From assembly GCA_035622975.1 (NCBI GenBank), contig DASPUH010000040.1, positions 1 through 52,810 on the forward strand: DNA of 52,810 nucleotides, given 5' to 3'. Made by a program: the position numbers and the translations under genes. This DNA comes from Candidatus Sulfotelmatobacter sp. (GTDB lineage: Bacteria; Chloroflexota; Limnocylindria; Limnocylindrales; CSP1-4). Below are positions 1 through 52,810 of this stretch, piece by piece. Positions within the stretch are counted from its first letter, which is position 1, and each line of letters begins with the position of its first letter. The notes under the pieces are model-generated. The model searched no databases. It saw only the letters and a program-made list of their open reading frames with translations, and was not told the origin of the DNA.

Positions 1-891
1 CTCAGCCAGGCCGCGGCCGGGCACGAGGGCCCCGTGGTACAGCACGAGGGGCGTGGCCGCCGGCAGCCCCAGGGCCTGGCGCAGCCGGTCCGGCCGTGGC
101 ACGGGCACCGTCCAGCGCGGCGCGCAGTTGCGCACGATGGCGACCCGCCGTGTGTCGAGCGCGGGCCCCAGCACGGCCGCGAGCTCGTCGCTGACCGTCA
201 CGAGCGCGTCCGCGCCGGCGGCCAGGCGGCGCTCCAGCCGGCGCATCGACCGCCGGGCATACGCCGGGCGGCGGGCATGCCGGCCCGCCTCGACGAAGAT
301 CTCGTGGCTGTCGTAGACCAGCGGCACGCGCCGGCGGCCCCGCGCCGCGAGGGCAGCCGGCAGCGCCGGCAGGTCGTGGGCGTGGAGGATGTCCGCGGCC
401 GGCGCGGCGGCGGCGGCGGCGCGGGCCCACGGCATCACGGAGAAGCGCCACTGGAACCGCCATCCGACGCCGAGCCATGCGGTGCGAAACGGTCCGGTTC
501 CCCGGGCCAGGCGGTCGGCCCCCAGCAACAGGAGGGCGCCGAGGAGGAGCAGCGGCGACAGCAGCAGGCCGATGGCAGCACACGCCAGCAGCGCCAGCCA
601 GCCGGCCGGCGGGTCGGCCGCCTGTCCGCCGGCCCAGGTCCTGGCCTCGGCCAGGGCGAGTCGCGGCCGTCGGGCCAGGAGCAGCCAGCGCAGCCAGCCG
701 CGGGCCACGGGCACACGCCGGATCAGCACGCCGTCGGGCCGCATCTCATGCTCGCCCGCGGACGCGTACGGCTGCGTCGTGCGGGCCATGATCGTCACCC
801 GGTGGCCTGCCGCGGCGAGCGTGCTCGCTTCGCGCAGGACGCGGGCATCGGCGTGCGCGTCGTTGAGCACGAACATGGCCACGCTGGCCAT
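1..891 (-). CDS. GT4-like glycosyltransferase (GT-B fold), partial: start codon at 889-891, 3' end runs off the window
   Basis: Absent from the ORF track because it has no stop in the window. Manual minus-strand translation from ATG 889-891 stays open to position 1: MASVAMFVLNDAHADARVLREASTLAAAGHRVTIMART...HAHDLPALPAALAARGRRRVPLVYDSHEIFVE...LGLPAATPLVLYHGALVPGRGLAE. This is a Glyco_trans_4-type N-domain running into the C-domain. ATGA stop/start overlap with the upstream gene 891-1997. Confidence 0.7.
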   Translation of the reverse strand, partial: MASVAMFVLNDAHADARVLREASTLAAAGHRVTIMARTTQPYASAGEHEMRPDGVLIRRVPVARGWLRWLLLARRPRLALAEARTWAGGQAADPPAGWLALLACAAIGLLLSPLLLLGALLLLGADRLARGTGPFRTAWLGVGWRFQWRFSVMPWARAAAAAAPAADILHAHDLPALPAALAARGRRRVPLVYDSHEIFVEAGRHARRPAYARRSMRRLERRLAAGADALVTVSDELAAVLGPALDTRRVAIVRNCAPRWTVPVPRPDRLRQALGLPAATPLVLYHGALVPGRGLAE

Positions 892-1997
892 CAGCGGACG
901 CCCTCGCCGACACGCTCCAGGACGGCGTCGGCGACGCGATCACCGATGACCCGCCAGTCGTAGTCGCGCTCGGCAGCGGCTCGCCCGTTGCGCCCCAGGC
1001 GCGCGGCCAGCTCCGCATCGCGAAGGAGTGTCGAGACGGCCGCCGCGATCGCCGCCGGCGAGTCGTCGGCCGCCACGAGGCCGGCCTGCGCCGCCTCCAC
1101 GATCCGTCGCGTCTCCAGGCGCGGCGTGACGACCACGGGGCGACCGGCCGCCATGGAGTCGATGAGCTTGATGGGCACCGCGACGTCGAGGTAGGCGTTC
1201 GCCGGATGGGGCACCAGGAGCACGCGTGCCCGCCCCAGAGCGTCGGACAGCTCAGCGTACGGGACCCCGCCGATGGTCACCCACGGGTCGGCGCCGCACG
1301 TCGTACGCAGTCCCTCGACGTACGCCTCGCTGGGCCCGTCCACGGCCGCGAGCCAGAGGTACAGGCGCAGATCCGGCACCTCCACGCGCACGAGGCGGGC
1401 CGCCGCGATGAGGGTCTCGATGCCACGACCCGGGGCCGCGCCGGAAGCGAAGCCGATCGCCGGCGGGCCCTGGACGGGGCGTGGCTGCACGTGGGTCGTC
1501 TCCGATCCGTTGGGGGCGACGATGATGCGCGCGCGGTCCAGGCCGACCAGGTCGGCGAACGACGCCGAGGGCACCACGACCCACGGGAACAGCTCCAGAT
1601 TGGCGGCGATGCGGCCCGTCTGGGCGGCGCGGTACTCGTCGCTCACGTTGCGTCCCAGGGCGTCGGCCTGGGCGATGACGTGGTCATGGAGGTCGACGGC
1701 GACCGGCCGCGTCATGCGGCGGGCCAGCACCACGGCGCCAGGCGTCAGCAGCTCGCTGCTCGCCAGACGCGGCCGCCGGCGCCACGGCCACGGCGGTCCG
1801 GCGGCTCGCCGGGTGGAGTCCCGCACCGCCGGGCGGTCCACGCCGGCGACGGCCACGGCCGCCGTCCGGATCGCCAGTTGCCGCATCACGTGGTGCCGGC
1901 GCAGGTCGCCGCCCCACCGCCGCTGGTCCGTCTGGGACAGCACGACCCACGGCCCGGGGCGGTCGGTGTGCACGGGCGGAGTATATCGACGGGGCAC
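891..1997 (-). CDS. divergent GT-B glycosyltransferase (paralog of 7499-8632)
   Basis: 368-aa ORF with a GTG start. The C-terminal half looks GT1/GT4-like (GFASGAAPGRGIETLIAAARL, PIKLIDSMAAGRPVVVTP). It aligns along its whole length with 7499-8632 (shared RWGG-LRR...LAIRT N-terminus, PDL..-WL, DPW..IG, D-WRV-G-R-AD-VL C-terminus). Confidence 0.75.
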   Translation of the reverse strand: MPRRYTPPVHTDRPGPWVVLSQTDQRRWGGDLRRHHVMRQLAIRTAAVAVAGVDRPAVRDSTRRAAGPPWPWRRRPRLASSELLTPGAVVLARRMTRPVAVDLHDHVIAQADALGRNVSDEYRAAQTGRIAANLELFPWVVVPSASFADLVGLDRARIIVAPNGSETTHVQPRPVQGPPAIGFASGAAPGRGIETLIAAARLVRVEVPDLRLYLWLAAVDGPSEAYVEGLRTTCGADPWVTIGGVPYAELSDALGRARVLLVPHPANAYLDVAVPIKLIDSMAAGRPVVVTPRLETRRIVEAAQAGLVAADDSPAAIAAAVSTLLRDAELAARLGRNGRAAAERDYDWRVIGDRVADAVLERVGEGVR

Positions 1998-2003
1998 GTC
2001 CCG

Positions 2004-2037
2004 CTGACAGCACCGCCTCGGCCGCCGATGGTAAGGT
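2004..2037 (+). promoter_or_regulatory. candidate promoter for the exporter operon
   Basis: CTGACA (2004-2009), 17 nt, GATGGT (2027-2032). An alternative TANNNT hexamer TAAGGT lies at 2032-2037, 10 nt before the ATG at 2048. Only 50 nt separate the divergent start codons at 1997 and 2048. Pattern match only. Confidence 0.2.
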
Positions 2038-2047
2038 TCCCTGCGCC

Positions 2048-2941
2048 ATGGCCGCCATCACGCCCAATCAGCTCCGCGGCCCGGCCACGACCGAGGCCGT
2101 CCGCCCGGCCTATCGGCCCGTTCGGCCGGGACCGGTCGCCACCCTCCGCTCGACGGTCAGGGAGATCGTCACCCACCGGCGCCTGATCGGCTATCTGGTG
2201 CGCGCGGACCTCAAGAAACGCGGCGCCGACACGTTCCTGGGCAACGTGTGGTGGTTCCTGGATCCCCTGCTGACGATGCTGGTGTACGTGATCCTGGTCT
2301 CGGTCATCCTGCAGTCGACCCAGGAGGCCTATCCCCTCTTCATCTTCTGCGCCATCCTGCCGTGGAAGTGGTTCAGCGCCAGCGTGGCGGACGCGGTGAC
2401 CTGCGTGACGACCAAGGAGAAGGTCATCAAGCAGGTGCGCTTCCCCAAGGTCGTCCTGCCGGTCGCGGCGACGGTGGGCGGCCTGGTCAGCTTCGTCTTC
2501 GGCCTCGTGCCGCTGGGCGCGATGCTGATCATCCTGTTCCCCAACCACATCAGCGCGATGATCCTGCTGCTGCCCGTGGTCGCCGCCGTGCAGTTCGTCC
2601 TGACGTTCGCGATCTGCCTGCTGGCCGCGGCGATCACCGTCTTCTACCGCGACATCGGCAACCTGGCCGGCCACCTGCTGCGCATCTGGTTCTACCTGTC
2701 GCCCGCGCTCTACAGCTCGCAGCGCATCCAGTCGATCGCCACCAATCACCCGCAGCTGTACAGCATCTACACCCTCAACCCCTTCGCCGGTCTCTTCGAG
2801 TCGTACCGCAACCTGATCTACTACGGTCAGCCCCCCGAGTGGGGCCTCCTGGGCATCGTCCTGGTGGAGGCATCCATCCTGGTCGTGCTGTCGGTGATCG
2901 TCTTCAGGCGGCTCGAGCCCTCCTTCGCCAAGGTCCTCTAG
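2048..2941 (+). CDS. ABC-2 type polysaccharide/polyol-phosphate export permease (Wzm/TagG-like)
   Basis: 297 aa with multiple hydrophobic spans and an ABC-2 exporter-like N-region (FLGNVWWFLDPLLTMLVYVILVSVIL). Ends 3 nt before the cognate ATPase gene. Confidence 0.9.
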   Translation: MAAITPNQLRGPATTEAVRPAYRPVRPGPVATLRSTVREIVTHRRLIGYLVRADLKKRGADTFLGNVWWFLDPLLTMLVYVILVSVILQSTQEAYPLFIFCAILPWKWFSASVADAVTCVTTKEKVIKQVRFPKVVLPVAATVGGLVSFVFGLVPLGAMLIILFPNHISAMILLLPVVAAVQFVLTFAICLLAAAITVFYRDIGNLAGHLLRIWFYLSPALYSSQRIQSIATNHPQLYSIYTLNPFAGLFESYRNLIYYGQPPEWGLLGIVLVEASILVVLSVIVFRRLEPSFAKVL

Positions 2942-2944
2942 GCG

Positions 2945-3745
2945 ATGCCCCCGGCCATCCAGGTGCGGGCGCTCGGCGTGCGCTACAACCTGCGGCTCAC
3001 CCGCCGCAACACGGTTCGCCAGACCTTCATGAGCCTCGCCCGGCACAAGGGTCCGACCCACTTCTGGGCCCTGCGGGACGTCTCGTTCCGGGTCGACTAC
3101 GGCGAGTCGCTGGCGGTCATCGGCCCGAATGGCGCGGGCAAGAGCACCCTCCTCCAGGTGTTGGCCCAGATCCTGGAGCCGACCGAGGGCATGATCGACG
3201 TCCAGGGCCGCATCTCCAGCCTGCTGACCCTGGGGGCCGGCTTCGATCCGGAGCTGAGCGGGCGTGACAACATCGAGCTGGCCGGCGCCTTCATGGGCAT
3301 GGACCACCGCGACATGCGGGCGCGCATGCCGGGCATCATCGAGTTCGCCGACATCGGCCAGTTCATCGACGCGCCCATCAAGACCTACAGCTCGGGCATG
3401 AACGCCCGGCTGGGCTTCAGCATCGCCACCGCGGTGGACCCCGACGTGCTGCTGCTGGACGAGGTCCTGAGCACCGGTGACGCGACCTTCCGGGCCAAGA
3501 GCCAGGAGCGCGTCATGGAGCTGATGCGCAGCGCCCGCGCCATCGTCCTGGTGACCCACGACATGCACTGGGCCAACGAGTTCTGCAACCGGGCCATCCT
3601 GCTCGAGCGGGGCAACGTGGTGGCGGCCGGCCACCCGTCCGACGTCGTGGCCGTGCATGAGGAGCGATCGGCCGCACGCCAGAGCGGCCACCAGCCGGAC
3701 CCTCTGCCGGCCATCGTCGACGTGGGCCTGGACGCCGTCGCCTGA
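2945..3745 (+). CDS. ABC exporter ATP-binding protein (Wzt/TagH-like), NBD only
   Basis: Walker A GPNGAGKST, signature YSSGMNARLGF (the TagH/Wzt variant of LSGGQ), Walker B VLLLDEV, H-loop VTHD. At 266 aa there is no room for a C-terminal carbohydrate-binding module. The stop overlaps the next ATG (TGATG). Confidence 0.9.
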   Translation: MPPAIQVRALGVRYNLRLTRRNTVRQTFMSLARHKGPTHFWALRDVSFRVDYGESLAVIGPNGAGKSTLLQVLAQILEPTEGMIDVQGRISSLLTLGAGFDPELSGRDNIELAGAFMGMDHRDMRARMPGIIEFADIGQFIDAPIKTYSSGMNARLGFSIATAVDPDVLLLDEVLSTGDATFRAKSQERVMELMRSARAIVLVTHDMHWANEFCNRAILLERGNVVAAGHPSDVVAVHEERSAARQSGHQPDPLPAIVDVGLDAVA

Positions 3746-5583
3746 TGGCGGGCCGCCCGGCCGATCCGCCGAGCGACCGCGCGCCGACGAACCTCCTCGT
3801 CGTCGGCTGGTATCCAGCCGCGGATGATCCCATCACGGGACGGTTCGTGGCCGACCAGGCCGCGGCCCTGGCGGCCACCGGCCGCGTCGTGCCCGCGGTG
3901 GTGAGCTTCGAGCCACTCGGCTCGGCGGGCGATCCGGCCCTGCGGACCCGCGCCGCCGACGTATGGGCGCAGGTCGTGGCCGGCGCCGCCGCCGGCGGGC
4001 GAGCCTTCGCCCCGGCTGGCGCGACCGGCCCGTCAAGCGTCCCCGTGCTCCGTTTGGGGGTCACCGGCGGCACGCTCGTCGGCGGCGGGCATCCGAGCGG
4101 CAACCAGGCGGTCCATCGCGCCCGCGCCCTGGGGGCCTTCCTGGATGCCTGGGCCGGGCCGCCGTGGCCCCTGGTCCACGTGCACGTGGGCTATCCGGAA
4201 GGCGCCGCTGTGGCGATGGTGGCGGCTGAGCGGGACGTGCCCTTCGTGCTGACCGAGCACGCCACATACCTCGCCCGTCTGCTGGCCGATCCCGTCCAGC
4301 GGGCCCTGTACGGCCGGGCGGCGCGAGCAGCGGCGAGGGTCATCGCGGTGGGCAGCGACCTGGCCGCCCAGATCGTCGCCGCGTTCCCCGACCTGGGGGA
4401 TCGCGTCGTGGTGATCCCCAACGCCGTCGACATCGATGCCTTCCCGCTGACAGGGCCCGGTCAGCGGACGGCCGACGAGCTCCTGTACGTCGGCTATCGC
4501 ACCGCGGTCAAGGGCGTGGACACGCTGCTCGACGCGTTCGCCACGGTGCACGCGGCGCGGCCGGCGACGACGCTGCGGCTCGTCGGTAGTTCGCCCGACG
4601 CGGCCACGGAGAAGGCGTGGCAGCGGCGGGCTGCCGGCCTCGGCATCATCGACGCCGTGCGCTTCGAGCCGGCAGCCGACCGGGCGGGGGTGGCACGGGC
4701 GATGGCACGGGCCGCGCTGTTCGTGCACCCCAGCACCAGGGAGACGTTCGGCGTGGTCGCCGTCGAGGCCCTCGCCTCCGGTCTGCCGGTGGTGGCGGCC
4801 GACTCGGGTGGCGTGACCGAGATCCTGGGCCGCGAGCCGGCCCGCTTCGGCGCTCTCGTACCGCCACGTGACGCCGCCGCGCTGGCCGCGGCGATCTCGA
4901 CGACACTCGCCGAGCGCGAGCGCTTCGAACCCGCCGTCCTGCGCGCGTGGGTCGCCGATCGTTATGGCGCCCCAGCCGTCGCCTCGCGGCTGGCCGATCT
5001 GTACGAGGAGGTCCTGGCGATACCTCGCGCCAGCCGGGCGCGCGGGTCAGCCCACGAGTCGCCCGGCACAGCCGTGGCCGGTCCGGGGCAACCGGTCGTG
5101 GTGGTGGCGTTCGATCGCTCCGCCCTGGACCGCGCCGTGCGGCGGATGCCGGCCTGGGTCGTCGACGGAGCCGTCGTCGTGACGTGCGGCTCGGCTCGCC
5201 CGGGCTGGCGGATCATCGGCGGGCGACTCGGCGGCCAGGTCGCGCGATTGATCGCCGCGCGGACGCCTCCTGCCGCTGGGCTCGCCGCCCTTCCCCTCCA
5301 GCCGATCCGGGCCCTGCTGCACGAGCGGCGGCAGGCGCAGCTCGCAGCGGCCGTCCTCCCGGCCCTCACCAGCGCCGTACGCGCGGCCGCCGACCAAGCC
5401 CGCGGCGCCGGCGAAGCGGTCGTCCAGCTGGTGTGCCTGGGCGGCCTGGACGTGGTCGCCGCCGCCGACGCTGCGGATGGGCGCTCGGTCGTCGCCCCCG
5501 GCGGCCTGCGCTGGCTGGCCGACCAGCGCTGGACCGCGGCGCGGTCAGGCCTCGTGGCCCCCAGCTCTTCCAGCCCGGCGTAG
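3745..5583 (+). CDS. GT4 glycosyltransferase with about 187-aa C-terminal extension of unknown function
   Basis: 612 aa. GT4 hallmarks: LLYVGYRTAVKGVDTLLDAF, STRETFGVVAVEALASGLPVVAADSGGVTEI (E-x7-E). Residues about 426-612 (nt 5020-5583) lie beyond the GT fold and are shared only with the next gene. Confidence 0.8.
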   Translation: MAGRPADPPSDRAPTNLLVVGWYPAADDPITGRFVADQAAALAATGRVVPAVVSFEPLGSAGDPALRTRAADVWAQVVAGAAAGGRAFAPAGATGPSSVPVLRLGVTGGTLVGGGHPSGNQAVHRARALGAFLDAWAGPPWPLVHVHVGYPEGAAVAMVAAERDVPFVLTEHATYLARLLADPVQRALYGRAARAAARVIAVGSDLAAQIVAAFPDLGDRVVVIPNAVDIDAFPLTGPGQRTADELLYVGYRTAVKGVDTLLDAFATVHAARPATTLRLVGSSPDAATEKAWQRRAAGLGIIDAVRFEPAADRAGVARAMARAALFVHPSTRETFGVVAVEALASGLPVVAADSGGVTEILGREPARFGALVPPRDAAALAAAISTTLAERERFEPAVLRAWVADRYGAPAVASRLADLYEEVLAIPRASRARGSAHESPGTAVAGPGQPVVVVAFDRSALDRAVRRMPAWVVDGAVVVTCGSARPGWRIIGGRLGGQVARLIAARTPPAAGLAALPLQPIRALLHERRQAQLAAAVLPALTSAVRAAADQARGAGEAVVQLVCLGGLDVVAAADAADGRSVVAPGGLRWLADQRWTAARSGLVAPSSSSPA

Positions 5584-5626
5584 GGGCGGTCACCCGCCGG
5601 TCCGCCCACGATGGTACCGTCGGGTC

Positions 5627-7498
5627 GTGGCCTCACCCACGACGGACGACGCGCGGATCCGACTGCTCATCGTCGCCACGTGGTACCCGTCGTGGGACGA
5701 CCCGGTGGCCGGCCGCTTCGTGGCCGATCAGGCGGCAGCCCTCCAGGCGAGCGGGCGGGTAGCGCCGACCGTGGTCTCGTTCGCCCCGGCCGGCCTGATC
5801 GGCGGTGGCCGTCTCCGGGTCCGGATGGCGCAGACCGTCGGGGACCTGGCGACCGCCGCGCTGAGCGAGGCTGACGACGTCTTCAACATGTCGGGCGCTC
5901 CTGCGGCCGGGCTCCCGGTGGCCCGGCCCGGCATCGCCGGCGGCCGCGACTCCGCCACGGGCGTGCTCTATGCCGCTCGCGGGCGTGAACGGGCCCTGGT
6001 CGCGCTCGCCGACCGATGGGCGGGCGGCGATCGGCCGGACGGCATTGCGCCACGCCCCCTGCCGATCGACCTCCCCGACCTCATCCACGCGCACACCGTC
6101 TACCCCGATGGCGCGGCCGCCGCCACGATGGCGGAGCGCCTCGGCCGCCCGCTCTTCCTGACCGAGCATGCGTCCTTCGTCCAGCGCCTCCTCCTCGCGC
6201 CGGAGATCCGGGCCCGCTATGTGGCGGCCGTCGCCCGCGCACAGCGGCTGATCGTGGTCAGCCAGGTCCTGGCAGACGAGGTCGTGGCCGACCTGCCGGA
6301 AGTGGCAGCCAAGGTAGTGGTCATCCCGAACGCCGTGGACGTCGATGCCTTCCGGGTCGGAGAAGCCGCCGGGCGCCTCCCGGGCGAGCTCCTCTTCGTG
6401 GGGTATCGCAAGGAGAGCAAGGGCCTGGACACCCTGCTCCGCGCCTTCGCGCTCGTCCGACGCGCCCGCCCGACGACGACCCTGCGGCTCATCGGAGGGT
6501 CGCCGACCGCTGCCATCGAGACGGGCTGGCGCCGCCTGGCGATGGAGCTGGGGGTCGGCGAGGCGGTGCACTTCGAGCCACCCGGGGACCGGCCGGCGGT
6601 CGCTGCCGCGATGGCCCGGGCGGCGCTGTTCGTCCACCCGAGCCCCAGGGAGACCTTCGGTGTCGTGGCCGTCGAAGCGCTCGCCGCGGGCCTGCCCGTC
6701 GTGGCGACCGATTCGGGCGGGGTCACCGAGATCATGGGCCCGCACCCGGATCGCCTCGGCGCGATCGTGCCGGTGGGTGACCCGGAGGCGCTCGCGGCGG
6801 CCATCGAGGCGACCCTTGACCGGCGCCACACCCTGGATCCGCTGGCGCTGCGGGCGGCGGTCACCGCGAGGTTCGGCAGCGCGGGCGTCGCCGGCCGGCT
6901 GCTCGACGTCTATGAGGCGGCGACCCCCGCCCTGTTGCCACGGGCCCGACAGCGCGCCCCGGGCATCACCCGCGTGACTGGGGGGCCCCCGTTGATCGTC
7001 GTAGCCCTGGATCCGGATCGCGCCCACGCCCTGGCCGCCCTGGGTCCGGCCGCGCGTGCGAGGTTGATCCTGGTCACGTCCGCCGGGCCTGCGAATGGCG
7101 CACCGGACGGTCTGGCCGGTCTGGTCACGGCCGACCTGGGCGGCCGCGTCCGCGCCATCGCCGACGCGGCGAGCCTGGGGCCGCCCGGTGGGGGCCTCCG
7201 GCGGCTGCGACGGATCGTGCGCCACCCGCTTGCGATCGCGCGCCGCCGCGGGTTGCTCCCGGGGTTGGAGCGGAGCCTCACCACGAGCGGCGCCGGGGCG
7301 GTGCGCGAGGGCGTGGCCATCGCCCGTCGCCTGGCCCGGCCGCAGGCCTCCAGCGAGGGGGACGCCGACGTGGTGCCCGAACTCGTGTGCCTCGACGGGG
7401 TCGACTACCTGGCCGCCCGCAGCGCCGTGCAGGCCGGCCTGGTCAGGCTGGCGCCCGGGGGCCTGGGGTGGCTCGGCGACCGCGTCGGATCCGGCTGA
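5627..7498 (+). CDS. GT4 glycosyltransferase, tandem paralog of 3745-5583, same C-terminal extension
   Basis: The track ORF starts at 5477 inside the previous gene. I place the start at in-frame GTG 5627 (VASPTTDDARIRLLIVATWYPSWDDPVAGRFVADQAAAL), which parallels the neighbour's N-terminus. E-x7-E motif: PRETFGVVAVEALAAGLPVVATDSGGVTEI. The start is uncertain by tens of nt. Confidence 0.75.
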   Translation: MASPTTDDARIRLLIVATWYPSWDDPVAGRFVADQAAALQASGRVAPTVVSFAPAGLIGGGRLRVRMAQTVGDLATAALSEADDVFNMSGAPAAGLPVARPGIAGGRDSATGVLYAARGRERALVALADRWAGGDRPDGIAPRPLPIDLPDLIHAHTVYPDGAAAATMAERLGRPLFLTEHASFVQRLLLAPEIRARYVAAVARAQRLIVVSQVLADEVVADLPEVAAKVVVIPNAVDVDAFRVGEAAGRLPGELLFVGYRKESKGLDTLLRAFALVRRARPTTTLRLIGGSPTAAIETGWRRLAMELGVGEAVHFEPPGDRPAVAAAMARAALFVHPSPRETFGVVAVEALAAGLPVVATDSGGVTEIMGPHPDRLGAIVPVGDPEALAAAIEATLDRRHTLDPLALRAAVTARFGSAGVAGRLLDVYEAATPALLPRARQRAPGITRVTGGPPLIVVALDPDRAHALAALGPAARARLILVTSAGPANGAPDGLAGLVTADLGGRVRAIADAASLGPPGGGLRRLRRIVRHPLAIARRRGLLPGLERSLTTSGAGAVREGVAIARRLARPQASSEGDADVVPELVCLDGVDYLAARSAVQAGLVRLAPGGLGWLGDRVGSG

Positions 7499-8632
7499 CT
7501 ACAGGCCGGCGAGGCCCTCGCGGCGGAGCACCTCGTCGGCGATGCGCTCGCCCACGACGCGCCAGTCGAACGTCGTCTCGGCCACGTGCCGAGCCCGCGC
7601 CCCCAGCGCCTCCATCCTCGCGCGATCGTGGAGCAGGGCCACGAGGTCCGCGGCGATGGCTTCGGGCTCGTCGCCCGAGGTCACCACGCCGATGCCCTCG
7701 CGGCGCACCACGGCGGCCGTCTCCAGGCGGGGGGTGACGAGTTGGGGACGGCCCGCGGCAGCCCCGTCGAAGAGCTTCACGGGCAGAGCCACGTCGTAGT
7801 ACTCGTGGGGCGGCCAGAGGATCGTCAGCACGGTCACCGCCGCAAGGGCGGCGCTCAGCTGATCGTAGGCTGCCGTGCCGATCTCGATCCACGGGTCGCC
7901 CGCGACCCGCCGGCGAAGGCCCGCCAGGTAGGCCTGCGTGTCCTCGCTCATCGTCACCAGCCACATCCGCACGTGGAGGTCGGGCACCTGTCGCCGGGCC
8001 AGGCGGGCCACGTCGACGAGCGTTTCCAGGCCCCGTCCGGGCGCCGCGGCGGACACCACGCCGACGACCGGCGCCTCGGGCCACGGGCCGGGGCGGATGC
8101 GGTCGGTGTCGGTGCCGTTCCCGCCCACGATGACCCGTTCACGCTCGAGCCCCGCGAGGTCGGCGAACGACGCGGTCGGCGCCACGAGCCACCGGAAGGT
8201 CCTGATCGTGTCGGCCTGCCGCCGCTCCAGCTCGGCCGCCCAGGCCGGGTCGACGGTCACGCCGACGGCTCGCGCCTGGGCGGCCGGATCGTCGTAGATG
8301 GCCACCGCGGCCGGGTCGGTGAGGCGTCGCGCAGCCTCCAGCAGGCCCCCCCGGAGCTTCTCCGACGCCGCGAAGCGGGGCCTGGGACCCCGGCGCGGGA
8401 GGGGGTAGAGCAGCGGACCGGGCAGGTTGCCGAGGACGCCGCGGGCGGCCGTCCGGAGGAGGCGAGGATACCAGCCGTCCTCGATGACACGGGCATTGGT
8501 CCGGATCGCCAAACGCTCGAAGATGCGGCGTCGGCGCAGCTCGCCGCCCCAGCGGCCCGGCCGCCCTTCACGGATCACGATCCAGTCGCCGAGCCGTTGG
8601 GGCGTGGTCGGGACCGGGGCCGGGTCGCTCAC
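7499..8632 (-). CDS. divergent GT-B glycosyltransferase (paralog of 891-1997)
   Basis: 377 aa with a GTG start. Full-length similarity to 891-1997. Its stop codon (7499-7501) directly abuts the stop (7496-7498) of the convergent GT4 gene. Confidence 0.75.
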   Translation of the reverse strand: MSDPAPVPTTPQRLGDWIVIREGRPGRWGGELRRRRIFERLAIRTNARVIEDGWYPRLLRTAARGVLGNLPGPLLYPLPRRGPRPRFAASEKLRGGLLEAARRLTDPAAVAIYDDPAAQARAVGVTVDPAWAAELERRQADTIRTFRWLVAPTASFADLAGLERERVIVGGNGTDTDRIRPGPWPEAPVVGVVSAAAPGRGLETLVDVARLARRQVPDLHVRMWLVTMSEDTQAYLAGLRRRVAGDPWIEIGTAAYDQLSAALAAVTVLTILWPPHEYYDVALPVKLFDGAAAGRPQLVTPRLETAAVVRREGIGVVTSGDEPEAIAADLVALLHDRARMEALGARARHVAETTFDWRVVGERIADEVLRREGLAGL

Positions 8633-8731
8633 GGCGAGAGCCTAGCAGCCGCGAGCGCCCACCAGCCGTCGCGCATGCTGGCGCGGAGCGCCCGTTACAC
8701 TCCGTCGGGGGACGAGGCCACCGGAGGACCC

Positions 8732-9586
8732 ATGCCTGAGACGGCGGACGACCGACGCGAGCGCTGGGCGTTCGTTCTGGGCGCCAGCAGCGGCTTCGGC
8801 GCGGCCGCCTCCATCGCCCTGGCCCGCGCCGGCTACGGCATCGTCGGTGTCCACCTGGACCTGCGTGGCACGATCGCCGCGGCGGATGCCGTCCGGGAGC
8901 AGGTCGCCGCGGCGGGGGTGCCGGTCGTCTTCCACAACATCAACGCGGCCGACGCGGAGAAACGTGCGGCGGTCGTCGCGTCGACCCAGGCCACCTTCGC
9001 TGAGCGGCGGGAGGCCGGCGCGGATCCGTTCGTCGCGGTGATGCTGCACTCGCTGGCCTTCGGCACGACGCTGCCGTACATCGTGCCGGCCGGGGACGCC
9101 CGGGAGGTCAGCCAGAAGCAACTGGAGATGACCGCCGACGTGATGGCCCACTCGATGGTCTACTGGACGCGGGACCTCTACCACGCCGGCCTGCTCGCCG
9201 AGGGCAGCCGGCTCTTCGCCATGACGAGCGACGGCGCCACTCGCAACGTCCCCACGTACGGCCCGGTGAGCGCCGCCAAGGCGGCCCTGGAGTCACACGT
9301 CCGCCAGCTGGCGATGGAGCTCATCCCGGTCGGCATCACGGTCAACGCCATCCGGGCGGGCGTGACCGACACACCCGCGCTCCGCCGTATCCCGGGTCAC
9401 GAGGAGCTGCTCCAGGTGGCCGGCGAACGAAATCCGGCCGGCCGCCTCACACGACCAGAGGATGTGGCCGAGGCGATCGTGGCCCTCGCCTCGCCGCGCC
9501 TGCACTGGATGACGGGCAACACGATCGGCGTGGACGGCGGCGAGGCCGTGGGTTCGCGCCAGCTTGGCGTCGACCGCGACGCCTGA
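8732..9586 (+). CDS. SDR-family oxidoreductase with enoyl-reductase-type Y-x6-K motif (FabI/FabL-like)
   Basis: Only the last 284 aa of track ORF 7586-9586 look real; the rest is antisense to the GT gene. ATG 8732 is preceded by GGAGGA. Features: glycine-rich dinucleotide motif VLGASSGFGAAAS, catalytic YGPVSAAK (Y-x6-K), and C-terminal NTIGVDGG. Confidence 0.75.
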   Translation: MPETADDRRERWAFVLGASSGFGAAASIALARAGYGIVGVHLDLRGTIAAADAVREQVAAAGVPVVFHNINAADAEKRAAVVASTQATFAERREAGADPFVAVMLHSLAFGTTLPYIVPAGDAREVSQKQLEMTADVMAHSMVYWTRDLYHAGLLAEGSRLFAMTSDGATRNVPTYGPVSAAKAALESHVRQLAMELIPVGITVNAIRAGVTDTPALRRIPGHEELLQVAGERNPAGRLTRPEDVAEAIVALASPRLHWMTGNTIGVDGGEAVGSRQLGVDRDA

Positions 9587-10247
9587 GCCCCACCTGCCGC
9601 CGGCGGTGCGGCTCGGCAACCTCGGCGTCCGCCTGGGGCTTGCCCTCCTCGCCGACCGGATCGTGGTAGAAGGCGCGGACAGCCTGCCCGATGCGCCAGG
9701 CGTCATCGTGGCCTCCAACCACCTCTCGATCCTGGATCCGCCCCTCGTGACCGTGACCGTGGCCCGGCTCATCGGCCGCCAGGTGCGCTACATGGCCAAG
9801 GCCGAGGCGTTCGAGACGCCCGTGGTGGGCTCGATCCTGCGGGCATATGGCGGGTTCGGCGTACGGCGAGGGCGGGCCGACCGCGAGGCCTACCGGGCCG
9901 CCCACGAGGTGCTCGCCAGCGGCGCGTGGCTCGGCCTCGCGCCCGAGGGCACGCGCAGCCGCACCGGCCACCTGGGCGAGCCCAAGCCGGGCGTGGCGCT
10001 CCTGGCCGTCCGTTCCGGGGCGACCGTCCTGCCGGTCGGCATCAGCGGCTCCGACCGGGCGTGGCCGGTCGGAGCGCGCCTGCCCCGGCCGGGGTCACGC
10101 GTGACGATCCGCTTCGGCACCCCGTACCGGCCAGCTGCCCCGGAGAGCGAGAGTGACCGGCGCGGCGCGCTGGAGGCCGAATCGGAGGCCCTGATGCGAC
10201 GGATCGCGGCGCTCGTGGACCCCGGCTATCGCGGACGCTTCGGTTGA
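9564..10247 (+). CDS. plsC: 1-acyl-sn-glycerol-3-phosphate acyltransferase family (LPLAT/PlsC-like)
   Basis: H-x4-D motif (ASNHLSILDPP) and PEGTRS motif. The track start is TTG 9564, overlapping the SDR gene by 23 nt. An in-frame GTG at 9606 is an alternative start. Confidence 0.8.
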   Translation: MASTATPEPHLPPAVRLGNLGVRLGLALLADRIVVEGADSLPDAPGVIVASNHLSILDPPLVTVTVARLIGRQVRYMAKAEAFETPVVGSILRAYGGFGVRRGRADREAYRAAHEVLASGAWLGLAPEGTRSRTGHLGEPKPGVALLAVRSGATVLPVGISGSDRAWPVGARLPRPGSRVTIRFGTPYRPAAPESESDRRGALEAESEALMRRIAALVDPGYRGRFG

Positions 10248-10250
10248 CGC

Positions 10251-11639
10251 CTAGAAGGCGTCCAGGTAGTGCTCGATCTCCCAGCTGGTGACCTGGGCGC
10301 GGTAGCTGTCCCACTCCTCGGTCTTGGCGGCCACGAAGTGGTCGTACACGTGCTCACCGAGGGCGGCCCGCACGACGTCGTCCTGGCGCAGCGTCTCGAG
10401 CGCGTCGCCGAGGGTGCCCGGCAGCTCCTGGATGCCGTGCTCGGCGATGCGGGCAGCGCTCATCTCGAAGAGGCTCTCCTCCACCGGGTCACCCAGCTTG
10501 AGGCCCTTCTCGACGCCGTCGAGGCCGGCCGCGAGCATGACCGCGAAGGCGAGGTAGGGATTGGACGAGGGATCGGGGCAGCGCACCTCGATGCGGGTCG
10601 CCTCCACCGACCGGCCTGGCGAGGCCTTGGGCACGCGGATGAGCGCCGAGCGGTTGGTGCGGCCCCAGGTCAGGTAGGTGGGGGCCTCGTAGCCCGGCAC
10701 CAGCCGCTTATACGAGTTCACGGTCGGAGCGAGGACCGCGATCATGCCGCGCGCGTGAGCCAGGATGCCGGCCATGTAACTGCGGGCCAGGTCAGACAGG
10801 CCGTACTTGTTGGTCGAGTCCGCGAAGGCGTTGCGCCCCTCGGCCACGGAGTACAGGCTCTGGTGAGTGTGCATGCCCGACCCGTTGATGCCGTAGATGG
10901 GCTTGGGCATGAAGGTCGCGTACAGGCCGTGCAGGTTCGCGATGGCCTTGAGGGTGAACTTGAAGGTGATCGCGTTGTCGGCCGTCTTGAGGCCGTCGGC
11001 GTATTCGAAGTCGATCTCGTGCTGGCCCGCGGCGACCTCGTGGTGGGCCGCCTCGACACGGATGCCGAACGCTTCCAGCGCGTTGACCATGTCCTGGCGC
11101 ACCTCCTGGGCCAGGTCGGTGGAGAAGTCGAAGTAGCCGGCCTGGTCGTGGGGCAGGGGCGCCACGCGGCCGGCGTCATCGCGCCGGAACAGGAAGAACT
11201 CCAGCTCGGGACCGGTGTTCCAGATGTAGCCCAGCTTGCTGGCGCGCTCGATCTGCTTCTTGAGCACGAAGCGAGGATCACCCACGAAGGGGTCGCCGCC
11301 AGGGGTCATGACGTCGCAGATGACGCGCGCGGTGCCGCGGCTGCCCAGCGGGCCACTGCCCAGCGTGCCGTGGCCCGGCTGCCACGGGATCTCGGCGAAG
11401 GTGTCCATGTCCGGCTTGAGCCACTGGTCGCTCTCGGAGATGCGCGTGAAGCCCTCGATCGAGCTGCCGTCGAACCAGGTGCCGTCCTTGACCGAGCCGG
11501 CCAACTGGTGCAGCGGGATGGTGACGCTCTTGACGATGCCCAGGATGTCAGTGAACTGGAGCTGCACGAAGCGGATGTTGTGTTCCTTGGCCGCCTCGAT
11601 CTTGCCCAGCGCGTCCATGGTCCCGAACTCGATGGTCAA
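10251..11639 (-). CDS. glnA: glutamine synthetase, type I
   Basis: Full-length GS pattern (NIRFVQLQFTDILGIVKSV, GSGMHTHQSL, NSYKRLVPGYEAP). I prefer TTG 11639, which lies 6 nt after AAGGAG (11646-11651). ATG 11618 is the alternative. The track start 11726 adds a non-GS extension. Confidence 0.9.
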   Translation of the reverse strand: MTIEFGTMDALGKIEAAKEHNIRFVQLQFTDILGIVKSVTIPLHQLAGSVKDGTWFDGSSIEGFTRISESDQWLKPDMDTFAEIPWQPGHGTLGSGPLGSRGTARVICDVMTPGGDPFVGDPRFVLKKQIERASKLGYIWNTGPELEFFLFRRDDAGRVAPLPHDQAGYFDFSTDLAQEVRQDMVNALEAFGIRVEAAHHEVAAGQHEIDFEYADGLKTADNAITFKFTLKAIANLHGLYATFMPKPIYGINGSGMHTHQSLYSVAEGRNAFADSTNKYGLSDLARSYMAGILAHARGMIAVLAPTVNSYKRLVPGYEAPTYLTWGRTNRSALIRVPKASPGRSVEATRIEVRCPDPSSNPYLAFAVMLAAGLDGVEKGLKLGDPVEESLFEMSAARIAEHGIQELPGTLGDALETLRQDDVVRAALGEHVYDHFVAAKTEEWDSYRAQVTSWEIEHYLDAF

Positions 11640-11764
11640 CAGAGTCTCCTTCGCAGCGCGTGCCCCGGCACGGCGTGACTTGTACGCCACGCCCACATCG
11701 CCGAAGTGTAGCCCGCCGCTGGTCACCGGACGACGCCCTGGGGCCCCTTCCCGCGCGGTCCGGT

Positions 11765-13237
11765 TCAGTCGTTTTGCACTAATCGCAGGGCAAGCAGGAG
11801 GGCGAGCCGCAGGTCCGGGTCGTCGAGCTCCCAGCCGGTGAGGCGGTCCAGCACTCGCAGCCGGTAGGCCAGCGTGTTGCGGTGGATGCCCAGGCCCGCG
11901 GCGGCTGCGGCGAGACCAGGCTGCTCAAGGACGGCGCGCAGCGTCGCCAGTCGCCGGGCACGGCTGCCGGGGCGGCCATCCAAAAGCGGGGCCAGGAGGC
12001 GCTGGGCCTGCGTGTGCCCGTCGGGCACGTTGTGCAGGTTGCTCAGGAGGCGGTAGGCAGCCTGCCGGTCGGCACGCACGATCCTCCGGTCCGGCCGCCC
12101 GGCCGGCGGCAGTGCGCTGGCCGCATCCAGGGTGGCCCGCGCTTCGGCCTCGGCCGTGGCGCGCGCCTCGGGTGCACCGAACGGCTGCGACACCGCCACC
12201 GGCCGGCCCGCGACCGCGGCCACGCGCTCGGCGAGCCGCAGGGCCAGCGGATCGTCCGGCGGGGCGGCCGCCACCAGGCGCAGCTCGAGGCTGTCGGCAT
12301 CACCGCGGAGCTGCAGCTGACGGGCCCCGACCAACCGGCGGACCCGCCCCCGCAGCGCTTCCCGTGCCTCGCGCGTGTCCGCTTCTCCCAAGCCGCCCTG
12401 GCGGGCCATCAGGACGACCCACGGCGGGCCAGCCGCGGGGAAGCCTTCGGGTCGGCGGGCACGGGGACGGGCCGCAGGCGCCACGTGTCCCAGGGCCAGG
12501 GCCATCAGCGCCGCCACACGCCGCGCGATCGTGCGCTCCAGCTCGGTGATCGGCTCGGGGCCCAGCAGGACCAGGGCTGTCCCTCCGGCCAGCGGCGCGC
12601 GCAGGGCCACGGCACGGGGATCGGCCAGGTACCGCGCCGCAGCACGCGACGCGGTCGGCGGGCGCGGCGGGGCATGGACGGCCAGGACCTCCCCGGCAGC
12701 GCCTTCCAGGGCCACGGCGCGCCCCACGAACGTCGCCACGGCCCCGGCCAGCGCGTCGGGTCCCGCGCCCGTCAGGGCCAGGCGTTCCAGGTCGGCCTCC
12801 AGCGCCGCTGCCTGGCGATCGAGCTCGGCGCGCGCGTTGACCAGGTACCCGATGACCGCTCGTTCCAGGCGTTCGGCGTCCCCGGCGGCAAGCCGCAGGA
12901 CGGGCAGGCCCATCGCGCCTGCCTCCCCCGCCACGCCCACCGCAGCAGGGCCTGGTTCCGAGCCCTCCCCCGGGCCCAGGAGGAGGAGTGCGCAGGCCCC
13001 GGCGCCGCGGACCCGTGCTGCCAGGGCGTCACCAGCCTCCACCTCCGCCCTGAGGAGCTCCAGCGCCGCCTCGGGCACGATGGCCAGGTCCCCCGGCTCC
13101 AGCGCGTCGAAGGCGGGCGTACGGGCCTTCATGACCCTCACCCAGGCGACCGGCGCGTCGAGGCGTGCCGGACCCGGAGGCGCCAACCGCAGCGCGGTGG
13201 GGAAGACCGCCAGCTGCACGTCGCCGAGCGTGGGCAC
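11765..13237 (-). CDS. PucR-family transcriptional regulator
   Basis: C-terminal PucR-type HTH (LGIHRNTLAYRLRVLDRLTGWELDDPDLRLALLLALRL). The start is set at in-frame GTG 13237 (VPTLGDVQLAVFP...), 2 nt after the resB stop. The upstream 171 aa in the track ORF are Arg/Pro/Gly junk overlapping resB. Confidence 0.75.
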   Translation of the reverse strand: MPTLGDVQLAVFPTALRLAPPGPARLDAPVAWVRVMKARTPAFDALEPGDLAIVPEAALELLRAEVEAGDALAARVRGAGACALLLLGPGEGSEPGPAAVGVAGEAGAMGLPVLRLAAGDAERLERAVIGYLVNARAELDRQAAALEADLERLALTGAGPDALAGAVATFVGRAVALEGAAGEVLAVHAPPRPPTASRAAARYLADPRAVALRAPLAGGTALVLLGPEPITELERTIARRVAALMALALGHVAPAARPRARRPEGFPAAGPPWVVLMARQGGLGEADTREAREALRGRVRRLVGARQLQLRGDADSLELRLVAAAPPDDPLALRLAERVAAVAGRPVAVSQPFGAPEARATAEAEARATLDAASALPPAGRPDRRIVRADRQAAYRLLSNLHNVPDGHTQAQRLLAPLLDGRPGSRARRLATLRAVLEQPGLAAAAAGLGIHRNTLAYRLRVLDRLTGWELDDPDLRLALLLALRLVQND

Positions 13238-13239
13238 GC

Positions 13240-14655
13240 TCAGGTCCGCGCGCGCTCCGGGACGACGTCCCAGCGAGCAGCGAGGCCATCGAGCAGCTGC
13301 CCGAACTCGCGCTCGACCGGCACGTAGCGGTCGGCCAGCATGGCCACCTGGACGCGGCCCGCGTCGAACCGCGCCCATACCCGCCGCCGCGGGAAGTAGA
13401 AGGTCAGGATCAGCCCGCTGATGAGGCACAGGAAGGCGACCCAGATGAGGTCCTGGCCCGGGTCCTTCTTGATGACCATGCCGCTGAACTGGCTCGCCTC
13501 CACCCAGCGCACCCGGTACCCACCCGTGACCGTAGGGTCGCTCGTCGCCCCGAGCGTGAGTCCGGCGGCGAACACGGGCTGGAGCTGGCCCTGGTCGTTG
13601 CCCGCAGCGACCCCGAGCAAGGTCAGGCTGGGCGCCCCCTGCGCGTCGGTGCCGAGCAGACCCAGTAGGCCGATCGGCGCGCCGGGGATGGTCATGAAGC
13701 CCTGTGGTTGGCCGCTGATCGAGCCGTCCAGGATCATCGGTCCCGACCACACCAGGTTCCCGTTCGAGTCCCGGATCTCGAGGTCCTCCGCGGGCCCGAA
13801 GGTGTTCTGGTGGAACACGAAGCCGTCGAAGGTGAGCGGCTCGTTCACGCGGATGGTCGCCTGGGCGACCTGCCGCCCATCCTGGTATACGGCGAGGTCG
13901 GTCCGGTAGTCCTCGTACGTCCCATCGGGGCGCTGGGGGGCCTGGAAGCCCAGGTTCTTGATGAGCAGGTTGTCGGGCGTCCCGACCGGCTGGACCGGCG
14001 CGGTCTGGCCCTGACCGACGAAGACGACGGTCTCGAAGCCGAACGCACCGGTGATCGCCCCACCGGCCAGGAAGAGGATCAGGCCGAGGTGCGTGAGGAG
14101 GGTGGCCAGCTTGAAGTACTGGTTCCGATCGCCGTAGACGTGGCGCACCCCGTCGGCGTCGACCGTCTCACGGACCTTGAAGCGGTGCCGCCGCAGGTAG
14201 TCGACCGCCGCCGCCGGAGCCAGCTCGGCGGCCACGAAGGCCGCCCGCTCATTGAGGTGCAGGTCGAAGAACGGCCCCGGCTGGGTCGGCCGGACGTCGT
14301 GCACGCCGCGCCACAGGCGCGGTGTCCGGTCGAGCGTGCAGACGACGATGCTGACCGCCAACAGCGACAGGACGCTGGTGAACCAGACGGCGCTGAAGAC
14401 GTTGAAGAAGCCCAGGGCGAGGAACACGTCGACCAGCGAGGGTCCCACGTGGACGCCCAGGATCGTCAGCGGATCGTACCGCGCGTGCAGGTCGGCCAGC
14501 TCGGAGGCGTACTGCGTGGGATCCTGGAAGGCCGAGGCCGGGATCTGCCGCAGGAGCGTGCCGATCAGGCCGGCCGCCACGACGATGATGATCTGGACGA
14601 CCGTGAACCTGACGTCGGTCATCGTCGCCCACAACGCGGCCCCCGCCCGTGTCAC
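13240..14655 (-). CDS. resB: cytochrome c biogenesis protein ResB/Ccs1 (System II)
   Basis: 471 aa with typical topology: N-terminal TM pair, a THLGLILFLAGG helix, a large extracytoplasmic domain and a final TM (LIWVAFLCLISGLILTFYF). ATG 14622 (MTDVRF...) is a possible alternative start. Confidence 0.85.
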   Translation of the reverse strand: MTRAGAALWATMTDVRFTVVQIIIVVAAGLIGTLLRQIPASAFQDPTQYASELADLHARYDPLTILGVHVGPSLVDVFLALGFFNVFSAVWFTSVLSLLAVSIVVCTLDRTPRLWRGVHDVRPTQPGPFFDLHLNERAAFVAAELAPAAAVDYLRRHRFKVRETVDADGVRHVYGDRNQYFKLATLLTHLGLILFLAGGAITGAFGFETVVFVGQGQTAPVQPVGTPDNLLIKNLGFQAPQRPDGTYEDYRTDLAVYQDGRQVAQATIRVNEPLTFDGFVFHQNTFGPAEDLEIRDSNGNLVWSGPMILDGSISGQPQGFMTIPGAPIGLLGLLGTDAQGAPSLTLLGVAAGNDQGQLQPVFAAGLTLGATSDPTVTGGYRVRWVEASQFSGMVIKKDPGQDLIWVAFLCLISGLILTFYFPRRRVWARFDAGRVQVAMLADRYVPVEREFGQLLDGLAARWDVVPERART

Positions 14656-14727
14656 GGGGTCGCCGTACGAGGCGACGCGGCGTCGACTCAGGGTCGCGGT
14701 GGCGATGGCCGGCTCCCGCCGCCCCGA

Positions 14728-15939
14728 TCAGGCCGGGACGCCGACGGCGGCCGCCGCGGCCAGGCCCGTCGCCAGCTCCGCGGCCAGATCCTCCTCATCC
14801 TCCAGGCCGACCGAGATGCGCACGAGGCCCTCGGCGATGCCGGCCGCCGCCAGCTCTGCCGCTGACAGCTGCCGATGGGTGGTCGAGGGCGGATGGACGG
14901 CCATGGTGAAGACGCTGCCCAGCGACGCCGTCCGCTGGGGCACCGTGAGGGCGTCGATGAAGGCGGCCGCGGCGTCGCGCGGGCCAAGGTCGAGCGCCAG
15001 CATGCCGCCCCCCGCGCGCAGCTCCCGTGCGGCCACGGCCGCCTGCGGGTGGCTGGCCAGGCCGGGGTAGTAGACACCCCGCGGGACGGGTGAGGCCGAG
15101 GCCTGGCGGGCGAGGCTCAGGGCGGTCGAGGAGTGCCGATCCATGCGCACGGCCAGCGTCTCGATGCCCCGCAGGACGAGGAAGGCACTGAACGGGGCGA
15201 TGGTCCCCCCGATATCGATCTGGGCTGCGGCGACGGGGGCCACCAGCTCACGTGAACCGCAGACCGATCCGGCCAGGACGTCCGAATGCCCGCCCAGCCA
15301 CTTCGTGCACGACTCGATGACCAGGTCGGCGCCGAGCTCGAGCGGCCGGCACAGGTAGGGGGACGCGAACGTGTTGTCGACCACGACCGTCAGGCCGTGC
15401 CGATGGCCCACCGCGGCCAGCGCCGCCAGGTCGGCCACGACGAGGGTCGGATTGGAGATCGTCTCCAGGTACATGACGCGTGTGCGCCGCGTGATGGCCG
15501 CCTCGACCGCGGCGAGATCGGTCGGGTCGACGAACGTGGCCGCGATCCCGAAGCGGGCCAGGACGGTCGTGATGAGCGCTCGCGTGCTGCCGTAGACGGC
15601 CTGCGTCACGACGACGTGGTCGCCCTGGCCCAGGTGCGCGCTCAGCGTCCCGCTGATGGCGCCCATGCCCGAATCGAACGTGAGGCCCGCCTCAGCGCCC
15701 TCGAGTGTCGCGATGGCCTCGGCCAGGATCGTCGCCGTGGGATGCCCCAGGCGCGAATAGGCGTAACCCTCGCGCCGCCCCTGCAGCACCGCGCCCAGCT
15801 CCTCGCTCTCCTCCGCGGAGAACGTCACGGCCTGGTAGATGGGGACCGCGTTGGGCGCCTGCAGCACGCGCGGGACGCGCGACGCCGCACGCAGCGCTCG
15901 CGTGGAGAAGCCGGGCGAGCGGACGGGTTCGTCGGCCAT
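14728..15939 (-). CDS. Cys/Met-metabolism PLP-dependent enzyme (cystathionine gamma-synthase / methionine gamma-lyase / sulfhydrylase family)
   Basis: 403 aa. Family pattern YSRLGHPT, DNTFASPYLCRPLELGADLVIESCTKWLGGHSD (PLP lysine in TKW), RISVGLED. Subfamily not resolvable by eye. Confidence 0.85.
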   Translation of the reverse strand: MADEPVRSPGFSTRALRAASRVPRVLQAPNAVPIYQAVTFSAEESEELGAVLQGRREGYAYSRLGHPTATILAEAIATLEGAEAGLTFDSGMGAISGTLSAHLGQGDHVVVTQAVYGSTRALITTVLARFGIAATFVDPTDLAAVEAAITRRTRVMYLETISNPTLVVADLAALAAVGHRHGLTVVVDNTFASPYLCRPLELGADLVIESCTKWLGGHSDVLAGSVCGSRELVAPVAAAQIDIGGTIAPFSAFLVLRGIETLAVRMDRHSSTALSLARQASASPVPRGVYYPGLASHPQAAVAARELRAGGGMLALDLGPRDAAAAFIDALTVPQRTASLGSVFTMAVHPPSTTHRQLSAAELAAAGIAEGLVRISVGLEDEEDLAAELATGLAAAAAVGVPA

Positions 15940-15971
15940 GGGCGGTCATGCTACACCGGCATGACCCCGGG

Positions 15972-17864
15972 TCACCCGGGCGGGTCCACGGCCTCCGAAG
16001 CATCGTCAGGCCCGGTCAGGAACTGCCGCATCGTCCGTTCGAACTGCGCCTCGTCGCCCTGCGGCGTGATGCGGAAGCGACGCGGCCGGTCGCCTCGCCT
16101 GGCATCGCCGGCGGGTCCCGGTCGCTCGGCGCGGACCGGCGGCCGCTGGGAGGCGCCATGTTCGGCAGCCACCCGGAGCAGCCGGTCGCGCTCCGGGGCC
16201 CGCGAACGGGCGACGCGTTCGCCCGGGCCCGCGCCGGCGAGGGATGGCGACGTCGGGCGCGCCATCGCCCGCGTGGCATGGCCGGCGGGCTCGGCCAGCG
16301 GAGCGAACGGCCGCCGCGGCCACGCCAGGCCGGCGGCCACGGTGTCGGCCCGCCGTCCCCCGAACGCCGGGCCGAGGGCTGGCGACGGGATCCGCCAGGC
16401 CCCACCGGCCGGCCGCACGCGCACGGCCGGCGACGTGGCCGTCACGGGACGCACCGCCGGTGGCGGGAAGTGAGCGGCCACGGGCGCTGCCACCGGCACC
16501 GGACCCGGCTGGGGCGACGGAGCCGTCGCGGCGGGGGCCACGGCCACCGGTACCGTGGGCAGCGGGATGGTCACGATCGGCGCCTCGCCAGCCGGGACCG
16601 TGGCCAGGACGGCCGCGGGCGATGGTTGCGGGAGGAGCATCGGGCGGCCGCCGCGGGCGAGGCGGACGCGGTCCCGGCCGCCCCGCTTGGAGGCGTACAT
16701 GGCCGCGTCGGCGGCCTCCAGAAGCTCGTTCGCCGTATCCCCATCGGCCGGGAAACTGGCCACCCCGACCGAGATGGAGGTGCGCACGACCCACGTGCCG
16801 GCATCGACACGGATCTCGTTGACCCCCTCCCGCAGCTGATCCGCCAGGATCACCGCGCCGGCCTCCTCGGTCTCCGGCAGCAGGATCATGAACTCGTCGC
16901 CGCCGACCCGGCCCGCCGTGTCGATCCCCCGGATGCGGCTGCCGATGACCTCGCCGACAGCGCGCAGGATGCGATCGCCCATGGGGTGGCCGAACGTGTC
17001 GTTGATCGGCTTCAGGCCGTCAAGGTCCGCGGCCAGGACGCAGAACCCGCGGCGGGTGCGACGCGCGCGCTGGATCTCACGGTCCAGCACGGCCATGACG
17101 TAGGCGCGGTTGGCGAGTCGCGTGAGCGGATCGATGAGCGACAACCGCACGGCGGCGTCACGCGTCGTCCGCTGGGCGCGCGCCACGACCGACGCCAGGT
17201 ACGAGACGAGCCAGAAGGCGACCAGCCCGGCCACGAGCCGGGCCACGTCCAGCGTCGCCAGCGGCTGGGCAGCCTGGACCAGGAAGACCGTCACGAGGTA
17301 GAGGATGGAGATGGAGGCCGCCAGCAGGAAGTTGGTGCGCGCATCCACGAGCAGGGCCGCGCCCGCGGCGATCAGGAAGTAGCCCACGACGAATGGGCTC
17401 GAGGCGCCGCCAGTCAGGGCCACGAGGAGCGTCACGACGGCGACCGTGCCGGTCCCCTCCAGGACGAACTTGCCCGGTCCCAGGATGCGCGACGGCAACA
17501 GGTCGTGGACGAAGACCACCGACAGGGCTGCCACGCCGAGCAGCACGTAGATGGCCGCCGTCGTCGTGGGCCACGCCCCGCTGACCGCCACGGCGACCGC
17601 GGCGGCCCCCAGGAAGCCGTAGCTCACCAACCGCACAGCCGCCTCGGAAGTCAGGCGCGACACCCCGCCCGTGTCCGCCGCGTCACCCTGAGCGGCGGCG
17701 ACCTCGAGCGCGATCTCGCCAAGGTCCGGTGGCACCAGCAGATCCGGATCGTCGCCCCCGGGCAGGCGGCGACCCAGCAGCGACGGCAGGACGAGGATGA
17801 GCAGGAGCAGCACGTTCGCGACGAGCGCGCCTGCTAGGAGCAGCTGGAGCTGGGCAACGGTCAT
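15972..17864 (-). CDS. membrane-anchored diguanylate cyclase (GGDEF) with long Pro/Ala-rich C-terminal tail
   Basis: About 230-aa N-terminal multi-TM region. GGDEF domain (DPLTRLANR...GRVGGDEFMILLP...ASKRGGRDRV) with an RxxD I-site (RGID) 5 residues before GGDEF. The C-terminal tail of about 230 aa is low-complexity. Confidence 0.9.
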   Translation of the reverse strand: MTVAQLQLLLAGALVANVLLLLILVLPSLLGRRLPGGDDPDLLVPPDLGEIALEVAAAQGDAADTGGVSRLTSEAAVRLVSYGFLGAAAVAVAVSGAWPTTTAAIYVLLGVAALSVVFVHDLLPSRILGPGKFVLEGTGTVAVVTLLVALTGGASSPFVVGYFLIAAGAALLVDARTNFLLAASISILYLVTVFLVQAAQPLATLDVARLVAGLVAFWLVSYLASVVARAQRTTRDAAVRLSLIDPLTRLANRAYVMAVLDREIQRARRTRRGFCVLAADLDGLKPINDTFGHPMGDRILRAVGEVIGSRIRGIDTAGRVGGDEFMILLPETEEAGAVILADQLREGVNEIRVDAGTWVVRTSISVGVASFPADGDTANELLEAADAAMYASKRGGRDRVRLARGGRPMLLPQPSPAAVLATVPAGEAPIVTIPLPTVPVAVAPAATAPSPQPGPVPVAAPVAAHFPPPAVRPVTATSPAVRVRPAGGAWRIPSPALGPAFGGRRADTVAAGLAWPRRPFAPLAEPAGHATRAMARPTSPSLAGAGPGERVARSRAPERDRLLRVAAEHGASQRPPVRAERPGPAGDARRGDRPRRFRITPQGDEAQFERTMRQFLTGPDDASEAVDPPG

Positions 17865-18015
17865 GGGCTGGCTTCGCTCGTGCAGCTGGGGGACGAAAGT
17901 CCTGCCATCGGGTCGGTCCGATGGTACCGCCGGCCCCCGGGACCCGCCATCGGTCGAACCATACAGGTGGTGCGTGCGCGAACCCCGGCGCCGGCGCCGC
18001 GCGGAGCGTGGTCCG

Positions 18016-18045
18016 TTGCCTCCCGATGGCCTCGTCTGCTAGCCT
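18016..18045 (+). promoter_or_regulatory. candidate promoter giving a leaderless Lrp transcript
   Basis: TTGCCT (18016-18021), 18 nt, TAGCCT (18040-18045). The -10 ends 6 nt before GTG 18052 and no SD is present. Confidence 0.35.
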
Positions 18046-18051
18046 CGCCCG

Positions 18052-18537
18052 GTGACTCCTGGCCGCCGGCCCGCCATCCATGCTGGCGATGACGTCTCCC
18101 TCCTGGACAAGCAGATCCTGGAGCATCTGCAGACCGACGGCCGCCGGCCGTTCACCCAGATCGCCTCCGAGCTGGGGGTCAGCGAGGCCGCCGTGCGGGC
18201 CCGCACCAACCGCCTCATCGAGCGCGGCGTGCTGCAGATCGTGGGCGTGACCGACCCCCTCAAGCTGGGCTACGACCAGATGGCGATGGTCGGTGTCAGG
18301 TGCCGCGGCGACCAGCTCGTCGAGGCGGCGGAGGCCATCGGCCGCCTGCCGGAGGTCATCTACGTCGTCATCACCGCCGGGGCCTTCGACCTGATGGTCG
18401 AGACCGTGTGCGAGGACAACGAAGCCCTCCTGCGGTTCCTGTCGGAGAAGCTGCGCAAGGTACCGGGCGTCGAATCGACCGAGACGTTCGTCTACCTGCG
18501 GATCGTCAAGCAGACGTACCAGTGGGGCAGCCACTAG
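18052..18537 (+). CDS. Lrp/AsnC-family transcriptional regulator
   Basis: 161 aa. N-terminal HTH (LDKQILEHLQTDGRRPFTQIASELGVSEAAVRARTNRLIERGVL) plus a C-terminal RAM/AsnC_trans_reg-like domain. Confidence 0.9.
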   Translation: MTPGRRPAIHAGDDVSLLDKQILEHLQTDGRRPFTQIASELGVSEAAVRARTNRLIERGVLQIVGVTDPLKLGYDQMAMVGVRCRGDQLVEAAEAIGRLPEVIYVVITAGAFDLMVETVCEDNEALLRFLSEKLRKVPGVESTETFVYLRIVKQTYQWGSH

Positions 18538-18549
18538 CCGCCCGCCGGA

Positions 18550-19155
18550 TCAGGTGGACGACGGCAAGGGGGAGGACGGGGGCAGCGTCGGGGTCGCGGC
18601 TGGCGGTGGGGTACTGGCCCGCTGGACCGATCGCTCGGACAGCTGGCCCAGGAGCGCCTGCAACGTATCCGCCAGCCGCTGGGCGGTCGCCGAGAGCGTG
18701 GCGTCCGGCAGCGGTGGCTTCTTGCCCGTGGTCGACGGCCCGAATTCGACCACGATGTTGGTCCCCGCGAAGGTGAAGACGGGCTGGCCGGCGTCCGGCG
18801 CCGTCCCGTCCCGGAAGGGGTACAGCTTGGCCCGGCCAAGGTCCGAGGCGTAGCCCAGGATGGCCAGCGGCTGGCCGGCCAGCGTGGCGTTGATGCGCTC
18901 GACCGGGTCGGTGGCTGCCACCCCAGCGACCGAGTCGGTGCCCACCAGCGTGAGGCCCGCCACGCGCAGGGCGCGAAAGACGTCGGGCGCGGTCGTCGGG
19001 TCACTCAAGCGTGGTGGCGGAGTGGGCGCGCTGCCCACCGTCGCGGCCGGCGATGCGGTGGGCGCGCTGCCACAACCGGCCACCATGAGGCCGGCCAGGA
19101 GCAGCACCACCCCGATCGAACGGGCCGCCCGCGAGGGTCGGCGATCTCGATCCAC
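18550..19155 (-). CDS. lipoprotein, unknown function
   Basis: Signal peptide with lipobox LLLAGLMVAGC followed by a Pro/Ala linker and a globular part of about 130 aa. I recognise no family. Confidence 0.6.
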   Translation of the reverse strand: MDRDRRPSRAARSIGVVLLLAGLMVAGCGSAPTASPAATVGSAPTPPPRLSDPTTAPDVFRALRVAGLTLVGTDSVAGVAATDPVERINATLAGQPLAILGYASDLGRAKLYPFRDGTAPDAGQPVFTFAGTNIVVEFGPSTTGKKPPLPDATLSATAQRLADTLQALLGQLSERSVQRASTPPPAATPTLPPSSPLPSST

Positions 19156-19220
19156 GCCGCGATGCTAGCAGCGGTCGACGGACCGTCTCGTGACCCGATG
19201 GTCCTGGTCCCGGCGCCGGG

Positions 19221-19808
19221 TCAGCCGCCGGAAAGCGCCCCGTCGTCGTGGGCCGAGTGACTGATGAGGAGCAACTCGACGGGTTCATCACCGACGGCGG
19301 CGACGTCGTGGGGCACGCTGGCGTCCCACAGGAGGTAGTCGCCCGGTCCCAGGTCCAGGAGATGATCGCCCTGCCTGGCCTGCAGGCGGCCGCTCAGGAC
19401 GAGATGGTGCTCTTCGCCGGGGTGGGCATGGAGCCCCGTCCGTTGGCCCGCGGCCATCGTACCGCGCACGATGCGCAGGTCCCGAGCCACCCCGCCATCG
19501 ACATCGATGAGGTCCCCTCCGCCCGGCATCGTGCGGTGGCGCTGGTCACGGGCGCGGACGACCCGTGGCGGGGGCGACGAGTCGACGAGGAACCATGCGA
19601 TCGGCACGTCCATGGCCTCCCCCATCGCCGCCAGCGTCTCCAGGGATGGTGACGCCTTGTCGTTCTCGATCTGGCTCAGGAACCCCACGTTGAGACCGCT
19701 CCGCTGCGCGACCTGGGCGAGGGTCATGTCGCGCGCACGCCGGAGCCGCCGGACCTGTGCCCCGATGGCCGGCCGACGCGCGCGCCCCGCCCCGTTCTTG
19801 CTCATCAC
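19221..19808 (-). CDS. XRE-family HTH regulator with C-terminal cupin domain
   Basis: HTH_3 (LRRARDMTLAQVAQRSGLNVGFLSQIENDKASPSLETLAAMGEAM) plus cupin (HAHPGEEHHLVLSG...). TTG 19811, GTG 19808 and ATG 19805 are adjacent in frame. GTG 19808 lies 6 nt after the candidate -10. Confidence 0.85.
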   Translation of the reverse strand: MMSKNGAGRARRPAIGAQVRRLRRARDMTLAQVAQRSGLNVGFLSQIENDKASPSLETLAAMGEAMDVPIAWFLVDSSPPPRVVRARDQRHRTMPGGGDLIDVDGGVARDLRIVRGTMAAGQRTGLHAHPGEEHHLVLSGRLQARQGDHLLDLGPGDYLLWDASVPHDVAAVGDEPVELLLISHSAHDDGALSGG

Positions 19809-19814
19809 CAACCC

Positions 19815-19843
19815 ATATTGACACGGCGAAACTCATCTGGCAA
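19815..19843 (-). promoter_or_regulatory. candidate promoter of the XRE-cupin gene (leaderless or near-leaderless)
   Basis: Minus strand reads TTGCCA (19843-19838), 17 nt, CAATAT (19820-19815), then GGGTTG-GTG-ATG. Lies in the most AT-rich stretch of the window. Confidence 0.4.
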
Positions 19844-19846
19844 GAT
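19818..19846 (+). promoter_or_regulatory. candidate promoter of the F420-type reductase/VOC pair
   Basis: TTGACA (19818-19823), 17 nt, CAAGAT (19841-19846). The downstream gene has its own SD (AGGAGA, 8 nt before ATG 19904). The imperfect palindrome CATCTgGCaAGATG (19834-19847) overlaps this -10 and the opposing -35. Confidence 0.3.
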
Positions 19847-19903
19847 GGCTACTGACAATACAAGTCACACCACAGCAAACAGTGGCCCACAGGAGAACGA
19901 TCC

Positions 19904-20536
19904 ATGAAGCTCGCCATCATCGGAGCCGGCAACGTCGGCCAGGCACTCGCCGGGGCGGCCGTCCGGGCCGGCCATGCGGTCCGCATCAGCGCCGCGCATG
20001 CTGAACATGCCCAGGCCGCCGCGGCTGCGACCGGCGCTACCGCCGCCGCCTCCAACCGCGCCGCGCTCGAGGGCGCCGACGTGGTCCTGCTCGCCGTTCC
20101 CGGTACCGCCTTCCCGGCGCTCGTCCAGGAGGTCGGCCCGGCGCTGGCCGGTCGGATCGTCGTCGACACGAGCAACGTCCCCACCCCGGACCCCAGCGGC
20201 ACCCCGGCCACCTCTGCCGCGGAGGCGCTGCAGGCCCGACTGCCCGAAGCCAGGGTCATCAAGGCCTTCAACACGCTCTTCGCCTCCCGACAGGCGGCGC
20301 CGGTGGTCGAGGGCCAGGCGGTCGATGGCTACGTCGCCGGTGATGACGCGGCAGCCAAGGAAGTCGTCCTCCGGCTGGCTGAGTCGATCGGCCTGCGCCC
20401 CATCGACGTCGGCGGTCTGGTCATGGCCCGGACCCTGGAAGCCATGGCCTGGCTGAACATCAGCCTGCAGTTGCAGAACGGGTGGGCCTGGCAGACCGGC
20501 TGGCGCCTGGTCGGGCCGACCAGCAAGGCCGCGTGA
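19904..20536 (+). CDS. NADP oxidoreductase, coenzyme F420-dependent family (Npd-like)
   Basis: 210 aa. N-terminal Rossmann motif MKLAIIGAGNVGQALAGAAVRAGHAV. Length and pattern fit the F420_oxidored family. Substrate not determinable. Confidence 0.75.
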   Translation: MKLAIIGAGNVGQALAGAAVRAGHAVRISAAHAEHAQAAAAATGATAAASNRAALEGADVVLLAVPGTAFPALVQEVGPALAGRIVVDTSNVPTPDPSGTPATSAAEALQARLPEARVIKAFNTLFASRQAAPVVEGQAVDGYVAGDDAAAKEVVLRLAESIGLRPIDVGGLVMARTLEAMAWLNISLQLQNGWAWQTGWRLVGPTSKAA

Positions 20537-20543
20537 GGGAACC

Positions 20544-21050
20544 ATGACCGAGACCACATCCGTCGCGCCGGTGGCGCGCCTCAACCACGCCGTCCTCTAC
20601 GTCCGCGACGCCCAGCGGGCGGCCGAGTTCTATCGGCGCGTCTTCGGCTTCGAGGTGGTGGCCAGCGAGTTCGGTGGTCAGGCCGTCTTCATGCGGGCCG
20701 CCGGCGGCGAGAACCACCATGACCTGGGTCTGTTCAGCGTGGGCGAAACGGCCCCACGCGCTCCACGGGGCGCCACCGGCCTGTACCACCTGGCCTGGGA
20801 GGTGCCCACGATCGACGACCTGGCGACGGCCCAGCGGGTGCTGGCGGAGGCCGGCGCCCTCGGCGGGGCCAGCGACCACGGCGTGTCCAAGTCGCTCTAC
20901 GGCGCCGATCCGGACGGCAACGAGTTCGAGGTCATGTGGCGCGTGCCACGCGGGGCGTGGGGCGAGTACGAGCACCAGGGCGTGGTCAAACCGCTCGACC
21001 TGCGGGCCGAGCTGGCGCGTTGGGGCAAGGACGCGGCGGCGCGAGCCTGA
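20544..21050 (+). CDS. VOC-family protein (glyoxalase/bleomycin resistance/dioxygenase fold)
   Basis: 168 aa. LNHAVLYVRDAQRAAEFYRRVFGFEVV...HLAWEV pattern. SD GAGGGAA upstream, 7 nt after the preceding stop. Confidence 0.8.
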   Translation: MTETTSVAPVARLNHAVLYVRDAQRAAEFYRRVFGFEVVASEFGGQAVFMRAAGGENHHDLGLFSVGETAPRAPRGATGLYHLAWEVPTIDDLATAQRVLAEAGALGGASDHGVSKSLYGADPDGNEFEVMWRVPRGAWGEYEHQGVVKPLDLRAELARWGKDAAARA

Positions 21051-21056
21051 GGACCG

Positions 21057-21401
21057 TCAGGTCAGCTCGTCGGCCAGGAGATCCATCAGCAGGCCGTCGT
21101 GCCAGGTGCCGTCGGCGCCTCGCTCGTAGGAGCGAATCGCGCCACGGTCCGCACCGCGTCGGTGCCATAGCCTCGCCCGTGCGACCGTGGCGAGGAACAG
21201 GTCGATGCCCGCCCTGCGGTAGTCCGGCTCGTCGACCTCGCGGTACTGGATGCTGCCGATGATCTCGCCCTCGCGTTCGATGGCGAGCGTCCATTAGCGC
21301 GCCACGGAGGGTTCGGTGAGGATCGCGGCGAATCGCTCGGCGTCACCAGGCTGGACTGGGCGCAGGCGGACAAGGTCACCGTCGAGCGTCGGCACGGGCA
21401 T
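21057..21401 (-). pseudogene. decayed GNAT N-acetyltransferase (RimJ/RimL or AAC(6')-like family)
   Basis: From ATG 21401: MPVPTLDGDLVRLRPVQPGDAERFAAILTEPSVAR, then an in-frame TAA (21294-21296). The same frame continues WTLAIEREGEIIGSIQYREVDEPDYRRAGIDLFLATV. HGRGYGTDAVRTVARFA is readable only in another frame. The text then returns to the first frame for SYERGADGTWHDGLLMDLLADELT-stop (21057). Total span is about 115 codons against about 180-200 expected, so internal segments are also missing. Confidence 0.65.
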
Positions 21402-21451
21402 GGCGCGATGGTGCCGGGTGTCCACCTCACCCGTCCAGCGCGGCATGAGCG

Positions 21452-21526
21452 TGGTCGGGGCGGCGGGATTCGAACCCGCAACCTCGTGCTCCCAAAGCAC
21501 GTGCGCTACCGTTGCGCTACACCCCG
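21452..21526 (-). tRNA. tRNA-Pro (anticodon UGG), CCA encoded
   Basis: Minus-strand read folds as a cloverleaf: acceptor CGGGGTG/CGCCCCG, D-arm GCGC-AACGGTA-GCGC, anticodon arm CGTGC-TTTGGGA-GCACG (TGG), variable AGGTT, T-arm GCGGG-TTCGAAT-CCCGC, discriminator A, CCA. Confidence 0.9.
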
Positions 21527-21576
21527 TCGGTTGCCGAGGGCCAGCATACCCCGCCCGAAGGGGCCCCCTGCCGGCG

Positions 21577-21996
21577 TCAGGTCGACGCGCCGCCTGATCT
21601 GCCGCCCGCCTGCTTGATGCGGCGCCACCCACCCGCCCGGTTGTCGGCAACGATGGCCCGGCACATGGCGAGCAGCGCCGGTGGGTTGAGGGGCCGATCA
21701 CGGTCCACGGCGACCGTGCGGGCGGTGGCGTTGTCCTGCCCGCCGGTGACGATGCCCTCTGGATCGGGCACGAGGCCGCCGTCGTAGAGGAAGACGTTGA
21801 CGTGATCCCTGGTGGCCAGGAGCGCACAGATGTTGCCCTGGAGGACGAAGTAGGGCCGGACGCCGCGCTTGATCGTCTCGACCACCTCTGGGTCGGCCTG
21901 GTGCACCACCTCCCGAACTTCGCGGCAGATCGCAGCCTGCCAGTCGGGCAGGGCATCGATGTAGGCGTCGACGCGGGGATCCGCGACGTACGTCAC
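21577..21996 (-). CDS. DUF1801 (YdhG-like) domain protein
   Basis: 139 aa. VDAYIDALPDWQAAICREVREVVHQADPEVVETIKRGVRPYFVLQGNICALLATRDHVNVFLYDG matches the DUF1801 pattern as I recall it. Confidence 0.65.
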   Translation of the reverse strand: MTYVADPRVDAYIDALPDWQAAICREVREVVHQADPEVVETIKRGVRPYFVLQGNICALLATRDHVNVFLYDGGLVPDPEGIVTGGQDNATARTVAVDRDRPLNPPALLAMCRAIVADNRAGGWRRIKQAGGRSGGAST

Positions 21997-22008
21997 ACGA
22001 TCCGGCGC

Positions 22009-22368
22009 CTACGAACCGCCTGAGGTGACGAGGCCCGAACCGGGCTGACCCCCTATCACGACGGGTGGTAGCTGATTCGGCGTGACCGATGTCGAGTGAT
22101 GATGGCGCTGCCCGGTGCCGGACCCGGAACCGTCCGTCACCGGCGGCAGGGTCGGCGCGGTGTCGACGGCGGCGGGGCCGGTCTGCGCGACGGGCGCAGC
22201 CGTGGGGGCCGGCCGGCCCGGATCGTTGACGGCGGCGGCGCCGCCCAGGACCACCGTGCCGGCCGTGCCGAAGACCGCCGCGCCGACGGTCAGGCGGCGC
22301 AGACGGCGGACGCCGGCGTCCCGTGCTCGCACGGCCGGCGACGCGTACCGACGGATGGTTCGAGTCAT
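22009..22368 (-). CDS. small secreted or membrane-anchored protein, unknown function
   Basis: 119 aa with a basic N-terminus, then a hydrophobic span (LTVGAAVFGTAGTVVLGGAAA), then a Pro/Thr/Gly-rich tail. Coding status rests only on ORF length and signal-like N-terminus. Confidence 0.4.
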   Translation of the reverse strand: MTRTIRRYASPAVRARDAGVRRLRRLTVGAAVFGTAGTVVLGGAAAVNDPGRPAPTAAPVAQTGPAAVDTAPTLPPVTDGSGSGTGQRHHHSTSVTPNQLPPVVIGGQPGSGLVTSGGS

Positions 22369-22437
22369 CGTTCGCTGAGGCTAGGCCCCGTGGCCGGCCC
22401 CGTCAACGACACCCGGTGCCTGGTTAAGAAGGCTTAC

Positions 22438-22454
22438 GCGCGGCTTAGCCGCGC
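22438..22454 (-). terminator. candidate stem-loop terminator after the deacetylase gene
   Basis: GCGCGGC-TTA-GCCGCGC (7-bp GC stem, 3-nt loop) 13 nt past the stop at 22467. Followed on the minus strand by the relatively T-rich GTAAGCCTTCTTAACC. No clean U-tract. Confidence 0.3.
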
Positions 22455-22466
22455 CTCGCCCGCCGG

Positions 22467-23459
22467 CTACCCGAGCAGCGGGGCCAGCTGCACCCGGGCC
22501 AGCAGCGCGATCGGCGACGTCGACGGCGTGACCCTCAAGCGCGGCAGGGCATAGCGGGTCGACCACGAGGCACCAGCGCCGGGCTGCGTCGTCAAGGCGA
22601 GGCCGAAGCCGGCCTGCGCCACCTGGGTCGCCACGTCCGCGTCGTAGCGGCCCTCCGGGTAACAGAAGGTGACCGGCGCCTGGCCGACCGCCTGGGCGAT
22701 GCGGTCGGCCCCGGCCGTGATCTCGAAGGCGCGCAGCGGCGACGGGAGCAAGGGCAGGGCGTGATGGTCGAACGTGTGGTCGCCGATCTCCATCCCGGCC
22801 GCGGCGAGTGCCAGAAGCTCGCTCGGGCCGAGGAAGCGCCGGACACCGATGCGCTTGCCGATGACGTAGAACGTCGCGCGGTACCCGAAGGCCTGCAGCA
22901 CCGGCAGCGCTTCCGTGTACCCGTCCCGCCAACCGTCGTCGATGGTCACCACGAACGTCCGCGGCGCGACGGCCAGCCCGTGCTGCAGCGACGACGCCAG
23001 CTCGGCCGCGGTGATGGTCTGCCAGCCCGCTTGGCGCAGCGTCCGCATCTGGGCCGCGAACAACGCCGGGGGCACCACCAGGCCTGGCAGGCTATCGCCG
23101 GCCTGGGCCGGATCCACGATCCGGTGGTACATCAGGATCGGCACCACGACCATCCGGTCGGTCGAAGGCGCCAGACCGGGCGTGGGGACGGGCCACCGAA
23201 CCAGCTGGATGGCCGGCGGCTCGCCGCCCATGTCCGCCGCGATGGTCGGATGCCCGGCGGATGCCGCAGGCGCCGACGTGAAGGGTGGCAACGAGCCTGA
23301 AGGATGGGACGGAGAGGCAAGACCGCGCGCCACCTGCCCGGACCCGCCGCCTTGGGCCGGAGCCGCCAGCAAGCCCCGCAGGAGCGAGGCGCCACCCGCC
23401 GCCCCGATGGTGAACCAGGCACCCAGGCGCAGGAACTGCCGGCGGGTCAGCTGACTCAC
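22467..23459 (-). CDS. polysaccharide deacetylase (NodB homology domain) with twin-arginine signal
   Basis: Start set at GTG 23459 (VSQLTRRQFLRLGAWFTIGAAGG, a Tat motif). NodB motifs TIDDGWRDG and GDHTFDHH are present. The upstream 273 aa of the track ORF are junk overlapping rdgB antisense. Confidence 0.85.
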   Translation of the reverse strand: MSQLTRRQFLRLGAWFTIGAAGGASLLRGLLAAPAQGGGSGQVARGLASPSHPSGSLPPFTSAPAASAGHPTIAADMGGEPPAIQLVRWPVPTPGLAPSTDRMVVVPILMYHRIVDPAQAGDSLPGLVVPPALFAAQMRTLRQAGWQTITAAELASSLQHGLAVAPRTFVVTIDDGWRDGYTEALPVLQAFGYRATFYVIGKRIGVRRFLGPSELLALAAAGMEIGDHTFDHHALPLLPSPLRAFEITAGADRIAQAVGQAPVTFCYPEGRYDADVATQVAQAGFGLALTTQPGAGASWSTRYALPRLRVTPSTSPIALLARVQLAPLLG

Positions 23460-23472
23460 GGAAACCGAGTGT

Positions 23473-23784
23473 ATGGGGCGCTCCGGCCGCCGCGAAGCGA
23501 CGTTGCCGAATCTCAATGCCACTCTAACCGGCGCCGAGCCGCGCGACCCTACGCTGGCCGCCGTGGATGCCGGCACCGAGCTCCAGGCTGCATGGACGAT
23601 CCTCCGGGAAGCGTTGCCCGCAGGCTGGCACGTCCACCAGCCGGCGTACGACCCCGACAACCGCCGCTGGAGCGTGTGGGCCGGGGCGGGACCGCCGGTC
23701 CGGGTCATGCCGGTGCGCGGCGGTGGCGCGAGCGAGGCCGAGGCACTCGTCAACCTGGCCGTCATGCTGCGGGCGCGCCGCTGA
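23473..23784 (+). CDS. small hypothetical protein (73-103 aa)
   Basis: The only plus-strand ORF between minus-strand genes with protein-like composition (ELQAAWTILREALPAGWHVHQPAYDPDNRRWSVWA...EAEALVNLAVMLRARR). The alternative in-frame GTG 23563 lies 7 nt after a TANNNT hexamer (TACGCT 23550-23555). Confidence 0.4.
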   Translation: MGRSGRREATLPNLNATLTGAEPRDPTLAAVDAGTELQAAWTILREALPAGWHVHQPAYDPDNRRWSVWAGAGPPVRVMPVRGGGASEAEALVNLAVMLRARR

Positions 23785-23889
23785 TGCGTTGGGGCTGCGG
23801 ATGCCCCGGGCCACGGGGCCAGGGGCCAGGCCGGCGGCTTGGAGGTGGCCGTCGAGGGCGCGGGCCCTCGCGACCCCGCCTCGGGGAGC

Positions 23890-24522
23890 CTAGTAGCCCG
23901 CCGCGCGCAGGGCAGCACCCATGGCCCGCGCCGCTTTGGCTCGATGCGAGACGGCGTTCTTCTCGGCCGGTGACAAGAGCCCCACGGTGCGCCCGCCGGG
24001 CGGCTCGGTCGCCGGCTCGAAGATGGGGTCGTAGCCGAAGCCGCCCGTCCCGCGGGGAGCCTCGGCGATCCGTCCGGTGAAGGTCGCGGTGCGCACCAGC
24101 GGGGGCCCGCCCGCCACCGGATCGGCCACGAACACCAGCGCGCAGACGTACCGCGCGACACGGCGGGCGGCCGGCAGCCCATGGAGGGCCGCCAGCAGCT
24201 TGCGGTTGTTGTCCTCGTCCGAGGCCCGGTCGCCGGCGTAGCGCCGCGTCCGCACGCCCGGGCCGCCATCCAGTGCATCCACCTCCAGGCCCGAGTCGTC
24301 GGCCAGGGTGGGCAGGCCCGTCAGGTGACCATAGAAGCGGGCCTTGAGGAGGGCGTTGGCGCGGAAGGTCCGGCCATCCTCGACCGGCTCCTCGGCCACC
24401 CCCAGCTCATCGAGCGTCAGGAGCCGCGTGTGCGGCAGGTGGAGCAGGGCGACCAGCTCGGCGCGCTTGTGATGCGAACGGGTCGCCAGGACGAGGGTCC
24501 GCGGCGCCTTCCGGGCGGTCAC
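23890..24522 (-). CDS. rdgB: non-canonical purine NTP pyrophosphatase (RdgB/HAM1 family)
   Basis: 210 aa with HAM1 pattern ([45 protein letters not shown]). Start overlaps the rph stop by 4 nt. Confidence 0.9.
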
Positions 24523-25253
24523 GCCGCGGACTTGGCCGTCAGTGCCTGCCGCTGTGCGGCGAACAGTGCCTGGAGGCCGTCGTCGGCCAGGCCCAGCAGG
24601 CGCTCCAGGGCCGCCCGGTCGAACGGCTTGCCCTCGGCCGTGCCCTGCAGTTCGACGTAGGCGCCGCCATCAGTGCCGACGACGTTGAGGTCCACCTCCG
24701 CGTGCGAGTCCTCGCCGTAGTCCAGGTCCAGGCACGCGGTCCCGCCCACCAGGCCGACGCTGACGGCCGCGACCTGGCCGACCGCGGCTGCCTCCAGGCC
24801 GCGAGAGCGCAGGGCGAGCACGAGCGCCACGTAGCCCCCCGTGATCGAGGCCGTCCGGGTGCCACCGTCCGCCTGGAGCACGTCGCAGTCGACCATCACC
24901 GTCCGCTCACCGAGGCGGGCCGTATCGACGACCCCACGCAGGGAGCGGCCGATGAGGCGCTGGATCTCATGCGTGCGACCCCCCGGCGCGCCCTTGACGA
25001 CCTCTCGCGGCGTCCGCTCAGCCGTCGCCCGCGGGAGCATGCTGTATTCGGCCGTGACCCAGCCGGTGCCCTTGCCGCGCAGGTGCGGGGGGATGCGATC
25101 CTCGATCGTCGCGGCGCACAGGACGTGCGTGTCGCCCATGCGGATGAGGCACGACCCTTCGGCCCACTTCTGGACGCCGAGGGTCATCGACACGGCGCGC
25201 AGCTGCGTCGGCCGGCGGCCGTCGGCCCGGAACCGGGTGGCGCCGATGCTCAT
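24519..25253 (-). CDS. rph: ribonuclease PH
   Basis: 244 aa. [13 protein letters not shown]..., [33 protein letters not shown]: full-length RNase PH pattern. Confidence 0.95.
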
Positions 25254-26467
25254 GAGGGGTCCTCGCTCCTTCCCAGGGCCTGGTGGTCGCGGTCGTGGTC
25301 ATGGGCCCGTTTGGCGATGACCCACAGTTCGTCGAGCTCGTCGAGCGACAGGTCGCGCAGCCGCACCTTTCGAGCCTTGGCGAGACGCTCGACACGGGCG
25401 AAGCGGGCGGCGAACTTGGCGCTGGCACCCCGCAGGGCGGCCTCCGCGTCCACCCCCAGGCGACGCCCCAGGTTGACCAGCACGAGCAGCAGGTCGCCGA
25501 ACTCCTCGGTCCGCTCGGCCGGACGCTCGGCAGCCAGCAGCTCGGCGGCCTCCTCCCCGACCTTGTCGATGATGCCCTCCAGGTCGGGCCAGTCGTAGCC
25601 CAGCGAGGCCGCCCGCTCCTGGATCTCCTGGGCATAGGCCAGGGCTGGCAGGGAACGTGACAGCCCGGCGAACGAGGCCGGCATGTCCGCGCCAGCGGCG
25701 GCACCGGGGCGCGGCGCAGCTGTCGCCCGCTCGGAGGCCTTGATCGTCTCCCAGTTGCGCAGCACGTCACCGACCCCGTCCACCCGCGTCTCGCCGAAGA
25801 CGTGCGGGTGGCGCCGGACGATCTTCGCGCCGATCGCCGCCTGCACGTCGGCCAGGTCGAAGACGCCCGCCTCGGCCCCGTACTGGGCGTGAAGGACGAT
25901 CTGCAGGAGGAGGTCGCCGAGCTCGTCGGCGAGAGCCGGCGTCGAACCGGCCTCCAGGGCATCGTAGACCTCGTATGTCTCTTCCAGGAGATGCCGGCGC
26001 AGGCTCAGATGGGTCTGCTCGCGGTCCCACGGGCAGCCATCGGCGGCACGGAGGCGGGCCACCAGCCACGGCAGGCCAAAGGGCGAGACGGCCGCCCCGG
26101 CGGGCGGGACGGCTGGCAGGAGCCACGGCCCCGCCGCCAGGTCGTCCTGCGTCAGGCCACCGACCGTCGTGTCCGCGGCTCCGGCCACGGAGAGCACCGG
26201 GTGATCGGCCGGGTAGAGCGCACGCAGGAGGGCCACGGCATCGGTCGGGTGGGCCCCGCGTCCGGGCACCGCGGTGGGCCGGAACTCCTCCGTCCCGAGG
26301 GCGGCAAGGGCCGCCGCACCCGTCGACCCGTCGGAGGGCAGCAGCAAGAGCGGCCACAGCGGATCGATCGGTCGCGCCGCCAGCGCTGCGGGACCCGCCA
26401 CCTGCAGCCCGTCGGACACGCGGATGTGATGACGCCGCTCGATCGTGGCGAGCAGGTCGGCCGGCAT
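25250..26467 (-). CDS. mazG: MazG-family nucleoside triphosphate pyrophosphohydrolase with short N-terminal remnant domain
   Basis: Tandem MazG repeats ([28 protein letters not shown]; [35 protein letters not shown]). The N-terminal 130 aa or so resemble only the tail of the methylase domain found in YabN-type fusions. Start overlaps the PPIase gene region by gap of 8 nt; stop overlaps rph ATG. Confidence 0.85.
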
Positions 26468-26475
26468 CGCCCGGT

Positions 26476-28305
26476 CTACTGGCTCCCCTGGCCCGAGAGG
26501 ATCACGCTCGTCATGGAAGGGTCGGTCGTGATCGTGTGATTGGCGCTCGCGACATCCTTCTGCGGCTGGTACCAGTCGGTGAAGGCATCGGCCCGGATGG
26601 ACGAGACCTGGTCCCCGAACGGCGGGCGTTGCTCGATCGCGCTGACGGAGTAGAGGTAGAACCCGTCGCTCAGCTGGACCGGGCTGCTCACGCCGCCAGG
26701 CTGCAGGCCGAAGAGAGCCTGCTCGGTGTGGTAGTCGGCCGACTGGCCCTTGGCGATCCAGCCCATGTCGCCACCCTGGGAGGCATCCGGGGCGTCGGAG
26801 TCGGCGATGGCGAGCGACTGGAAGGTCACGCCCGGCAGGTGCTGCTTCAGCTGGTTGGCCAGGTCATCGATGCGCGTGGCGGCCGGGGCATGCAGGGCCT
26901 CCCAGAAGATGACGTGGTAGCCGTACTGCGACTTGACCGGTCCGATGATCTCCCCGTAGGTGTGGCTGCCGTTGAAGATGGCGCCCCCGAACTCGGGCAC
27001 GAAGCTCGCCTCGGTCTGGAAACCCAGCTCGCCGCCCGACGCGCCGCTGCCGGTGTCGCTGCTGTCGGTCTTGGCGATGGCCATGAACTGGGCCCGCCGG
27101 GTGGGCAGGTCCGTGATCGCGCGCAGCTTCGCCGCGGTGGCGTCAGCCTTGGCCTTGGCCGCCGCCCACGCGGGGTCGTTGGCCGCGAGGCTTGAGGCCC
27201 CCGAGGCATCGTTGTTGGGCGAGTACAGGATGTGCATGACGTCCACCTTGGATTCGGTCGCGTCGCTGCTGCCGGTGGACTGGTCGGTGGAGGTGGCCAG
27301 CTGGATCTCGGCGCCCCGCACCTGCTCGACGTCGCTGGCCAGGGCGTCGGCCGTGACCTTGGCGGTGACCTTGTCCTTCAGGATCTCGCCCTTGAGGGCC
27401 GCGCGGTAGGCGTCCACGGTGGTGTAGCGCTGGAGCGTGCTCTGGAAGGTGCTGTCCGGCGTGGCAGGCCGGATGTCTGTCACCTGGCCAACGCGGTAGT
27501 AGCCATCCTGCCCCGTAACCACGGCGGTGTAACCGGTCTTGGGCAGGGCGAAGACGGCTTGCACGAGGTTCGGGTCGTCACTCGTGTCCTGGGCGCTGAT
27601 GTAGCCGTAGTCCTGGGCGCCGGTGTCATCCGCGCCGTCGGCTTTGGCCACGGCATCGATGTCCTTGCCGGCCTGGAGGTCGGCGAGGGCCTTCTGGGCG
27701 TTGGCCATGGCGGCCGTCTTCTGGGCATCGGAGGGCAGGCCGGTGACGACGTCGACCGACGGCTTGAAGGTCAGGACCGTGACTCGCCGCTGCTCGGGCG
27801 CCGTGGCGTCCTGCTGGAACTGGGCGTCGATATCGGCCGTCGTGACCGTGAGGCCGAGCGGCGCAGCGACCTGGGCCAGGAACGTGTCGTCGATGAGACC
27901 CTGGAGGGCCGCGTTGGGCAGCGTCGAGCGGCTCGACTCCATCTGGCTGATCTCCTGCTGCTCCGTGGCCGAGTCGAGCTGGCCGGCGGCGACCGCCTCC
28001 CGCAGGCGCGCCTCGCCTTCCTCCAGGCGGAAGGTCAGGACGTTGACCCGGTCCAGCCACTGGTCGCGCGAGATCGGCTGGCCGCCCACGGTGGCGACGG
28101 CGAGGAGATGCGTGTTGTAGTACGACAGGGCGACGGCGCCACCCAGGATGAGCACGCCCAGGGCGATGACCATGGCGAAGACGATCGTGACCACGACCTG
28201 CAGGCGTCGCTCGCTGTCCCCCGCCGAACGGCGCGGCTTGGTCTTGACGGACTTGGGGCGGGTCATCGCGGCTGTAGATGTCCTCGCATCGGGTGCTCGC
28301 CCCAA
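26476..28305 (-). CDS. membrane-anchored parvulin-type peptidyl-prolyl isomerase (PrsA/SurA-like), two PpiC-like modules
   Basis: N-terminal TM (VVTIVFAMVIALGVLILGGAV). Parvulin-like segments GGELGFQTEASFVPEFGGAIFN...GPVKSQYGYHVIFWE and GGDMGWIAKGQ...SPVQLSDGFYLYSV. ATG 28266 is a possible alternative start. Confidence 0.8.
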   Translation of the reverse strand: MGRAPDARTSTAAMTRPKSVKTKPRRSAGDSERRLQVVVTIVFAMVIALGVLILGGAVALSYYNTHLLAVATVGGQPISRDQWLDRVNVLTFRLEEGEARLREAVAAGQLDSATEQQEISQMESSRSTLPNAALQGLIDDTFLAQVAAPLGLTVTTADIDAQFQQDATAPEQRRVTVLTFKPSVDVVTGLPSDAQKTAAMANAQKALADLQAGKDIDAVAKADGADDTGAQDYGYISAQDTSDDPNLVQAVFALPKTGYTAVVTGQDGYYRVGQVTDIRPATPDSTFQSTLQRYTTVDAYRAALKGEILKDKVTAKVTADALASDVEQVRGAEIQLATSTDQSTGSSDATESKVDVMHILYSPNNDASGASSLAANDPAWAAAKAKADATAAKLRAITDLPTRRAQFMAIAKTDSSDTGSGASGGELGFQTEASFVPEFGGAIFNGSHTYGEIIGPVKSQYGYHVIFWEALHAPAATRIDDLANQLKQHLPGVTFQSLAIADSDAPDASQGGDMGWIAKGQSADYHTEQALFGLQPGGVSSPVQLSDGFYLYSVSAIEQRPPFGDQVSSIRADAFTDWYQPQKDVASANHTITTDPSMTSVILSGQGSQ

Positions 28306-28393
28306 AGGTCGCGGCGGGCGCGGGGAGGCGGCGACGTATGGTACCCCAAGGCTGGCGAAGGCCCCCTCCGGACGGTCCCCCGCCGACGGTGGG

Positions 28394-29809
28394 TCAGCGC
28401 GGCACAGCGCGCCCGGCGAGACTCACCCCGCGCGGCGCATCCTCGGCTCGCAGGGGTGACACGCCGACGCCCAGGTACGTCACCCCTGGTCGGGGCGGCT
28501 GGCCGCGCAGCACGTTGCGGCCGTCATAGACGACGGCCAGGTCGGGCAGCCAGGCCGGGTCCAACTCCAGGAACCGCGGATCGGCGGTCTGCAGGATGAC
28601 CGCCCGGGCCGGCGACGGCGTGCCCCACGCCCACGGGGTCACGCCCAGCCGGGTCAGCTCGGCCGCCGAGAGCAGCGGATCGTAGGCCGCCACCGATGCG
28701 CCGTGGAACCGGAGCCGCTCGATGAGCGGCATGGCCCGCGTGTAGGCGAGCTCCTTCACGCCCTCGCGGTAGGTGAGCCCCAGGACCAGCACGGGCACGT
28801 CCTCCAGCGAGCCGAGCTCACGCTGCACCTCGCCGACCGCGACACCCACCTGGCCGTCGTTGACCCGGCGAGCGAGCTCAGGGATCTGCAGCTCGGGCGC
28901 GCGGCTGATGAAGAAGTGCGGGTAGACCGGGATGCAGTGGCCACCCACCCCGATGCCGGGCTGGTGGATGTGCGAGAAGGGCTGGCTGTTGGCGCCGCGG
29001 ATGGCCTCGAGGACATCCACGCCGACGCGCTCGGCGTACCGGGCGAACTCGTTGGCGAGTGCGATGTTGACGTCGCGATAGGTCGTCTCGGCGAGCTTGG
29101 CGAACTCCGCCGCCTCGGCCGTCTTGAGGTCCCAGACAGGAGCCGGCAGGACGCTGCGGTAGAACGCGAGGGCACGGGCCGTGCTTGGCGGGTCGATGCC
29201 GCCGACGAGCTTGGGATAGGTCGCCAGGTCGTGGAAGATGCGCCCGCTGAAGACCCGCTCGGGGCTGAAGGCCAGCAGGAAGCCCGCCTCGCCGTCGCCG
29301 GCGGTGAGGCCGCTGCCGCGTTCCAGGGCCGGTCCGAAGCGGCGCCGGGTATCGCCCACGGGCAAGGTCGTCTCGTAGATCACGAGCGTGCCGGGCTGTA
29401 GGCCGCGCGCCATCGCGTCGGTGGCCGGGTCGATCATGCGGTAGTCGGGCAGCTGCTCGTCCGACAGCATGAGCGGCACGATCATGACGACCACGTCGGC
29501 CTGCGCCGCCGCCTCGGCGTGGGACAGGGTGGCCTCGAAACGCCCCGCGGCATAGGCCGCGGCGATGCGCTCGGCCAGCCCCGGCTCCTCGGCGAAGTGG
29601 ATCCGTCCGGCATTCAGCGTGGCCACGACTTCCGGCAGCACGTCCACGCCGATGACGTGCCAGCCCGCCTCGGCGTACTGCGCCGCGAGCGGCAGCCCGA
29701 TCTTGCCCATGCCTACGACGGCGACGGTGCCGGCCGTGTCGGGCGCGCCGCGCCACGGCTTGACGCGTTGCGCGAGCCGATCTTCCCAGGCCGTCGGGTC
29801 GGAGACCAT
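28394..29809 (-). CDS. UDP-N-acetyl-hexosamine 6-dehydrogenase (WbpA/WecC-like nucleotide-sugar dehydrogenase)
   Basis: Start set at ATG 29809 (ATGA overlap with the upstream stop). NAD motif VAVVGMGKIGLPLAAQYAEAG and the catalytic-Cys region GIGVGGHCIPVYP are present. Confidence 0.85.
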   Translation of the reverse strand: MVSDPTAWEDRLAQRVKPWRGAPDTAGTVAVVGMGKIGLPLAAQYAEAGWHVIGVDVLPEVVATLNAGRIHFAEEPGLAERIAAAYAAGRFEATLSHAEAAAQADVVVMIVPLMLSDEQLPDYRMIDPATDAMARGLQPGTLVIYETTLPVGDTRRRFGPALERGSGLTAGDGEAGFLLAFSPERVFSGRIFHDLATYPKLVGGIDPPSTARALAFYRSVLPAPVWDLKTAEAAEFAKLAETTYRDVNIALANEFARYAERVGVDVLEAIRGANSQPFSHIHQPGIGVGGHCIPVYPHFFISRAPELQIPELARRVNDGQVGVAVGEVQRELGSLEDVPVLVLGLTYREGVKELAYTRAMPLIERLRFHGASVAAYDPLLSAAELTRLGVTPWAWGTPSPARAVILQTADPRFLELDPAWLPDLAVVYDGRNVLRGQPPRPGVTYLGVGVSPLRAEDAPRGVSLAGRAVPR

Positions 29810-30831
29810 CAGGGCACCTCCAGGGGCACGATGTCGATCGGGCGGTGCTCCGTCGCCGAGCGCAGCAGGGCGTTCGCCAAAGCGACCGCCCACAGGCCGT
29901 CGGCGCCGCTGATGCCGGCCGGGGCGCCGCCACGTACGGCGTCGAAGAACGCGTCCAGCTCGCCGCGGAGCGGTTCGGCCGGCTGGACGGGGATGGCGGC
30001 GGTCTGACCGGCGAAGGTCGGTGCATACCCGTCCAGGTACTCGGGAGCCAGCTCCTGCGCCCCGCGGGTGAAGGTCAGGGTCTGGCTGAGGTAGTCGGCC
30101 CGGAACATCCCTTCCTGGCCCAGGACGGTCACGTGGCGCTGCTTCTCGGGCGTCAGCCAGTTGACATCCAGCTGGCCAAGGGCGCCGCCGGGGAAGGCCA
30201 GCAGGCCGTAGAGGAGGTCCTCGTGGGCGGTATGGACGTGCTGGGTCGATTCGGCGTAGGCGCGCACCGGACGCTCACCCGCCAGATGGCAGATGACATC
30301 GACATCATGGGTCGCCAGGTCGACCGTCACGCCGACGTCCCGGATGCGCTCAGGGAGCGGCCCGCCGCGCACCGTCTTGATGCTGTAGATGCGTGACAGG
30401 GCCCCGTCGGCCAGCCGCCGGCCCAACTCCCGCACCGCGGGGTTGAAGCGCTCGATGTGACCGACCTGGAGGATCACGCCCCGGTCGTCAGCGGCATGCA
30501 CGATGTCGCGCGCCTCGTCGACCGTGCCCGCCAGGGGCTTCTCCATGAGGACCGCCGCGCCGCGGTCGATGGCCGCCAGGGCCACGCTGCGGTGGAGGGT
30601 CGTGGGCACCGCCACGATCACCGCGTCCAGGCGCTCCTCCGCCAGCATCACGAGCGGATCGTCGAAGGCCCTGACATCGGGCACGAGCGACAGCGCGTGC
30701 TGCTGGGCGATGGGCGCCGGGTCGGCCACCGCCACGAGCGTCACGTCATCGCGGCCGGCCAGATTACGCAGGTGGTTGCGGCCCATCGTGCCCAGCCCGG
30801 CCAGGCCGACGCGCAGGCGGGCGGGGCTCAT
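29809..30831 (-). CDS. Gfo/Idh/MocA oxidoreductase (WbpB-like 3-dehydrogenase)
   Basis: 340 aa. LRVGLAGLGTMGRNHLRNL Rossmann N-terminus and EKPLA motif. Both ends overlap neighbouring genes by 4 nt. Confidence 0.85.
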   Translation of the reverse strand: MSPARLRVGLAGLGTMGRNHLRNLAGRDDVTLVAVADPAPIAQQHALSLVPDVRAFDDPLVMLAEERLDAVIVAVPTTLHRSVALAAIDRGAAVLMEKPLAGTVDEARDIVHAADDRGVILQVGHIERFNPAVRELGRRLADGALSRIYSIKTVRGGPLPERIRDVGVTVDLATHDVDVICHLAGERPVRAYAESTQHVHTAHEDLLYGLLAFPGGALGQLDVNWLTPEKQRHVTVLGQEGMFRADYLSQTLTFTRGAQELAPEYLDGYAPTFAGQTAAIPVQPAEPLRGELDAFFDAVRGGAPAGISGADGLWAVALANALLRSATEHRPIDIVPLEVP

Positions 30832-31931
30832 GCGGCGGTCGTCGCCCCGACCGGCGTCGCCACCTCGCGGACGGCCGCGATGACCTGGTCCAGCTCCTCG
30901 TCGGTCAGGTTCGGACGCACCGGGATGGAAAGGACCTCTGCGCTGAGCCGATCGGTGACCGGCAGGTGCAGATCGGCGGCCCCTGGCATGAACGCCTGCA
31001 GGTAGGCCTGGCGGTGGGTCGGCACGGGGTAGTAGATGAGGGTGCCCACGCCCCGCTCGGCGAGGCCGTCGATGACCAGCTGGCGCTCGCCAGGGAAGCG
31101 CATCGTGTACTGGTGCCAGACGTGCTCGCGGCCCGTGGGCACGGCCGGCGTGAGGTAGCCGGTGAGGCCGGCGGTGAGGCGGGCCGCGTTGCGCCGGCGG
31201 CGCTCGGTCCGCTCATCGAGCCGCGGCAGCTGGGCCAGCCCGAGGGCCGCAGCGAGGTCGGTGGGCTTGAAGTTGGTGCCCAGGCTGTCGTGGTAGTAGC
31301 GGACGCGCATGCCGTGGTTACGGTAGAGGCGGATGCGGTCAGCCAGGGCGTCGTCGTCGGTCGTGGCGAAGCCGCCCTCGCCGGTCATCAGGTTCTTCGT
31401 CGCGTAGAGGCTGAACATGGCCGGCCCGAAGGTGCCGGCCTTGCGGCCGGCGTACGTGGCGCCATGGGCCTGGGCGGCATCCTCGATGATCGTCAGGCCA
31501 TGCCGGGCGGCGATGGCTTCGAGGGGCCCCATGTCGGCCATCAGGCCGTAGAGGTGGACCGGCATGATGGCCCGCGTGCGCGGCGTCACGGCAGCCTCCA
31601 CCTGGTCGGGGTCCATGGCGAAGTCGTCCGCTCGGACGTCGACGAAGACGGGCCGTGCGCCGACCTGGAGGATGACACTGGCCGTGGCGTTGAAGGTGAA
31701 GCTGACGGTGATGACCTCGTCACCGGGCCCGATGCCGAGACCTCGCAGCACGGCCTCCTGCGCCACCGTGCCGTTGGCCATCAGGATCGCGTGGCGCACG
31801 CCGCAGTAGGCTGCCCACGCCTCCTCGAACTCCTGGGTCTTGCGGCCCATGGCGAGCAGACCGGAGCGGAGCACGGCCAGGACCGCCTCCTCCTCGGCGG
31901 GTCCGATATCGGGCCGCGAGAGGGGGATCAT
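30828..31931 (-). CDS. DegT/DnrJ/EryC1/StrS aminotransferase (WbpE-like)
   Basis: Start at ATG 31931 (MIPLSRPDIGPAEEEAVLAVLRSGLLAMG...), with ATGA overlap with the upstream stop. PLP-lysine region FSLYATKNLMTGEGG is present. The 170-aa Arg-rich extension in the track is spurious. Confidence 0.9.
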   Translation of the reverse strand: MIPLSRPDIGPAEEEAVLAVLRSGLLAMGRKTQEFEEAWAAYCGVRHAILMANGTVAQEAVLRGLGIGPGDEVITVSFTFNATASVILQVGARPVFVDVRADDFAMDPDQVEAAVTPRTRAIMPVHLYGLMADMGPLEAIAARHGLTIIEDAAQAHGATYAGRKAGTFGPAMFSLYATKNLMTGEGGFATTDDDALADRIRLYRNHGMRVRYYHDSLGTNFKPTDLAAALGLAQLPRLDERTERRRRNAARLTAGLTGYLTPAVPTGREHVWHQYTMRFPGERQLVIDGLAERGVGTLIYYPVPTHRQAYLQAFMPGAADLHLPVTDRLSAEVLSIPVRPNLTDEELDQVIAAVREVATPVGATTAA

Positions 31932-32545
31932 GCGGCCACCCCGGCGAGCGCGGTGCAGCGGGCCGCGGTGATGCGGTAGCGGCGACCGTCCCGGCCGCAG
32001 GTCGCCTCCCCTTCGTAGGCAGCGGCGACCGGCTCGCCGGCGGCGAGCAGGCGCCGTCCGCACGCGCACACCCAGCCCAGCAGCCGGGCCGGGTTGCCGG
32101 CCACGAGGGCGTGGTCGGGCACGTCGCGCGTGACGACGGCACCGGCGCCGACGGTGGCGAAGCGGCCCACGTCCGTGCCGGCGACGACGACGGCGCCCGC
32201 CCCGACGGAGCTGCCGTAGCGTAGATGGATCTGGTCGACGGTCCAGTCGTCGGCCGTGGCGAGCGCCCCCTCGGCGGTGATCGCGCGCGGGTAGCGGTCG
32301 TTGGTCAGGATCGCCCCGGGACCGATGAAGACGCCGTCCTCGATGGTCACCCCGTGATACACCAGCGCCGCGTTCTGGATCTTGACGCGGTCCCCGATCC
32401 GGACGCCGGTGTCGATGTAGGCGTCCTTGCCGACCACGCAATCGTCCCCCACCACGGCGCCCTCACGCACCTGGGCCCGGTTCCAGATGCTCGTGCGCTG
32501 GCCGATCCGCGCGTCGGCGGCCACGTCGGCGGAGGGATGGATCAC
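31928..32545 (-). CDS. left-handed beta-helix N-acetyltransferase (WbpD-like)
   Basis: Start at GTG 32545 (VIHPSADVAADARIGQRTSIWN...). Hexapeptide repeats, KIQNAALVY-GVTIEDGVFIGPGAILTND, and the C-terminal GNPARLLGWVCACG typical of WbpD/WlbB-type enzymes. Confidence 0.85.
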   Translation of the reverse strand: MIHPSADVAADARIGQRTSIWNRAQVREGAVVGDDCVVGKDAYIDTGVRIGDRVKIQNAALVYHGVTIEDGVFIGPGAILTNDRYPRAITAEGALATADDWTVDQIHLRYGSSVGAGAVVVAGTDVGRFATVGAGAVVTRDVPDHALVAGNPARLLGWVCACGRRLLAAGEPVAAAYEGEATCGRDGRRYRITAARCTALAGVAA

Positions 32546-32624
32546 GAGTGGGCTGCGTCTCCGATGGGCGCTGCGCGACCTGTGCCAGCTGCCGGCTGGA
32601 GTGTACCCGAAGTCGTGAGGCGGC

Positions 32625-33053
32625 CTAGCCGCGACGCCTGCCCCGGCCGCCCAGCAGGAGGCGCACGAGACCGAGACCCAGGCCCAGGGCGAGGGCCCCG
32701 CGCCAGTCGACGATCGGCCGTACGTCGCCGTGGACCTCGCCGGCGACCACCACGAGCGCCAGCGAACCGGCGCTGATCTCCACCGCATCGCCCATCACCG
32801 CGCCGACGGCGGACTGCTCGAGGCGCACGTGGGCACTCGACTCGACGAGCGCCACGGCGCCCTGGCGGACCGCCAGGTCCTGGACCTGCGCGTGGGCGAT
32901 GGCCCCCTGGCTGACCTCGGCGCGGTCGGCCGTCAGGCTGGCCAGGCTGGCCTGGCCGACGATCGCCGTACCGGTCGCGGCCGGCGCCGCGGCCGGGCGG
33001 GCGCGGCGCTTCCGCGGTGCGGTGAGTCCATCGGGCGTGGGCGTGTCGGCCAT
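32625..33053 (-). CDS. small repeat-containing, C-terminally membrane-anchored protein, unknown function
   Basis: 142 aa. Strong SD AGGAGGAGG (33061-33069) 7 nt before ATG 33053. About five imperfect 15-residue repeats rich in A/V/Q/G, then a TM (GALALGLGLGLVRLLLGG) and a basic tail. Confidence 0.6.
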   Translation of the reverse strand: MADTPTPDGLTAPRKRRARPAAAPAATGTAIVGQASLASLTADRAEVSQGAIAHAQVQDLAVRQGAVALVESSAHVRLEQSAVGAVMGDAVEISAGSLALVVVAGEVHGDVRPIVDWRGALALGLGLGLVRLLLGGRGRRRG

Positions 33054-33104
33054 GACGGGGCCTCCTCCTGCGTGCCAGTAGCCTAGCCGACAGTCGCTGG
33101 TAGG

Positions 33105-34367
33105 ATGCCGCGCAACGTGACCAGCAGCGCGCCATCCGAGCCCCGCCGGCGACCTCCGACCATCGCCCTGCTCGCGCTCGGCGCGGCCATCGTGATCGTG
33201 GGTGGTGCGGTGCTGGCGTCGGGGGCGCTGGGCCCGCGAGCCGCCAGTCCGACGCCCACCCTCGCGGCGGCCGTCTCGCCGTCACCGCCGTCGGCGTCCG
33301 GCTCGGCCACGCCCACCACCGCGCCCTCGGCGACCGCCACACCGGTGCCGACACCCAGCCCGACGCCGACGCCGCCGCCCGTCGCCGCCACCACCGACGG
33401 CGTCTGGCTGCCAGCCAGCGAGGCGGCGCTGGCCACCCGCCATCCCGTCGCCGTGATGATCGATGACCAGGCCCTGGCGCGCCCGCAGTCCGGCCTGGCC
33501 AGCGCAAACATCGTGTGGCAAGCCCCAGCAGAGGGCGGCATCCCGCGCTACATGGCCATCTTCCAGACGACCGAAGCACCGGCGGTGGGTCCCGTCCGCA
33601 GCAGCCGGCTCTACTTCGTGGCCTGGGCCAGCGAGTGGAAGGCGACGTACGCGCATGCCGGCGGCGCCCCGAACGCGCTGGCCTACCTCCAGGCCAACAA
33701 CGGCAAGACCATCTACAACGCCGACGAGTTCCGCTGGGGGCCCTACTTCTGGCGCATCACGACCCGCTTCGCCCCGCACAACCTGTACACCTCGACCGCC
33801 AGCCTGTTCAAGCTCGAGGCGCGCCTCAAGGCCACGGCGCCGCAGACGACTTCGCCCTACACCTTCGAGGACGACGCCCTGCCGGCCTTGCGCCCAGTGA
33901 GCGGCTCGATCGTCGTGCCCTACCTCGCCAACCGCATCAGCTACACGTACGACCCAGCCACCAACCGTTACCAGCGCGCCGTCACCGGCGCCAAGGTCCA
34001 GGTGGACGCGGGCACGAACCAGCCGGTCGCGCCGGCCAACGTGGTGGTCCTGTTCATGCCGGTCGGGCCGCTCGCCAACGCGCCAGGCGCGTCCACCAAC
34101 GCCGAGAAGCACCGCCTGGAGGTCGGCTACGTGGGCCACGGCAGCGCCCTCGTGTTCAACGACGGACAGGTCGTCAAGGCCGTCTGGACCAAGGCCAGCA
34201 TGACCGCTCCGACGCTGCTGACATACGCCAGCGGGCCGCAGGCGGGCCAGCCGGTGCCCCTCGTGCGCGGCCAGATCTTCTTCCAGGTGGTGGCCACCGG
34301 CACGACCATCGCCTACCACATCGGCAGCCTCCCGCCTCCCCCGCTGCCCGGGCCGGGACGGGACTGA
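33105..34367 (+). CDS. DUF3048 domain protein (YerB-like), secreted/membrane-anchored
   Basis: 420 aa. N-terminal TM, Pro/Thr/Ser linker, then HPVAVMIDDQALARPQSGLASANIVWQAPAEGGIPRYMAIFQ...SSRLYFVAWASEW, which matches the DUF3048 pattern as I recall it. Confidence 0.8.
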   Translation: MPRNVTSSAPSEPRRRPPTIALLALGAAIVIVGGAVLASGALGPRAASPTPTLAAAVSPSPPSASGSATPTTAPSATATPVPTPSPTPTPPPVAATTDGVWLPASEAALATRHPVAVMIDDQALARPQSGLASANIVWQAPAEGGIPRYMAIFQTTEAPAVGPVRSSRLYFVAWASEWKATYAHAGGAPNALAYLQANNGKTIYNADEFRWGPYFWRITTRFAPHNLYTSTASLFKLEARLKATAPQTTSPYTFEDDALPALRPVSGSIVVPYLANRISYTYDPATNRYQRAVTGAKVQVDAGTNQPVAPANVVVLFMPVGPLANAPGASTNAEKHRLEVGYVGHGSALVFNDGQVVKAVWTKASMTAPTLLTYASGPQAGQPVPLVRGQIFFQVVATGTTIAYHIGSLPPPPLPGPGRD

Positions 34368-34371
34368 GCGG

Positions 34372-35682
34372 TCAGGAGCCGCTCGTGGTTCCCCGGATGG
34401 GGGCCGCGGCCGCGGCCGCGGCATAGACCGCCCGCGTCTCCTCCGCCACCTCCGCCCACCCGCGCCGCGACCCGTGCGCCCGCGTCTGCGCGGCACGGGC
34501 GATGGGACCCCGTACGCGCTCGTCGGCCCACATGACGCGCAGCGCGGCCGCGAGCCGGTCGGGGTCCCGAGCCTCGACGACGATGCCCGCCTTGCCCACC
34601 AGCTCCGGCAACGGGCCGACGCGCGAGGCGACCACCGGCGTGCCGACGGCCAGCGCCTCCTGGACCACCAGCCCGGTGCCCTCGCTGACAGCCGGGAACA
34701 CCACCGCGCGCGCGCCGCCCTCCAGGGTCGCCAGTTCGGCCGGCCCGAGGCGCGGGACCTGGCGGACGAGGTCCCCGACCCCATGCCGTGCGGCGGCGCG
34801 GGCCAGGCCGACCGAATCCGACTCATCCGATCCGAGAGCACCGGCCAGGACCAAGACCGGCGGCCACGCCTCGGTGCCCCGGATCGGCGCCTCCTCCCGC
34901 AGGGCGCCGAGGGCCCGGAAGAGCGTCCCCAGGTCCTTGCGCGCGTCGTAGCGACCGGCGAAGACGAGGTATCGCTCGGGCAGGGCCAGGCGGGCGCGCA
35001 GGGCCTGGACCCGATCGGAGCTCGCGGCCAGCGGCTGGAAGGCCGGGTCGGGGGCCAGCGGCACCACGGCGATCCGTTCGGCCGGGATCCGCAGCAGGCG
35101 TCGCGCGCTCTCAGCCGTGGCCCGCGAGCAGACGATCAGGCGGACCGCGTCATGCAGCACGCGGGCCCGCAGCCGGTGGCCGAACCGCGCGGCCGGGCTG
35201 GCGGCGTACACCTCGGGCAGCTCCCAGGGCGCCAGATCGAGCAGGGTGGCCACGAGCGGCAGGCCGGACGCCAGCGGCGCGGCGCCCCCGGCGGTGTGGT
35301 AGATCGAGCCGGCGGCTCCGCTCTCCGTGGCCCGCCAGGTCGTGCCCACCTCCGCCCCGCGGAGCAGGAACGAGTCCAGCGTCAGGCCCGCCGAGCGGAA
35401 CACCCGCGCCGTGGGCGGCACGCGTCGGCGGCCGGCCATGGGCAACCCGGCGGCTTCAAGAGCATCGGACGGGTCGTCACGCAGCGTGCGCAGCACGGCC
35501 ACGAACGACTCGTGCTCGAGCGGCCGGGCCGCGAAGGCGCGCGTGAGGCGGTCCAGGTAGGCCGCCGTGATCGGCGTGCGCTCCGGCTCCTGGAGCGGGC
35601 GCAGGTCGATGACGACGCGCGCGCCGGCGGGACGCCCTGGGCTTGCCGCGCCCGCGGCCGATGCAGCTGGGGGCCTGGGCAC
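34372..35682 (-). CDS. GT4 glycosyltransferase
   Basis: 436 aa. YLVFAGRYDARKDLGTLFRAL and VFPAVSEGTGLVVQEALAVGTPVVASRVGPLPE (E-x7-E). Start may lie slightly downstream of 35682. Confidence 0.8.
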   Translation of the reverse strand: MPRPPAASAAGAASPGRPAGARVVIDLRPLQEPERTPITAAYLDRLTRAFAARPLEHESFVAVLRTLRDDPSDALEAAGLPMAGRRRVPPTARVFRSAGLTLDSFLLRGAEVGTTWRATESGAAGSIYHTAGGAAPLASGLPLVATLLDLAPWELPEVYAASPAARFGHRLRARVLHDAVRLIVCSRATAESARRLLRIPAERIAVVPLAPDPAFQPLAASSDRVQALRARLALPERYLVFAGRYDARKDLGTLFRALGALREEAPIRGTEAWPPVLVLAGALGSDESDSVGLARAAARHGVGDLVRQVPRLGPAELATLEGGARAVVFPAVSEGTGLVVQEALAVGTPVVASRVGPLPELVGKAGIVVEARDPDRLAAALRVMWADERVRGPIARAAQTRAHGSRRGWAEVAEETRAVYAAAAAAAPIRGTTSGS

Positions 35683-35691
35683 GCCGGCGGC

Positions 35692-36480
35692 TCAGCCGGG
35701 GCCGACGTCGGCCCGGCCACGGGCGCGGGCTGCCGCGAGGGCCCCCCGGCCGCGCAGCTCGTCCCACCGCAGGCGCAGGACGACGATGAACGCCTCGCGC
35801 ACGATGCCGCGCGACATCTTGCTGACACCCACCCGGCGGTCGGAGAAGACGATCGGCACCTCGACGATGCGGGCCCCCAGGCGGCTCGCAAGGTAGGTCA
35901 TCTCGATCTGGAAGACGTAGCCGCCGGCGTGGATGCCCTCCCGCGGCAGGCCCGCCAGGGTGGCCGCACGCCAGGCCTTGAAGCCCCCCGTCAGGTCGTG
36001 CTGGTGCAGCGTCAGGACCGCCCGCGCGAAGAGCGAACCGCCACGCGAGATGACGCGCCGGGCGACCCCCCAGTCGCGCACGCCGCCGCCCTTGACATAG
36101 CGCGAGCCGATGACCAGGTCGGCGCGATCGAGCGCCCCCACGAGCGCTGGCAGGTAGGCCGGGTCGTGCGACCAGTCGGCGTCCATCTGCACGACCCGGT
36201 CGGCACCAGCGGCGAGCGCGACCCCGAAGCCCTCCAGGTAGGCCGGCCCCAGCCCTGCCTTGGCGCGCCGATGGCAGACCGAGACCTGCGGGTCCACCGC
36301 GGCCAGGCCGTCCGCGATGGCCCCCGTGCCGTCGGGCGAATCATCATCGACCACCAGCAGGTGTGCGCCGGGCAGCCGCTCCAGGATCGCCGCGGCGATC
36401 GCAGGGAGGTTCTGCGCCTCGTCGTAGGTCGGCACGACGACCCACGTGCCGGCGTACGGGTGGGGCACCGGTTCGGGCAT
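35692..36480 (-). CDS. GT2 polyprenyl-phosphate glycosyltransferase (Ppm1/Dpm1-like)
   Basis: Start at ATG 36480 (MPEPVPHPYAGTWVVVPTYDEAQNLP). VVDDDSPDGT, QMDADWSHDP and IGSRY motifs are typical of polyprenol-monophosphomannose synthase-type enzymes. The transferred sugar cannot be read from the sequence. Confidence 0.85.
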   Translation of the reverse strand: MPEPVPHPYAGTWVVVPTYDEAQNLPAIAAAILERLPGAHLLVVDDDSPDGTGAIADGLAAVDPQVSVCHRRAKAGLGPAYLEGFGVALAAGADRVVQMDADWSHDPAYLPALVGALDRADLVIGSRYVKGGGVRDWGVARRVISRGGSLFARAVLTLHQHDLTGGFKAWRAATLAGLPREGIHAGGYVFQIEMTYLASRLGARIVEVPIVFSDRRVGVSKMSRGIVREAFIVVLRLRWDELRGRGALAAARARGRADVGPG

Positions 36481-36544
36481 GGCCGGGAGTGTACCCCGGG
36501 CCCTCGACGCGATCCGCGGCCCGCCGGCCCGCCGGCCCGGCCGT

Positions 36545-39500
36545 TCAGCCGCCGAGGGCGGCCTGCAGCACGGTGAGGGTCCCGGCCGACACGGCCGCGG
36601 CGCCGCCCAGGGCCACGACCCGCACGGCGTCCCGGGCGAGGGCGGCCTGGACCACCGCCGCGGGCACCGCCCCAGGCGGCACGAGCAGCAGCGGCTGCCC
36701 CAGGGCGGCCGCACCAAGGGCGTCGGCGAAGGTGAGGCCGCTGGCCACGTAGACGGCAGCCGTGGAGCCGAAGCTGGCGTCGACGACGGCCGCCGCGGTG
36801 GCGTAGCGATCCGCCCCGGCCAGCCGCGTCACGGGGCCGTGCGTGAGCGACGCGAGCGCGGTCGTCACGGCCGATGAGACCGAGGCGCGGCCGCCGACCA
36901 CCACGATGCGGGCCGGCTGGAGGCGTTGCAGTTCGGCGACGGTCGCCGGTGGCAGGCCTTCAGGGGCGGTCAGCAGCAGCGGACCGTGCTGGTGTGCGGC
37001 GGCGGCAGCGGCAGCCACGCCATCGGCGAACGACAGCCCGTCGGCCACGTAAACGACCGGCACCCCTGGCATGAAGACGGCAGCCGATGCGGCGGCGGCC
37101 GTGGCGTAGCGGTCGGCGCCGCTGATCCGGCTGACCCCACCCGTGGCGTACCCGACCAGGGCCTTCGCCACGGCCGCCCCGACCGACGCGGTGCCCCCGA
37201 CGATGACGATGCGACCCGGCCGCAGGCGGGCCAGTTCGGCGGCCGTGGCGGACGGGATCGCGCCGGGCTGGACGAGCAGCAGCGGGGCGTTCAGCGCGGC
37301 GGCGACGGGTGCGGCGCTGAGGCCGTCGGCGAAGCCAGCACCCGAGGCGATCACGACGGCCGGCACGCCCGGACGGGCGAAGGCCACGCTGATGGCCGCG
37401 GCCGTGCCGTAGCGGTCCTGCCCGGCCAGGCGCTCGGTCCCGACATGGTGCAAGGCCACCCCGTACAGGCTCAGCTGGGCCGGCCCGACGGCCGCGGTGG
37501 TGGGCGCATGGTGCAGGCCGTTGGTGTCACGGCCGACCAGCTGCAGGATGTACGTGCCACTGGCCAGCACGGTCGAGCCCACCCGGCCGTTCCACACGAA
37601 CGACTGGGGCCCGGCGCGACGGGCCCCGATCGACACGCTGCCGGCGAGGCTGCCGTCGGGGCGGAAGACATCGAGGGCCATCGAGCCCAGGGCGGCCGTA
37701 TCCGTCCAATCGATCTCCAGCGTATCGCCGTGGCCGTCGCCGTTGGGGCTGAACGAGCGGAGGGCCGCCCCGCCAGGGCCCAGGCTCGACCCCCCGGCGC
37801 CGGCGAACGAGAAGTCGGTGATGAGCGCGGCGACCCGCGTGGCGTTCGGCGCCTGGATGGGGCGGAGATACGTCGTCGAGCCGACCGCGCCGGCGATCCA
37901 CACGCCGGCCTCCTGGTCGGCGGTGGGCCCCCAGGTCGTCACAGGCAGGGCCACCTGGAACCACTGCAGGCCGCCGGCCGAGACCGGGCCGGCCATGATG
38001 GCCACGTCGGTGCCGGCCGCGGCCTGGAGGACGACCGGTGCTCCGGTGCCCGGCGCGGCCCGCCCGTTGACGCCGTCGGCCACGACCTGCGCGAACCCGC
38101 CAGCTTGCAGCGTCGGCGTCGGGCTGTACACGCTGGCGACATTGAAGGGGCTGACGTTGCCGCGCCCGTCGGCGGCCCGCACGCGAAACGCATATCCGTG
38201 ACCCTGCGCGCCCTGGAAGGTGGCGCTGGACGCCGTCACGTGGGTCAGCCAGGGCTTCCACGGGCCGCCGTCGAGGGAGACCTGCACGTCGAACCAGGCG
38301 ATGCCGCTGCGGTCATCGCTGCCGCGCCAGGCGACCGTGAAGCCGAGGTCGCCGGTCGTCGCGGGCAGGGCCACCAGACCCGCCACCGGCGCGGTCGTGT
38401 CGGCGATGAACTTGGCCCGCAGTTCCGCGGCCAGCTCAGGGCGCGTGCCTTCGTAGCCCAGGGCCCAGATACCAGCGCCGCGCAGGCCCTTGCGGTTGAT
38501 CATGTCGTACCGCTGGCCCAGGCTGACCGCGTCGTCGTAGTACAGCTCTCGGGTCACCTTGGCACAACCGCTGCATGGCGCGAGCGAGTAGGCCGTCCAG
38601 GAGCTCTGCTCCAGACCGTCGTAGTGGCGCCCGTGCGCGGCCGCCAGGCCGACCGCCTGCGCGTAGGTCGCGGCGACCGAGTAGCCGTTGTGGCTGGAAG
38701 GGGTCAGGGTCGCAGCGTTCGGGCCGCTGCCGCTCGTGCTCCAGGCACGGCCGTAGTAGGGCACCCCGAGGATGATCTTGCCGGGGGTGGTCAGGGCCAG
38801 ATACGCATCGACGGTGTCGGTCAGGTCGTAGGTCGGCCCGCCAAGTGGGTCGATGGATCCGGCGATGGGACTGCTCGCGCCGCGGTAGTCATAGCCCATG
38901 ACCAACACCGCGTCGGCGGCACCCGGCGCGGTGAGGCCGGGGATGTCGTAGCTGTCAGGGCGACCCGTGGCATCGAAGGTGAGCTCGTAGCCGGCACGGC
39001 GGGCGTCGAGGTCCGCACGCAGCTGACGGACCAGCGCCGTGTAGTTCGCCGCCTGGCCTGGCGGGATGGGCTCGAAGTCCAGGTTGACCCCATCCACGCC
39101 GCGGTCGTGGACGGCCGTGGCGATCTCCGCCGCGAGGCGCGCCCGGAGCGTCGGGCTGGACAGCAAGGTGATCGTGTCGGCGTTCTGCCCGCTGGTCCAG
39201 GCGAACCGTTCCACCGTCAGGACCACCCGGGTCCCATGGCGGTGAGCGGCATCGATCACGGCCGTCATGGCCCGGCTGGTCCAGCCGGCCCAGCCGACGC
39301 TCGGGGAACCGTCGGGGTCGCGCGTCTCCAGGTGGCCGTCCGGACCGGCGCCCACGGCGAAGTAGGCGATCGTGGAGAGGGTGGTGTAGTCCAGACGCAG
39401 GCTGCCACTGTCCAAGGTCCAGTAGGGCAGGAAGCCCAGGACCTCACGCCGCAGGCCGGCCGTCGTCGAGCGCATCGCCGAAGACGTGGTGGCCAGCGAC

Positions 39501-39919
39501 CCGGTCGCCACGGCTTCCACCGCCGCAGGCGCGGCGGCGGCGCCGGTCGTCGCCGGGCTGGCCGCCTCCAGCGGGATGGTGGCCGGTCCGCCGGGCGTGA
39601 ACGCCGGGCGGTCGGCCGCGTGGGCCATCGCATCCAGGTACTCCGTCGAGGGCCCCGTGTCGGGCGGGTCGGCCTGGGTCAAGACGGGCGCGTCGGTGCT
39701 CATGCCCGCGTCACCGCCCAGTACGGCAGGGGCTGGCGGAGCCTGCTCGGCGGACTCGGTCCGCGTCGACCGGGCACTCGGAGCGACGGCGGACGATGTC
39801 ACGGCGCCCAGCGGTGCGGCCACCGGGACGAGGGACGCGGCCGATGACGTGGCAAGGGCGAGGGCCACCAGCAGGCCCGTTCCGACCCGGAGGCGGCGGT
39901 GCGTCAGCAGGTTGGCCAT
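36545..39919 (-). CDS. secreted multidomain GH18-like hydrolase with FN3-like, SH3b-like, FlgD-Ig-like modules and three C-terminal CWB2 repeats
   Basis: Start at ATG 39919, 6 nt after AGGAGG (MANLLTHRRLRVGTGLLVALALA, a signal peptide). GH18 block LGFLPYWTLD...VDGVNLDFEPIP...VMGYDY. FN3-like FTVAWRGSDDRSGIAWFDVQVSLDGGPW. SH3b-like VNGRAAPGTGAPVVLQAAAGTDVAIM...LQWFQV. FlgD-Ig-like FSPNGDGHGDTLEIDW...GTYILQL. Ends in 3x CWB2. Confidence 0.85.
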   Translation of the reverse strand: MANLLTHRRLRVGTGLLVALALATSSAASLVPVAAPLGAVTSSAVAPSARSTRTESAEQAPPAPAVLGGDAGMSTDAPVLTQADPPDTGPSTEYLDAMAHAADRPAFTPGGPATIPLEAASPATTGAAAAPAAVEAVATGSLATTSSAMRSTTAGLRREVLGFLPYWTLDSGSLRLDYTTLSTIAYFAVGAGPDGHLETRDPDGSPSVGWAGWTSRAMTAVIDAAHRHGTRVVLTVERFAWTSGQNADTITLLSSPTLRARLAAEIATAVHDRGVDGVNLDFEPIPPGQAANYTALVRQLRADLDARRAGYELTFDATGRPDSYDIPGLTAPGAADAVLVMGYDYRGASSPIAGSIDPLGGPTYDLTDTVDAYLALTTPGKIILGVPYYGRAWSTSGSGPNAATLTPSSHNGYSVAATYAQAVGLAAAHGRHYDGLEQSSWTAYSLAPCSGCAKVTRELYYDDAVSLGQRYDMINRKGLRGAGIWALGYEGTRPELAAELRAKFIADTTAPVAGLVALPATTGDLGFTVAWRGSDDRSGIAWFDVQVSLDGGPWKPWLTHVTASSATFQGAQGHGYAFRVRAADGRGNVSPFNVASVYSPTPTLQAGGFAQVVADGVNGRAAPGTGAPVVLQAAAGTDVAIMAGPVSAGGLQWFQVALPVTTWGPTADQEAGVWIAGAVGSTTYLRPIQAPNATRVAALITDFSFAGAGGSSLGPGGAALRSFSPNGDGHGDTLEIDWTDTAALGSMALDVFRPDGSLAGSVSIGARRAGPQSFVWNGRVGSTVLASGTYILQLVGRDTNGLHHAPTTAAVGPAQLSLYGVALHHVGTERLAGQDRYGTAAAISVAFARPGVPAVVIASGAGFADGLSAAPVAAALNAPLLLVQPGAIPSATAAELARLRPGRIVIVGGTASVGAAVAKALVGYATGGVSRISGADRYATAAAASAAVFMPGVPVVYVADGLSFADGVAAAAAAAHQHGPLLLTAPEGLPPATVAELQRLQPARIVVVGGRASVSSAVTTALASLTHGPVTRLAGADRYATAAAVVDASFGSTAAVYVASGLTFADALGAAALGQPLLLVPPGAVPAAVVQAALARDAVRVVALGGAAAVSAGTLTVLQAALGG
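36548..37423 (-). repeat. three tandem CWB2 (cell wall binding repeat 2) modules, protein-level repeat
   Basis: Three units of about 95-100 aa, each with G(Q/A)DRY(G/A)TAAA ... (S/D)G..FADGL/ALxAA ... PLLL(V/T) ... P..T..EL.RL.P.RI.(I/V)VGG..(S/A)V. Confidence 0.75.
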
Positions 39920-40046
39920 GCCGACCTCCTGGGAGTGGTGACGAGGTGCACCATAGGCTTCGGGCGAGGCGTGCCCCACCCCACGATGGTCCTGGTACGA
40001 GGCGTCAGTCGCTGCGGAACCTGTCCTGCAGGACCGCGACGCGCGG

Positions 40047-41936
40047 TCAGGTCGCGCTTGGCGCGGCGCCTCTGACGGCGAGCATCACCGAGTAGCTGAT
40101 CGCCCCCGGACCGCCCAGGAACACGATGCGGCCGGGGTTCAGACGCGTCACCTCGGCCAGCACGACCGAGGCGACCGTGCGCCCCTGCGCCAGGACGAGT
40201 GGCTGGCCGAGCGCGGCGCCCACGAGAGCGTCGGGGAAGTTCGCGCCCGACGCGACATACAGCGTGCTGACGTCGGGGCTTCCGGGGTAGGTGTCCTCCG
40301 AGATGGCGACGGACGTGGCATAGCGGTCGCTGCCCGCCAGGCGCGTCGGGGTGACGCCCGCGGCCGCCCCGAGCGCGTCCTTCACCGCGTCGCTGACGCT
40401 GGCCGTGCCGCCCAGGACCTTGATGGCCTTGGGAGCCAGGGCCTTCACCGCCTGCAGGGTGGCGTCGGGTAGGCTGGTCGGGTCGACGAGGAGGACGGGC
40501 GCCCCGACGTGGCCCGCCGCGGCGGCTCCCGCGAGAGCGTCCGGGAAGTTGAGGCCGTCGGCCACGTAGAGGACGTTGACGGGGCCGCTGAAGAACGTGG
40601 TGGCGATGGCGCCGGCCGTGCCATAGCGGTCACTGCCGGCGACGCGGCGGACGTTGGTGGAGGGGTTGCTGACCATGGCGTCGAGCTGCTGCTCGACGGC
40701 CGTCGTGACACTGGCGGTCCCGCCCAGGATCACGATCTGCTGTGGTTTCAGGCGGTCCAGCTCGGCGATGGTCGACGGAGGCAGGCTGTCGGGAGCCGTG
40801 ATGACGAGCGGTGCGTGCTCCTTGGCAGCGGCGGCCGCCCCGGCCAGCGCGTCGGGGAACAAGGCGCCGCTGGCCACGAATACGAGCGGGGTCGGGCCGG
40901 CGGGGAAGCTCTGGTCGTCGATGGCCTCCGCGGTGCCATAGCGGTCGGCCCCGGCCAGGCGATCGGGGTCGGGCGCGGGCGAGCCCCCGTCCAGGACCTC
41001 GTCACCAGTGAGCAGGAGGTTGCCCACCACGGAGCGGTAGTAGTTGTCGCTGCTCGCGGTGGGCGGTCCGCCGGGGTCCATGTGGACGTCGTAGAGGGGT
41101 GACCGCGAGGAGCCGAAGCGGATGGCGTACGTGCCCAGGTAGCCGTCGGACATGAAGATCTGGTCGATCGTCTGGGCGGGGTCGTCGAAGATGGCATCGA
41201 TGACGCCCGTGACGCCCTGCATGCCGTAGGCGAAGACCGCGCCGGCGCCGGCCTGCAGGAACCCCGCACCGTAGTTGTCGACCCGTTGCTGAGCCACGCT
41301 CTGGGTGGGCTCGGAGGGGATGGTCGACTCGTTGTCGCCGCTGGCATAGCACAGGTGGTTCAGCAGGACGACGGCGTTCGGATGCGGGTGGAGCGACGCG
41401 GCGATGGGGCCTTCGCCGCAGTAGTTCATGCCGCCGCCACTGGCGCACGGCGTGCCCGAGGTGTAGTCGAGGACGAAGCCATCCACCCGGTCGGGCATGA
41501 GGTAACCGGGCGGGTACGGATTGGGGTAGCCGTTGCCATGGCCCATATAGGCCACGATGGTCGCCGGCTGACCCCCGTCCGCCCCGTTGACGTATTTGAC
41601 GACGTTCTGCCACGTGGCCGGCAGGATCGTCGGCAGGCTGGAGAGCGTGCCGGTCGAGCCGGGCTTGGCGATCTTGTTGTAGCTCGTGGCGGTGTACAGG
41701 CGGATGACATCCATGCCGTGGCTGGCGGCATCCGCGGCCACCGACTCGGCGTCTGAAACGTACCCACCTGTCTGGCCGGCGACCGGTCCCACGATGATCA
41801 CGGCGCGCGGTGCGGCTGGAGCCCCGTCCGCCCGCGCCGGCGACGCCGCAGCGCCCGACCAGCCGGTCGCCACGAGCGCGAGGAGCGCCGCGGCGATGAG
41901 GGCCAGCCGCGTGCGGCGGACCGTGGGATCGGCCAA
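40047..41936 (-). CDS. secreted protein: N-terminal candidate caspase-fold (clan CD-like) cysteine peptidase domain plus three CWB2 repeats
   Basis: TTG start at 41936, 7 nt after GGAGG. Signal peptide (RLALIAAALLALVATGWSGAAASPARA). N-domain has VIIVGP...IVAYMGHGNG...VVLLNHLCYASG (His-Gly and Cys after beta-strand-like segments). Ends in 3x CWB2. The peptidase assignment is inference. Confidence 0.8.
   Translation of the reverse strand: MADPTVRRTRLALIAAALLALVATGWSGAAASPARADGAPAAPRAVIIVGPVAGQTGGYVSDAESVAADAASHGMDVIRLYTATSYNKIAKPGSTGTLSSLPTILPATWQNVVKYVNGADGGQPATIVAYMGHGNGYPNPYPPGYLMPDRVDGFVLDYTSGTPCASGGGMNYCGEGPIAASLHPHPNAVVLLNHLCYASGDNESTIPSEPTQSVAQQRVDNYGAGFLQAGAGAVFAYGMQGVTGVIDAIFDDPAQTIDQIFMSDGYLGTYAIRFGSSRSPLYDVHMDPGGPPTASSDNYYRSVVGNLLLTGDEVLDGGSPAPDPDRLAGADRYGTAEAIDDQSFPAGPTPLVFVASGALFPDALAGAAAAAKEHAPLVITAPDSLPPSTIAELDRLKPQQIVILGGTASVTTAVEQQLDAMVSNPSTNVRRVAGSDRYGTAGAIATTFFSGPVNVLYVADGLNFPDALAGAAAAGHVGAPVLLVDPTSLPDATLQAVKALAPKAIKVLGGTASVSDAVKDALGAAAGVTPTRLAGSDRYATSVAISEDTYPGSPDVSTLYVASGANFPDALVGAALGQPLVLAQGRTVASVVLAEVTRLNPGRIVFLGGPGAISYSVMLAVRGAAPSAT
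40050..40952 (-). repeat. three tandem CWB2 modules, protein-level repeat
   Basis: G(A/S)DRY(G/A)T..AI ... ASG..FPDAL.GAA ... P(L/V)(V/L)L ... LP......(L/V)..L.P..I..LGG..(S/A)(V/I). I estimate about 40% identity to the triplet of the neighbouring gene by eye. Confidence 0.75.
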
Positions 41937-42130
41937 TGCTCTGCCTCCGGTACGCCCGGTGATCGCAGGTCGGCCCCGGGCCCGGCAGCTGCGATGGGAA
42001 GGACAGGGTGGGCCCTAACCCCAGGCGCCGCTATGCCGAGATGGTCCCGCACCCCATGGCCCCATGGGACCACGGGGGTATGGCAGCATGGCGGCCTCAC
42101 CGCATCGCTCCATCCCGATGGGAAGGCCAC

Positions 42131-42967
42131 GTGTCCCAGGAACCAGCCGATCCGACCGCGTCCTCGGCACCGCCGGACGGCACGCTGCCGACCATACCCT
42201 CCGCGGGCGCCGACGTCCAGCCCGAACCCGTCGCCGACGAGGCGACGGGTGGCGACGCGACGACCGAGGCGCAGGCTGCCACGCCTGTCGGGCCGCCCGC
42301 CCAGCCGGCCAGGACGTCCGGCGCGACGAGCGCGGCCATCCTCGCCGCCGTGACGGCCGCGGACGCCGAGACGGACGAGGCAGCGACGGCGACCGAACCC
42401 CCGGCATCCGCCGAGACGGCGGCGGCGACCGAACCGCTGGCATCCGCCGAGCCGGCCCCCGCGGCCGCGACAGGCCCGGCGGCCGCGACAGGCCCGGCGG
42501 CCGAGACAGGCTCGGCGGCCGAGCCGCCGGCAGCCGCCGAGGTCGAATCCGCCGACGCCGGGCCCTCCCGGCGCGGACCGTGGCGCCCCATCGCCGGCAT
42601 CCTGGCGCTGGTGCTGCTGGCCGCCGCGCTCGGTTTCGGGGGCGCGTTCCTCGTGCCCGCACTGGTCGACGTGCCTGTGCCCAACGGCGCCGTGGCGACC
42701 ACACCCGCCGTCTCGCCCACCCCGGCTCCGACCGCGACGGTCACCGCCACACCCAGCCCCAGCCGGTCGCCCCAGCCCACCGGCTCGCCTCCCGCCTCGC
42801 CCACGCCGCAGTCATCGAGCACGATCTACATCGTCCAGCGGGGCGACATCCTGTCCGCCATCGCCAACCGCTTCGGCGTCACCGTCCAGGCCATCGTGGC
42901 GGCCAACGGACTCACGGACCCCAACCACATCGAACCGGGCCAGCGGCTGATCATCCCGCCGCCCTGA
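42131..42967 (+). CDS. membrane-anchored LysM-domain protein with Ala/Pro/Glu/Thr-rich repeat region
   Basis: C-terminal LysM (IYIVQRGDILSAIANRFGVTVQAIVAANGLTDPNHIEPGQRLIIP) and a central TM (IAGILALVLLAAALGFGGAFLV). Start GTG 42131 is preferred over track GTG 42008 because third-position G+C is lower in the first 41 codons. Both are preceded by GATGGGAAGG. Confidence 0.8.
   Translation: MSQEPADPTASSAPPDGTLPTIPSAGADVQPEPVADEATGGDATTEAQAATPVGPPAQPARTSGATSAAILAAVTAADAETDEAATATEPPASAETAAATEPLASAEPAPAAATGPAAATGPAAETGSAAEPPAAAEVESADAGPSRRGPWRPIAGILALVLLAAALGFGGAFLVPALVDVPVPNGAVATTPAVSPTPAPTATVTATPSPSRSPQPTGSPPASPTPQSSSTIYIVQRGDILSAIANRFGVTVQAIVAANGLTDPNHIEPGQRLIIPPP
42389..42514 (+). repeat. in-frame tandem DNA repeats inside the LysM gene
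   Basis: A 36-nt unit x2 (42389-42460; ATEPPASAETAA / ATEPLASAEPAP). Then an 18-nt unit x3 (42461-42514; the first two copies are identical GCGGCCGCGACAGGCCCG and the third has 2 mismatches; AAATGP/AAATGP/AAETGS). Confidence 0.85.
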
Positions 42968-42969
42968 AC

Positions 42970-43926
42970 TCAGGGCCCGAGGCTGGGGCTCGGCAGTTCG
43001 ATCGGCGGGTTCCCGCCGCCACCGCCCGGGACACCGGCGGACGGCGACGGAGCCGGGGATGCGCTGGCGCCGGGCGAGGCACCCGGCAGCGCGGCGTCGT
43101 AGTCGGTGATGACGAGCACGTACTCCAGGGCATCGAGGTCGGCCGCTGGAGCCACGACCGCGGACTGGACCACCGCGTTGGGATCCGTGTGCAGGTCCAC
43201 GATCCGGCCGATGAGGAGGCCCTTGGGGAAGGGTGACCGGAAGCCGTTGCCCAGGTCGATCCCGGCGGTCACGACGAGGTCCTCCGGCACCACCGTCGCC
43301 GTCGCGGAGATGTCCTCCATGGCAAGGGTCGAGCCGAGCTGGCCCACGACCTCCCCGGTCGCCCGCGTCGACTGGGTCATACCGGTGACCGTGAGGCGCG
43401 TATCGCTCACCAGCAGCACGCGGCTGTAGTCCGGACCGATGTCGTAGATCTGCCCCACGAGCGCGCCCCCCTGCCCCAGGACGCTGTCGCCGACGGCCAG
43501 GCCGGCCTGCGTGCCGCGGTCGATGGTGATGACCCGCTCGGTGGCGTCGATGCCGCGCCCGACCACGGTGGCAGCGACGGTCTGGTGCTGCAGGGTCGAC
43601 TGGACCTTGAGCAGCGCCGCGAGCTGGTCGTCCTGGGTGCGCACGGTCTGCAGCTGTGCGTTGGCCTCGGTCAACGCCTGGTTGGCGGCCCGCAGCTGGT
43701 CGTTCTCCTGGCGGAGGCGGTCCAGGTCGGCGATCGCGCCCAGGACCGACGTGATCCCCCGCGTGACGCCGGTCAGGGCGGCCTGCACGGGCGTGGCGGC
43801 GTAGCCAAGGCCCTGGCGCAGGTCCTGCAGGGGAGCGGTGTCACTCAGCGCGAGGAGGAGCAGCGAGACGGCCACCAGCACGGAGAAGGTGGCGGCCCGG
43901 CGGCGCGCGAGGCGGGTGGCGAACAC
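42970..43926 (-). CDS. mreC: rod shape-determining protein MreC
   Basis: 318 aa. N-terminal TM, coiled-coil (RLRQENDQLRAANQALTEANAQLQ), beta-barrel region (VIDKG...-like: ITIDRGTQAGLAVGDSVL...GALVGQIYDIG). Lies 9 nt downstream of mreB. Confidence 0.85.
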   Translation of the reverse strand: MFATRLARRRAATFSVLVAVSLLLLALSDTAPLQDLRQGLGYAATPVQAALTGVTRGITSVLGAIADLDRLRQENDQLRAANQALTEANAQLQTVRTQDDQLAALLKVQSTLQHQTVAATVVGRGIDATERVITIDRGTQAGLAVGDSVLGQGGALVGQIYDIGPDYSRVLLVSDTRLTVTGMTQSTRATGEVVGQLGSTLAMEDISATATVVPEDLVVTAGIDLGNGFRSPFPKGLLIGRIVDLHTDPNAVVQSAVVAPAADLDALEYVLVITDYDAALPGASPGASASPAPSPSAGVPGGGGGNPPIELPSPSLGP

Positions 43927-43935
43927 GGAGAGCCC

Positions 43936-44988
43936 CTAGCGCGGCGGCCGGGCGTAGGTCTCGGCCACCAGGGTGCGGGACATGGAGTCGAGCTCCTCGA
44001 GCACCTTGCCCGTGCCGCGGGCGACGCACGTGAGCGGGTCATCGGCCACGTGCACGGGCATCTGGGTCGCCTCCGCCACGCGGCGATCGAGCCCCTGGAG
44101 GAGTGCCCCGCCGCCGGCCAGGACCACGCCCTGGTCCATGATGTCGGCCACCAATTCGGGCGGCGTCTCCTCGATGGTGTCCTTGATCGTGTCCACGATC
44201 TGCTGGACGGAGCCCTCGATCGCATCGCGCACCTGGTCGGCGCCGATGTCGACGGCGCGCGGCAGGCCGGTGAGCAGGTCGCGCCCGCGGAGGGTCACGT
44301 GCTGCTCGTCATGGTCGCCCGGGTAGGCCGAGCCGACCGCGATCTTGATGTCTTCCGCCGTGCGTTCGCCGAGCAGGAGGTTGTACTCGCGGCGGGCGTA
44401 GGCCACGATGTCCTGGTCCATCTCGTCGCCGCCGACGCGGATACTGCGGCTGACGACGATGCCGCCGAGCGAGATGACCGCCACCTCGGTGGTGCCGCCG
44501 CCGATGTCGACGATGAGGGAGCCCGAGGCCTCGCCGACCGGCAGGCCGGCGCCGATGGCAGCCGCCATGGGCTCCTCGATGAGCCGGGCCCAGCGGGCCC
44601 CGGCGTTGAGGGCAGCGTCACGGACGGCCCGCTTCTCCACCTCCGTGACGCCGGACGGGATGCCCAGCAGCATGCGCGGGCGGGGGATGAGGCCGACCCG
44701 GTCGTGGACGCGGTGCACGAAGTACTTGATCATCTGCTCGGTCACGTCGAAGTCGCTGATGACCCCGTCGCGCAAGGGACGGACGGCGATGATGTTGGCC
44801 GGCGTGCGCCCAACCATCCGCTTGGCCTCGGCCCCGATGGCCAGCACGCGCTTGGTCTTGGCATCGATGGCCACGACGCTCGGCTCGCTGATCACGATGC
44901 CGCGATCGCGCACATGGACGAGCGTGTTGGCCGTGCCCAGGTCGATGCCGATATCGCGCGAGAAGAGGCCGAGGAAGGCGTCGAGCAT
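43936..44988 (-). CDS. mreB: rod shape-determining actin homolog MreB
   Basis: DIGIDLGTANTLVHV, IAVRPLRDGVISDFDVTEQMIKYFV, LIVDIGGGTTEVAVISLGG, GVVLAGGGALLQGLD. I prefer ATG 44988 (MLDAFLGLFSRDIGIDLG) over the track TTG 45009. Confidence 0.95.
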   Translation of the reverse strand: MLDAFLGLFSRDIGIDLGTANTLVHVRDRGIVISEPSVVAIDAKTKRVLAIGAEAKRMVGRTPANIIAVRPLRDGVISDFDVTEQMIKYFVHRVHDRVGLIPRPRMLLGIPSGVTEVEKRAVRDAALNAGARWARLIEEPMAAAIGAGLPVGEASGSLIVDIGGGTTEVAVISLGGIVVSRSIRVGGDEMDQDIVAYARREYNLLLGERTAEDIKIAVGSAYPGDHDEQHVTLRGRDLLTGLPRAVDIGADQVRDAIEGSVQQIVDTIKDTIEETPPELVADIMDQGVVLAGGGALLQGLDRRVAEATQMPVHVADDPLTCVARGTGKVLEELDSMSRTLVAETYARPPR

Positions 44989-45129
44989 CTGGTGGGGCGG
45001 ATCCTGCAAGCGGGGTGGATGATCGGCCGTCGTGCCGGGCGGGAGGCGGCACCGCGGCTTCGCGGGTCGTGACGAAACCCCGTCGACGCGCGGGGGCGCA
45101 GGCGCCGGCTCGGCCGGACGGGCGTCCGC

Positions 45130-45135
45130 AGTATA
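45130..45135 (-). promoter_or_regulatory. candidate -10 element upstream of mreB
   Basis: The minus strand reads GGCAGG-TATACT-GCGG just after the radC stop. No convincing -35. It would give a leader of about 130 nt. Confidence 0.25.
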
Positions 45136-45144
45136 CCTGCCGCC

Positions 45145-45882
45145 TCAGCGTTGGCCCCCTCGATCGAACGGGATGCCCCGGTCGCGGAGGCTGACGAATG
45201 CTTCGTGGCCGATGATCAGGTGGTCGAGCACCGGCACGTCCAGCAGGCGCCCGGCCGCCACGGCCTCGGCCGTCAGGTGCAGATCGTCAGGGCTCGGCGT
45301 CGGGTCGCCCGAGGGATGGTTGTGGACGAGGATGAGGCCCGCCGCATGCTGGCGGATGGCGTCGCGGAACAGCTCCCCGACGCGGACGAGGGCGGTGGAG
45401 ACGTTGCCGCGGTAGACCGTCTCGATGGCCAGGACGGCGTTGCGCGTGTTGAGCGCGACGACCCGCAGTTCCTCGCGCTCGAGGCGCCCCATCTGGAGGA
45501 TCAGACGATCGGCCAGGTCGCCTGGGGCCCGGACCGTCAGGCGGCCGGTCGGCCAGTCCGCCAGCAGCCGCCGGCCGAGCTCGAACGCCGCGGCAAGCTG
45601 GGCCGCGCGTGCGTCGCCGATGCCTGGGATGGCCTCCAGCTCCGGGGGGCTGGCGGCGGCCAGCTGGCTCAGGCTGCCGGCTCTGGCAAGGGCCTCCGTG
45701 GCCACCTGGATCGCCGATCGACCGGGCGAGCCGCTGCCCCACACGAGGCCGATCAGCTCCGCCGCCGAGAGGCCCGCCGCACCGCGCCGGACCAGGCGCT
45801 CCCGCGGGCGCTCCTCCGGTGGCAGGTCGCGCAGGCGATGCGGTGGCGGCGCCACGATCATCCTCCCGGCGGCGACCGACAC
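45145..45882 (-). CDS. radC: RadC-family JAB/MPN domain protein
   Basis: 245 aa. HhH region (ELEAIPGIGDARAAQLAAAFELGRR) and JAMM-like motif LILVHNHPSGDPTPSPDD. Sits in the classic position upstream of mreB. Confidence 0.85.
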   Translation of the reverse strand: MSVAAGRMIVAPPPHRLRDLPPEERPRERLVRRGAAGLSAAELIGLVWGSGSPGRSAIQVATEALARAGSLSQLAAASPPELEAIPGIGDARAAQLAAAFELGRRLLADWPTGRLTVRAPGDLADRLILQMGRLEREELRVVALNTRNAVLAIETVYRGNVSTALVRVGELFRDAIRQHAAGLILVHNHPSGDPTPSPDDLHLTAEAVAAGRLLDVPVLDHLIIGHEAFVSLRDRGIPFDRGGQR

Positions 45883-46074
45883 CAGCTGGCGGGGCGCACC
45901 CGCGCCATCCGGTCTTCACCGGAGCTCTCGGGCCCGGACGACGAGCCCGCCGATTCCCCGCCCTCCGGACCCGAAAGCGCAGCGATCGTAGGCGGCACCG
46001 CTCGCCGGCGACTCACGCGCCGCTTAGCCGTGGCTTTGCCGCATCAGCCTGTCGCCGCTGCCCCACCCGGCTGC

Positions 46075-47121
46075 CTACGGGCCGCGGGCCGCCCAGGCGG
46101 CGAGGAAGAGCAGCCCGCCGTTGTAGGCCATGTGCGCGCCGAGCGACGCGGCGAGGCCCCGCCGTTCGTACATGAAGGCCAGCAGCAGCCCGGCCGGCAC
46201 GATGACCAGGAACTGGACCAGCAGCTGCGAGCCGATGCTCGTGAGCGGGTCCTGGGGGCTGACGGCCACGTTGAGGACGTGCACGGCGGCGAACAGGATG
46301 GCCGAGCGCCGGACCGCCGGGGCGACGCCGAGGTCGAGACGCCACGCGCTGTAGACGAAGCCGCGGAAGAAGATCTCCTCGCCGAACGGTGCGATCAACA
46401 CCGCACCCAGGGCGATGACCAGCGCGTCGACGTCACCCGTCAGCCGCGGCAGGTTCGATTCAGGGACCGTCCCCAGGATCATCGACAGCGCTGCCGATCC
46501 GATGAGCACCGGCAGGACGAGCGAGATCCCGGCGGCGGCCCCGACCAGCCAGTCCCCCAGCCGGCCCGTCACGGCTCCAGGTCGGAGGCGGGCGATGCCG
46601 GCCCACGTCAGCGCACCGCTGCGGACCACGAAGAGGTGCACGGTCGCGAGGTACACCCCGGCCGGGATGAGGACGGCCAGCAGGAAGGTGAGCGTCGGGC
46701 GCTGGTCCACGACGCCGGTCAGGCCCACGCCGAGCTCGATCAGCGTGGCGAGGCCCAGCACGAACCCCAGCAGCAGCAGGGGTGCCGGGCCGCGGTAGGC
46801 CGTGGCGGGCCGCATCGACCGCGCGACCAGCTGGTAGCCAGCGGCGGCGGCGAAGGCCAGCACGAGGGCCACGAGCCCCGCGGCAGCGAAGACGACGGCC
46901 GCCGCGCCCGACGCGTCGAAAAGGGCCAGGACGAGCAGCAACGCCCCGACCAGGCCCAGGAACCACCCGCTGACGTAGAGCCCGGGGGCCGCCCGGCCCT
47001 CGATGGAGAACGTCCGCGCGCCCGGCGGCCCGGTCGCCGGTGCCGGTTCAGAAGCGCCCGGCGCGGGTTCAGGGGCGCCCGGCGACGCCGGTCCCTCCGA
47101 CGCAGGCGGACCCAAGGTCAC
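46075..47121 (-). CDS. CPBP-family intramembrane glutamic endopeptidase (CAAX protease/Abi family)
   Basis: 348 aa, polytopic. Motifs APFGEEIFFRGFVY (EExxxR) and ILFAAVHVLN (FxxxH). GTG start 47121 overlaps the upstream stop (GTGA). Confidence 0.8.
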   Translation of the reverse strand: MTLGPPASEGPASPGAPEPAPGASEPAPATGPPGARTFSIEGRAAPGLYVSGWFLGLVGALLLVLALFDASGAAAVVFAAAGLVALVLAFAAAAGYQLVARSMRPATAYRGPAPLLLLGFVLGLATLIELGVGLTGVVDQRPTLTFLLAVLIPAGVYLATVHLFVVRSGALTWAGIARLRPGAVTGRLGDWLVGAAAGISLVLPVLIGSAALSMILGTVPESNLPRLTGDVDALVIALGAVLIAPFGEEIFFRGFVYSAWRLDLGVAPAVRRSAILFAAVHVLNVAVSPQDPLTSIGSQLLVQFLVIVPAGLLLAFMYERRGLAASLGAHMAYNGGLLFLAAWAARGP

Positions 47122-48098
47122 TGCGAGCGCGCACCCGGGTTGGGTGGGATCGGTCCGTCGGCCGCGGCCGGCTTGAGACGGGCCGCTCGGACGCGCACCG
47201 GGCGGGGCGCCGGTACGGGCTTGGCTGCTGCCGGCGAGGGCGGCGGAGGCGGCGGTGGCGCGGCCTGGGCGACGGGGGGGTCAGCCGGCGGGATGTCAGC
47301 CGGCGTCGTCGCGGCGGGCGTCGTCTCGGCCGGCGTCGTGTCGGCCGGCACCGCCGCAGCGGCGAGGGCCGCCGTGGTCGCCGCCATCGAGGGCGCGAGG
47401 GCCGGGCTGCTCTCATGCTGGACGACCGCCGCGGGGAGCGTGGCCGACGCGGTCGCGACCATGGCGGGAGCAGGCGGCTGCGTGACGGCCGCCGGTGCCG
47501 TCGCACGAGGCGCGGCGGCGCTGGCCGCCGCGATCAACTGGGCGGCGCTCACGCTGCCGGCCGGGACCGTGCCGGGGCGGACCTGACGGCCGGCCCGCAC
47601 CCGCTCGGGCAGCTGCTCGGGCCGCTCGAAGTCCTTGCCGCACCACGGACAGAGGCTCCAGTCCAGCTCCACGAGGTTGCTGCAGTTGGGGCAGAACCGG
47701 CGCAGCCGGTTGCGGCAGCTCGGGCAGATGATCCAGTCGGTGTGCACCGCCCGCCCGCAGTTGGCGCAATGCGCCTGGCGCTCGACTTCGACCAGCATCG
47801 CCTCCTCGGCGAGCGCCCGCTCCTGCGCCTCGGCCACCGTCTCCTGCGGCCGCAGGATGCGATAGAGCACGAAGGCGAAGACGAAGAGGATCGGCGTGAA
47901 GAGGATGATCAGTGCCGCCGCCAGGTAGGGCGCGATGGGATTGGTCGTGCGATGGCTCATGTCGCGGTAGGCGTAGTAGGCCGTCGCGAGCCAGATGAAG
48001 ACGATATAAAAGCCGATCGCGCGCAGGATCAGCTGGATGGTCGGATCGTCGAAGAAGGTCCCGAAGGCACCGCTGATCGCATCGAGGATCTGGTTCAT
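47118..48098 (-). CDS. membrane protein with double zinc-ribbon and Pro/Ala/Thr-rich tail
   Basis: 326 aa with two or three N-terminal TM helices. Then CANCGRAVHTDWIICPSCRNRLRRFCPNCSNLVELDWSLCPWCG (four CxxC pairs), followed by a low-complexity tail. Confidence 0.7.
   Translation of the reverse strand: MNQILDAISGAFGTFFDDPTIQLILRAIGFYIVFIWLATAYYAYRDMSHRTTNPIAPYLAAALIILFTPILFVFAFVLYRILRPQETVAEAQERALAEEAMLVEVERQAHCANCGRAVHTDWIICPSCRNRLRRFCPNCSNLVELDWSLCPWCGKDFERPEQLPERVRAGRQVRPGTVPAGSVSAAQLIAAASAAAPRATAPAAVTQPPAPAMVATASATLPAAVVQHESSPALAPSMAATTAALAAAAVPADTTPAETTPAATTPADIPPADPPVAQAAPPPPPPPSPAAAKPVPAPRPVRVRAARLKPAAADGPIPPNPGARSQ
47287..47346 (-). repeat. 15-nt in-frame tandem repeat (about 4 units) inside the double zinc-ribbon gene
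   Basis: Plus-strand units are GGCGTCGTCGCGGCG / GGCGTCGTCTCGGCC / GGCGTCGTGTCGGCC, preceded by a degenerate copy. They encode the pentapeptide repeats DTTPA-ETTPA-ATTPA-DIPPA. Confidence 0.8.
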
Positions 48099-48207
48099 CG
48101 GGGCGGGGCGAGAGCCTCCCAGGTAGCGGCCAACGGACGAGCAGCCGCACGTCGCGGCACCGACCGCCCTCCAACCGGGGCCGAGTGTAGCAGAGGGCCC
48201 CTCGTGC

Positions 48208-48903
48208 TCAGGTAGGACGCGGCGGCTCGACGAGCCGTGACGCGACGGCCACGCCGCCGACGATGCACAGGACCGCGCCCACGATCAGCGTCCAGATCCC
48301 GATGCCCAGGGACTGGCTGCCCACCCACTCCCAGAACAGGCCGACCTCAAAGGCGCCGAGCAGCAACGGGATGAGGCCCAGGCGCACGAGCGGCGGGAGG
48401 CGGAAGGGCAGGATCGCCAACAGGGCGATGGCGATGACGAGGAAGAACGCCAGCACGTGGCTCGGCTTGTAGAGGCCCCACGACTCGAGGTAGCTCAGGC
48501 CGTTCGCCGAGGCCCACGGCAGCACGAAGGCGACCGCCGAGACCCATGTGCCGATCACGACGAGCCAGCCCACCGGCACCGGCGGCGCCTGGAAGGGGAG
48601 ATCGCTGAAGAGCCCGGCGGCCCCCGCGGCGGGGCCACGAGATGCGGCGCCCGGGTCGGCAGCGCCGCTGGCCGCAGCCCGGAAGCGATCCGAATACCAC
48701 TGGTTGGGGCCGGGCGGTCGCAGGTCGGGCCGCCCTTCCGGGCTTACCTTCGGCCACGCGGTGCCGCCGTCGGCCGGCGCGGCGCCCGTGCCCGCTCCGC
48801 CGACGAGCGCGCCGCACTCCGGGCATGCGGCGCGCCCTGCCTGGAGCGGTGCGCCACATGTCACGCAGGAGCCGGCGAGGGGCACGGCAGGGGATGGGTC
48901 CAT
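48208..48903 (-). CDS. zinc-ribbon protein with four C-terminal TM helices
   Basis: Start at ATG 48903 (TGATG overlap with the upstream stop). MDPSPAVPLAGSCVTCGAPLQAGRAACPECGALV, then a linker and hydrophobic helices. The 342-aa Arg-rich N-extension in the track is spurious. Confidence 0.6.
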   Translation of the reverse strand: MDPSPAVPLAGSCVTCGAPLQAGRAACPECGALVGGAGTGAAPADGGTAWPKVSPEGRPDLRPPGPNQWYSDRFRAAASGAADPGAASRGPAAGAAGLFSDLPFQAPPVPVGWLVVIGTWVSAVAFVLPWASANGLSYLESWGLYKPSHVLAFFLVIAIALLAILPFRLPPLVRLGLIPLLLGAFEVGLFWEWVGSQSLGIGIWTLIVGAVLCIVGGVAVASRLVEPPRPT

Positions 48904-49868
48904 CACGTGAGACCCCGACCAGCGAGCGCAGCCCGCGTCAGGAGCGCGGACCGCAGGGCGGCGGTCGCCCCCAGCAGCACGAGCGCGGTTGCCAGCAAGC
49001 CCACCAGGACGACCGTTGCCGCGGCGGCCGTGGCCCACACGGCCGCCGCCTGGGGCAGCGACGCCCCTGCCGGAGGCGGCGACAGGTAGGCCATCTGCGC
49101 GAGGGCCCATCCGGCGTCGATCAGCGCGGCCGCGAGCACGGTCGCCAGGAGGCCCAGGACCCAGGTGGCGACACTCGCGGAGAGGGTCCGGCCCGGTCGC
49201 CGTACCAGGGCAACCGCGATGGTCAGGGCTCGCCTCATGCCGCTCGGCGGCGCCGCGGGCGGCAGGAGGCCCATGCGGCGGGCCAGCAGTTCGCGGCCGA
49301 CGACGGAGTAGATGTGGGTCGATAGCAGGGCGGTCGCCCCGACCACGGCCGGCCAGGGCCAGCTGCCCTCGATGACGCGCCACCAGAGCGGCACGGTCTG
49401 GTCGCTCGGCAGGAGGATCTCCTGTCGCACGACCCCCGCCATCGCCGTGACGGTCGGTACCAGGGCGACCAGGAGGGGCACGGCCGCCACGAGCTGGAGG
49501 GCCAGGAGCTCGGCCACGAGCCGGACGGTGGGGCGCGTGGCCAGGGAGGGAGTGGCGACGCCGGCTGCGCTCAGGCCGCCCGCGAACGCGGCGATATCGG
49601 CCAGGGCCGCCAGGACGAGCCCCCCGGCCACGGCGAGGGCGGCCAGTCCGCCGGCCAGCACGAGCAGCGCCGCCACACGGGCCGACAGGCCGTTCGCGTC
49701 CACGAGGTCCGGCCCGATCAGTACGCTGAGGCTGACCGGGCTGGGCACGGCCAGCATGGGCAACAGCACCACCACGACGCCGCCGCGCGCGAGGAACCCG
49801 ACCAGCCCGACGCTCCACAGGGCGGGCGTCCGCCCCACGGCCCCGGCTGTCGGGATGGGCAGGGCCAT
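48903..49868 (-). CDS. polytopic membrane protein, unknown function
   Basis: Start at ATG 49868 (ATGA overlap with the upstream stop). 321 aa with about 7-8 hydrophobic spans (e.g. LWSVGLVGFLARGGVVVVLLPML, VAALLVLAGGLAALAVAGGLVLAAL). I recognise no family. Confidence 0.55.
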   Translation of the reverse strand: MALPIPTAGAVGRTPALWSVGLVGFLARGGVVVVLLPMLAVPSPVSLSVLIGPDLVDANGLSARVAALLVLAGGLAALAVAGGLVLAALADIAAFAGGLSAAGVATPSLATRPTVRLVAELLALQLVAAVPLLVALVPTVTAMAGVVRQEILLPSDQTVPLWWRVIEGSWPWPAVVGATALLSTHIYSVVGRELLARRMGLLPPAAPPSGMRRALTIAVALVRRPGRTLSASVATWVLGLLATVLAAALIDAGWALAQMAYLSPPPAGASLPQAAAVWATAAAATVVLVGLLATALVLLGATAALRSALLTRAALAGRGLT

Positions 49869-50332
49869 CAGGCGGCCCGGTCGGCGGCCATGACCGCCCG
49901 CCCGAAGGCCTCCTGGACGGCCGTCGCAAGCTCCCCGGTCGGCATCGTCGCGGCGCGGACGGGATCCCACTTGATGGCCACCTGGACGAGGCAGGGGCGC
50001 TCCCACTCGCGTGCCTCGTCGGGGGCCGGGTACAGCTTCAGCCGCACCAGCTGGCGGCCGCCCTCCTCGGCGATGAGACCCGCCAGCGCGCCCGCGAAGG
50101 CTGGGCCGATGACCGCCTGGGGCGGCGTCGGCGGGGGTCCGGCGAGGGGGGCAAGGTCGATCATGTCGACCAGCCCATCCGCATCGCTGGCCCAGACGTG
50201 ACCCAGCCACCAGCCGTCATCGGTCGTGGTCGGTGGCGCCATGCCGACCTCCACGGCGCGCCCGGGCCGGCCCGCGCCGCTGTGCACGCGCACCGTTGCC
50301 GGGAGCAGGAAGGATGGTCCGGGGACCCGCAT
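49868..50332 (-). CDS. small soluble hypothetical protein
   Basis: Start tentatively at ATG 50332, 22 nt after the upstream stop. The globular-looking core is DDGWWLGHVWASDADGLVDMIDL...RQLVRLKLYPAPDEAREWERPCLVQVAIKWDP. I recognise no family. Confidence 0.45.
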   Translation of the reverse strand: MRVPGPSFLLPATVRVHSGAGRPGRAVEVGMAPPTTTDDGWWLGHVWASDADGLVDMIDLAPLAGPPPTPPQAVIGPAFAGALAGLIAEEGGRQLVRLKLYPAPDEAREWERPCLVQVAIKWDPVRAATMPTGELATAVQEAFGRAVMAADRAA

Positions 50333-50354
50333 GCGAGCCGCCACGGGAGGCAGT

Positions 50355-51224
50355 CTAGGCGCTGGCCGGCGGGCCTGCGCTGGGTGGCTCGACGACGGCA
50401 TCGACCGGCGCCGCGGGGTGGTCCACGTCGGACCCTGCCTCGGTGGTGGCGTCGGCGACGATGGCCGCCGGGTCGATGCCGCCGGGCACGACCCCCGGGG
50501 CCTGCGCTTTGAGTGCCTCGATCTCCAGCTGGAGCATGGCCCGCCGCACGGCGTCGTCGGGCGGCCGGATGGCTTCCTCGATGCTCGCGTCGTCCAGCTG
50601 GAGGCCCTCCGGGGTCACGACGGCCGGCGCCGAGGGGGTGGTGGCCCGGCCGGTACCCAGGATCGAGCCGGCCGACCGCAGGATGCCGCCCGGGGCGTTC
50701 GAGGTCGCCTGCTGCTGCGCCTCGGCGCGCCGCCGCGCCAGGACCGCCTCGAGGCTCATCGTGGTGAGGCCGGGGATCTCCGTGTCGGGCTCCAGCGGCT
50801 TGAGGTTGGCGCCGCACGACGGGCACTGGGCCGCGTCGGGATCCGACAGCGGGGTGTTGCACCACTCGCAGACGCGGACGATGCTGCGCGTGCTGCCGAA
50901 ATCGCGCACCGCCGGGTCCAGGTTGGCCGCGAAGGCCCGGTCGCCACCACCGTCGGGACCCAGGAGCGCATCGGGCGACAACTCGTACGAGGTCAGCGGC
51001 TCCAGCAGCGGCTGGCCGTGCTCCAGCAGCGGTTCAGCGGCCGACGCGCGGGGCGGCGTGACGGCCGTGGCGGCCGCAGGTGCAGCGGCAGGCGCGGGGA
51101 CCGCCACGGGCTGATGCGGCGAGGGGGGTGGCTCGACGGACGCTGGAAGGGCGTCGGCCGACGTCGCGGTGACCGGCGGTGGCCCGGCCTGCGGGTTGGA
51201 TGGGCGATCGGACTTCCTGGGCAT
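50355..51224 (-). CDS. zinc-ribbon protein with Pro/Ala-rich N-terminus and acidic C-terminus
   Basis: Start at ATG 51224 (MPRKSDRPSNPQ...). Single ribbon VCEWCNTPLSDPDAAQCPSCGANL. The 107-aa upstream extension in the track is antisense-type junk overlapping guaA. Confidence 0.55.
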   Translation of the reverse strand: MPRKSDRPSNPQAGPPPVTATSADALPASVEPPPSPHQPVAVPAPAAAPAAATAVTPPRASAAEPLLEHGQPLLEPLTSYELSPDALLGPDGGGDRAFAANLDPAVRDFGSTRSIVRVCEWCNTPLSDPDAAQCPSCGANLKPLEPDTEIPGLTTMSLEAVLARRRAEAQQQATSNAPGGILRSAGSILGTGRATTPSAPAVVTPEGLQLDDASIEEAIRPPDDAVRRAMLQLEIEALKAQAPGVVPGGIDPAAIVADATTEAGSDVDHPAAPVDAVVEPPSAGPPASA

Positions 51225-51231
51225 GGCGGCG

Positions 51232-51237
51232 ACTCTA
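51232..51237 (-). promoter_or_regulatory. candidate -10 element placed for a leaderless transcript of the zinc-ribbon array
   Basis: The minus strand reads GGCAG-TAGAGT-CGCCGCC-ATG, a TANNNT hexamer ending 7 nt before ATG 51224. There is no SD at functional distance (GGAGG is 16 nt away). Confidence 0.3.
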
Positions 51238-51298
51238 CTGCCTCCGTTCGTCCGGGGGGACTCCCCCGATGGTCCGGGGGGCTGCGCCGGCGCCGGCG

Positions 51299-52810
51299 CT
51301 ACTCCCATTCGATCGTGGCCGGTGGCTTGCTGCTGATGTCGTAGACGACGCGGTTGACGCCCGCCACCTCGTTGACGATCCGGCTGCTGATGCGCCCCAG
51401 GACCTCGTAGGGCAGCTTGGCCCAGTCGGCGGTCATGCCGTCCTCGCTCGTCACGGCGCGGATGGCCACCACGTTGGCGTAGGTGCGACCGTCGCCCATC
51501 ACCCCCACGCTGCGCACCGGCGTGAGGATGGCGAAGCTCTGCCACAGGCTGCGGTAGAGGCCAGCCGCCTTGATCTCGTCGATGACGATCCAGTCGGCCT
51601 CACGCAACGTCTCCAGCCGTTCTGCGGTGACCTCGCCGATGATGCGGATGGCCAGCCCCGGACCCGGGAAGGGCTGCCGCTGGACCATCGCCTCGGGCAG
51701 GCCCAGCTCGGCGCCCACGGCCCGCACCTCGTCCTTGAACAGGTACCGCAGCGGCTCGATCAGCTGGAAGCGGAGGTCCGCGGGCAGGCCGCCCACGTTG
51801 TGGTGGGTCTTGATCTTCTGGGCGGCCTTGGTCTCCGGGGCAGTCGACTCGATGACATCGGGGTACAGCGTGCCCTGGGTCAGGAAGTCGATCCGCCCGA
51901 GACGGCCCGCTTCCTCCTCGAAGACGCGGATGAACTCGTCGCCGATGATGCGCCGCTTGGCCTCCGGATCCTCCACGCCCGCCAGACGGGCCAGGAATCG
52001 CTGCCGGGCATCGACCATCACCAGGCGCATGCCCAGGTGCGCTTCGAAGGTCGCCCGCAGCAGCTCGGATTCCTTCTTGCGCATGAGCCCGTGGTCGACG
52101 TAGATGCAGGTCAGGCGGTCGCCGACGGCCCGATGGACGAGGGCTGCCGCGACGGCCGAGTCGACCCCGCCCGAGAGGGCGCAGATGACCCGTCCATCGG
52201 ACCCGGTCGCGGCGGCATGTGCGTCGACACGCGCGCGGATGGCGGCCACGGTGGAGGCGATGAAGTCGCGCGTGGTCCAGGTCGGGTGGGCGCCGGCGAT
52301 GCCGAAGACGAAGTTGCGCAGGATGTCGCGCCCGGCGGGGGTGTGGACGACCTCGGGATGGAACTGGATGCCGTAGAGGCGCCGGTCCGGATCGGCCAGG
52401 CCGGCGAACGGCGAGGCGGGGGTCAGAGCGGTGGGGTGGAAGCCGATCGGGGGCCGGGTGATGAGGTCGCCATGACTCATCCAGACGGCCTGCTCGCGCG
52501 GCACGTCCTTGAACAGGCCGTCCGCCTCGGTGATCGTCACGGTCGCCGGCCCGTACTCGCGGTGGGCCGCCGGCAACACCTCCCCGCCCAGCTCGTGGGC
52601 CATCAGCTGCACGCCGTAGCAGATGCCGAGGATGGGGATACCAGCGCTCCACAGGCGGGGATCGACGCGCGGCGCGTCCGCGTCGTAGACGCTGGCCGGC
52701 CCGCCCGAGAGGATGATGCCGCGGGGATGACGCCCCAGGATCTCGGCCAGGGGCGTGTCGTGCGGCAGCAGCTCGGAGTAGACCTCCATCTCGCGCACGC
52801 GCCGTGCGAT
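51299..52810 (-). CDS. guaA: GMP synthase (glutamine-hydrolysing), N-terminus beyond the window edge
   Basis: GATase region [20 protein letters not shown]-PPase SGGVDS, and C-terminal KPPATIEWE. The frame stays open upstream of the track ATG (…[14 protein letters not shown]), so the true start is outside the window. Confidence 0.95.

Follow-up and report, generated by a model that had tools for sequence, protein, structure and literature searches.

Among the closest described systems is the S-layer/cwp gene cluster of Clostridioides difficile with its anionic-polymer locus (PMC4973711; Chu et al. 2016, PMC5065235). In that species, the anionic polymer (AP, PSII) is encoded by a locus immediately downstream from the group of genes for CWB2 proteins (Willing et al. 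2015, PMC4973711), and this neighbouring wall polymer is the only experimentally defined CWB2 ligand (PMC4973711). A second relevant system is the WbpA-B-E-D-I (WlbA-D) route of P. aeruginosa and Bordetella, which yields UDP-ManNAc3NAcA for the LPS O-antigen. In Geobacillus stearothermophilus, a wall polymer containing acidic 2,3-diacetamido-2,3-dideoxymannuronic acid anchors the S-layer proteins SbsA and SbsC (PMC4232325). Finally, wall teichoic and teichuronic pathways of the TagGH, TagF and TuaC/TuaD type combine cytoplasmic GT4-type assembly with export by an ABC-2 permease and ATPase, and use uronic-acid or polyol-phosphate building blocks.

The window analysed here, a stretch of 52,810 nucleotides, belongs to an uncultured soil bacterium, Candidatus Limnocylindria (class Limnocylindria, Chloroflexota); an actinobacterial or Firmicute host was ruled out, the assignment coming from the names attached to homologues and related loci. 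The lineage that the earlier note had described only as one of very high G+C is thereby specified. Genes at 28394-41936 were defined by a third-position GC frame plot and translations (Table 1), and the stretch runs from the stop codon of the dehydrogenase gene (28394) to the TTG start codon of the gene for the 629-aa protein (41936). All domains predicted in that note scored above the Pfam gathering cut-off at the coordinates it gave, and its strand assignment agrees with ours, the DUF3048 gene being the single plus-strand member.

Table 1. Coordinates, strands and domain matches of the features in the window.
Feature	Coordinates	Strand	Product	Matches and remarks
Distal set: five GT4-type genes, ABC-2 permease, ABC ATPase	1..8641	mixed or not given		Pfam
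ABC-2 permease	about 2060-2941	+		Pfam
ABC ATPase	2942-3745	+		Pfam
UDP-N-acetyl-hexosamine 6-dehydrogenase (WbpA / UDP-ManNAc-dehydrogenase-like)	28394..29809	-	471 aa	PF03721 1.6e-29, PF00984 2.5e-23, PF03720 2.1e-12
GFO/IDH/MocA NAD-dependent sugar-nucleotide 3-dehydrogenase (WbpB/WlbA/GnnA-like)	29809..30831	-	340 aa	PF01408 1.3e-25, PF22725, PF02894
DegT/DnrJ/EryC1-type PLP sugar aminotransferase (WbpE-like)	30828..31931	-	367 aa	PF01041 1e-118
Left-handed beta-helix N-acetyltransferase (WlbB/WbpD-like)	31928..32545	-	205 aa	PF00132 1.7e-21; GTG start
Small protein	32625..33053	-	142 aa	no family match; basic N-terminus, hydrophobic Arg-rich C-terminus
DUF3048 (YerB-like) protein	33105..34367	+	420 aa	PF11258 4.9e-40, PF17479 2.2e-17
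GT4 glycosyltransferase, conserved core gene	34372..35682	-	436 aa	PF00534 and PF13692 (about 1e-19), PF13439
Dpm1/Ppm1-like GT2, putative polyprenyl-phosphate hexose synthase	35692..36480	-	262 aa	PF00535 5e-23; no membrane segment
Secreted GH18 protein with C-terminal CWB2 triplet	36545..39919	-	1124 aa	PF00704 9.6e-26; PF04122, three stretches, 3.8e-46
 its CWB2 triplet	36548-37432			residues 830-930, 931-1031, 1032-1124
 its GH18 domain	about 38453-39172			motif DGVNLDFE
Secreted N-domain protein with C-terminal CWB2 triplet	40047..41936	-	629 aa	PF04122, three stretches, 5.1e-51
 its CWB2 triplet	40050-40961
 its N-domain	about 40971-41816			invariant His and Cys
Membrane-anchored LysM protein	42008..42967	+		PF01476 3.1e-17; between mreC and secreted-protein genes
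mreC	42970-43926	-		PF04085
mreB	43936-45009	-		PF06723

The diacetamido-sugar genes and the genes for the CWB2-tailed secreted proteins are adjacent, in a layout much like that of C. difficile. As in that species, secreted proteins with enzyme cargo have a C-terminal run of three CWB2 repeats, in which a hydrophobic (P)ILL-type motif is conserved, and their genes immediately adjoin those for the glycosyltransferases and sugar-nucleotide enzymes of an anionic surface glycopolymer. The two systems differ in phylum (Chloroflexota against Bacillota), in sugar (a diacetamido-uronic acid against a hexose/HexNAc-phosphate repeat) and in exporter (ABC-2 against the MviN/Wzx-Wzy route). In addition, the present locus lacks an initiating transferase and an LcpA/B ligase, and its CWB2 domain is a minority, interchangeable tail. 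We consider that the stretch would be one half of an envelope supercluster typical of Candidatus Limnocylindria, adjoining the rod-shape genes mreBC. The best explanation of the whole, with a diacetamido-sugar pathway, an exported acidic polymer and CWB2 docking, is given a probability of roughly one half.

The four sugar-nucleotide genes are translationally coupled. The start of the 6-dehydrogenase gene overlaps the oxidoreductase stop by 1 nt (TGATG), and 4-nt overlaps (ATGA) join the oxidoreductase start to the aminotransferase stop and the aminotransferase start to the acetyltransferase stop; GGAG lies 13 nt 5' of the acetyltransferase GTG start. The acetyltransferase is, by sequence, specifically WlbB/WbpD-like, with WlbB (3mqg, 1.5e-39) as top PDB match well ahead of the runner-up (1.6e-29). 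The 6-dehydrogenase scored 302 bits against TIGR03026 (cut-off 189.8), and its top PDB match was 4r16, an archaeal UDP-ManNAcA dehydrogenase (5.9e-62). For the oxidoreductase, the top NCBIfam model was an archaeal UDP-GlcNAc 3-dehydrogenase (255 bits, under the cut-off of 450), and PDB matches included 7bvj (85 bits) and WlbA 3q2k (79 bits). The PDB search with the aminotransferase was led by 7b0d (263 bits), with WbpE (3nyu, 3nu7) eighth at 223 bits. None of the oxidoreductase, aminotransferase and 6-dehydrogenase reached an equivalog cut-off in the NCBIfam search.

The WbpA/WbpB/WbpE/WbpD route suggested earlier therefore holds for the enzyme families, the start-stop overlaps and the acetyltransferase. 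The order of steps may be Wbp-type or archaeal-type, since the closest curated models of the oxidoreductase and the 6-dehydrogenase (archaeal-type UDP-GlcNAc 3-dehydrogenase and UDP-ManNAc dehydrogenase) were both under cut-off and WbpE was the eighth-ranked PDB match of the aminotransferase. Compared with the Wbp/Wlb systems, the same four families form one coupled operon here, the oxidoreductase and the 6-dehydrogenase resemble their Wbp/Wlb counterparts no more closely than they do archaeal or GnnA-type enzymes using UDP-GlcNAc before C-6 oxidation, and the product would enter a monoderm-type surface polymer. Very probably, the four genes convert UDP-GlcNAc into UDP-2,3-diacetamido-2,3-dideoxy-glucuronic acid through C-3 oxidation, transamination, N-acetylation and C-6 oxidation, in a sequence that is not fixed. 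A 2-epimerase, present in relatives, would yield the mannuronic form; in the window, that gene has been lost from this position.

The pairing of a GT4 with a Ppm1/Dpm1-like transferase, proposed previously, was borne out by Pfam and PDB matches. The GT2 gene stops 9 nt before the GT4 start. Its product has a single PDB match, the Pyrococcus dolichol-phosphate-mannose synthase 5mlz (3.1e-29), and a weak top NCBIfam match to AglJ; it probably makes a polyprenyl-phosphate hexose that serves decoration on the outer side of the membrane. The GT4 has 1480 homologues at E<=1e-20, the named ones being from Limnocylindrales/Chloroflexota, and only weak, MshA-like PDB matches.

Both secreted proteins begin with a hydrophobic, signal-like segment, and an Ig-like region occupies the middle of the GH18 protein. 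Judged by sequence, their C-terminal repeats are genuine CWB2. The earlier note had named a lack of PF04122 matches as grounds for rejection; both triplets match that family, and their repeats align to Cwp6, Cwp8 and SlpA. PDB matches comprised Cwp6 (2.1e-26), Cwp8 (6.3e-22) and the GH18 entry 4wiw (1.5e-15) for the GH18 protein, and Cwp6 (9.3e-27) for the 629-aa protein. Every repeat retains the motif P-[LV]-[LV]-[LIV], the counterpart of the essential ILL motif of CWB2 in C. difficile (PMC4973711). The triplets differ in charge, with a pI of 4.7 in the 629-aa protein and 9.6 in the GH18 protein. Of the two "large secreted enzymes" first proposed, both have their triplets and one its GH18 domain; "enzyme" would be a presumptive label for the 629-aa protein, because its N-domain matched no Pfam family. 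The N-domain alignment shows invariant motifs G-H-G-N-G and C-Y, an AlphaFold model has a pLDDT of 84.7, and the top fold matches were legumains, at a non-significant E=0.01. By analogy, a GH18 glycosidase and a His/Cys N-domain protein, possibly a clan-CD peptidase, may be secreted and retained in the wall by non-covalent binding of their triplets to a wall glycopolymer, as with CWB2 and PSII in C. difficile. The acidic polymer encoded nearby would be the most economical candidate ligand, a suggestion that we hold with low to moderate confidence.

Comparison with about 170 related loci, a check that the earlier note had proposed, revealed a neighbourhood conserved in many relatives. The core beside mreBC consists of the secreted N-domain protein, which follows mreC in nearly all related loci, the Dpm1-like GT2, likewise present in nearly all of them, and the GT4. 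mreBC forms the conserved left border, with adjacency in L001, L004, L008, L010-L013, L040, L090, L092 and others, and the LysM gene keeps its position in many loci. A variable cassette slot adjoins the core and holds, in the window, the genes for DUF3048, the small protein and the diacetamido-uronic acid. Of 49 full-length species-representative loci, 19 have the four-gene module with its gene order unchanged, mostly followed by Epimerase_2. Other loci carry a TagF-like glycerophosphotransferase (L064), NeuB plus a cytidylyltransferase (L017) or a UDP-sugar dehydrogenase plus GT4s (L026) in this slot, each with an ABC transporter. All three cassette types yield anionic polymers or sugars.

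The distal set of the window is separated from the cassette by about 20 kb. Four relatives (L094, L095, L103, L114) have homologues of its permease and ATPase (47-77% identity), and of the glycosyltransferase encoded at 1-939, immediately next to the 2-epimerase and module, in the order ABC permease - ATPase - GT4s - epimerase - DH6 - GFO - DegT - AcT - small protein - DUF3048, with no intervening genes. In nine or ten other loci, homologues of the same three genes are found within 2-6 kb of the core GT4. This contiguity, together with TagF-like and NeuB genes in the same slot, supports an exported acidic glycopolymer, which we propose with moderate confidence from gene context. At the cytoplasmic membrane face, the GT4s would incorporate the acidic sugar into a glycan linked to polyprenol, and a Wzm/Wzt- or TagGH-like ABC-2 transporter, with genes now at 1-8641 in this lineage, would export it as a teichuronic-acid-like surface or wall polymer; each step is suggested at the same level of confidence. 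The window encodes no 2-epimerase, priming polyprenyl-phosphate sugar-1-phosphate transferase, Wzx/Wzy (flippase/polymerase) or LCP ligase, and the scanned flanks of relatives likewise contain no priming transferase, LCP ligase or Wzx/Wzy. The acidic secondary wall polymer suggested in the earlier note fits the gene context as regards an exported acidic glycopolymer; a priming transferase and an LCP ligase are missing from the window. The TagF-like gene in some Limnocylindria extends the likeness to teichoic and teichuronic pathways; TuaC and TuaD models matched weakly (NCBIfam), and no TagO/TagA-type linkage-unit genes were found. The likeness to G. stearothermophilus concerns the polymer, in which a diacetamido-uronic acid gives negative charge to a non-covalent surface-protein anchor; the Geobacillus proteins attach through a domain other than CWB2 or SLH, and the cargo there is an S-layer lattice protein instead of hydrolases.

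The comparative evidence on docking of the triplets to this polymer is mixed. CWB2-tailed versions of the locus fall into six lineage groups (the window clade, L040, L008, L009, L090 and L092/L093), all with at least the WlbB-like acetyltransferase of the module nearby, and none of the 30 module-less full loci has one. These counts, along with the ligand defined in C. difficile, speak for CWB2 binding to the diacetamido-sugar polymer, which is plausible. They speak against a somewhat unlikely alternative in which the genes merely share an envelope-biogenesis neighbourhood near mreBC; the glycan would still be made and exported, and CWB2, as an interchangeable surface-retention module, would bind peptidoglycan or another wall polymer encoded elsewhere. 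That alternative gains from the tail types, since orthologous proteins in 14 of the 19 module-bearing species-representative loci have Ig-like tails (FlgD_ig, CHU_C or Big_13), so that the polymer does not require CWB2 partners. On the N-domain tree, the tail type switched at least four times. All CWB2 cases lie in its module-rich half, and phylogeny confounds the association, which is not significant by lineage (p about 0.12 once the window's clade counts once). Furthermore, CWB2 proteins with other cargo, namely subtilase or CAP, occur at other positions and at an unrelated locus (L091); the acidic triplet of the 629-aa protein is also at odds with a simple electrostatic attraction to a polymer that is itself acidic.

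Less probable still is a role of the sugar and the GT2 in glycosylating secreted or surface proteins, or a membrane glycolipid/lipoglycan, as in archaeal S-layer N-glycans, with no peptidoglycan-linked polymer. The secreted proteins encoded alongside, and the DUF3048 and LysM proteins through their Pro/Thr-rich linkers, would be candidate substrates. The archaeal affinities of both dehydrogenases and the GT2, the missing ligase and priming transferase, and a PMT_2 (GT-C) gene that L113 and L114 carry right next to their ABC permease are in keeping with such a role. However, no oligosaccharyltransferase or PMT homologue was found in the window or in loci other than these two, the module is tightly linked to several GT4s and to an ABC-2 exporter, and a TagF-like teichoic-acid polymerase fills the slot in other lineages; the last two observations point to a polymer and not to a short glycan on proteins. 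That unrelated genes are chance neighbours in one genome, without functional meaning, is very improbable. The supercluster is rearranged in the window's lineage, so strict contiguity is not needed, but the conservation data already contradict this reading: dozens of species-level lineages keep the gene order, some with a GT4 identity of only about 50%, the four genes are coupled, and DUF3048 is distributed in step with the cassette (p = 6e-9).

In the preferred reading of an exported acidic polymer with CWB2 docking, the DUF3048 and small proteins, which always accompany the cassette, would probably work outside the membrane, on the polymer once it is exported. The DUF3048 protein, correctly recognised before, has an N-terminal membrane anchor (a hydrophobic segment near residue 20), a Pro/Thr/Ser-rich linker and YerB (2psb, 6.9e-31) as its only PDB match. 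The 32 loci with DUF3048 all have additional genes between the GT4 and what follows it; DUF3048 was missing from 20/20 loci where the GT4 abuts a PPIase and from 11 other insert-bearing loci. The gene for the "small repeat protein" is present as described; its loose ~13-residue V/A/G-rich repeats are discernible by eye only, and it matched nothing in Pfam or NCBIfam. Most related loci have a weak homologue (27-82% identity) at the corresponding place.

The G+C content of the window ranges from 69 to 77%, and genes were therefore called by third-position GC periodicity combined with inspection of the translations. Ten genes were identified in the 13.5-kb locus, 9 of them on the minus strand, and their coordinates are collected in the table below. 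All the Pfam families that the earlier note had proposed for these genes were matched above curated cut-offs, including three C-terminal PF04122 repeats in each of the two large proteins, and the translational coupling described for the four sugar-nucleotide genes (the module: a 6-dehydrogenase, a GFO oxidoreductase, a DegT aminotransferase and a WlbB-like acetyltransferase) is visible as start-to-stop overlaps of 1, 4 and 4 nt. A scan of the window for promoters and terminators returned 0 promoters and 1 terminator-like site, equal to chance expectation and uninformative at such G+C. The 142-aa protein has loose V/A/G-rich repeats of ~13 residues and an Arg-rich hydrophobic tail; weak homologues (27–82% identity) are found beside DUF3048 in most loci, with the position kept. 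Elsewhere in the window, three long ORFs with coding-like GC3 gave no Pfam match, and a 617-aa protein combines a C-terminal polysaccharide deacetylase domain with an N-terminal part of ~450 residues that matched no family. No homologue of the latter was found among the related loci searched.

Features of the window and of related loci (L handles) in relatives' genomes and metagenomes
Feature	Location	Strand	Basis or remark
Five GT4-type genes, ABC-2 permease and ATPase	1-8641		first gene runs off the left edge
ABC-2 permease and ATPase	about 2060-3745
Long ORF	11783-13327	+	no Pfam match
Long ORF	18550-19164	-	no Pfam match
617-aa deacetylase protein	22467-24320	-
Interval of ~90 bp	28305-28394		site of the 2-epimerase gene in L013
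Ten-gene locus	28394-41936		9 of 10 genes on minus strand
Four sugar-nucleotide genes (module)	28394-32545	-	Pfam and translations
142-aa protein	32625-33053	-	no family match
DUF3048 protein	33105-34367	+
Variable slot content	28394-34367		compared with slots in relatives
GT4	34372-35682	-
Dpm1-like GT2	35692-36480	-
1124-aa GH18 protein	36545-39919	-
CWB2 triplet, GH18 protein	36548-37432
629-aa protein	40047-41936	-
CWB2 triplet, 629-aa protein	40050-40961
N-domain, 629-aa protein	40971-41816	-	~300 residues
Long ORF	48903-50216	-	no Pfam match
Cargo orthologues with other tails	L001:3714-9105; L003:2602-9084
UDP-sugar 2-epimerase	L013:17283-18368
TagF-like glycerophosphotransferase	L064:17135-20605		slot content
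NeuB and cytidylyltransferase pair	L017:17136-19232		slot content
UDP-sugar dehydrogenase with GT4 genes	L026:15888-20867		slot content
CWB2 protein cluster	L092:10001-20917; L093:10001-21220		beside mreBC
777-aa PMT_2 (GT-C) protein	L114:6706-9039		also in L113

The identity of the C-terminal repeats as PF04122 was borne out in both large proteins, which scored 155.9 and 171.6 bits against a cut-off of 24.9 and aligned with the solved trimers of Cwp6, Cwp8 and SlpA. Against Cwp6 (5j72), E-values of 9.3e-27 for the 629-aa protein and 2.1e-26 for the GH18 protein were obtained, followed by Cwp8 (5j6q; 7.2e-20 and 6.3e-22, respectively) and SlpA (7acy/7acx; ~1e-18 to 1e-12). The six repeats carry the motifs PLVI, PVLL, PLVL, PLLL, PLLL and PLLL, and this P-[LV]-[LV]-[LIV] pattern corresponds to the ILL motif that is essential for CWB2 anchoring in C. 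difficile (PMC4973711). The triplets also carry an R-x-x-G-x-D-R-Y motif with a conserved Arg. Additionally, both proteins begin with a basic and then hydrophobic segment followed by an Ala-rich site, as judged by a hydropathy heuristic only, and NCBI's automatic annotation names their homologues "cell wall-binding repeat-containing protein".

The cargo portions of the two proteins differ. In the GH18 protein, PF00704 was matched above its cut-off and the motif DGVNLDFE, set against the canonical DxxDxDxE, keeps the D-x-E pair and replaces the middle Asp with Asn. The N-terminal part of the 629-aa protein (N-domain) contains the invariant motifs G-H-G-N-G-x-P-x-P-Y and C-Y-x-x-G, and His106-Gly107 and Cys169 are invariant across the 40 N-domain sequences aligned. 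In the AlphaFold model (pLDDT 84.7), His106-Gly107 and Cys169 each follow a strand. A Foldseek search with this model returned nothing at E <= 0.001; since the top matches, to legumains, were non-significant (E = 0.01, TM about 0.35), a clan CD cysteine peptidase of the legumain/caspase type is put forward only as a lead. This secreted His/Cys family follows mreC in nearly every Limnocylindria lineage compared and is a lead in its own right.

Homologues of the central GT4 bear the names Candidatus Limnocylindrales or Chloroflexi bacterium CSP1-4, and the best 80 species-representative loci belong nearly all to Chloroflexota/Limnocylindria-type MAGs. Judging by these relatives, the "very high-G+C lineage" of the earlier note is Limnocylindria, an uncultured class of Chloroflexota, and not an actinobacterium. 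The radC-mreB-mreC order had pointed to something like Thermaerobacter, and an actinobacterial or high-G+C Firmicute origin was rejected on the strength of these homologues and loci. Soil and fresh water commonly harbour Limnocylindria, for which our literature search found no cultured representative (the name is a Candidatus one) and no published envelope biochemistry. A survey of 282 Limnocylindria genomes gave 2.39 Mbp as the median size, with 68.9% G+C (PMC10608941).

Related loci were gathered from context look-ups, a GT4-anchored scan of species representatives and an ABC-ATPase-anchored metagenome scan. The conserved gene order is radC-mreB-mreC-(LysM)-[secreted N-domain protein]-(GH18 protein)-GT2-GT4. 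The housekeeping genes PPIase-MazG-RNase PH directly follow this core in one large clade (20 loci); outside this clade, a variable cassette lies between GT4 and PPIase-MazG-RNase PH. The commonest cassette is that of the window: the four-gene module together with DUF3048 and the small protein. A 2-epimerase, further GT4s and an ABC-2 permease with its ATPase usually come next. Conservation in relatives, which the earlier note proposed to test, was found for this gene neighbourhood in many of them.

The slot after GT2-GT4 is hypervariable in Limnocylindria. In place of the window's cassette, a TagF-like glycerophosphotransferase, a NeuB and cytidylyltransferase pair, and a UDP-sugar dehydrogenase with GT4 genes were observed in L064, L017 and L026, respectively, each accompanied by the same ABC-2 transporter, and all three cassettes are predicted to make anionic sugars or polymers. 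This hypervariable slot represents a lead that stands by itself. DUF3048 was found in 32 related loci, every one of which has an insert after GT4, whether a glycopolymer cassette or another, and was missing from 20 of the 20 loci in which GT4 abuts PPIase as well as from 11 other insert-bearing loci. Such restriction to insert-bearing loci (p = 6e-9) points to a putative role of DUF3048 (YerB family) in glycopolymer processing outside the membrane. For a widespread family of unknown function, this co-variation with glycopolymer cassettes is likewise a separate lead.

The WbpA/WbpB/WbpE/WbpD route assigned to the module in the earlier note was confirmed in part. The acetyltransferase is, by its matches, specifically WlbB/WbpD-like, with WlbB (3mqg) as best PDB match at 1.5e-39 over the full length and the next match at 1.6e-29. 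The other three enzymes fall in the right families and remained below equivalog cut-offs, and no NCBIfam equivalog model reached its own cut-off for any of the four. For the 6-dehydrogenase, TIGR03026 was matched above cut-off and PDB 4r16 at 5.9e-62, while the closest equivalog models, UDP-ManNAc dehydrogenases, scored below their cut-offs. The best curated model for the GFO/IDH/MocA oxidoreductase was an archaeal UDP-GlcNAc 3-dehydrogenase (255 bits vs a cut-off of 450); among structures it scored 85 bits with 7bvj, probably a GnnA-type UDP-GlcNAc 3-dehydrogenase and not counted as evidence here, and 79 bits with WlbA (3q2k), inositol dehydrogenases scoring similarly. The aminotransferase matched PF01041 at 1e-118, with WbpE as its eighth PDB match (223 bits vs 263 for the top match). 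As a set, the genes point strongly to UDP-2,3-diacetamido-2,3-dideoxy-hexuronic acid as the predicted product. Oxidation at C-6 comes first in the Wbp order and last in the archaeal order, and the module may fit either.

The WbpI-type 2-epimerase (PF02350) needed for the manno form was not found among the window ORFs scanned, so the predicted product is the gluco form, barring an epimerase gene outside the window. In L001, L003, L008, L013, L040 and many other loci, a PF02350 gene directly follows the dehydrogenase. In L013, whose GT4 is 93% identical to that of the window, the 2-epimerase lies between the 6-dehydrogenase and PPIase. Because the window, L010, L011 and L012 hold ~90 bp where this close relative keeps the gene, the comparison suggests that the epimerase was lost recently and cleanly in these four loci.

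With regard to export, the ABC-2 permease and ATPase near the left edge of the window lie ~25 kb from the module. These ABC and GT4 genes are homologues of genes that adjoin the module directly in relatives (L094, L095, L103 and L114), which indicates that a supercluster was split in the window's lineage; ~20 kb of housekeeping genes now separate its two halves. The polymer half of the proposal in the earlier note gains comparative support from this contiguity of module, GT4 and ABC-2 genes in relatives and from the other anionic cassettes in the slot, and a contribution of the locus to an exported acidic surface glycopolymer is well supported by these comparisons. Neither an initiating polyprenyl-phosphate sugar-1-phosphate transferase nor an LCP ligase (PF03816) was found among the ORFs scanned in the window and in relatives; the ligase gene may lie in another part of the genome, and the polymer's attachment to the wall is therefore inferred. 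The Dpm1-like GT2 belongs to PF00535, and its only PDB match was DPMS (5mlz, 3.1e-29). No GT-C partner for it was detected in the window; in the flanks of relatives, a PMT_2 gene was observed in one lineage (L113 and L114), directly upstream of the ABC permease. It is a possible partner of the GT2, using the polyprenyl-phosphate sugar that this enzyme would supply.

CWB2-tailed versions of the secreted proteins were found in the window's clade, L040, L008, L009, L090 and L092/L093. Elsewhere, the orthologous cargo proteins end in FlgD_ig, CHU_C, Big_13 or fn3 Ig-like repeats. Cargo orthologues in L001 and L003 are 37–60% identical to those of the window N-terminally, despite their different tails. 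In the N-domain tree, CWB2-tailed forms occur in at least four separate groups interspersed with Ig-tailed forms, so that the tail has switched at least four times. All the CWB2-tailed forms fall within one half of the tree, the one in which the module is frequent. A very recent swap confined to the window's clade was considered for the CWB2 tails and rejected, as CWB2-tailed orthologues at 33–40% identity occupy the same slot.

The two CWB2 proteins lie within 4–9 kb of the module, an arrangement that recurs in six lineage groups. The association was tabulated over the 49 species-representative loci in which GT4 has 6 kb or more on each side, the module being scored as present with at least 3 of the 4 sugar-nucleotide genes and as absent with 0 or 1. 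CWB2 tails were observed in 5 loci with the module and in 0 without it, and loci lacking CWB2 numbered 14 and 30, respectively (Fisher p = 0.006 raw). A strict dependency of CWB2 on the module was nevertheless rejected, given that a single clade accounts for 4 of the 5 positives and that p is about 0.12 by lineage. Among complete chromosomes, OY969885.1 lacks the module at this locus and OY970306.1 carries it there without CWB2. The pattern that CWB2 occurs only near the diacetamido module thus appears without exception in six lineage groups and is not statistically secure. In the opposite direction, the polymer clearly would need no CWB2 partners, as the gene contents indicate. Furthermore, the calculated pI values of the two triplets, 4.7 in the 629-aa protein vs 9.6 in the GH18 protein, show a sharp difference in charge, one that charge-based binding of both to a shared acidic polymer would not predict.

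The closest known parallel comes from C. difficile, where the cwp cluster adjoins an anionic-polymer locus and CWB2 binds PSII (PMC4973711, PMC5065235). In Geobacillus stearothermophilus, a wall polymer containing the acidic sugar 2,3-diacetamido-2,3-dideoxymannuronic acid anchors S-layer proteins (PMC4232325), but through a domain other than CWB2. The window locus differs from both in phylum, sugar chemistry, the ABC-2 exporter and its interchangeable anchor modules, and is best filed as a new, putative member of the known arrangement of polymer genes beside anchored-protein genes. According to database surveys, CWB2 occurs in Firmicutes and also in high-G+C Micrococcales (PMC5817068); our literature search found no experimental CWB2 work outside Firmicutes and none on Chloroflexota. 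Docking of the CWB2 triplets onto the locally encoded acidic glycan, as the earlier note had envisaged, is plausible, with a probability that we place at roughly 0.3–0.4. A wider reading holds that wall enzymes acting beside the MreBC elongation machinery are docked through CWB2 on a diacetamido-uronic, teichuronic-acid-like polymer, and that lineages swap polymer chemistry (diacetamido-uronic, TagF-type polyol phosphate or nonulosonic acid) together with the retention module that suits it, either CWB2 or Ig-like tails; we consider this rather unlikely.

If the wider reading were true, CWB2-polymer anchoring would extend beyond Bacillota and CWB2 would gain a second defined ligand class. If CWB2 does bind the diacetamido-uronic polymer, C. 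difficile would cease to be the only organism with a defined CWB2 ligand, and the side-by-side placement of anchor and polymer genes would prove to be an ancient or a recurrent feature of monoderm-type bacteria. The locus offers a concrete, testable model of the Limnocylindria surface, with an ABC-exported acidic glycopolymer and wall-held hydrolases encoded beside mreBC. A specialist would not be greatly surprised by it; yet it opens an experimental route into the envelope of a class that is widespread and uncultured.

Other cargo was also observed in CWB2 proteins. The divergent lineage of L092 and L093 has four CWB2 proteins clustered beside mreBC, which resembles a miniature C. difficile cwp cluster. 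Beside the N-domain and GH18 proteins, these are an S8 subtilase with Big_5 and a ~472-aa CWB2 protein with a weak CAP match in L092; next come genes for a WlbB-like acetyltransferase and a 2-epimerase. Another subtilase-CWB2 protein is encoded at the unrelated locus L091. Finally, two near-identical relatives, L005 and L007 (contigs of the ENA samples ERZ25039562 and ERZ25039537), have many fragmented genes, for example split GH18-CWB2 and DUF3048 genes and fused or truncated module genes; this fragmentation looks like assembly frameshift error rather than real pseudogenes.
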